Assembly (NCBI GenBank): GCA_024181965.1
Contig: BQXS01009981.1
Span: 1-33,052, forward strand
Direction: 5' to 3'
Origin: Aduncisulcus paluster
Lineage: Eukaryota
Length of the DNA stretch: 33,052 nt
Each line of letters opens with the position of its first letter. Within the stretch, counting starts at the first letter, position 1. The translations under genes were made by a program, and so were the position numbers. Below, piece after piece: positions 1 through 33,052 of the stretch. Below the pieces are notes generated by a model, which was given only the letters and a program-made list of their open reading frames with translations, ran no database searches and was not told the origin of the DNA.

Positions 1-20
1 AGGGTAAAATTGAAAAAGCC

Positions 21-3000
21 ATGAAGCCAGGATATGTGTCAAGTCTTTGCTTAGGATTATTAGAGATGATGAAGAATGCGGAATATACTCCAACTATTGG
101 TGTTTCCACTCCACATCCACAAGCATCGCCCAATGAGAGTGTTCGGAAGTTGTTCGAAAAATTCAACCCAAGCCTATCCAACGTCATTGTTTGCAATGCT
201 GAGTCACACCCAGGAGAGAAGGACTCTAAGGACATCCAAGAAACCGTCAGATTGTATTGTGCCATATGCTCCCATTGTGTGGGAATCTTACGCAAAGACG
301 TGCATTTGTTCTCTGGTTGTCGCAAAGTTCTTGAGTTTGCTCTTTGTCATGGTCTTACCCATGGTCTTGTTTCTGAATGTGGGTATGTATGGTCATTTTT
401 GAGTAATTTGTGTTGTTTTGCTGGAGACAATCGTGCTATTCTTGAAGAAGTATTGACGTTCATCCAGCGGCAAGTTGGACCATTTGTTGTCTTCTTACAA
501 AAACAAACTTCCCCAAACATTCGTCTAATGCAACCGTTTCTTCAGCTTCTTGCATGTCTCAGTGTATTATCTGACTTTTGTACCAAACTCTCTTTTTTCA
601 AAGATGTTATGCCGAGCATCATTGAGTATTGCAAGAAACAAATCGAAGTTATCCAGACTCAAGCGAGAGAAAGTAAGGGAAAAGAAGGAGAGAAGGAAGG
701 AGAGAAAGAGGAAGAAGAAGAGAAAGAAGAAGAAGGAGAGAAAGAAGAAGAAGAGCAACAAAAGGTTGCTATCCGTTCTGCATTGAGACTCTTTTTTCGG
801 CTTTCTGTAACTGAAACTACTTCTAAAACTACTAAAATGGATACCATTTCAATCCTCTCTCTTATTGAGCTATTATTCTCTTGGATGTCCTATTGGAATG
901 AAGTTAATGGGGATGACGAGTCTCTTCCTGAATGTGTTGAGATGATCATCCAGTTTACTAAATGCTCAGACCCGAGAGTGTTGCTTCAGTTGACTCCAAG
1001 GTTTGACCCATTGATAACGTGGTGTCATGATAGGGGTATCGTCGAATGGGATGATGAAGATATACTCAATGAATACAAGAAGTTTTGCCAACCTCTGAAT
1101 ATCTTTTCTGTCCTTGCGAAGGAGGTTAAAGGCTGTAATGCTGAGTCAACTTGCAAGTTGTGGGATGATAGTAAGTTGTATTTCAAAAGGAAAGCTTTCC
1201 ACCCGCTTGATTTGGATAGAAAAGATGAACTTCTGGCTGTGTTCAAGTTCATTGCTCGAACGTTGAATCATGATTGTGGTGGACAACGTGTGTCACTTTC
1301 TCGAGATTGTGTAAAAGATATCTATTCTAAGGCTGTTTGTGTGAATGTACCCAAGGTTGTCCACACCTTCATCATTGCCGATAAGAAGACTGGGCACACC
1401 AAATCGGGCAAGAATGTGTCGATCTTGGAAGAGTTCATTAATTTCTATTGTGATATTGTTCGGGCTTGCTTTGTTGATGGTTTTGACAGTGTTCTCCTTG
1501 AGGAATTTTTGAAAAATCAGAGTGAGTTGCATGAACTGATTGTGGAAAGGATCCATGAATACAAATGGAAATCAACATTTGATAAGTTCCTTGGATTCCT
1601 TAACGACTTGTCACGAATAGTGATAGACGAGGGGAAGGTGAAACTTTTGCTGACGATCGTTTGTAATCTGTTGAGCTATGATTCTTCTTCTTTCAAATTC
1701 TCCGATGGCCATACGGTATCTGAGAACCTGATTTCTCTCTTGTGCAACATAACATCTCACTACAAAAATGAGTCTATTCTTAGTTCTTCTCGTGATATTT
1801 TTGAGAAACATCTCTTGCCACTCATCATATCTGATAAATCGTTCAATATTGCCCAAGGTGAGAATTACAAACTTTTGGAGATTATTTCCAACATTTATCA
1901 TGCCCAGTCTGATGATGTTAAAAGAAGAGTTTTTGGTGAAATTCCGTTTGACAAATGGCTAGAACAGTTTGAAACTCATATCCATAAGAATGGAATGATT
2001 CTGTGTTGCAAACTAATTGCAATCATGCCCTTAGAGATGCTTTCAAAACCACAATACGATACCTTCATGAAAAGATGTCATTCACGAGGTTATATTCAAA
2101 ATGAATATTTCGAGTATATTTTTAGATTCTGTAACGAAAGAACTCTAATGCAAGGTATAAAGAGGTGTCCTGATGCTGAATCATGCGCAAGGTTCTATCA
2201 TTCAAACAAAACTGGACTCTTGAAAGTGTTTTCTCTCCTTTTTGATACCAGATTCGTAAAATGTCATAAATCATGTATCACAAGGTACATATCTTGCCTA
2301 TCTTTCTTTTTATCGCACAAAACGCCATTATCAACTTCAACAACCGAGGGAATCAGCCATGCCACATCCTCTTCCGATGTTATCTTGCCCCTTGAAGATT
2401 CCATTGATTTGATTGATACTTTTGTTGTGCTACATGTGTCTCGCCTCGTTATAGATTTCCCAGAGACAGAGTTTATTAGTTCTTTCCTTGAGATTGTTGA
2501 ATTGTTTTTATATCAAGTCCATCGTCAGGTTTTCTTAAAATGTCCGAATCATGAGGAAGAACGGAGTGAAATCTCAGATACTCTTGGTGGTTATCTCATG
2601 AAATTTAAAACTCAATTCTTGCGGTTTGTTCCAGTATTCAAAATAATTCTCGAAAAGGGAAAAAGCCAGAAATTGGATGATTCATTTGTTATTCAATTGA
2701 TGGCCATATGCAAATATATCTCATTTTCACCGGATGCTCATGTTCTTCGACGTCTTTATGAGCTTTTATATCCGTTTCAGAAGTCGTGGATGTCAAAATA
2801 TCCTCAAATTATGCACTATTGGATTATCATATTCCATAAAATATCCAAATCCCCAGTAGCCAAGTTGATGTGGGCAATTTCAAGTCCCATTATTGATTTT
2901 GTCGTGAAGAGAGAATTGTTCAAAGCTTCTAATTACCGTCAAGAAGTATCATTTTTCCTCCCGTTGGTTGCCAATCTTTGTTTGGCAGGAAGCATCGACG

Positions 3001-6000
3001 AAAAAGGGATTCGAGCACATTCTGTGTTGCACAAATTTACCAATGAACTTGAAGAGAACTGGATAGAATTGCTTGAGAAAAAGAAAAATCCTCAAGATTT
3101 GAAAAATTTGGCCGAATTTATTATTAGATTTGCTTCCGTTAATTCAGTTTCTGAGTATATGTCCAAGAAAATATTTGAAGATACAATTTTATTCATTTCT
3201 GAAGAACTTTCTGACGCATCATTATTGGAACAATATAACGATTGTTTCTCACAGCTAAAACGGTTGCAAGATGCTAAAGATAGAATCCTTCATGGTGGAA
3301 ATCCTCATGATTTGTATCGTATGGGCGGTCAACAATTGTTTTCTACGGTATTTGACCAATATTTAACTGCTGATGCTGAAAGTTTGAAACGAAAACCTGA
3401 TAATATATTAGTTTGTTGTCAGTGTATCAAGTTTATGCTCTATCACGAAGAAGGACGGCCTATATGTATGAATGATGATGATAGTCTTGATGTTTTCGAC
3501 CAATTTTTTGAAAAAATTGCCTATTATGAACGAATTCTCAACATTCCAGAATTAACAAACGATTTTGTTATGATTTGTTATCATTATATTTGGAGAGGCA
3601 AACTTTCTGAGGTACGTTTTGGCATTTTCTTCCGAAGGATTATTGATAGATTTGCACAGTATTTCCATGAGAAGAAAGATCGTGAAAACCCACGGATCCT
3701 AGAGATTGTAAGCCTCATTGCCGGCACCAATATCTGCACCAACCCACAATTAACTGCTCTATTGGAGTTTTTATCTCCCTTTTTGTCCGATATGATTGAA
3801 TTTTATGGTGATAATGTTGATGCGAAGAAGAAAGAACTTTCCGACATCATTGAAACATTAAGCTTGGTAACTTGGGATCCCGTGAAGAAGGTACCAAGCA
3901 TCGGACGTTGCTTGAACTGTAATTCATTCTTCCGTCCAATTATCTCTGTTGTGAGGTCTCATTTCTGTGATAAGAAAATCCTTGAAGAAAACTTTATTCG
4001 AGCTCTTTCCTTCTTCTCTAATCTTTGTTGTGTAGATCGTAAGATGGCTGAGATATTCGAGAGTATCAAAGATCTCCTTGATCCTTGGTATAAGCTTTTT
4101 ACTCATGAAGGGGAAGAATCAGATGGTGAAAGTAGTGGTGGGGCTTCTATTACACGGTCAAGCAAGGATCCAATCGTTTATTGGGCCATATTGATAGTTA
4201 ATATCTCAAAAATACACACTGTTCGTGAAAAATACAGCAAAATCATGGAATTGCTGCAAAAAGATCATTCAAAAATTCCTTACCAAATTTTCCTTGAAAA
4301 TTGTCTAAGCGCTCAATCGGGCACAAATTATTGGGAAAATTTGCGGAAATCAATTGAAAAATGTGATTCAAAAGCTAAAATGTTGGATCTTTTCAAATCA
4401 AATCGGAATCGAATGAGAAAGACTTTGGAATCCACAAAGTCGGCATACTCAGGGTTTGTTAATATCGTCGAAATACAAGCTTTATGCCATTGTGTTGGTT
4501 TATTCGGTCTTTTCCGGTCTTCTTCTGGTGATATTTTCATTGATTTTCAACCAAAAGAAACTTATCTTTTACCAAGTATATTTTTGCCTTTACTCGTTGA
4601 AATCAATGCAAAGTTCCCCAAAATTGATATTATTGATATCAATAAGAGGTTATTTTCACTTTTCAAAACATATGTGGATAAGTTTAGCAATTCTGAAAAG
4701 AAAGAATTTGGGCAAATTCTTTCTTCGATGATTATAATGTCTTTAATTCCATCACCTTCTTCTTCTCCTTCTCCTTCTTCCTCTTCTTCCTCTTCCTCTT
4801 CCTCTTCCTCTTCTTCCTCTTCCTCTTCCTCTTCCTCTTCTTCCTCTTCCTCTTCTTCCTCTTCTTCCTCTTCCTCTTCTTCTTCCTGTTCTGCAGAGCT
4901 TCCCTCCGTCACAAGTGAATTAATTCGGTATTTATCAATTTGTTGCTCAATATATGATCCCCTGATCAATCTTTTTTCTCTATTCCCATCAATTATTAGA
5001 TATGTAAACTCTAGTACAAATGAAAGGTTTATTATTCACATTAAGGAAGTTGTTTTCTACTTTAAATCTCTAAATTCGCGTTGTAAATCCAGAGCGAGAA
5101 AAGAGAAGATAGCTTCACAGATACGACCAATATTGCAGGCATTGCAACCTGTATTCACAAGGCATGAATATACCCCTGAGAGTCTTGCATGCTCTGAGCT
5201 TCTGGAGTCGTTTGATTCTGAGTCTTATTCTCAATCAACAGTATCAACAACTAGTTCCATTTCTCAAAGTTCTTCTTCAAGTTTCTCACAAGAACCTAGA
5301 AATATACGGGCAGGGTCTTCTCTTTCCTCATCCTCTTCTTCTTCTTATCTCAATTCACAAAGAAGTGGAACAAAGAGTCATCCAAAGGGTCAAATGAAGA
5401 AAGAAATGAAGAAAGAAATGAAGAAAGAAATGAAGGAAGAAACTAAAAAAGAGACAAAGATAGAGGAGAATGAAATAGGTGAACCAATATCCCCCAATGA
5501 GAGTTCTGTTCGTGATAAATTCTCTGAAGTTATAAAAGCTCGTAGATCATCCTCAGATTATATTTCTAGTCTTTTTTCCGAGACCACTTCTGGTATTTCT
5601 TCATCGCAACTTCTTAAATCTGATGATTCTGGTAGTATTCCTCGAAAAAGAAGGTATTCCAAAAGAGGATTGGGCAATCTTCGGGAGATTATCAAAGATT
5701 TGAATGATGATCCCCAACTTAAACGTTCATCTATGTCAAATGGTGATATAATGAGAGAAATGGATTGTTCTCCATCCCATTCTTCAAGTTCTTCTGTTTC
5801 ATATTCATCTTCCTCTTCCTCTCCAAATTCTTCATCTTCTTCCTCTTCCTCTTCTTCCTCTTCTCTATCTTCTCCCAATTCTTCTTCTTCCCTTCCTTCT
5901 TCAGCTTCCTCTTCATCTCCACAAATTCTATTGGACCGGAAAAGGAGACAAGGACCCTGTCGAGATGGTATATTCCATCAAAGCCAGAAAAAACACTCTG

Positions 6001-6302
6001 CAATCGATTCTCTTCCTGAAACTTTACTTGAAAGGGTGAAAGATGATGATCTCAATGATGAAGAAGAAACCAAGTGCAAACCAGAAACTGGATCGTTGAG
6101 TATAATGGAAATTGATGAAACTCCAATGTTTTTACCCCTTACTCAAAGAAGTTCAAATTCCTCTGGATCGGGCACAGATGACGATGAAAAACCACCAATA
6201 TTCGAAATTGTTGATGTTGAAAATTCTGGATCAACATCGATTTCGAGGCCAAATAGCGGAACAGATGAGGTAGAATCCTATCATATTTTTGATATCGAAT
6301 AA
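21..6302 (+). CDS. Large hypothetical alpha-solenoid (ARM/HEAT-like) protein with degenerate ~350-aa internal repeats and a Ser-rich disordered C-terminus
   Basis: Uninterrupted 2093-aa ATG..TAA ORF with Leu/Ile/Phe/Cys-rich amphipathic helical pattern. Related blocks start near nt 1134 (CNAESTCKLW), 2166 (CPDAESCARFY), 3294 and 4362 (CDSKAKMLDLF). Poly-E and poly-S tracts. The fold is inferred from pattern only. Confidence 0.8.
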   Translation: MKPGYVSSLCLGLLEMMKNAEYTPTIGVSTPHPQASPNESVRKLFEKFNPSLSNVIVCNAESHPGEKDSKDIQETVRLYCAICSHCVGILRKDVHLFSGCRKVLEFALCHGLTHGLVSECGYVWSFLSNLCCFAGDNRAILEEVLTFIQRQVGPFVVFLQKQTSPNIRLMQPFLQLLACLSVLSDFCTKLSFFKDVMPSIIEYCKKQIEVIQTQARESKGKEGEKEGEKEEEEEKEEEGEKEEEEQQKVAIRSALRLFFRLSVTETTSKTTKMDTISILSLIELLFSWMSYWNEVNGDDESLPECVEMIIQFTKCSDPRVLLQLTPRFDPLITWCHDRGIVEWDDEDILNEYKKFCQPLNIFSVLAKEVKGCNAESTCKLWDDSKLYFKRKAFHPLDLDRKDELLAVFKFIARTLNHDCGGQRVSLSRDCVKDIYSKAVCVNVPKVVHTFIIADKKTGHTKSGKNVSILEEFINFYCDIVRACFVDGFDSVLLEEFLKNQSELHELIVERIHEYKWKSTFDKFLGFLNDLSRIVIDEGKVKLLLTIVCNLLSYDSSSFKFSDGHTVSENLISLLCNITSHYKNESILSSSRDIFEKHLLPLIISDKSFNIAQGENYKLLEIISNIYHAQSDDVKRRVFGEIPFDKWLEQFETHIHKNGMILCCKLIAIMPLEMLSKPQYDTFMKRCHSRGYIQNEYFEYIFRFCNERTLMQGIKRCPDAESCARFYHSNKTGLLKVFSLLFDTRFVKCHKSCITRYISCLSFFLSHKTPLSTSTTEGISHATSSSDVILPLEDSIDLIDTFVVLHVSRLVIDFPETEFISSFLEIVELFLYQVHRQVFLKCPNHEEERSEISDTLGGYLMKFKTQFLRFVPVFKIILEKGKSQKLDDSFVIQLMAICKYISFSPDAHVLRRLYELLYPFQKSWMSKYPQIMHYWIIIFHKISKSPVAKLMWAISSPIIDFVVKRELFKASNYRQEVSFFLPLVANLCLAGSIDEKGIRAHSVLHKFTNELEENWIELLEKKKNPQDLKNLAEFIIRFASVNSVSEYMSKKIFEDTILFISEELSDASLLEQYNDCFSQLKRLQDAKDRILHGGNPHDLYRMGGQQLFSTVFDQYLTADAESLKRKPDNILVCCQCIKFMLYHEEGRPICMNDDDSLDVFDQFFEKIAYYERILNIPELTNDFVMICYHYIWRGKLSEVRFGIFFRRIIDRFAQYFHEKKDRENPRILEIVSLIAGTNICTNPQLTALLEFLSPFLSDMIEFYGDNVDAKKKELSDIIETLSLVTWDPVKKVPSIGRCLNCNSFFRPIISVVRSHFCDKKILEENFIRALSFFSNLCCVDRKMAEIFESIKDLLDPWYKLFTHEGEESDGESSGGASITRSSKDPIVYWAILIVNISKIHTVREKYSKIMELLQKDHSKIPYQIFLENCLSAQSGTNYWENLRKSIEKCDSKAKMLDLFKSNRNRMRKTLESTKSAYSGFVNIVEIQALCHCVGLFGLFRSSSGDIFIDFQPKETYLLPSIFLPLLVEINAKFPKIDIIDINKRLFSLFKTYVDKFSNSEKKEFGQILSSMIIMSLIPSPSSSPSPSSSSSSSSSSSSSSSSSSSSSSSSSSSSSSSSSSSSSCSAELPSVTSELIRYLSICCSIYDPLINLFSLFPSIIRYVNSSTNERFIIHIKEVVFYFKSLNSRCKSRARKEKIASQIRPILQALQPVFTRHEYTPESLACSELLESFDSESYSQSTVSTTSSISQSSSSSFSQEPRNIRAGSSLSSSSSSSYLNSQRSGTKSHPKGQMKKEMKKEMKKEMKEETKKETKIEENEIGEPISPNESSVRDKFSEVIKARRSSSDYISSLFSETTSGISSSQLLKSDDSGSIPRKRRYSKRGLGNLREIIKDLNDDPQLKRSSMSNGDIMREMDCSPSHSSSSSVSYSSSSSSPNSSSSSSSSSSSSLSSPNSSSSLPSSASSSSPQILLDRKRRQGPCRDGIFHQSQKKHSAIDSLPETLLERVKDDDLNDEEETKCKPETGSLSIMEIDETPMFLPLTQRSSNSSGSGTDDDEKPPIFEIVDVENSGSTSISRPNSGTDEVESYHIFDIE
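4758..4886 (+). repeat. Coding TCT/TCC microsatellite encoding poly-Ser
   Basis: Continuous tct/tcc codons giving about 40 near-consecutive Ser in the ORF translation. Confidence 0.95.
5394..5435 (+). repeat. 12-bp coding tandem repeat (ATGAAGAAAGAA, MKKE) x~3.5
   Basis: Read directly: atgaagaaagaa atgaagaaagaa atgaagaaagaa atgaag. Confidence 0.9.
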
Positions 6303-6425
6303 TATAATTCATTATCGATAATGTCTTGTAATCATTCAAAAATTATTTTTGAAAAATAAATATAAAACTATTCCATCCAAGATAGAGATTATTTTATCTA
6401 TGAATCAATTATGATTTTCATAATG

Positions 6426-9400
6426 TCATGATAGATAATGTGATTTCCTGATCGATTTTTGCATTTCTGAATCACCAAAAATAGTTCCAGCCGATCCAAA
6501 ATGTTTCCATTTTTGTTCTTTGATAACATCATCAATAGATGGACATGCAAAATCTTCTCCAATCGTTGGAAGTAAAAATTTGATAGGTTGTACTATTTCG
6601 CGAGCATCATGCACACTCATGCGTTTCTTATGGTCATGCAAAGTGAGACCTGTGAACACTTCATTAAACACTTTATGAAGAGGTTCGTACTTACCATCAT
6701 CAATGGTCAATAGAGAGTCGAAGAGAGGGGATGAACTGGAAATATGAGGATACAAATTACTTTTCATGAGTTCAATTAGTTTGCCCATGAATTTCACAGG
6801 GTTGTCTATTCCTCTCATAACAGGCAGCTGAAGGAAAGGATCACAACACAAGAACAAAGCAAGGATTGACATTCCAAGAGAATAGCCATCACTAATTTGA
6901 CTCTGAATTCCATGTCGAAGAGTTTCATAGGAATTGTACACAAGAGTTCCACAAATGGAACGTTTGGACTCTGAGTTGGAGTGGGAAGAAGAAGACAAGA
7001 AAGAAGAAGAGGAAGAGAAAGAGGAAGAAGGTGTAACAAAACTCTTGGAAGACGTTGAAGATGAGACGGAATCCTGAATCTGCACGAAGCCAAGATCAGC
7101 GAGAACAACCGTACATTCTCCATTTTTTGGGTCAACACGAACAAGGAAGTTGTCAGGTTTCACATCTCGATGGACAAGCTTTGGTTTAGCCGTGAACACA
7201 TCATCAAGACATTCGATCATTCCAAGAGAATAGCCATCACTAATTTGACTCTGAATTCCATGTCGAAGAGTTTCATAGGAATTGTACACAAGAGTTCCAC
7301 AAATGGAACGTTTGGACTCTGAGTTGGAGTGGGAAGAAGAAGACAAGAAAGAAGAAGAGGAAGAGAAAGAGGAAGAAGGTGTAACAAAACTCTTGGAAGA
7401 CGTTGAAGATGAGACGGAATCCTGAATCTGCACGAAGCCAAGATCAGCGAGAACAACCGTACATTCTCCATTTTTTGGGTCAACACGAACAAGGAAGTTG
7501 TCAGGTTTCACATCTCGATGGACAAGCTTTGGTTTAGCCGTGAACACATCATCAAGACATTCGATCATTCCAACACATAATGAACACACTTTCACAGGGT
7601 TCAGTATCATGGGATCGAAGCGATCATGATCATCACTCTCAAAACCAGAACCAGAACTTGAGTCTAAGTCTGAGGGTTCACTATCATCAACAACACTCAC
7701 ATACTTGCCATCAGCACACCAACGCTTGGCAAACGCACTCACACTGCCTCCAACACAAAACTCCATCAGGAAGCCATAAACACCTTTCATATCGCAATCA
7801 AGGAGGTCAAGGATATACAGAGGACGTGGGATACGGTTAAAACATTTGGGATTCGTAAACAATTTGAGTTGCACTTTAAACTCCTTCCGACACCATTTCA
7901 CGACCTTTTCGTCAGCACTCTGAAGCATTTTCTTCAAAACGCATGGGAAAGGAATATCATCAACCTTAACAAGAAGAACCTCTCCGAACCCACCACTGCC
8001 AATGATGCACTGAGAAGTCAGCGTGGATGCAGATGTCAGGGTTAGCGAGTCGAACTTGGGTTTGTATTTGACATTATCATGATTGGATTTCTCTTTATCC
8101 TTCCATTTCTGTTTGTAGTCTTTTGGCACGGAATCTTTATCAATTTTGACTTCTTCTTTTACAAGAGGTTGTGGAATCAGAGGTTTGACATCTTTTCCAA
8201 CAGACAGTACCTTGAGGGAACTGGAAGAATCAGGAGCATGGAGATGGAAAGAGGTAGTAATATCATCATCTTGAATGAAAACAAGAGAGTTAATGTGGAA
8301 ACATCGACTATTCCCCTTTGACCATCCTCCGTACCATAATCCATTCCCTTCAATTTCACACAAAACAACATTCGGTAAATCAATAGGAAGGAAGTGCCAT
8401 TCATATATATATTTAGGTTTTATGAATTCATACTTCTTAAATGTCTTTTTACCATCAGAATTTGTGAAAGTGATGAGAAGAGAAGGTATCCATTCATCCT
8501 CACTCACATATGAATAAACACCTTTCATAGAACAAGGTGATGTGAAAGGGATGGAAAGATGGGATAAGTATACATCACCTTCCCCTTTTAACATTTTTTG
8601 TGCATCTAAACTCCGGTCATAATACTCAGATTCCCTACTATACGAAGCATCCTTGCACTTAACCATTGATAATGACGGAGCTACAAGCTTTGGATCGTCA
8701 CGTGAAATGGGAATAGAATCTCTACCTTCAGAATCTTCATTTCCTTTCTTAAAAAATTCTGATTTCACGACTAGAACTTCAGACCATAGCTTCTCTTTGG
8801 CTTCCCGAGATATAATTTCCTCAGGAGTTTCTTCTCTACCAATGAAAACAAGGGATTCAATCTTGATTATTGGACTCGGCTTCTGATCCCACCTTCCTTT
8901 CCCTTCAATCTCACATAATACAACATTATTCAAATCAATAGGGAGGAAATACCATTCATATTTATGTTTAGATTTTGGGAATTCATATTTCTTGAATATT
9001 TTTGAACCATTAAAATCAGTGAACGTGATTAGAATAGTGGGTGAACTCCAATCTTTATAAACACAAATATAAGCACCTTTAATTGGACTTGGCGATGGGA
9101 AAGGAATGGAAAAGTTGGAAAAAGAAACAAAACTTTCTCCTTTCAACATTTTTTGTGCGTTTAAACTTCGATCATACAAAGTAGATTCCTTACTATACCA
9201 ATTATCCTTACACTTCACCAATGAGAATGAAGGGTCTAAAACTCTTGAATCATCACGTGAAATAGGAATAAACTCTCTGCCTCCCTCCTTAACAAACTCT
9301 GTTTTCATAATTGGAGCTTCATACCATTGTTTTTCTTTGGTTTCGCGAGCTATGATTTCTTCAAGGGTTTCTTCCCGAAAGAAAACAAGGGAGAGAATTT

Positions 9401-10964
9401 GAAATTGTTCTTTTTTCCTGCCTTTTCCAGTAATTTCACACAAAACCACATCAGATAGATCAACAGGAAGGAAATACCAAAAATAACAACCACGACTAAA
9501 TACAGAAAATTCGAACCTTCTGGATATTTTCTCACCTTTTGAAGAGGTGAGAGTCAATATGAGATGTGATGGAGGTGAACCATGCTCAGAATAATCTCCT
9601 AAGGCAATATAAACCCCTTTCATTGGAGATGATGAAGGGAAAGGAATGTAGAGTTTTGTAAAAAATCCATAATTTCGTAAATTCTTAATATTTCTCCACT
9701 CACCATCCATCATTTCTCGTGCTTCATAACTTTGATCGTAACCGGGTTGTTTTAGAAACATTATTTTCTTGGTTTCATCCTTAGCTTTGATTGAGGCACA
9801 CTCTGGACTCTTAATATTGGGGGCATCTCGGGGAATTGGACAGCAACTAAAATCTCCTTGATGCAAAAACTCAGGTTTCACAACTAAAGGTGAAGATGAT
9901 GAAACTTTCTTGAAGGAACGAGGAAGAGAGGTGGGAATATCATCATCTCTGATGAAAACAAGGGTGTTCATATGGAAATCTCGACATTTTGAAATCCAAC
10001 TTTCTTTGCCTTCAATCTCACACAAAATTACGTCTGCCAAATCAATGGGGAGGAAATACCATTCATAGGTATAGCTCTTTCCGAGAATTGTGAATTCAAA
10101 CTTTTTGGATGTCTTCTTATCATTCGAATCTGTGAAAGTGAAGAAAAGAGAGGGTGAACAATACTTCTCTTTTACACAGATATAAGCACCTTTCATGGGA
10201 CTGGGAGATGGGAAAGGAATGGAAAGATGGGTTAAGTACACTTCACTTTCCCCTTCTAACATTTTCTGAGCTTCTGAACTCTTATCGTAATACTCAGAAT
10301 GCTTACTCACCGAATCATTTTTGCACTTAACGATTGAGAATGAAGGATCCAAAATTCTTGGATCATCCCGTGGAATGGGCATATGTTCTCTACCGCCTTC
10401 ATTACAAAACTCTGGTTTTACAACTGGGACTTCAGACCATAATTTCTCTCTGGCTTCACGAGCTATGATTTCTTCAGGAGTTTCGTCTCTACTTATGAAA
10501 ACAAGAGAGTCGATTTTAAAATATTCTTCCTCTCTTCCTTTCCCTATAATCTCACACAGAACAACATCGGGAAGATCAATAGGAAGGAAATACCAATCAA
10601 CATTTTCAAACTCGTGTTTTTTGGATATTTTATCTTTCTTTGAGGTTGTGAAAGTGAAGATAAGATGTGAAGGAGGGTCGTAAGAATTTATACAAATGTA
10701 GGCACCTTTAATTGGGGAGGATGAAGGGAAAGGAATACTGATGTCGGTAAATTTTGCACTATGCCACTCCCCTTTCATCATTTTTTGGGCTGAATCACTT
10801 TGGTCGTACCAATAACTACCTTCTTCTTCGCTTGCATTTCTTGCCCTGATAGTCCATTTTGGACTCTTAATATTGGGGGAATCTCTAGGAATTGGACAGA
10901 AATGACAATCTCCCCTTCGAATAAACTCTGGATTAACGATTTGAATAGCTGTGGATGAACTCAT
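6426..10964 (-). CDS. Ser/Thr protein kinase with five N-terminal tandem copies of an unnamed domain (A-B-A-B-B); no signal peptide or TM helix seen
   Basis: Kinase motifs IGSGGFGEV, VLKKM, alphaC Glu (KEFK), HRDVKPDN, DLG (for DFG), GTLVYNSYE (for APE), SDGYSLG. The N-terminal ~900 aa is made of five homologous units (PIPRD...IPFPSxSPMKGAYICV...KKYEF...WYFLPIDL..VVLCEI.GKG...SLVF). Confidence 0.92.
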   Translation of the reverse strand: MSSSTAIQIVNPEFIRRGDCHFCPIPRDSPNIKSPKWTIRARNASEEEGSYWYDQSDSAQKMMKGEWHSAKFTDISIPFPSSSPIKGAYICINSYDPPSHLIFTFTTSKKDKISKKHEFENVDWYFLPIDLPDVVLCEIIGKGREEEYFKIDSLVFISRDETPEEIIAREAREKLWSEVPVVKPEFCNEGGREHMPIPRDDPRILDPSFSIVKCKNDSVSKHSEYYDKSSEAQKMLEGESEVYLTHLSIPFPSPSPMKGAYICVKEKYCSPSLFFTFTDSNDKKTSKKFEFTILGKSYTYEWYFLPIDLADVILCEIEGKESWISKCRDFHMNTLVFIRDDDIPTSLPRSFKKVSSSSPLVVKPEFLHQGDFSCCPIPRDAPNIKSPECASIKAKDETKKIMFLKQPGYDQSYEAREMMDGEWRNIKNLRNYGFFTKLYIPFPSSSPMKGVYIALGDYSEHGSPPSHLILTLTSSKGEKISRRFEFSVFSRGCYFWYFLPVDLSDVVLCEITGKGRKKEQFQILSLVFFREETLEEIIARETKEKQWYEAPIMKTEFVKEGGREFIPISRDDSRVLDPSFSLVKCKDNWYSKESTLYDRSLNAQKMLKGESFVSFSNFSIPFPSPSPIKGAYICVYKDWSSPTILITFTDFNGSKIFKKYEFPKSKHKYEWYFLPIDLNNVVLCEIEGKGRWDQKPSPIIKIESLVFIGREETPEEIISREAKEKLWSEVLVVKSEFFKKGNEDSEGRDSIPISRDDPKLVAPSLSMVKCKDASYSRESEYYDRSLDAQKMLKGEGDVYLSHLSIPFTSPCSMKGVYSYVSEDEWIPSLLITFTNSDGKKTFKKYEFIKPKYIYEWHFLPIDLPNVVLCEIEGNGLWYGGWSKGNSRCFHINSLVFIQDDDITTSFHLHAPDSSSSLKVLSVGKDVKPLIPQPLVKEEVKIDKDSVPKDYKQKWKDKEKSNHDNVKYKPKFDSLTLTSASTLTSQCIIGSGGFGEVLLVKVDDIPFPCVLKKMLQSADEKVVKWCRKEFKVQLKLFTNPKCFNRIPRPLYILDLLDCDMKGVYGFLMEFCVGGSVSAFAKRWCADGKYVSVVDDSEPSDLDSSSGSGFESDDHDRFDPMILNPVKVCSLCVGMIECLDDVFTAKPKLVHRDVKPDNFLVRVDPKNGECTVVLADLGFVQIQDSVSSSTSSKSFVTPSSSFSSSSSFLSSSSHSNSESKRSICGTLVYNSYETLRHGIQSQISDGYSLGMIECLDDVFTAKPKLVHRDVKPDNFLVRVDPKNGECTVVLADLGFVQIQDSVSSSTSSKSFVTPSSSFSSSSSFLSSSSHSNSESKRSICGTLVYNSYETLRHGIQSQISDGYSLGMSILALFLCCDPFLQLPVMRGIDNPVKFMGKLIELMKSNLYPHISSSSPLFDSLLTIDDGKYEPLHKVFNEVFTGLTLHDHKKRMSVHDAREIVQPIKFLLPTIGEDFACPSIDDVIKEQKWKHFGSAGTIFGDSEMQKSIRKSHYLS
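6870..7573. repeat. Perfect 348-bp tandem duplication inside the kinase domain (116 aa, in frame)
   Basis: 6870-7217 matches 7218-7565 with no mismatch seen. CATTCCAA occurs at 6870, 7218 and 7566 (8-bp junction microhomology). Confidence 0.95.
8270..10950 (-). repeat. Array of five diverged ~500-600-bp domain-coding units
   Basis: Approximate units: A 10950-10490, B 10420-9945, A 9880-9375, B 9310-8835, B 8770-8270. Three of the four junctions use an EETxEEIIxRExxEKxW linker. Confidence 0.9.
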
Positions 10965-11743
10965 TGGTTAGGATATCTACGATCGATTTAGGTTTTTGTT
11001 GGCTTTGAAATATGGATAAAATATGATAAAAATAAATATAATGAATATATTAAAAGGATAAAAACATTCAAAAGAGAGCAGAAAGTTATGGTTAATAGAG
11101 ACAACGATCAACAACACAAATATTGAGTTAATTGAACATACAACAAGGAGTATTAGTGATATCTTGGATTGGTTGAACAGAAATTATTCAGTTGAATATA
11201 GTTTTGTCACCAGATAACACCTAAAAGAGGCCAAAAAAGCCAAAATTTAATAGACCCACTTTTTTGAACCATTTCGCTGAAATTCATGCATAAAAAAACA
11301 CCTTCAAATGATTTATAACCAATATAAATTATAAAGACATATTTTTCAATGAAATCCATATGCATTTTCCGGGTTAGAATAAGAATTGCTCCTTGAGGCA
11401 TGCTTTGGGTTTATTTGAGACATTTCCTAGATTGATTAAAGTTTATTGCTCTTTCATCAACTTCCTTCAAGGACTAAGAAGTTCTTATCGGGAATGATCT
11501 CTGAGATATTCGTCTGTAATTGGATCTCTCACAGAAATAAGATTATACAGATCTAGCAGAACATTTATTGAAACCAACGCCACCTCGAATCCTGCCAACT
11601 CCTTCCCACCAATGCACAAAACTACCGTTGGAAAAGAGAAAGAAAGTCACTCACACTTTTCAGTTGTTTTTTCTCAATCAAATCGCCAGAGTCCTGATAA
11701 TTCGAATCGTCTCTTGATGTAGCTAATTCAAATTGTTTAGAAC

Positions 11744-14700
11744 CTATTTCTTCCAAGTTTTGTATCGAAGAGGATGAAGAAGACGAGAATATTTCTCTGA
11801 GATAGTCTTTCCCTTTGAAAAAATGTTACTCGATTTGGAAGGGTCCAGGGCAGCCTTTTGGAGATTTCCAATGGCCAAATAAAGCTTTAAGCCCAGTTCA
11901 CCCTCTTTTCCAATGGGAGCCATTTTAACTTGACGTGCAAATCCAGATTCATCAACTTCAATTTCCAATATTCGGCGTATTTCCTCAAATGCAGGCGGTT
12001 TTTGCTTCAATAATACCTTATCGCACCGTTTTTTAACCATTTTAGTCGGAGCAAATACTTCAAATAAAGTGATTCCGAAAGCAAAGAAATCCTTATCAAT
12101 CAAACCAGATAATTCTGGAGGTGGAGAATATTTCTCAGAATAGACTCTATCTGGGGTTGGAATATCTTTAGTTACATCAGTAGGCATAGGTCTTCTCCGT
12201 GTGTCTGATCTTGATGCGTATTGTTGAGGCGTTGAGATGGTTTTTGTGCCCTCTGGTCTCTCTTGAGAATGGTCCAAGTCAGCAATAACGATGCAAAGAG
12301 CAGGGTCAGTTGGAGATTTGTCCATAGTACGTTCAGAACCATCAATTTTAACACGCAAAGTCGACTTTGTAACGAGAAAATTGGCAGGTTTTATGTCACC
12401 ATGATTTTTGGATGCTTTGTGGAGAACATAGCAACAATCCATTATTGCGAAACAAATCTGAACAAGCACATAACTCAAAGGAAATGAAATGTAGTATGGT
12501 TTCCGCCCAGGAGTGACAAGACGGTGATTATCATGCAAATACTTTATGAATCTAGTTAAATCTGAGTCACACAATTCCATTAATAGATAAATCGAGCGAT
12601 CTAATGATTCGTCTAAGCAATCCGAGATGAAAACGGCATAAATTCTAGGAACAACTCGAATTTTGGTGCTTGTTGTACCGCATGAATAATCTTGGATTTT
12701 TGAGCATGTTGTGCAATAATTCAAACACGTATGAAACCCTTTCTCAATTTCTTGATGCAAAAGTTGAACTTTCTCAATAAATCTATCATGATTTTGACTA
12801 CACCCTTTCAAGCTAGTAAGTAGCTCATCTCGGGCTCTTGAAGTAAATTCCTTCAAAGCATATGTGTTTGAACTCCCCCATATGGATTTTGGGGAGGAAG
12901 AGGAAGAAGAGGAAGAGGAAGCGGAAGAGGAAGCGGAGGAAGAAGAAGGGGAAGAGGAAGAGGAAGAAGGGGAAATACCATCAGTAAGATGGGAATAAAT
13001 ATCACATTTGCGGAATAGTTTAGGATCAGGCCTGTATATTATCGGGTTAAATTTCTTAGTCTTTGAAACTCCATATGGATTCCACCATTTCCACATGTTA
13101 ATGCGAAGTGAGGACCATTGTTTCGATGAATTGAATAATTTGGCCTTTTCAATCTTGATTTTGTATACTTTTCCAAATCCTCCGGAACCAATGCATCGTT
13201 CTGATGTTTTTGAACAGAAACATGGAAGCGTAGATTTAATTGATTTTGGCATGAAAATAATGGGGTTTGGTTGACGTGTCAATTCTTCTTCTTTTGGATA
13301 TCCTTTCGATATGATAGACGGGGATTTAGGGAGATCAAACCACGGAGAAGGAATATCAATGTGAAAACAATATGGTGAAAATGATGGAGACTCACAAGCT
13401 GATCTCTTTTTCTTTCTCATTAATGCTGTACTTGGCTTGATTGATGTAGAAAGTTGTGCAGAAAAAAAGACTTCACCGTCAGAAAGGTGGGGATGTAAAG
13501 GAGTGGTGTCAGTATGGTCAGATGAAGAGGTGGATAACAAGTTGTAAGATGAACAAGGGAGCTCGATTGATTCTTGGATTTTACGCTTCGGTTTCGAAGA
13601 AGAGAGAGAAGAGGAAGAAGAAGAGGAGGTGGAATCAAAAATGATAGAAGACGTGGAAGACGAAGATTTCAATGAAGATTTAGACTTTCTTGCCTTTAAA
13701 TTCTTTTTTCTCGTTTGGTCAATCAACTTTTTTTCTGCAAGAATCAATTCTTCCCCTTTCTTTTCCAGTTGGTCCAACATTGTGACAAGTAAATCACACA
13801 TTCCATGCAAATTATCGATGATATCTTTATGATCAGCAATGGATGATGGGGTTTTCTTGGACGGAGAATCCCATTTGACACATATAAGTCTATTAGGAAG
13901 CTTCTCCAAAAATGATCTGATATTTTCAAGCTCAGAAACAAACACAGATTCATAGATTGACAATGATTTAAATATCATGGATATTTGTGTCTTTTCTTGT
14001 TCGGTTTTTTCTCCCCGTTTCCTGCTTTTTTTGATCAAATCAAATCGATATGTGATATCATTGTGGATTACCTGAACAATGCCAATCAACATGGAGAGGG
14101 CTGACCCTAATTTGATGGAACTCCCACTGAAATAGGAGAGAGAAAAGGGTAATTTGCTTGGATTGGATGGTATATCAGTTTTTTTCTTCCTTTTCTCTTT
14201 CTTCTTTTTTGAGGAAGAAGTCGAAGAAGAAGAAATGGTTGAAGAACTATCAAAATAATGAGAAATAATGGCTGGAAACTGACATTTGTAGCCATAAATA
14301 TCTTTTAATAGACCTTTTAGGGTCAGTAAATCATTATAACTAAGAAAATCATGATCCATACTTTTCAGAGTGCAAGAAAATGTTGAAGTTGGTTTTGAAT
14401 ATTCCTTCAAAAGCACCAACTTTTTTAATATCATTTTAATATGTGAAATAAATGGGAATTTATAACTATAATCACCATTTTCCTTATTAGATATCTTAGA
14501 ATCGCATTTCTTCGATTTCTTTGATTTTGGCATAGTTGTGGATCCACCTTCACTACTATAATCTCCTGATTGTGACATTTCAGAGCTCTTCCAGGCATTT
14601 GATGGATGACTTTGACAATGATATCTATCATAATCATGTGAACAATCATCGTCCACCAATCGTGACGAGTCATCATCGCCATAATAAAGACGATCAAATC

Positions 14701-16615
14701 CTTTGGAGTGACAATCATAGATTTGTGCTCCAAATCCCTTTTCTAATTCTTCGCCGGGAGTATAATAATAATGATAATAATATCTGCAACTCATGGCCAA
14801 TAGAAAAGCATGAGTGAAATACAGAGTTCTTGAGCATACAATAGATTCGAGAGACATGAATAATTCCAGATTGGCCTTTGACGTTTCTAACAGAAGTTTA
14901 ACCAGAGCCGATGGAAAACGATATGAAATGGCTGGATCATAATAATATGGCAAATTAATCCCAAAAGATGACGGGATCATGCAGAACTCCGTTCTCTTGC
15001 TGGGTTTCAACTCAGATTTGGGTATTTTTTTGCTCTTTAAAGAACTCGTACCTGCAAGAACTCCTGCGTTAATCAACATTTGATGATCTTGGGATGGATC
15101 TATCAATTTAATCTCAATGGTCTTCATAGAGGAAGAAGGAGAGGAAGAAGGAGAGGAAGAGGAGATAAAAGAAGATGAAGACAAAGATGAGGACAAAGAA
15201 CTACAAGAAAAGGGAGAAGGAGATCTCGAAGACGAACTTTTCTTGCTATTTGAAGGAGATACATGGACATCAACGAGGCCATCGATAATATGCCAGTCAA
15301 ATGGGGGATAAAATACATCACGCGGTTTCCCACCAAATTCTTTTTTTAATTTGCTGAGCTTTGGATAGGATTGTAATAAAGGGCCAACAGAGCACATAAT
15401 CATATCTCCAAGGAATTCAAGAGTACAGACAATAGGATCTTTGGTATTAAAAATCTCATTGCTTGATTTCGAGGATATTGCAGGCAAAATGAAATTAATA
15501 AACAAAGATTCACACGTGGTAAAAAATGAGGGATCATCAAGAATCGATAATTCACTACGAAATGAATATAGAACTGAGTTTACAGCCAGAATAAGTGTAG
15601 GGTCTTTCTTTCCAGTGAAAATGGTGGGGCGAGTATTATTAAGGTATTTGAGAATTGGTGGTACATATCGAAAAATTGAACGGAATAAGGAATTGTCAAC
15701 AGATAACAATGAAATTAAAAATAGAAAGTTTGGAAATATTCTGAAACCGGATTTATCAGTGGTTGTTTTGCTCATTTTGTAACAATATTTCTCAATAAAT
15801 CGGCTGGCTGACTTTGCAGACAAGAGTTTCTCCCAAATTTCTAAATATCTTCCGAATCGGTGCACAAAGATACAGAGTATTCCAAAGAGCATATTCGCTA
15901 TTTCCATTGTTTGAGTTGAGCATAGATCTGATATTGATGAGAACAAAGAGATAATTCCATCCAAATATCCAGAATATACCCGCTGGTGGAAAGAGTATTC
16001 TGGAATATAGAATAATGAACGAATAATGATTTCAACTGAAATTTGAATGCGAGTTAAGGAAGTAGAGGGAAATTTATCTAAAAAATCATTAGAAATAGTC
16101 TCAGATACGAAAGAACCGAATACAATAGAGTCAATCCACAAATCAATTTGTTTGGGTTGCAAAATAGATTTTGGAAACTCATGAATCGATGTGAGTGAGG
16201 ACGAAACTTTAAAGGATTTATATTGTACTGGAAGGAAGCGAGAATAATGATTCCACAATATGGGATTTGAAGTCAACATTTCTATAAGAATAGATTGAGG
16301 AAGTGGGGTCTCCATTAATTTGGATTCAGAAAAAATAGTTGATAATAATTCCATCAAAATGAGTTTTATATTCTTTTCCGGTTTGCAATCATCACATGTG
16401 ACGATAATTGTTATGACAGCTAATAATTCATTAAAATTATTTTCAATAAATAATTTTATATTATCACTATCGAAAGTCTCAATTGAATCTGTTAATTTCG
16501 ATACTAAATCGGAGAAACACCAAGGAAGTGAGGAAGGAATGTAAGAGGAGAGGGAGGAAGAATGATTCGTAGTAAATTTCAATATTTCAATTAAATCTTC
16601 TTTAATTCGATCCAT
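11744..16615 (-). CDS. Large protein with a C-terminal divergent (non-RD) protein kinase domain
   Basis: 1623-aa ORF with IGSGGFGKVYK (~13190), YALKEF (~12860), LLMELCDSDL, HGDIKPANFLV (~12400), IADLD and DFFAFGITLFE. The N-terminal ~1100 aa is helical and Ser-rich with no family I recognise. Confidence 0.88.
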   Translation of the reverse strand: MDRIKEDLIEILKFTTNHSSSLSSYIPSSLPWCFSDLVSKLTDSIETFDSDNIKLFIENNFNELLAVITIIVTCDDCKPEKNIKLILMELLSTIFSESKLMETPLPQSILIEMLTSNPILWNHYSRFLPVQYKSFKVSSSLTSIHEFPKSILQPKQIDLWIDSIVFGSFVSETISNDFLDKFPSTSLTRIQISVEIIIRSLFYIPEYSFHQRVYSGYLDGIISLFSSISDLCSTQTMEIANMLFGILCIFVHRFGRYLEIWEKLLSAKSASRFIEKYCYKMSKTTTDKSGFRIFPNFLFLISLLSVDNSLFRSIFRYVPPILKYLNNTRPTIFTGKKDPTLILAVNSVLYSFRSELSILDDPSFFTTCESLFINFILPAISSKSSNEIFNTKDPIVCTLEFLGDMIMCSVGPLLQSYPKLSKLKKEFGGKPRDVFYPPFDWHIIDGLVDVHVSPSNSKKSSSSRSPSPFSCSSLSSSLSSSSFISSSSPSSSPSSSMKTIEIKLIDPSQDHQMLINAGVLAGTSSLKSKKIPKSELKPSKRTEFCMIPSSFGINLPYYYDPAISYRFPSALVKLLLETSKANLELFMSLESIVCSRTLYFTHAFLLAMSCRYYYHYYYTPGEELEKGFGAQIYDCHSKGFDRLYYGDDDSSRLVDDDCSHDYDRYHCQSHPSNAWKSSEMSQSGDYSSEGGSTTMPKSKKSKKCDSKISNKENGDYSYKFPFISHIKMILKKLVLLKEYSKPTSTFSCTLKSMDHDFLSYNDLLTLKGLLKDIYGYKCQFPAIISHYFDSSSTISSSSTSSSKKKKEKRKKKTDIPSNPSKLPFSLSYFSGSSIKLGSALSMLIGIVQVIHNDITYRFDLIKKSRKRGEKTEQEKTQISMIFKSLSIYESVFVSELENIRSFLEKLPNRLICVKWDSPSKKTPSSIADHKDIIDNLHGMCDLLVTMLDQLEKKGEELILAEKKLIDQTRKKNLKARKSKSSLKSSSSTSSIIFDSTSSSSSSSLSSSKPKRKIQESIELPCSSYNLLSTSSSDHTDTTPLHPHLSDGEVFFSAQLSTSIKPSTALMRKKKRSACESPSFSPYCFHIDIPSPWFDLPKSPSIISKGYPKEEELTRQPNPIIFMPKSIKSTLPCFCSKTSERCIGSGGFGKVYKIKIEKAKLFNSSKQWSSLRINMWKWWNPYGVSKTKKFNPIIYRPDPKLFRKCDIYSHLTDGISPSSSSSSPSSSSASSSASSSSSSSSSPKSIWGSSNTYALKEFTSRARDELLTSLKGCSQNHDRFIEKVQLLHQEIEKGFHTCLNYCTTCSKIQDYSCGTTSTKIRVVPRIYAVFISDCLDESLDRSIYLLMELCDSDLTRFIKYLHDNHRLVTPGRKPYYISFPLSYVLVQICFAIMDCCYVLHKASKNHGDIKPANFLVTKSTLRVKIDGSERTMDKSPTDPALCIVIADLDHSQERPEGTKTISTPQQYASRSDTRRRPMPTDVTKDIPTPDRVYSEKYSPPPELSGLIDKDFFAFGITLFEVFAPTKMVKKRCDKVLLKQKPPAFEEIRRILEIEVDESGFARQVKMAPIGKEGELGLKLYLAIGNLQKAALDPSKSSNIFSKGKTISEKYSRLLHPLRYKTWKK

Positions 16616-17394
16616 TTTGAATTAATTTCTGTATTTTTCTTTTTGGATCGCGACAAAAAAATAAAAATGTTACAAAGGATTATAAATATTATTTTAAATG
16701 CAAAATTATCAGCATAGTGGATCATACTTTTTGATATTGTTGTAATCATCGTTCTATATGAATCATAAGGTCCGTACTCACAATGTGAGTCTCACATTTG
16801 GCTTGATTTTGGCACAACTCAAAAATTTAAAATCATTTGATTCTTAATTTTTTGTATCGGGTGTAATTTATTGATTCTTTTTTGTGTTGTATATTCACAG
16901 AAATCGTATATGACCATCAATGCAATGAGGGCATAGAAATGTAATTTGTAAAGAATAATCCTTGTGGAGTCGGTTGGGAGTTATTTCAGGTAACTGAGAA
17001 AACACCCCTGCTCTAGTTCCAAAATGGATTCCATTCTGATGCCTTCAAGCAGATCAAGTTGATCCTGGTGTATGTCTCCCCAACCTGACGTTTCGGAATA
17101 TATGAATCGGTAAAAACCGCATTTTCAGGAGGGAGGTTCTAATAGGTGGCTCTTCAAACCCTCCTTTTGACCTTCTTCAATGAGTATGTATTTTTGACAA
17201 AATTATTTTGCAACCCCCTGTGTTTTTTTGCCTTTGGAGGCCGTAATATATGGTGGTGCTACTTTGTGGTTGAACCACAGTGATTCTCACCTTAAAACAC
17301 AAAAAAGAAATAAAACGAAAGAGAGTGAAGATCTATTCAATTTTAGAGTACTTTATTACACCATGTAAACAATACTGGAATGCTATTGATGTGT

Positions 17395-17910
17395 TCATTC
17401 ATCTCCTCTGTCAACTTCAAGTTTTCTGATAAACTCTTCAAATGTTTGAGCCACAACAATCTTTTCATAATCACCCTCTTGATCAACGTTAACAACTTGA
17501 GGTTCTTCGCCAGCTTCACAGCCTTCATAATCCAACATGAACATGTCATGTCCAGCAGACGGGGAATCACAGATATAGACACCAGTGGCAGGATATTCCC
17601 ATCCAATAACCATACGATTGTGAGATCTAACGAGAGAATATGTTTTGGATTCATCTCCAAGACAAAAAAATCCTGTGATTTGTAAAGGATATTCTTCATC
17701 CTCCAAATAAATACAATTATAGTGGGGGGTACCACCGTTGTGAAGTTTCATAAATTCAATGTATGACGCAGGAAATTTATAACCGAGTTCATCTTCTATT
17801 TGCTTGATGAGTTTATCTGATGGGGTTTGAGCAGATACATACGCCCTCAATGCATAATCACTTTCATCCCAAAATCCTTCAAAACTATAGTCGGCAAAAA
17901 TGCTTGTCAT
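17395..17910 (-). CDS. SMI1/KNR4 (SUKH superfamily) protein, bacterial immunity-protein type
   Basis: SUKH signature PSDKLIKQIEDELGYKFPASYIEFMKLHNGG, plus ICDSPSAGHDMFMLDY, EPQVVNVDQEGDY and the C-terminal VAQTFEEFIRKL. Confidence 0.92.
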   Translation of the reverse strand: MTSIFADYSFEGFWDESDYALRAYVSAQTPSDKLIKQIEDELGYKFPASYIEFMKLHNGGTPHYNCIYLEDEEYPLQITGFFCLGDESKTYSLVRSHNRMVIGWEYPATGVYICDSPSAGHDMFMLDYEGCEAGEEPQVVNVDQEGDYEKIVVAQTFEEFIRKLEVDRGDE

Positions 17911-18572
17911 TTTGTGATGTCAAGAAAATGGGAAATTGAAGATATTTGTGGAATAAGATAAATAAGAATAATAAAAATTAAAGATTCAGATAATGGTTGG
18001 AAAATCTGGAAAGGTATCAAAGAAATATCCGTTGAAATCATCCAATTTCAATCCAAGAATAGAATCGAAATTCTGAAAACACAAACTATGGATATGTCAA
18101 GGTACCCATGACATTTATGGGATATAGATGCAACTTAACATCATGAAGGAGAACAGAAGATATTTTATAATTCGATATGTTGGCAAAACTGGGACTTATG
18201 AGACGATTTTGTGTCGGGAGTGGATTCACAAGGATGACATACAACATATGAAACAAATAAAAAGTCAACACATATTTATTTATATATTATGCAATATCAC
18301 TTTCTGTGATTGTCAGACGGGGGTTGTGAGTTTGGTCGTCGTCTTTTTCTGCGTAAATAACATATTATATATTTACTGTATGTCATATATTTTACTACTG
18401 ATACATTCAGACATATTTTAATTGGTGACTTCTAATTATACCCATGGTTGTGCTGTGTGGTCGTTTCTTGTTCGTTTTGTTCGTTTTGTCTATGTCTCGG
18501 ACTGTTCTCTTTGAAATTCGCAATTATTCAGTCTATTTTTATTTTTTTAGATAATATTCCTTCTCTATTCAA

Positions 18573-19679
18573 ATGAGTTTATCCACAGATGCTGTTATTC
18601 AAACTGTGGAACCCGAGTTTGTCCAGGAAGGAGATTGCCTTTGCTGTCCAGTTCCTGGAGATGCCCCCAATATCAAGAGTGCAGACCTTCCAACTATCAC
18701 TGCAATAGATGGAACCAAGAAAGAAGGTGATGAAGAGTACGATCAGAGTTATAATGCACAAGAGATGATAAAAGGAGAGTTGAATTGTGGGCATTTTACC
18801 GATATCTCCATTCCTTTCTCTTCATCTTCCCCAATGAAAGGTGTCTATATCTGTCTTTTTGTTTCTAATTATTCTTCACCTCCATCACACCTTATCTTCA
18901 CTCTTACATCTTCAAAGCGTGAGAAAACATCCAAGAAATTTGAATTTCCTGAATTTGAAGGTGATCATTGGTATTTCCTTCCTGTTGATCTCCCTGATGT
19001 TGTTCTGTGTGAGATTACAGGGAGAGGAAGAGAGGAAGAGTCTTTTGAAATCGAATCCCTTGTTTTCATTAGTAGAGAAGAATCGCCTGAAGAAATTATA
19101 TTTCATGAATCCAGAGAGAAACTATGGTCTGAAGCTCCAGTTGTAAAACCAGAGTTTGTTAAGAAAGGAGATAATGAATCTAAAGGTAGAGATTCTATTC
19201 CCATTCCACGAGATGATCCAAAGATTGTTGATCTTTCATTCTCAATGGTTAAGTGCAAGGATGATTCGTATAGTAAGGAATCTGAGTATTATGATCAGAG
19301 TTCAGATGCACAAAGAATGTTAAAAGGGGAATGTTATTTACAATTATCCCATCTTTCCATCCCTTTCCCATCACCTAGTCCTATGAAAGGTGCTTATATC
19401 TGTGTTCATAAGAATCGTAGTTCACCTTGTCTCTTCTTCACTTTCACAGATTGTGATGGCAAGAAGACATTCAAGAAGTATGAATTCACAAGACATAAAT
19501 ATTGGTATGAATGGCACTTCCTTCCTATTGATTTGCCGAATGTTGTATTGTGTGAGATTGAAGGGAAAGGGATGTGGAAAGAGAAGAACAGTCGAAGTTT
19601 CGGAGTCTACTCCCTTGTATTTACGATGCCTAAGGAAATTATTGAAGCTGAACGATTATCTCTACTTCCATGGAAATAA
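18573..19679 (+). CDS. Standalone two-domain (A-B) member of the unnamed family found on the upstream kinase (copy 1)
   Basis: 368-aa ATG..TAA ORF collinear with kinase units 1-2; ends ERLSLLPWK. Confidence 0.9.
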   Translation: MSLSTDAVIQTVEPEFVQEGDCLCCPVPGDAPNIKSADLPTITAIDGTKKEGDEEYDQSYNAQEMIKGELNCGHFTDISIPFSSSSPMKGVYICLFVSNYSSPPSHLIFTLTSSKREKTSKKFEFPEFEGDHWYFLPVDLPDVVLCEITGRGREEESFEIESLVFISREESPEEIIFHESREKLWSEAPVVKPEFVKKGDNESKGRDSIPIPRDDPKIVDLSFSMVKCKDDSYSKESEYYDQSSDAQRMLKGECYLQLSHLSIPFPSPSPMKGAYICVHKNRSSPCLFFTFTDCDGKKTFKKYEFTRHKYWYEWHFLPIDLPNVVLCEIEGKGMWKEKNSRSFGVYSLVFTMPKEIIEAERLSLLPWK

Positions 19680-19768
19680 TCCAAGGATAATGCTATTGTC
19701 TGTAAAGAAGTCAGTCTTCTCAGAAATAATCGTTTGACAGATGTCTGATATGAATCACATCATAATGA
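19680..19768 (+). other. Conserved 3' tail shared by the standalone family genes
   Basis: Its reverse complement matches 29592-29680 with about 3 mismatches, and 32159-32321 with insertions. Core GACATCTGTCAAACGATTATTTCTGAGAAGACTGAC is identical in all three. Confidence 0.85.
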
Positions 19769-19794
19769 AAGATTAACTGATTTCTCGAGAAGAT

Positions 19795-21753
19795 TTATTG
19801 CAATTCTTTCCTCGAATGATTGCTATGAGAATCATCACAATCAGATATCTGTCCGCTAACTTCGGTGTCATCCTCCTCTATCTGTGGTGATACCTTGACA
19901 TTATCCAGTCTGACAGCTCTTGCATGATCACTTTCGAACAAAATCACTCTCCATTGCTGATTCAAACATAAGATAATTGATAAAATAATTGCAAGTGAAA
20001 GAATAAACCCAAACGACAGCATTGCCACCCCATAATTCCATTTCTTAGCGATAGCACCACCAATCATTGGAATAGTAGCCAGACAGAGATTTGTCATGGC
20101 AACTTGAACCCCAAAACAGACATTGGACAGTGATCGGTTGGTCATTACCCTATCAATTGCGTTTGTACAAACAGCTGGAATGGTACTATAACTCACTCCA
20201 ATAAGAAGGAAACATAAATGGAATAAATTCGTGAGTTTAGATGGGTTGGAGTGTATATTTTTGCAAAAAGATGATTCCAAGGAGTTTGAGGAAAGAAAAT
20301 TCAGTCCAATAAACCCCACAAACCCTATAAACACTGATATTGCGCATAATATCGGCAGATTTCCAATTCTACTGACTCCAATCGACAGGATAGGTCCAGC
20401 AATCAATGATGACATTGAGCACCAAGATACAATATCGCTTGCTTGACTTTCCGAGAATGTTTCAGATGTATTGTATTGAGTGGAAGTAAGACCCAGCGAT
20501 TCCCATACTTCAAGAATATACTGCACTCCGCTACTATTGACACCTCCAATACAACACCCATACGAGATACCAATGCAAGCAGAGAGAAGGAGAAGAGGAA
20601 GGAGGAAGGATCGAAGATCTGATGACTGTGGTGCTGCATGGGAACCGAAATTAGAAATTCTTCGTTCGTTGGATTCATAGTTATCATTGTTATCGATATT
20701 GGATGGAATATCAATTGGACCTTCTTGAATATCTATCTCACCCTTCATGTCAACTTTAGAATCAGAAGATAGACACGGCTCATAACCTTCCATCTGTGTC
20801 CTTACAATATCACCCATTTCAATAGAAATTGAGGAGTGATGGATCTTGGGAATACCTAGAGATGATTGAGACAATAGAGTTGATTCTTGGATAGAAGAAA
20901 CATGTTTGTCCTTCGGAGATGTTATTGTTCTTGCTGCTGTTGAAGCTAATGATCGTGTTGTTTGTTCTACGATGAGAGAAGAACGAATCGGGGCTGACAA
21001 AACGTCTGTTGAAATCAACGATATTGTATCATCAGAGAAGGGTCTATAGTTATGTTGTTGTTTAAAAGAGGCACTCGAAGAAGAGGACAATGGAGTAGAG
21101 CGGACACAGGCACATTGGGGATCATTCGCTTCGAATGGACGGAAGAGGGAGATAAAAACACACACAACACATTCTAGTGAGCATACAATTACTACAGGAA
21201 GTTGTGAAACACATGCAGTTGAACACGAGGGCCGTATATCAGATGACATGCCAGAGGGACATTGAGGAGTCTGTTCTGCAAACCATGGGGCAATTCGAAA
21301 GGCGGAAAAGGAAGCCAACGATGCGATGGCCGTCGAAATGGTATAAATTATTCCCTGATATTCTTTGGGAGAGAATTTACAGATATAGCGAGTCTGACAA
21401 ACATAAATTGATTCGGAACAAAATCCAAAGAGGAGCTTACCAATAAAAAACTGCATATAAGATAAGGAGGAAACAAGAATAAAAGACACTGAAGAGCACC
21501 AAATTGTGCATAAAATTAATAATAATTGAGTTCCATATTTATCAGCAAAAAAGCCACCAAAAAGAGGACAAATTATATTTGGAACATAACTAATGGAATA
21601 TAACGAAGCCAATCGATTCTCATTGATGTTATATTCATCTTCAAGATATGGGCTGATCGCTCCGGTCGAATCATAAGTAAAAGTTATGCCAATTGGTAAT
21701 AAAAGAACAAGAACAATCAGAGTCCATTGTTTTATCGATGAAATTGATTCCAT
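19795..21753 (-). CDS. Major facilitator superfamily transporter (MFSD1-like) with a long central cytoplasmic loop
   Basis: 652 aa; two bundles of hydrophobic segments separated by a ~180-aa polar loop. MFS motif A GGFFADKYG, with LYSISYVPNIICPLFGG and GKLLFGFCSES resembling MFSD1. Confidence 0.85.
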   Translation of the reverse strand: MESISSIKQWTLIVLVLLLPIGITFTYDSTGAISPYLEDEYNINENRLASLYSISYVPNIICPLFGGFFADKYGTQLLLILCTIWCSSVSFILVSSLSYMQFFIGKLLFGFCSESIYVCQTRYICKFSPKEYQGIIYTISTAIASLASFSAFRIAPWFAEQTPQCPSGMSSDIRPSCSTACVSQLPVVIVCSLECVVCVFISLFRPFEANDPQCACVRSTPLSSSSSASFKQQHNYRPFSDDTISLISTDVLSAPIRSSLIVEQTTRSLASTAARTITSPKDKHVSSIQESTLLSQSSLGIPKIHHSSISIEMGDIVRTQMEGYEPCLSSDSKVDMKGEIDIQEGPIDIPSNIDNNDNYESNERRISNFGSHAAPQSSDLRSFLLPLLLLSACIGISYGCCIGGVNSSGVQYILEVWESLGLTSTQYNTSETFSESQASDIVSWCSMSSLIAGPILSIGVSRIGNLPILCAISVFIGFVGFIGLNFLSSNSLESSFCKNIHSNPSKLTNLFHLCFLLIGVSYSTIPAVCTNAIDRVMTNRSLSNVCFGVQVAMTNLCLATIPMIGGAIAKKWNYGVAMLSFGFILSLAIILSIILCLNQQWRVILFESDHARAVRLDNVKVSPQIEEDDTEVSGQISDCDDSHSNHSRKELQ

Positions 21754-22173
21754 AAGACTATTTATGTTGAGAAAATCAAAAATATAACCTTGAAATATAA
21801 TGAATGAGAAAATAGAAAGAATACGTCCAATTTAAAGAAAAAAAACAAAATTAACCGTTAAAAAAAGAAAAAATAATGTGTGAAATTATTCAATATTATA
21901 ATAATTGATTCTAGCAAAATCTAGATGACACAAAAAAGCGAGAGTTTATTTTGAGCAAGGAAAAATAAAGAAAATAATATTTTTGACCACAGAAACAACA
22001 TAATGACAAACAAAGATGGAACAATTAACAGAAATAACATATTAATACTCATCGAAAACCAAATAACAGATTTCGATCCACAAAACAGCCAATGGCGTTA
22101 AAATGATCAAAAATATCATAGTATTAATAGTAAATCACAGTGTAATACAATTTGTAATGAACAAAAATTTGAA

Positions 22174-24702
22174 TTACTCACTCAAAATAGTAGTACCGGG
22201 CAAAGAATGTTTTAATTTCCCATGAAGGGTAGAAGAAAATAAATTAAGATTTAAATATATTTTTTTAATGCCATGTATCTTGTGTTTCCTGCATAATTCA
22301 ATGAAATTAGAGTACCCCTCTTCAGATATAAAATTCTGCTCAAGTCTAAGTTGCTTGAGGGATGAAAGCTTTGGTAAGATATCTGATGCTAACTCAGTGC
22401 ACCCTTCATCACCAAGATCATTGTATGATATTGATAATGTTTCGAGTGAGTCGGAGTTACTCAATAAAACAACTTTAAGTTCTTGGATTCCTTTTACCGT
22501 CAATTGGTTATAATTTAGATTCAAGACTCTTATTTTCTTTGACAATCCACAGGAAGAATGGAACGGATCTGCAAGGAATTTGCAAGATATATCATCAATT
22601 CGGTTTCTCGAAAGNNNNNNNNNNNNNNNNNNNNTAAGTTGCTTGAGGGATGAAAGCTTTGGTAAGATATCTGATGCTAACTCAGTGCACCCTTCATCAC
22701 CAAGATCATTGTATGATATTGATAATGTTTCGAGTGAGTCGGAGTTACTCAATAAAACAACTTTAAGTTCTTGGATTCCTTTTACCGTCAATTGGTTATA
22801 ATTTAGATTCAAGACTCTTATTTTCTTTGACAATCCACAGGAAGAATGGAACGGATCTGCAAGGAATTTGCAAGATATATCATCAATTCGGTTTCTCGAA
22901 AGATTGAGAATTTCTAAATTTGGATACACGGCAAAAAGAGAACACTTTGCCGATTCGATTCTAATTTTGTTTTTGGACAAGTCAAGATATTTCAACGCAG
23001 TGAATAACTTTGTTTCTTGATCGGAATAAGATGTGGGATTGAGAATAGCATCGGATGAAATCAGATTGTCGGATAAATCCAAATGGTGAAGACGATACAT
23101 GGATGGAAGGCAACATCTTACAAATGGAATAATTCCAACATCATCGATTTCATTCATGGATAGATTCAAATGCTCCATCCTTAGTAATGGAGCCATGAAA
23201 GAAGTGAGATAATGCATTCCTTTGCTCGAGATAGAGTTGTCTGCAATCGAGAAGGATGTCAAAGCACGAAGAGGATGGTGAGAAAGTAACAAAGAAGCGG
23301 TTTCAGTACGTGAAATACTCACGCTGCTGCCAGAAGCTGTCGATCTCGCAGATAAAGATGAGGGTGAAGCTCCACTTTTTCGGGATATATCTTTTATAGA
23401 TATTGGAATACCATCGGTACCTTGTTCAACATACATCATTGCATATGGAAATAAATTAAGACAACCTTCATCTTGAATGTAATTCTCATTAAGTTCTAGT
23501 GTTTGGAGGTTCGTACACCCCTCGAGTAGACAACTCAGATATGAACATGTCCTGGGGTCAAGCATGGTTCTATTTAGCAAGATAGAGTGGGCATTCATGC
23601 CCTGGAAACCTTCTTTTATGTTGATTTTCGGAGATATTTCTTCTTGCTCGAATATTGGAGTTCCAGACAGATTAATGGTTNNNNNNNNNNNNNNNNNNNN
23701 TGTCGATCTCGCAGATAAAGATGAGGGTGAAGCTCCACTTTTTCGGGATATATCTTTTATAGATATTGGAATACCATCGGTACCTTGTTCAACATACATC
23801 ATTGCATATGGAAATAAATTAAGACAACCTTCATCTTGAATGTAATTCTCATTAAGTTCTAGTGTTTGGAGGTTCGTACACCCCTCGAGTAGACAACTCA
23901 GATATGAACATGTCCTGGGGTCAAGCATGGTTCTATTTAGCAAGATAGAGTGGGCATTCATGCCCTGGAAACCTTCTTTTATGTTGATTTTCGGAGATAT
24001 TTCTTCTTGCTCGAATATTGGAGTTCCAGACAGATTAATGGTTTGAACGTGTTTTAACTTGCATAATACACTAAATAATTGAAAGAATCCTCCTTTTTCC
24101 TCGCCCGAAGAAGCGGAACTCAACTGAACATTATTACTTAGATCGATATGTTCAAGGCTATAGAAATGATCAAGACAAATAGATGAAAAGACCTCCCATC
24201 CTTTGAAAGTAATACTGCAATAGCTTAACGAGAACTTTTTAATGTTTTTGACATGGGATAAATGATAACAAATAAGTGTAAAGCCTTCAGAACCCATCTC
24301 AGGATTCATGCTCAGATCTAACTCTTCGATTGAATAAAGATCACCAAACGATGGGGCAATTATTCGACATATGGACGGTAAAAGGTTCATATTTTTCATT
24401 TCTAATCGTTTGATTCCATGATTATTATGTAATAATTTTGCAACGACATGAGCAGCACGTTCATCTAATTCATTTCCAGAAATACAAAGAGTTTCGAGGT
24501 TTTCAAATTGATTGAGGTGAAACTCAAACTTTGCCCAGAGGTATGGAGTTACAAACAAATTTTCAAGAGAAAGAACAGTCTGCGTCTCATCTTCAATAAT
24601 ATGAATTATCCTATCGAAATCAATGTCAATATCCTCTAAATCAACATCGATTTCTTTTGACAGGTCAGTAGATCGCCCCATACTACTTTGGAAATAAGAC
24701 AT
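22174..24702 (-). CDS. RNI-like leucine-rich-repeat protein; about 625 aa once two assembly duplications are collapsed, and may have extra 5' exons
   Basis: Repeated LxxLxLSxNxIxDxG motifs (LQTLELNENYIQDEGC, LETLSISYNDLGDEGC). The track start at 24708 is TTG; the first ATG is at 24702. Contains two N gaps. Confidence 0.88.
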   Translation of the reverse strand: MSYFQSSMGRSTDLSKEIDVDLEDIDIDFDRIIHIIEDETQTVLSLENLFVTPYLWAKFEFHLNQFENLETLCISGNELDERAAHVVAKLLHNNHGIKRLEMKNMNLLPSICRIIAPSFGDLYSIEELDLSMNPEMGSEGFTLICYHLSHVKNIKKFSLSYCSITFKGWEVFSSICLDHFYSLEHIDLSNNVQLSSASSGEEKGGFFQLFSVLCKLKHVQTINLSGTPIFEQEEISPKINIKEGFQGMNAHSILLNRTMLDPRTCSYLSCLLEGCTNLQTLELNENYIQDEGCLNLFPYAMMYVEQGTDGIPISIKDISRKSGASPSSLSARSTXXXXXXXTINLSGTPIFEQEEISPKINIKEGFQGMNAHSILLNRTMLDPRTCSYLSCLLEGCTNLQTLELNENYIQDEGCLNLFPYAMMYVEQGTDGIPISIKDISRKSGASPSSLSARSTASGSSVSISRTETASLLLSHHPLRALTSFSIADNSISSKGMHYLTSFMAPLLRMEHLNLSMNEIDDVGIIPFVRCCLPSMYRLHHLDLSDNLISSDAILNPTSYSDQETKLFTALKYLDLSKNKIRIESAKCSLFAVYPNLEILNLSRNRIDDISCKFLADPFHSSCGLSKKIRVLNLNYNQLTVKGIQELKVVLLSNSDSLETLSISYNDLGDEGCTELASDILPKLSSLKQLXXXXXXXLSRNRIDDISCKFLADPFHSSCGLSKKIRVLNLNYNQLTVKGIQELKVVLLSNSDSLETLSISYNDLGDEGCTELASDILPKLSSLKQLRLEQNFISEEGYSNFIELCRKHKIHGIKKIYLNLNLFSSTLHGKLKHSLPGTTILSE
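22347..22902. repeat. 268-bp identical duplication flanking a 20-N gap (scaffolding artefact)
   Basis: 22347-22614 equals 22635-22902; Ns at 22615-22634. Confidence 0.9.
23338..24043. repeat. 343-bp identical duplication flanking a 20-N gap (scaffolding artefact)
   Basis: 23338-23680 equals 23701-24043; Ns at 23681-23700. Confidence 0.9.
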
Positions 24703-24711
24703 TCTCAAATA

Positions 24712-24775
24712 CTGGATGAAAATATTGTAAGAATACCGAAATAGCGAAACATATACGATTATTCAACAAACGTAC
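24712..24775 (-). other. Putative 64-nt spliceosomal intron just upstream of the LRR ORF
   Basis: Minus strand CAG|GTACGT...TTTTCATCCAG|TATTTGAGAATG; T-rich interior; phase 0 with the LRR frame. Confidence 0.55.
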
Positions 24776-26886
24776 CTGATGAATATAAAATGGACCTTCG
24801 CTCTGGACAAATAAACGGAATTCGAAAAAGAGATAAGAAAATTTATTATTAAACCGCGGAGAATAGGAATATGTCCTATTTCTGAAAATTCAAACAAGAA
24901 AAAATAGAGATTGAAACAAAGAATTATAGAAACAGAATAAATAACGAAAACATTAGTTCAGAAAAGAAAACACATAGAATACCGATATATATATCTGTAA
25001 ATTGGCGAAAAAATATAATTATAGCACAATTAACAAATACCAATCCGAGATCATGTGGAAAGGCCGATAGGAAGGAGGAAATCATCCGTACGAACGAATC
25101 CAAAAAGAAATGAGATAAAATAAATATCCACAGTTGAAATTGAAAGGAAAATGAATCAATATAAACATTGAATGGCACTGTTTTGTTTTTAAAAAGAATG
25201 TAAAAAGAATGACCGAATCATCAAAGAAGAATATAAATAAAATCATATAAATAAAAATATAGCACGAAAATTCAAACTCAAATATTTAAGTTATCAACGT
25301 TGCAATAAAATAAGTCCTGATCCTTTAGCCACATCCGGTATGATGGGTCTGACAAATGAGAAGGAATATCCAGAAAGATATTATAACTGTAAAGACGCTT
25401 AGAATATGACTCCATATTAATAAATAACTCGTAAACGTAAAAAAACAAACCGAATGGGAAAGGTTCGAGCTTACAAAAGTCGAACTAAATTTTCTTTTTT
25501 TTTTCAACAGATTCTTCACAAGATCGGAATTGTTCTGTGACAAATAGAATATTATTTGAATCGTATATACAACGAATTCTTGATTTTTGAATTTTTTTTT
25601 ATAATATTATCTTAAGATAGGGATATCTGACTGGTAGTTCAAAATTGGCTGAACTATATTAATTTATTAGAATTCATTGACAAAATTATTCAGCATTTCA
25701 TATGTTTTATTCAATTTTTGAGTCTATGATTCATTTTTATAATACAATAAAAATGAAAAGATCATATTTTGAAAAGTTTTCAAAATCGTTGAGCCATTCG
25801 TTTGTATAAATGGTAAACAAAGATTTCTCACGAATTTATATTGTACGATAATACAATTGCAATGCAAAGAAGATGAAATTAGTGCTCGAAAATTGAATAG
25901 GCAAAATGAACCCACCTTCTCCCAATTTACAAACATCTTGGATAGATTTATTCATAAAATAAGATTATCAGAGATTTTAAGTGAAAAAGGGACATGAAAT
26001 CGAAAATAAAATCTCCATAATAAGAGAAACAGGGAATAAAAAAAAAATAAAAATAAGGCCAATTTGAATTATTTCTTTACAAAATGTATCAGAAATATGT
26101 ATTTTGGTTAAACTACAGAAGGGTGGTACACCTTATTTTTGAATATTATTGAATATTTCATCTGGGTGATTCTGGCTCAGCTCAAGGCCTGTGGGATGCC
26201 GAGTGAAAATATTAAGAGAAGTGCATGAAGGGGAAACTTACAAGGGAAGTTGGCAAGCCACAGTAACACAATATATATAAGTAACAAAGGAAAATGAAGA
26301 AATAAATTATAAAATGGATAGCAAATCAATAACAAAAAAAAAAAAAAGATAGTCAAACTCGAGTTGGTGCACAAACAAAAACAAACATCAAAATTACTTA
26401 GAAAAAATAGGATCTTTAGGGGGGGGAATAAGGGGGAATATCGGTGGTTTCAATTGGTCAGAAGCGAACACAATATATATACACTGTCTTTTTGGAATAA
26501 TAATAATAATCAACATCTCGTCGAGTAGGTAGTAAATAAGTCCTAAAAATAGATATCTAAAAATAGACACACGGTAAGAGGGGAATAAGGGGGGCAATAT
26601 AAAAAATATAATATGTAGGTGGTTCACGAGAGAATATAAAAGGGTTCTTTTCTCTTCATAAAAACATTTGGAATTTATATTCAAGGTCGATATAAATAGA
26701 ATCGTTAAATATACATAAAAAACATAAAATAGACATAAATAAAAAAAGCCGGATGTTCTAATTCATCAACAAAATAGGCTAATTAGAACACTAAATTAAG
26801 CTGGGTTTTTTTTTTTTTTTTTCGAAAGAAATGGAATAAAAAACAAATGAAGGTTGGGTTGGGGGAAAAAACTCGATCAAGTTCTT

Positions 26887-26936
26887 CTCTCTCTTGCTCT
26901 CTCTTGCTCTCTCTTGCTCTCTCTAGCTCTCTCTTG
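26887..26936. repeat. 10-bp tandem repeat (CTCTCTCTTG) x5
   Basis: Five units, one of them the variant CTCTCTCTAG, downstream of the BPI-like gene. Confidence 0.9.
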
Positions 26937-27031
26937 TATAAGAAAAACTTTGCTTTCCTTCTCTTGACTCTTGACTCTTCATCTTCATCTTCCTCTTTCT
27001 TTTCAATTACAAGGAAGGAGCATCAGCCTCT

Positions 27032-29202
27032 CTACGTCATATCTTGCAAACAATATACTGTTCCATCTTCATTTCTACTCTTGTCGTCAAAAGCCTTGAC
27101 ATCACATGCACACTCAGAGAAATTGACACTGACAACAGTGCATCCATCATCAGGCATGTAATAGATAGATTCATCAGCGAATGTACACACAAAATAGAAA
27201 CCAAGGGGCATTCTTGTGAGGTAATTAAAGCCCCGTTCCTGTTGCATGAATGTTGTAGTGAACATTTCATCCAAAAAGGCCACACTTAGGGTATACGCAA
27301 GCATTTCCCACTCAGTAAGGGTTACACCAGCACATAAAACCTCAGGATCTCGAACAAGAACAGAATCAGTGTTAAAATTATCAGTGTTAGTATCAGAATC
27401 TACAAGCTGTTGTTGGTTGGGTTCGATGCATGATGATATCTTCTTTGCAGTAACAGATTCAACAGTTTGGAGGAAATTGATGTATGCATGGTCACTCCAC
27501 ATGATTCCAAGGGTAGCTAGGTCAATTGTGAGTCCAACCGATGCCACAGAATCGCCAGAATCGACTTGGTATAAGCTTAATACAATTTCCATATCATCAT
27601 AAGCGAGATCCATACCATCAAGTCTGGTAGAAATATCAGGAACGACCGGAACACCATCAATAGTCTGGAAAGTGAAGCCAATGTCAATGTAACAGTTTGA
27701 ACAGAGGGAATAAAGGTCAGGAATAATGGTCATCCAGAAATGAGAAGTAAAAATAGGTGATAAATCGGAAGGAGGGTTGTCAATATCAATGCCTAAGTTG
27801 TTCCGAATAAGATACTGGGAACTGTAACCTCCAGAATAATTGCCATCAGAGTCAAAGCATCCATCACGAGTGCTAATGCACGCGACATTAGTAAATGTTC
27901 CTTTTAAATCAGACCAAGACGCATTTGAATTGTGAAGACTATTGTAGAAAATGCTATGGACGGAAGAATCAGAAATAGTGAAAGACAACTCAGAACTGAA
28001 CATGTCATATGGTAATGAAGAAGGTGGATTGTAAGTAGGATCAACAGAGTCCTCACGAATCTTATCATTGGCAGTTTTACCGAAACAACCGACAGCAAAA
28101 GTCGGGAGAGTGAAATACGAGGGTCCCACATAAGCAGCTTGGGCAAATCCAAGATTAAAGACGTTGTACGTGTCAAAGTGATATGAAGAATTCAACCCCA
28201 AAACGTCATGAATGCCCTGAGAGGAGATATACTCGGCGATGGCATTACTCAAGGTAGAAGAAAGAAAAGGAATAAGAGACGATTGGAGGACATCTTTAAT
28301 CATTTCCAGAATTGGATTAACATCTCCAATGAAGTCAATATGGATGTCATCAAGCTCAAGTTTCAACGTATCTATATTAATGTCGGGTAGATAACCACAG
28401 GCTTCTTTACCGCATGAGACGTCTGAATAATCTGGAGATATACCAATAGAAGCTGAAGCAAATGCACCAAGCTCTCCAACTGTCAATCTGGCAGCTCCCA
28501 CAAGAGAAGAATACGGATAGGTCAGAAGCTTGATATTATAATCAACACTGGCAACAATATTGGCCCCTGAGGCATTCATATTGATTTGATTTGGAGGAAG
28601 ATTTGAAACTAAAACGTCTTCATCAGGAANNNNNNNNNNNNNNNNNNNNCATCAAGCTCAAGTTTCAACGTATCTATATTAATGTCGGGTAGATAACCAC
28701 AGGCTTCTTTACCGCATGAGACGTCTGAATAATCTGGAGATATACCAATAGAAGCTGAAGCAAATGCACCAAGCTCTCCAACTGTCAATCTGGCAGCTCC
28801 CACAAGAGAAGAATACGGATAGGTCAGAAGCTTGATATTATAATCAACACTGGCAACAATATTGGCCCCTGAGGCATTCATATTGATTTGATTTGGAGGA
28901 AGATTTGAAACTAAAACGTCTTCATCAGGAAAAAAAGCAAAGGATTCAACCGTAAAATCTGTAAGAGAGATGCTTGCTTTACCGACACCGAAATCCACAT
29001 TTGTAGAGAAATCAGGAATTTGTAGCGAATTCATTAAAGCATCAAAATATGGTTGAAGATCTTTAAAAATAATATCATACATTGCGTCAATTGAAAAAGT
29101 TACCATAAGGCCAGTTTGACCGCCATAATTCCCATCATCGCCTGCAAAGAAAGAACAAAAAACAAAAGAAACAAAAGAAATTAAAAAAATCGATAATATC
29201 AT
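27032..29202 (-). CDS. Secreted BPI/LBP/CETP-like (TULIP) lipid-binding protein; a single ~622-aa gene split by an assembly artefact
   Basis: Signal-peptide-like MILSIFLISFVSFVFC followed by a BPI N-terminal pattern (GLMVTFSIDAMYD...SLQIPDFS...GKASISLTDFTVESF...IHIDFIGDVNPILEMIKDVLQ). Removing the 302-nt duplication plus gap joins ORFs 28609-29202 and 27032-28579 in frame (1869 nt). Confidence 0.78.
28348..28931. repeat. 282-bp identical duplication flanking a 20-N gap (artefact causing an apparent frameshift)
   Basis: 28348-28629 equals 28650-28931; Ns at 28630-28649. The 302-nt offset is not a multiple of 3. Confidence 0.9.
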
Positions 29203-29680
29203 TTCTGGTTTCCCAGAAAGGCAGTAGTTCGTTATTCCGAAACGATGAGGATCAAATAAAATATATCTAAGAGTTATAAAGTACTACTAATAACAATATA
29301 AATCCATTTTCAAATTTTATTTATCGATATTACAATTTTCTGCCCCGGAATCGAATGGCTATGATTTGCCGGTGGCATTGATATCTTTAGTAGATAATAA
29401 ACAGCATTAAATATACAAATAATCCATAACAATCACAAATATAGCAGATACAATCATCTTTATGATGCAAGAAAAAAAAAATCGTTCTCGAAACCGGCTG
29501 TAAATCATGTGATTCACAACAGTAAAAGCAACTCTATCACATGTCTGTATCTTATTCAACAACTCTAAAATCTCTAATCAACATGGGCATCTCATTATGA
29601 CGTGATTCATCTCAGACATCTGTCAAACGATTATTTCTGAGAAGACTGACTTCTTTACAGACAATAGCATTATCCTTGGG

Positions 29681-30814
29681 TTATTTCCATGGAAGTAGAG
29701 ATAATCGTTCAGCTTCAATAATTTCCTCGGGCATAGTAAATACAAGGGAGAGGATTTCGAAATATCGACTTTTCTTCTCCCTCCACATTCCTTTCCCTTC
29801 AATTTCACACAATACAACATTACACAAATCAATAGGAAGGAAATACCATTCAAATATATGTTCAGGTTCTGTGAATTCATACTTCTTGAATGTCTTCTTA
29901 CCATCACAATCAGTGAAAGTGAAGAGAAGAGAGGATGAACTATTATACCCATCCACACAGATATAAGCACCTTTCATTGGACTAGGTGATGCGAAAGGGA
30001 TGGAAAGATGGGATAATTGTAAATAACATTCCCCTTTTAACATTTTTTGTGCTTCTGAACTCTTATCATAGTCCTCAGATTCCTTACTAAATCTAGCATT
30101 CTTGCACTTAACCATTGAGAATGAAGGATCTACAAGATGTGGATCATCACGTGGAATGGGAATAGATTCTCTACCTTGAGATTCTCCATATCCTTCCTTA
30201 ACAAACACAGATTTTACAACAGGAGTTTCAGCCCAGAGTTTCTCTTTGGCTACACGAGCTTTGACTTCTTCATGAGTTTCTTCTCTAATGAAAAAAAGTG
30301 AAACGATTTTAAAACACTCTTCCTTTCTCCCTTTCCCTGTAATCTCACACAAAACAACATCAGAGAGAGCAACAGGCAAAAAGAACCAAAAAAAATCTTC
30401 AAAGTCTGGAAAATCATATTTTTTGGATATTTTTTCACTTTTTGATGAAATAAAAGTGAAGATAAGATGGGATGGAGGGGAATCAGAAAGATGAAAGAAC
30501 TTAAGATGGATATAAACACCTTGAATGGGGCAAGAATGAGAAAAAGGAACATGTATGTGAGTAAAAGATCCATCTGGATTCTCTCCTTGCAGCATATCTC
30601 GTGCATCAGAACTCTGGTTGTATCCGCGGGCACCTTTCCTGATACAAATATTCGTTGCTTCAATCTTTGGAAAGACTGGGGTCGTAATATTGGAAGAATC
30701 CCGAGGAATTGGGTTACAGTACCAAGGATTTTTGTTGGTTATTACAGGTTCCACGCTTTGAACAATGATATTACGACATTCTTCAAGAAACTCGGAGGTT
30801 TTCAATGAACACAT
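29681..30814 (-). CDS. Standalone two-domain (A-B) family member (copy 2), 377 aa
   Basis: Homologous along its length to 18573-19679 and ends ERLSLLPWK. The track start at 30826 is GTG; the first ATG is at 30814. Confidence 0.9.
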   Translation of the reverse strand: MCSLKTSEFLEECRNIIVQSVEPVITNKNPWYCNPIPRDSSNITTPVFPKIEATNICIRKGARGYNQSSDARDMLQGENPDGSFTHIHVPFSHSCPIQGVYIHLKFFHLSDSPPSHLIFTFISSKSEKISKKYDFPDFEDFFWFFLPVALSDVVLCEITGKGRKEECFKIVSLFFIREETHEEVKARVAKEKLWAETPVVKSVFVKEGYGESQGRESIPIPRDDPHLVDPSFSMVKCKNARFSKESEDYDKSSEAQKMLKGECYLQLSHLSIPFASPSPMKGAYICVDGYNSSSSLLFTFTDCDGKKTFKKYEFTEPEHIFEWYFLPIDLCNVVLCEIEGKGMWREKKSRYFEILSLVFTMPEEIIEAERLSLLPWK

Positions 30815-30979
30815 TTTCTTTTGCACTGAGATAAAATTAATTCAGATGATACGGTATTACGAAGCTTTTAGAGAGAATATTATTGATATTGTAAGACAGA
30901 AATGCGGGGTGATAATACAAAATAGAAATTATTAGAATGTAATGTGGAATATTAGAATGAAAAAGATTAATTATGTTAA

Positions 30980-31615
30980 CTAATTCAAAAGGTGTTTACC
31001 ATACTTTGAAATAGAAATGTCAACTATGCTCATCGGCAGCAAGAAAGGATCTATTTCATCCCAAGTCGTATGATATGTATTGAGTGATACAATATTATTG
31101 AAAAGTGTGGAATATTTATAAATATCTGTATTCCAAAATCTAATGAACACTGTGCTGGAGATATAACCGTTATAGTGTGACTTCAAGTCAGGCTTCTTTT
31201 ATCCTTTAAAAGAGTCCAATTGTCTGTCTCTTCTGGAGTAGATAATATGGTATAAATACTATATTTCATGACTCATGGCCATTGGGTCGTTCTCATGTAA
31301 ATCACAAGCTCCAAAGAATTGCTGTGATTCGAAGATCGTTTTTGTTGCAATAGAGATTTTGGAAATCTGTGAATGGTTCCATTTCATCTTTTCATGGCGG
31401 AATTATTATGATCTGTGACTCTTTGGCCGTGTCAATATTGTATTTTCCTTGATATTTGTTTTGGATTTCAAATCCGAGTGACTTGTCCAAGAAAATGTCC
31501 TAGAGTCTGGAGATTCTGAAGTCTGGGTCACGTTGGTTGTTCAATCAATTTTATCAACATAACGATTCATGATGCTTCTTTATGGCTTCGGTTCAACTCT
31601 CTCTGACGAATGATT
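30980..31615 (-). pseudogene. Possible decayed gene remnant of unknown family
   Basis: One frame reads as ~210 protein-like codons with about 6 scattered stops, ending in the 68-aa ORF 30980-31186. It is cut off where the MFS duplicate begins. Confidence 0.3.
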
Positions 31616-31617
31616 TG

Positions 31618-32132
31618 TTGGACTGAATTTTCTTTCCTCAAACTCCTTGGAATCATCTTTTTGCAAAAATATACACTCCAACCCATCTAAACTCACGAAT
31701 TTATTCCATTTATGTTTCCTTCTTATTGGAGTGAGTTATAGTACCATTCCAGCTGTTTGTACAAACGCAATTGATAGGGTAATGACCAACCGATCACTGT
31801 CCAATGTCTGTTTTGGGGTTCAAGTTGCCATGACAAATCTCTGTCTGGCTACTATTCCAATGATTGGTGGTGCTATCGCTAAGAAATGGAATTATGGGGT
31901 GGCAATGCTGTCGTTTGGGTTTATTCTTTCACTTGCAATTATTTTATCAATTATCTTATGTTTGAATCAGCAATGGAGAGTGATTTTGTTCGAAAGTGAT
32001 CATGCAAGAGCTGTCAGACTGGATAATGTCAAGGTATCACCACAGATAGAGGAGGATGACACCGAAGTTGGCGGACAGATATCTGATTGTGATGATTCTC
32101 ATAGCAATCATTCGAGGAAAGAATTGCAATAA
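31618..32132 (+). pseudogene. 5'-truncated inverted duplicate of the 3' end of the MFS transporter gene
   Basis: Reverse complement of 19795-20309 with one substitution (32070, Ser>Gly). It starts mid-gene and has no ATG at its start (the track start is TTG). Confidence 0.9.
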
Positions 32133-32321
32133 ATCTTCTCGAGAAATCGGTTAATCTTTCATTATGATCGGCATCTATCATCTTGGTAAATCATGGGATT
32201 CATATCACTGATATCATATCAGACATCTGTCAAACGATTATTTCTGAGAAGACTGACAGACGCAAGGGAATAAAAGTACAATGTCCTTCTTTGTAGATGA
32301 TATCATTATCCTTGGAGAGGA

Positions 32322-33052
32322 TTATTTCCATGGAAGTAGAGATAATCGTTCAATTATTTCACTTTCTTCGGGGATTGTAAATATAAGGGAGTAGACTCGA
32401 CAATTCTTATCATACCACGTTCCTTTCCCTTCAATCTCACACAATACAACATTATCCAAATCAATAGGAAGGAAGTGCCATTCATATTTATGTTTTTGTC
32501 TTGTGAATTCATACTTCTTGTATGTCTTCTTACCATCACAATCTGTGAAAGTGAAGAAGAGACAAGGTGAACTACAATACTTGTCCACACAGATATAAGC
32601 ACCTTTCATTGGACTAGGTGATGGGAAAGGGATGGAAAGATAGGATAAGCTAACATCACTTTCCCCTTTTAACATTCTTTTAGCTCCTGAACTCTGATCA
32701 TACTCCTTAGATTCCTTACTAAATCTAGCATTCTTGCACTTAACCATTGAGAATGAAGGATCTACAATCTTTGGATCATCACGTGGAATGGGAATAGAAG
32801 CTCCATATTCATTAATAAACTCTGGTTTTACAACTGGAGCTTTAGACCATAGTTTCTCTTTGGCTTCACGAGCTTTGACTTCTTCATGAGTTTCTTCTCT
32901 AATGAAAAGAAGGGATTCGATTTCAAAAGACTCTCCCTCTCTTCCTCTCCCTGTAATCTCACACAGAACAACATCAGGGAGATCAACAGGAAGGAAATAC
33001 CAATGTTCACCTTCAAATTCAGGAAACTCATATTTCTTGGATGTTTTCTCAC
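32322..33052 (-). CDS. Family member (copy 3), 5' end beyond the window edge
   Basis: The frame is open from 33050 (EKTSKKYEFPEFEGEHWYFLPVDLPD...) to the stop after ERLSLLPWK. The ORF track shows only the part from an internal Met. Confidence 0.88.
   Translation of the reverse strand, partial: EKTSKKYEFPEFEGEHWYFLPVDLPDVVLCEITGRGREGESFEIESLLFIREETHEEVKAREAKEKLWSKAPVVKPEFINEYGASIPIPRDDPKIVDPSFSMVKCKNARFSKESKEYDQSSGAKRMLKGESDVSLSYLSIPFPSPSPMKGAYICVDKYCSSPCLFFTFTDCDGKKTYKKYEFTRQKHKYEWHFLPIDLDNVVLCEIEGKGTWYDKNCRVYSLIFTIPEESEIIERLSLLPWK

Follow-up and report, generated by a model that had tools for sequence, protein, structure and literature searches.

The window analysed here, the whole stretch of 33,052 nt of the Aduncisulcus paluster contig BQXS01009981.1 (assembly GCA_024181965.1, positions 1-33052), carries ten full units and one partial unit of a domain of approximately 165 amino acids, as found by a six-frame HMM scan with a profile built from the units; the two remaining matches have negative scores and are due to chance. 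The initial annotation had counted 11 copies of the domain in two subtypes, A and B, distributed over one kinase gene with the order A-B-A-B-B and three A-B genes, and exactly this number, one unit being cut by the window edge, and this arrangement (ABABB-K and AB with subtype HMMs) were recovered, as were the framework motifs and all loop strings quoted there, which were found in the translations. All 11 units sit in long open reading frames interspersed among ordinary genes (MFS, LRR and SUKH), and their pairwise identity is 36-78%, so that they are not assembly copies of each other. The five-unit kinase gene (6426..10964, minus strand; open reading frame, Pfam and unit HMM) encodes 1512 aa, in which A-B-A-B-B is separated by an 80-aa linker from a divergent protein kinase. 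Comparison with P0133 showed that the NCBI model ADUPG1_006557 (1501 aa) departs from this open reading frame at the N-terminus only. Its units one to five lie on the minus strand at 10479..10949 (subtype A; HMM 225 bits and alignment of units), 9936..10424 (B; 257 bits), 9366..9884 (A, with longer loops; 213 bits), 8826..9311 (B; 254 bits) and 8259..8771 (B, with the longest third loop; 240 bits). The standalone A-B genes, delineated by the unit HMM, comprise a gene for 368 aa at 18573..19679 on the plus strand (units 18594-19085, A, and 19146-19640, B), the protein of which displays the C-terminal tail motif LSLLPWK, a 381-aa open reading frame at 29681..30826 on the minus strand (30272-30766, A, and 29720-30214, B), represented by the 371-aa NCBI model ADUPG1_006563, and a gene cut by the window edge at 32322..33050 on the minus strand (partial A 32886-33050, B 32361-32834).

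Common to all three standalone A-B genes of the window is a near-invariant 3' element, which in its first copy (19651..19770, plus strand; alignment of three copies) comprises the last nine codons and about 90 nt past the stop codon, and which recurs at 29590..29709 and, with insertions of 29 and 40 nt, at 32157..32350 (both minus strand; alignment and shared 39-mer). The exact 39-mer of the element has three occurrences, with zero expected. A search of Rfam with the element gave no match at E<=1, and RNAalifold on two of the copies proposed 27 pairs, for which the near-identity of the copies leaves no covariation. Giardia variant surface protein genes possess conserved 3' ends, which this element straddling the stop codon recalls. 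Furthermore, the window contains an inverted segmental duplicate whose flanks (19797-20313 and 31614-32130) are 99.8% identical, whereas the A-B coding sequence is about 62-98% identical per 60-nt bin. This mismatch suggests exchange of the coding sequence with other paralogs; a chimeric join in the highly fragmented short-read assembly (N50 4.6 kb) could also account for it. Within the kinase gene, a repeat search identified exact in-frame tandem copies of 2 x 348 nt (6870..7573, minus strand; 116 codons from the catalytic loop to subdomain IX) with 100% identity, the exact match at offset 348 extending over 356 nt; the copies may have arisen by duplication very recently or may be an artefact of assembly. 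Exact duplications adjoin all three 20-N gaps in the window.

The protein kinase domain covers residues ~985-1453 (6606..8012, minus strand), as delimited by the Pfam stretches 985-1188 and 1262-1453 and by motifs in the translation. With PF00069 (Pkinase) at 68.4 bits on the 1512-aa protein (cut-off 31.7), and with glycine loop, VLKK lysine, HRDVKPDN and DLG readable in the translation, the window kinase is, by profile and catalytic motifs, a eukaryotic protein kinase; its activation segment harbours a Ser-rich insert, and this divergent Ser/Thr-type family kinase looks catalytically competent. A phmmer search of the window kinase against the PDB retrieved a single match (E 9.2e-5), and a profile of ten paralogous kinases retrieved STK38, CDPK1, RIPK1, CK1 and Aurora (E 1e-7 to 1e-4, best 1.4e-7), so that no kinase group is assignable. 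Among 98 kinase-bearing proteins of the family, regular expressions recognized HRDxKxxN in 65 and a DFG-like triad in 41; the 33 proteins without recognizable HRD and the 57 without recognizable DFG may thus include many pseudokinases, fragments or kinases too diverged for the pattern.

The AlphaFold2 model of the 368-aa A-B protein (69-paralog alignment; pLDDT 92.5, pTM 0.85) has confidently modelled loops (pLDDT about 88-96) and consists of a packed A-B pair with a helix between the units, each unit having an extra N-terminal extension of about 25 residues. Foldseek aligned this model with the tandem CBM32 of ZmpB (7jnd; E 1.1e-8, probability 1.00) and, equally with probability 1.00, with the DDR1 discoidin domain (4ag4_A, E 1.2e-6), allantoicase, neuropilin b1b2 and factor V. 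VIA-align of the model against 48,161 chains yielded Z 9.5-11.7 and rmsd 2.3-3.4 Å over 117-133 residues (model residues 26-169 and 213-355), with 4jx0_B at the top (Z 11.7), followed by CBM32 7d2a (Z 11.5), IFT25 2yc2_A (Z 11.2, rmsd 2.6 Å, 117 residues), APC10 5a31_L and the HECTD3 DOC domain 9r6v_B (both Z 10.9), muskelin (Z 10.6), and PITHD1 and the HERC2 DOC domain (both Z 10.3), APC10/DOC members altogether ranging over Z 10.2-11.4. At the level of the structural superfamily, each unit is therefore predicted by the model to belong to the galactose-binding-domain-like fold class, as had been guessed in the initial annotation, which proposed a galactose-binding/discoidin/DOC-like beta-sandwich. 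Its statement that the domain belongs to no named family also stands, with Pfam matching 0/10 units: hmmscan of all ten full window units at E<=10 returned three unrelated chance families only and no galactose-binding-domain-like family, the profiles F5_F8_type_C (whole proteins: 0 families at E<=0.1), CBM32 and ANAPC10 (APC10/DOC; the likeness is structural only) giving no match with the ten units at this threshold. Neither did the unit-alignment profile find a relative among PDB sequences (one chance match, E 0.73), and in the ESM Atlas the best score of 0.81, like the 0.79 for a cluster that is 87% CBM32, is weak and under the 0.9 level. F5/8 type C discoidin domains have their two termini joined by a disulfide; the ten units display no terminal pair of conserved cysteines, the sole invariant Cys being located in the LCEI strand. 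Two other affiliations were considered. A link to CS/NudC, prompted by UniRef 'NudC domain-containing' labels, was dropped as Pfam detected a domain in 0/4 such proteins, and an origin from PITH/TXNL1 via thioredoxin fusions is not favoured, the thioredoxin being C-terminal to the units there; with this position, and with a standalone 106-aa thioredoxin sharing a 90% cluster with the thioredoxin-fused family model, the fusion is as likely to be a merged gene model as to be genuine. The units are best read as highly diverged, lineage-restricted members of a known fold class, and no prior mention of the family was found in print.

The family extends far beyond the window. Counted from protein databases only, the 321 collected proteins contain 852 units, and a profile search among 1.84 billion proteins gave 171 cluster representatives at E<=1e-3. 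Named matches were all from A. paluster (119/119, 87/87 and 45/45 in separate searches), as were the looked-up members (20/20), and no sequence relative outside A. paluster was present among the named or looked-up matches (best 150 of the 171 representatives, 1.84 billion proteins searched); the family is restricted to this organism in the databases searched. The coexistence of kinase-fused and standalone forms noticed in the window is general: a kinase is present in 98 of the 321 proteins, with the units N-terminal to it in 96 of these 98 and with 1-15 units per kinase-bearing protein, and by subtype HMMs the commonest architecture is AB (108 proteins), the next AB-K (35). Many family gene models are partial, many of them deriving from contigs shorter than 1 kb. 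Other fusions, with ABC transporter, thioredoxin, nitroreductase and AAA domains, may represent merged neighbouring genes, and a chromodomain/integrase-type Pfam match occurs on one fused model, P0177. The immune-signalling domains TIR, death and NACHT are not consistently fused to family units, one apparent NACHT/STAND match falling within an ABC-transporter ATPase region. With 15,316 predicted genes in the highly fragmented short-read assembly of the genome announcement (PMC9933649), the approximately 320 collected proteins amount to roughly 2% of A. paluster genes; the family is mentioned neither in the main text of this announcement nor in the literature search matches.

Five family members (P0233, P0297, P0246, P0251 and P0281) are part of a transcriptome-derived protein set; these are 25-61% identical to the window copies and therewith distant paralogs only. 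Run X1, presumed to be RNA and in the form of contigs, covers 30/30 window bins with intergenic bins included, and is thus uninformative on expression. A Kyte-Doolittle scan detected neither a signal-peptide-like N-terminus nor a transmembrane-like segment in the kinase or the A-B proteins, the maximum 19-residue mean being 1.73 in unit proteins versus 2.76 in the neighbouring MFS transporter; by this simple scan, a cytoplasmic location of the unit proteins is plausible.

Variability within the family was analysed by an entropy profile of 548 near-full units from the 321 proteins. The three variable loops described in the initial annotation (profile positions 85-89, 113-118 and 141-147) are indeed the entropy maxima of the sandwich part, and three is an undercount, as variation is also seen in the segments 59-63, 35-46 and 10-14; insertions and deletions cluster after positions 10, 60, 84 and 143. 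Averaged over subtypes A and B, segments 35-46, 59-63, 85-89, 113-118 and 141-147 have an entropy of 2.0-3.2 bits, compared with 1.0 bit for the framework and 0.6-1.3 bits for the turns at 99-103 and 126-129. The combination of four loops is distinct in 545 of 548 units, and loops versus core are enriched in Asn (4.4x), Trp (3.2x), Arg (2.7x), Glu (2.07x) and Tyr (2.05x). The strand order read from the DSSP string of the model is d-L1-e-turn-f-L2-g-turn-h-L3-i, and mean-field DCA on the 548 units recovered the antiparallel registries d/e (84-90, 79-93, 77-97), e/f (96-106), c/f (69-105, 70-102, 72-107), d/g (79-122, 77-121), e/h (91-139, 93-135) and g/h (123-139, 124-135). Couplings from loop to loop (86-117, 88-142, 45-88, 44-115) were also obtained; with two strict loop-to-loop pairs in the top 60 and about one expected by chance, DCA alone is a weak test of loop proximity. 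The variability of the family is polarized, with one predicted variable end, and with the opposite turns and the framework conserved, and from strand order, covariation and entropy contrast four to five variable segments are predicted to share one end of the sandwich.

Selection was assessed on the ten full window units with five independent pairs pooled. The framework is under purifying selection (dN/dS 0.37 for the rest of the unit), and the loops have a pooled dN/dS of 1.15 at equal dS (0.57 and 0.56) with a bootstrap range of 0.57-2.2 and 22-32% of replicates <=1, a value not significantly above 1 that relaxed constraint would explain no less well than diversifying selection. Loop dN is 3.6 and 1.7 times the whole-unit dS in the two youngest of the independent pairs, which suggests positive selection on the loops in these youngest pairs only; in older pairs the loop ratio is under 1. 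As in diversified immune-type repertoires, a lineage-specific expansion with a hypervariable candidate recognition surface is present, judged from the sequences.

Several known systems share aspects with this family. In CBM32 and F5/8 type C families, the ligand-binding loops are those at one sandwich end. The units are predicted to have the same beta-sandwich (VIA-align Z 10-11.5, rmsd 2.6-3.3 Å, 120-131 residues), and their variable segments would be located at the corresponding end; on the other hand, the A. paluster units have no profile match to these families, are predicted to be cytosolic, possess neither signal peptide nor terminal Cys pair, and differ in the N-terminal extension of about 25 residues, the helix-joined A-B pairs and the hundreds of copies in a single genome. 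The APC10/DOC domains (APC10, HECTD3, HERC2, CUL7), IFT25, the muskelin discoidin domain and PITH have the same fold (Z 10.0-11.4) and are cytosolic protein-protein modules, yet these are single-copy, conserved housekeeping components, whereas the A. paluster family is confined to one lineage, hypervariable at one end and without sequence match to them. DDR1/2 and lectin-type receptor kinases have a discoidin-fold domain N-terminal to the kinase, as in A. paluster; however, a DDR is a membrane-spanning tyrosine kinase whose single discoidin domain is extracellular, in contrast to 1-15 tandem units, no transmembrane segment or signal peptide and a divergent, unclassifiable kinase of Ser/Thr type. 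TRIM B30.2/PRY-SPRY proteins combine an intracellular beta-sandwich, on one face of which variable loops set specificity, with an enzymatic effector and lineage-specific expansion, and positive selection is documented for their repertoires. The analogy is functional only, as the fold is different and the effector a RING E3 instead of a kinase. Dictyostelium, a bacterivorous protist, equally has cytosolic discoidin-fold proteins without signal peptide, abundant discoidins proposed to be galectin-like (PMC5758549). These lectins, four in number, carry an H-type lectin domain in addition, and kinase fusion, large expansion and hypervariability are not reported for them.

In our best reading, to which we give a probability of roughly 0.6, the family consists of diversified binding modules of the cytosol through which kinases are targeted or regulated. 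The variable end would represent a predicted ligand-binding apex on a conserved framework of rigid A-B pairs, and the family a collection of some 850 or more cytosolic modules differing in specificity. Where the units are N-terminal to a kinase, as in about one third of the proteins, they may recruit it to a ligand or substrate or may gate it, and the A-B-only proteins would be kinase-less binders that act as adaptors, competitors or effectors themselves. Both ligand binding at the variable end and its control over the kinase are inferred. A special case of such binding modules, possible but rather unlikely in our estimate, is an immune-like or prey-recognition repertoire in the cytosol, in which diversifying selection and ectopic recombination would maintain the diversity of the apex for the detection of foreign molecules (bacterial prey, symbionts, viruses, damaged vacuoles), with the kinases as output and the kinase-free A-B proteins as decoys or adaptors. 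The large, lineage-restricted expansion, the unique loop set of nearly every unit with its richness in Trp, Tyr, Asn and Arg, and the elevated loop dN of the two youngest pairs are consistent with it, as is paralog exchange if the contrast between flank and A-B coding sequence in the inverted duplicate is genuine rather than chimeric; however, the pooled loop dN/dS, not significantly above 1, the older pairs and the lack of consistent fusion to the immune-signalling domains TIR, death or NACHT argue against it. A precedent may be seen in the cytosolic discoidin lectins of Dictyostelium, proposed to act galectin-like in cell-autonomous defence (PMC5758549). Extending this further, an independent fornicate system of cytosolic variable receptors can be envisaged, with approximately 300 genes and 850 domains, an apex diversified by selection and ectopic paralog recombination, kinase outputs, and kinase-free A-B genes as a co-regulated set that bears the 3' element as its mark, which would constitute a recognition or immune repertoire apart from NLR, TRIM and lectin-kinase systems; we regard this scenario as speculative and improbable.

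A rather different proposal, in our view also improbable, is a structural or addressing function, with the units as scaffold or spacer of an expanded kinase and pseudokinase family on the fornicate cytoskeleton and with unconstrained loops. Giardia offers a comparison in its expanded NEK kinases and ankyrin-repeat proteins. The loop dN/dS near 1 equals the expectation of neutral drift, recognizable HRD or DFG is missing in 33 and 57 of the 98 kinase partners, the kinase domain has no assignable signalling group, and the fold neighbours IFT25 and APC10 are fixed subunits of large complexes. Yet under such a proposal it would be surprising that the turns opposite to the apex are as conserved as the framework, that the loops are biased towards Trp, Tyr, Asn and Arg instead of low-complexity or disorder-type residues and are modelled with high pLDDT, and that the window kinase retains all catalytic motifs. 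Finally, assembly duplication, a selfish element or decaying pseudogenes might inflate the family, for which the exact duplications beside all three gaps and inside the kinase, the chromodomain/integrase-type match on P0177 and the many partial models on sub-kb contigs could be adduced. This explanation, which we deem extremely improbable, is already largely refuted by the long open frames of all 11 window units, the framework omega of 0.37, the interspersion of the copies with ordinary genes and the presence of members in an independent transcriptome-derived set.

Aduncisulcus paluster is a little-studied free-living relative of Giardia (Fornicata), in which a family without a Pfam entry joins a classic extracellular lectin and adhesion fold to kinases predicted to be cytosolic, with variation predicted to be concentrated at one of the domain's ends. 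Should the apex bind ligands, the family would provide a natural library of approximately 850 binders on a single scaffold and an independent case of eukaryotes building large recognition repertoires. Otherwise, a kinase family expanded in concert with a targeting domain of its own would still be striking.

Exactly ten full units and one cut unit, each a domain of ~165 aa belonging to subtype A or B, are recovered from the window by a six-frame scan with a profile built from the units themselves. Five reside in the kinase open reading frame of 1512 aa at 6426-10964 (-), two each in the standalone A-B genes at 18573-19679 (+) and 29681-30826 (-), and one unit plus a fragment in the cut gene at 32322-33050 (-). 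The order read by subtype HMMs, A-B-A-B-B in the kinase protein and A-B in the small genes, agrees with the initial annotation, which had counted 11 copies of two subtypes on a kinase and in three A-B genes, and all motifs and loop strings quoted there have been found in the window translations. ADUPG1_006557 and ADUPG1_006563 are example protein models of the family on this contig.

The genome of Aduncisulcus paluster is a fragmented short-read draft of 29.4 Mb with an N50 of 4.6 kb and 15,316 predicted proteins (PMC9933649). The collected family set comprises 852 units in 321 proteins. For a 368-aa A-B protein, 165 relatives of 202-644 aa were retrieved, with A. paluster accounting for all 119 that are named among the 120 listed, as well as 87 relatives of 645-2000 aa, all 87 from A. 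paluster; a search with the unit profile (E<=0.1) returned 46 short relatives or fragments, and the 45 of these that carry a name are all from A. paluster. When 1.84 billion cluster representatives were searched exhaustively with HMMER, 171 matched at E<=1e-3, of which 136 reached E<=1e-10, and a single protein carried as many as 15 units. All 20 matches that were traced to a species, 10 of them from the weak end of the listing, belong to A. paluster; a distant relative outside this species is possible among the 21 weakest of the 171, which lie beyond the listing. Five members (P0233, P0297, P0246, P0251 and P0281) were derived from a transcriptome of the same strain, so the family is transcribed; their identity to the copies in the window is just 25-61%. 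In X1, a public sequencing run stored as contigs and taken as RNA by guess, 1307 contigs match window positions 6300-20000 (13.7 kb) at at least 95% identity, 357 of them fitting two places, and their pile-ups on the unit-coding parts suggest that the raw data hold many more near-identical family copies than the assembly. A small SUKH-1 (SMI1/KNR4) domain gene at 17395-17910 (-) (E 2e-21) is likewise covered by X1 contigs with many differing letters at high summed depth, which suggests further near-copies of this gene elsewhere.

Kinase-fused and standalone forms, both noted initially, coexist family-wide. A kinase region occurs in 98 of the 321 proteins, with the units N-terminal of it in 96 of these and a B unit nearly always adjoining it; the commonest architectures are A-B alone (108 proteins) and A-B followed by a kinase (35). 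Other partners, found in single or few models, are thioredoxin, MSP, nitroreductase, LRR, ABC transporter and AAA ATPase, and some of these non-kinase fusions may be merged gene models. Neither a signal peptide nor a TM-like segment was seen in a hydropathy scan. The C-terminal tail motif LSLLPW(K/R) is present in 59 of 223 kinase-free proteins and in none of the 98 kinase proteins. The window kinase retains the glycine loop, the VLKK lysine, HRDVKPDN and DLG and is strongly diverged, PDB kinases matching at only E 1e-7 to 1e-4; in a regex census of the 98 kinase partners, 65 have an HRD-type motif and 41 a DFG-like triad. The neighbouring large gene at 11744-16615 (-) encodes a 1623-aa protein with long Ser-rich tracts and without units; its kinase match is weak, at 27.2 bits falling short of the cut-off of 31.7, and it represents a separate divergent kinase-like family. 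A further open reading frame of 2093 aa at 21-6302 (+), with long poly-Ser and Glu/Lys-rich tracts, has no Pfam match.

An exact, in-frame 348-nt tandem duplication without an N gap lies in the kinase catalytic core (6870-7573 (-)) and is retained in the NCBI model; if real it would break the kinase fold, and an error of the short-read assembly is the likelier origin. Each of the three 20-N gaps (22615, 23681 and 28630) has a direct repeat of 268-300 nt on either side, the two copies being 100% identical (22347-22902, 23338-24000 and 28348-28931); these are scaffold-join artefacts that duplicate parts of an LRR protein open reading frame and split the gene at 27032-29202. Both these duplicates and that in the kinase are of a kind typical of scaffolding artefacts. 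The three standalone genes have in common a near-invariant element of ~120 nt, reaching from 27 nt before the stop codon to ~90 nt beyond (19651-19770 (+), 29590-29709 (-) and 32157-32350 (-)), of which an exact 39-mer occurs three times vs 0 expected, whereas upstream of it their coding sequences are just 82-86% identical and their upstream flanks are unrelated. Missing after the kinase gene, without an Rfam match and without covariation for judging structure, this element may serve all three genes as a regulatory sequence of the 3' UTR or mark a tract of gene conversion. The 3' end of an MFS transporter gene (19797-20313) recurs as an inverted copy with 99.8% identity at 31614-32130; this copy, read as an open reading frame at 31647-32132 (+) with a weak MFS_1 match, adjoins the cut A-B gene. 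One A-B gene pair falls within this segmental duplication. The A-B coding sequences beside this flank are far more diverged (~62-98% identity per 60-nt bin), a mismatch suggesting either that paralogs have undergone ectopic exchange or that the assembly is chimeric here.

That the domain belongs to no named family, as proposed from the sequence, is upheld by Pfam, where nothing relevant matches any of 10 units even at E<=10 and the kinase is the sole match of the window's unit-bearing proteins, and by a PDB sequence-profile search without a match for the unit; the ESM Atlas gave no usable match. The AlphaFold2 model of an A-B protein, computed from an alignment of 69 two-unit paralogs, is confident (pLDDT 92.5, pTM 0.85) and predicts two beta-sandwiches (residues ~9-166 and ~194-351), a linking helix (172-187) and a C-terminal helix. 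Foldseek places tandem CBM32 modules first (7jnd, E 1.1e-8, probability 1.00), with DDR1, allantoicase, neuropilin b1b2 and factor V among the other top matches, and VIA-align against 48,161 chains (Z 9.5-11.7, rmsd 2.3-3.4 A over 117-133 residues) returns CBM32 modules, IFT25, APC10, the DOC domains of HECTD3, HERC2 and CUL7, the muskelin discoidin domain, PITH domains and XRCC1-N. On the predicted model a galactose-binding-domain-like fold class is established, as had been guessed; with scores tied within ~2 Z units, no single parent family can be named. The UniRef label 'NudC domain-containing protein' on P0004, P0010, P0093 and P0144 was rejected, since none of the four has a Pfam domain and each consists of 3-4 units; it is apparently an automated annotation that mistook the units for a different beta-sandwich class.

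Among 548 near-full units, the three loops L1, L2 and L3 singled out initially as hypervariable are all entropy maxima (profile positions 85-89, 113-118 and 141-147), though not the only ones, further maxima lying at 59-63, 35-46 and 10-14, with indel hot spots after positions 10, 60, 84 and 143. Loop lengths span from 0-2 up to 21-24 residues, the four-loop combination is distinct in 545 units, and relative to the core the loops are richer in Trp (3.2x), Asn (4.4x), Arg (2.7x), Tyr (2.05x) and Glu (2.07x). The model strand order is c, d, L1, e, turn, f, L2, g, turn, h, L3, i; mean-field DCA on the same units finds the antiparallel registries d/e, e/f, c/f, d/g, e/h and g/h and also couples some variable segments directly to one another (86-117, 88-142, 45-88 and 44-115). 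As every connection reverses direction, the three loops and the segment before strand c would share one end and two tight turns (99-103 and 126-129) the opposite one. The turns, at 0.6-1.3 bits, are as conserved as the framework (1.0 bits), whereas entropy in the apex segments rises to 2.0-3.2 bits in subtype A as well as in B, and we infer from strand order, couplings and this contrast that variation is probably polarised to one end of the sandwich. Discoidin and CBM32 domains bind ligands at that same end.

Pooled over five independent pairs among the window's 10 units, Nei-Gojobori dN/dS is 1.15 in four sandwich loops (bootstrap 0.57-2.2) vs 0.37 elsewhere; synonymous divergence is equal (0.57 and 0.56), and this rules out that the loops are misaligned or, on average, older. 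In the two youngest pairs, dN in the loops is 3.6x and 1.7x the dS of the whole unit; in older pairs this ratio drops to 0.5-1.15, a pattern compatible both with neutral loops and with diversifying selection mixed with purifying selection. That the domain is solely structural and its loops relaxed is improbable given the polarised variability and the loop residue composition. That the family is an artefact or junk amplification is largely excluded by units in open frames, purifying selection on the framework and members in the transcriptome set. The best-supported explanation, with a probability of about 0.6, sees the family as a repertoire private to this lineage, made up of cytosolic binding modules on a galactose-binding-like scaffold; the immune-like sensor proposed initially would be a special case of it, conceivable if rather unlikely.

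While the fold itself is already known, no description has been found in the genome announcement (PMC9933649) and the abstract-level literature of the family, its size, its hypervariable end, its restriction in present-day databases to a single species or the cytosolic architecture of unit array plus kinase, which, as far as these sources extend, are new. In such a repertoire of binding modules, the variable apex of each module would set specificity, the units might address or gate the kinase in a third of the proteins, and the A-B-only proteins would act as binders without a kinase.

What the first reader, a model, noticed from the sequence alone, without database searches (positions are those of the whole stretch)
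17395..17910. Bacterial-type SMI1/KNR4 (SUKH) toxin-immunity gene embedded in a protist chromosome
Established knowledge: SUKH proteins are immunity proteins of bacterial polymorphic nuclease-toxin systems. The motifs FWDESDYA, ICDSPSAGHD..MLDY..C and EPQVV.VDQE.DY match, from recall, a bacterial subfamily rather than fungal Smi1/Knr4. Seen in sequence: the gene is intronless, has no toxin partner or Shine-Dalgarno, has an A-rich start context like its neighbours (acaaaATG vs tcaaaATG, ttcaaATG), similar base composition, and no N gap separating it from eukaryotic genes. Inference: a domesticated horizontal transfer that may protect a bacterivore from prey-delivered toxins.
Basis: partly seen in the sequence, partly recalled or inferred. 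Interest (0 to 1): 0.75.

Follow-up and report, generated by a model that had tools for sequence, protein, structure and literature searches.

The report
Bacterial toxin-immunity gene family in protist
A bacteria-eating flagellate carries several copies of a gene taken from bacteria, where it blocks DNA-cutting toxins; the copies differ mainly on the predicted toxin-binding face, so the protist may use them as decoys against bacterial toxins, but this has not been tested.

Summary
The ORF is real: 171 aa, SUKH-1/Smi1 domain, about 50-59% identical to a bacterial subfamily, only 13-17% to yeast Knr4. It is integrated, not contamination: a second contig holds a 99% copy among host genes, read depth splits into about three single-copy loci, and a diverged paralogue shows purifying selection. 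A third copy, missing from the assembly, is the one seen in transcript data; the window's own copy is not shown expressed. Bacterial relatives are mostly orphan or polyimmunity proteins; 1 of 44 loci has a toxin next door, a WHH nuclease. The window protein is predicted to bind it (0.88, best control 0.25), though a like complex is solved. Seven of 10 differences between copies lie on that predicted face. Immunity-gene transfer to protists is already noted in print; function remains untested.

The parts
17395..17910 (-). SUKH-1 (Smi1/Knr4-family) gene, 171 aa, 'copy A'
   Evidence: AlphaFold model pLDDT 94; best structural matches 2ICG Z 13.7, YobK 2PRV Z 13.6
17545..17568 (-). Codons 115-122 (D-S-P-S-A-G-H-D loop): core of the predicted nuclease-binding face; two of the ten differences from the transcribed copy
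17596..17616 (-). Codons 99-105: helix end with four clustered substitutions against the transcribed copy (99, 101, 102, 103); 99 and 103-105 are predicted contacts
17464..17490 (-). Codons 141-149 (V-D-Q-E hairpin): predicted contacts, with two substitutions against the transcribed copy
17249..19760 (.). 2.5-kb duplicated segment (SUKH gene, its upstream region, neighbouring family gene) shared with contig C11211:627-3187; 92% overall, 3 base differences in the SUKH coding sequence; the two loci part at 17249
18573..19679 (+). Divergently transcribed neighbour: 368-aa member of a very large host-specific family, two internal repeats about 550 bases apart
   Evidence: 1250 first-look candidates, 111 scored; no Pfam or PDB match
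17005..17274 (.). Host interspersed repeat downstream of the gene; the duplication breakpoint lies in it
   Evidence: 72-87% matches on many contigs
18068..18300 (.). Host interspersed repeat upstream of the gene
   Evidence: 73-93% matches on many contigs
11744..16615 (-). Downstream neighbour: 1623-aa serine-rich kinase-like host gene, at single-copy depth

Best explanation
A bacterial orphan-immunity gene of the SUKH-1 group was transferred into the nuclear genome of this bacterivorous fornicate (source name Aduncisulcus paluster) or an ancestor, kept under selection and duplicated. SHOWN: integration, copy number, bacterial affinity, purifying selection on the scaffold. INFERRED: the protein works as in bacteria, as a cytosolic one-to-one decoy whose loops 99-105, 115-122 and 141-149 plug the active-site cleft of WHH/HNH-type DNase toxins that reach the cell from prey or attacking bacteria. 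The transcribed copy keeps the consensus face; the window copy is a young duplicate whose face has changed at 7 positions, and the old paralogue has rebuilt that face, which would widen or shift the range of toxins covered. The gene history is about 0.9 likely; the figure below is for history plus decoy function of the family.
For: Integration. Bacterial subfamily; far from Knr4/FBXO3. Relatives are immunity proteins by context: 9 of 24 long host ORFs scanned are fused to SuFu, Imm33, Imm51 or Imm68; 1 of 44 loci has an RHS-HINT-WHH toxin directly upstream; P0083 joins the domain to a WHH fragment. SUKH is a listed immunity family for Tox-WHH (PMC3482391, passages). Predicted complex: ipSAE 0.88, best of 3 controls 0.25, runs share at least 82% of contacts, partner pLDDT at least 91; the mark was reached by 51 of 78 solved and 2 of 108 mismatched pairs; toxin-side contacts include the WHH and HxG motifs. 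7 of 10 copy differences in 35 of 170 interface positions, p 7e-4 (0.006-0.05 if only 120-85 sites can vary). Window copy against old paralogue: dN/dS 0.23/1.16 off the interface, 1.54/0.86 on it. A contig with the third copy's alleles has depth 1219 in X2 against 13-25 for the kinase gene.
Against: No binding or protection has been measured. A WHH-immunity complex with the same fold is solved (8BD1, Z 8.6, 12% identity), so the pass may show likeness only, and the tool cannot tell which family member binds. The toxin is a stand-in from a cyanobacterium. Only 1 of 44 loci links the subfamily to a toxin. The window copy's own alleles are not seen in X2 over 17449-17728, and X2 has no cover at 17776-18009; X2 is RNA by guess only. 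Changes in the window copy mostly go from common to rare residues, which fits loss of constraint as well as new specificity; dN/dS between it and the third copy is about 0.7 (hand count), not above 1. The interface dN/dS rests on 28 codons beside indels. Known eukaryotic SUKH proteins were repurposed as adaptors (PMC3113570, passages). No evidence was found that WHH nucleases are delivered into protists.
Confidence: 0.5

Rival explanations
1. Repurposed scaffold: the transferred domain now binds host proteins (an adaptor, or a brake on a host nuclease), as Knr4, FBXO3 and PGs2 do, and no longer meets bacterial toxins.
For: Precedent in PMC3113570 (passages). The old paralogue has 4 of 27 consensus interface residues against 52 of 93 elsewhere, lower than any of 434 comparison rows, yet its scaffold is under purifying selection. 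Unnamed relatives carry WGR or BRCT domains and lysine-rich tails, which point to DNA-damage or nuclear roles.
Against: The transcribed copy keeps 20 of 27 and the window copy 17 of 27 consensus interface residues; no fused domain or targeting extension; predicted WHH complex. WGR fusion also occurs in a spirochaete protein (P0284).
Confidence: 0.25
2. The window copy is a passenger: it was duplicated together with the expanding neighbouring gene family, is weakly or not expressed, and its binding face is decaying; only the third copy matters. This can hold together with the best explanation for the family.
For: Duplicated segment includes the family gene and ends in a host repeat. Window alleles not seen in X2. 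Five changes are to residues found in at most 1% of 453 relatives. In the trees nearly all change lies on the window copy's branch.
Against: Frame intact in both duplicated loci; no amino-acid change in residues 1-60, 62-98 or 150-170 against the third copy, where neutral decay would scatter them; interface match still within the ordinary range (167 of 434 rows as low); an X2 contig of depth 47 with 1 difference covers 17249-17448.
Confidence: 0.2
3. On origin only: the gene was not taken from bacteria by this lineage alone, but acquired once in a common ancestor with Barthelona (or other metamonads), or passed between protists.
For: Named members in Barthelona sp. PCE (2.17-Mb contig) and Anaeramoeba flamelloides (562-kb contig), two EukProt and one MMETSP record. 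A short deletion before the xEW motif is shared with the Barthelona, MMETSP and one EukProt protein. AU does not reject Aduncisulcus+Barthelona (p 0.32-0.74), the wider deletion group (0.67-0.76) or all three metamonads (0.12-0.22).
Against: Identity is higher to unnamed metagenome and bacterial rows (56-59%) than to Barthelona (36%). Anaeramoeba's protein is 65% identical to Chryseobacterium. In the best tree Barthelona groups with three other rows (SH-aLRT 97), not with Aduncisulcus. A bacterial sister is not rejected either (p 0.31-0.43). Long branches attract.
Confidence: 0.35
4. Contaminant from the culture's food bacteria, mis-joined into a short-read scaffold.
For: The published draft genome of this species came from a culture with bacteria, by short reads (PMC9933649, part 1 of 2). 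No single contig of X1 or X2 spans the gene and both flanks.
Against: Two contigs with different downstream genes hold it among host genes; depth is about three times single-copy host depth, one allele set at 1317-1400 against 1209-1305 for the kinase gene; host repeats flank it; the paralogue lies on four other contigs beside unrelated host-type genes and forms one clade with it (98-99.6); no close bacterial match exists (best 59%).
Confidence: 0.03

Closest known systems
Bacterial SUKH-1 immunity proteins of polyimmunity loci and polyimmunity proteins (Zhang et al. 2011 PMC3113570; 2012 PMC3482391)
   Same: Same domain, about 50-59% identity to an unstudied subfamily spread over Bacteroidota, Bacillota, Pseudomonadota, Cyanobacteriota and others; no own toxin beside it; same predicted target class (WHH/HNH DNases).
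   Different: Nuclear gene of a eukaryote, host-like start context and composition, dispersed duplicates instead of an operon.
RhsPI, immunity protein of the WHH nuclease RhsP of Vibrio parahaemolyticus (PDB 8BD1; review PMC12826047, passages)
   Same: [quoted passage not shown]
   Different: 12% identity; a cognate partner encoded next to its toxin.
Eukaryotic SUKH lineages: yeast Smi1/Knr4, FBXO3, PGs2, plant At3g50340, fungal SUKH-4
   Same: Same superfamily and fold (Knr4 Z about 10, FBXO3 Z about 9); all derived from bacteria according to PMC3113570.
   Different: 9-18% identity; those are old, fused or repurposed adaptors and, for PGs2 and FBXO3, show no lineage-specific expansion; this one is stand-alone, close to bacteria and duplicated.
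Immunity genes transferred to microbial eukaryotes (at least 13 types, mostly fungi and amoeboid protists; PMC3482391, passages)
   Same: Same kind of event, and the same open question about function.
   Different: Not described for this subfamily or organism in the searches run; here there is a graded paralogue series and a candidate toxin class.

Membership tests
SUKH superfamily, SUKH-1/Smi1-like group | Match to PF09346 above the curated cut-off | tested here: met
   77.4 bits against 25.4
SUKH superfamily, SUKH-1/Smi1-like group | Four helices, a hairpin and a four-stranded meander | tested here: met
   model elements; Z 13.2-13.7 to 2ICG, 2PRV, 2PAG
Cognate immunity gene of a polymorphic toxin locus | Toxin gene directly upstream | tested here: not met
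   neighbours are a kinase-like gene and a host family gene
Cognate immunity gene of a polymorphic toxin locus | Toxin encoded elsewhere in the same genome | tested here: inconclusive
   WHH family and protein searches empty, but no control rang
Orphan immunity protein (works like) | Binds a non-self nuclease toxin | tested here: inconclusive
   prediction passes, 0.88 against 0.25, but a like complex is solved
Orphan immunity protein (works like) | Protects the cell from the toxin | not testable with these tools
   needs a rescue assay
Polyimmunity locus or protein | Tandem or fused immunity domains | tested here: not met
   single domain, dispersed copies; SuFu family not found in the genome, control rang in 2 of 14
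Old eukaryotic SUKH lineages (Knr4/FBXO3, PGs2) | Closer to these than to bacterial forms | tested here: not met
   50-59% to bacteria, 9-18% to Knr4 and FBXO3 structures; profile finds no Knr4 chain at E 1; no PGs2 sequence was in hand to compare
Domesticated horizontal transfer | Physically in the host genome | tested here: met
   no single read-level bridge of both flanks
Domesticated horizontal transfer | Under purifying selection after arrival | tested here: met
   dN/dS 0.35/1.09 against the old paralogue
Domesticated horizontal transfer | Expressed | tested here: inconclusive
   third copy in a transcriptome-derived EukProt record and in X2; window copy not shown
Domesticated horizontal transfer | Nested in a supported bacterial donor clade | tested here: inconclusive
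   placement unresolved in all trees, no root

The most novel reading that the evidence does not exclude
Bacterivorous protists have repeatedly captured the same bacterial anti-DNase immunity domain and use it as an innate decoy system against nuclease toxins from the bacteria they eat; in this flagellate the gene has become a small paralogue series diversifying at the toxin-binding face, a eukaryotic counterpart of bacterial orphan-immunity arrays, while other protists have tied the domain to DNA-damage sensors (WGR, BRCT).
Probability: 0.25. Interest if true: 0.8.

Novelty: new variant of a known kind. Interest (0 to 1): 0.52.

Why it matters
Zhang et al. 2012 noted at least 13 kinds of bacterial immunity genes in fungi and amoeboid protists and left open whether they still neutralise toxins or have new jobs. 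This locus makes that question testable: a small soluble protein, a candidate toxin class (WHH nucleases), and three natural versions with an intact, a partly changed and a rebuilt binding face. If it neutralises toxins, predators have borrowed their prey's antidotes, the mirror image of eukaryotes borrowing bacterial toxins (the latter from my own knowledge). If not, it shows the steps by which an immunity domain becomes a host adaptor like Knr4 or FBXO3.

Tried and rejected
No RNA holder on record was listed. No X1 or X2 cover at 20350-21500 and no X2 cover at 17776-18243: not interpreted. The third copy was not found in the assembly by DNA search. WHH in the own genome: not found, controls blank. 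Relatives of the L047 WHH domain: none in viral contigs or plasmids by blastn, so the toxin-immunity pairing could not be repeated. A WHH-type motif scan found 1 of 84 loci; a looser one gave 4 hits in 164 loci, only L047 convincing, the other three not checked by Pfam. Three plasmid neighbourhoods (3 of 27 records) show no annotated nuclease toxin; one is a polyimmunity-like run. Viral vector: 1 locus in viral contigs, 42% identity, no support. NCBIfam: no match. Atlas: bacterial Smi1 clusters for the window protein, no usable hit for the BRCT fusion. A hairpin at the duplication breakpoint is no better than shuffles (z -0.89); no Rfam match in 16600-18600; no terminal inverted repeats bounding the segment. 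Codon usage fits the host only slightly better than the best of 74 bacterial loci (-0.927 against -0.941): weak, not relied on. The first AU test was discarded because the free search had not converged. Bootstrap trees never finished (searches gave no answer), so supports are SH-aLRT only. Print searches: Aduncisulcus + horizontal gene transfer (5 papers), SUKH terms (65), SMI1 KNR4 + protist + gene transfer (0), immunity genes + protist terms (40), orphan immunity + amoeba terms (10), Aduncisulcus paluster + genome (25), Barthelona + Anaeramoeba + LGT (7): listings showed no description of this gene. Supplements of PMC3113570 and PMC3482391 were not read and may list this subfamily in eukaryotes. 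Earlier scan notes held nothing on this gene.

Full report
Observation. The minus-strand ORF 17395-17910 encodes 171 aa and matches Pfam SMI1_KNR4 (E 2e-21) and SUKH_6. The nearest named protein, 99% identical, is labelled Aduncisulcus paluster by its source, a free-living fornicate. The AlphaFold model (pLDDT 94) has the SUKH fold, closest to bacterial 2ICG, YobK and 2PAG (Z 13.2-13.7), then Knr4 (about 10), FBXO3 (about 9) and RhsPI (8.6).

Is it in the protist genome? Yes. A second contig, C11211, holds a copy with 3 base differences inside a shared 2.5-kb segment (17249-19760) and then runs into a different gene, an LCAT-domain protein. The segment includes a member of a host family with 1250 first-look candidates, and host repeats flank the gene. 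In run X1 the kinase gene lies at depth 1209-1305, while the SUKH gene at 17449-17490 lies at 3856, of which 1317 carries other alleles; a separate 2.7-kb contig at depth 1273 shares only the first 107 upstream bases. This fits three single-copy loci. No single contig spans the gene and both flanks, and depth sums are not a formal copy number. A diverged paralogue (about 52%) occurs on four more contigs, twice whole and otherwise in pieces at gaps or contig ends, so its copy number is unsure; neighbours there include an aminotransferase-V, an HATPase-domain and a ThiF gene.

The third copy. EukProt holds a transcript-derived protein, P0035, differing at 10 residues. The 14 base differences of a 310-base contig in run X2 give P0035's residue at all 9 changed codons in range. 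That contig has depth 1219 against 13-25 for the kinase gene, and another X2 contig ends at 16614, at the kinase start codon, as a transcript would; but X2 is RNA by guess only, has no cover over the gene's first 135 bases, and depth is a poor measure of expression. The window's own alleles are not seen in X2 over 17449-17728. The third copy was not found in the assembly.

Bacterial relatives. My ORF caller placed the match in 74 of 80; I dropped 30 as near-repeats and scanned the 85 direct neighbours of 44. One of 44, a cyanobacterial locus (L047), has an RHS-HINT-WHH nuclease directly upstream. Of 35 long host ORFs I scanned 24: 9 are fused to SuFu, Imm33, Imm51 or Imm68 and 5 more to DUF4253/4261/7832. 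In 80 metagenome loci, 62 have the domain in an open frame of 600 aa or more (highly redundant). So the donors are mostly orphan or polyimmunity proteins in the sense of PMC3482391 (passages), which lists SUKH as immunity for Tox-WHH; PMC3113570 (passages) reports WHH-SUKH neighbourhoods.

Predicted mechanism. The window protein folded with the L047 WHH domain scores 0.88 against a best control of 0.25 (3 controls); runs agree in at least 82% of contacts, partner pLDDT at least 91; the mark was reached by 51 of 78 solved and 2 of 108 mismatched pairs. Loops 99-105, 115-122 and 141-149 contact the toxin's WHH and HxG motifs, which by PMC3113570 form the active site. The toxin has no sequence match to a solved WHH chain, but 8BD1 is a solved WHH-immunity pair of the same fold (review PMC12826047, passages), so the pass may reflect likeness and does not say which copy binds.

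Evolution of the face. Seven of the 10 differences between window copy and P0035 lie among the 35 predicted contact residues (p 7e-4; 0.006-0.05 if only 120-85 sites can vary), two more beside them. At 7 of the 10 the window residue is rare in 453 relatives (0-9%), at 3 it is the commoner one. Still, the window copy keeps 17 of 27 consensus interface residues, within the ordinary range; P0035 keeps 20; the old paralogue keeps 4 of 27 against 52 of 93 elsewhere, lower than any of 434 comparison rows. Against that paralogue dN/dS is 0.23/1.16 off the interface and 1.54/0.86 on 28 interface codons (noisy, near indels). The scaffold is conserved and the face is not: either new specificity or release from toxin binding.

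Other eukaryotes and origin. A profile search named members in Barthelona sp. PCE and Anaeramoeba flamelloides on long contigs, two EukProt and one MMETSP record (120 of 1412 hits listed); Barthelonids are sister to Fornicata (PMC11316075, passages). I did not see their DNA context. About a dozen unnamed relatives look eukaryotic to me (lysine-rich tails, WGR or BRCT fusions); that label is my judgement. Trees: 196 rows (378 thinned at 75%), 79 rows and 50 chosen rows, 177 columns, no root, distant long-branch rows left out. The Aduncisulcus copies always form one clade (98-99.6), so duplication followed one gain; their sister is never supported above 83 and changes between trees. AU tests on briefly searched constrained trees reject neither Barthelona, the metamonads together, nor a Bacteroidota row as sister; one clade of all 18 eukaryote and eukaryote-like rows is rejected under C20 (p 0.009), not under LG+G4 (p 0.15). 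Anaeramoeba's protein is 65% identical to Chryseobacterium, which suggests a separate gain. Repeated capture is the simplest reading; a gain shared with Barthelona is open. No listed row was named from other fornicates, but most rows are unnamed, so this shows no absence.

Comparison and verdict. It is a member of SUKH-1, not of the Knr4/FBXO3 lineage, not a cognate immunity gene and not a polyimmunity locus; it may work like an orphan immunity protein. Sporadic transfers of SUKH and other immunity genes to eukaryotes are in print, with function left open (PMC3113570, PMC3482391; supplements not read). My print searches (listings only, apart from the papers named, PMC9161772 passages and PMC9933649 part 1 of 2) showed no account of this gene. 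What is new is a stand-alone, bacteria-like, duplicated version with a candidate toxin class and change focused on the binding face. Gene history about 0.9; decoy function of the family about 0.5; interest 0.52.

Noticed in passing
window 18573-19679, 29681-30814, 32322-32747 and the N-terminal part of 6426-10964: A host family of about 185-aa repeated domains with no Pfam or PDB match has at least 1250 candidate copies, is fused to kinases, and many copies start 500-700 bases from a contig end, which suggests a shared repeated upstream region or a mobile unit.
   Followed up: partly
P0115, P0175 (WGR-WGR-SUKH), P0120, P0101 (BRCT-SUKH), P0284 (WGR-SUKH, spirochaete): The same SUKH subfamily is fused to DNA-break-sensing domains in several unnamed, eukaryote-looking proteins; P0134, P0136 and P0165 end in CaaX-like motifs (motif recalled).
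   Followed up: partly
P0184 (Barthelona sp. PCE), P0306 (Anaeramoeba flamelloides): Two more anaerobic metamonads carry the subfamily on long contigs; the Anaeramoeba protein is 65% identical to Chryseobacterium.
   Followed up: partly
L020, L036, L070 and many gut metagenome loci: Polyimmunity proteins of about 2000 aa (Imm68, Imm33, TPR, SUKH, DUF4261, SuFu, DUF7832, DUF4253), often followed by UPF0167 and sometimes near DUF4241, RtcB or Tpt1: these DUFs may be further immunity domains.
   Followed up: no
window 22615, 23681, 28630; also C9707:2150 and C11211:13356: Each 20-N gap has the same stretch repeated on both sides, an assembly artefact that makes false internal duplications in ORFs (for example P0037); the kinase at 6426-10964 has a similar exact internal repeat without a gap.
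   Followed up: no
window 27032-29202 (-): Two overlapping ORF pieces with no Pfam match for the longer one; from recall the sequence resembles a BPI/LBP lipid-binding protein, which would be another antibacterial candidate.
   Followed up: no
window 1-2106: Also shared with C11211:11508-13907, so these two contigs share a second duplicated block.
   Followed up: no
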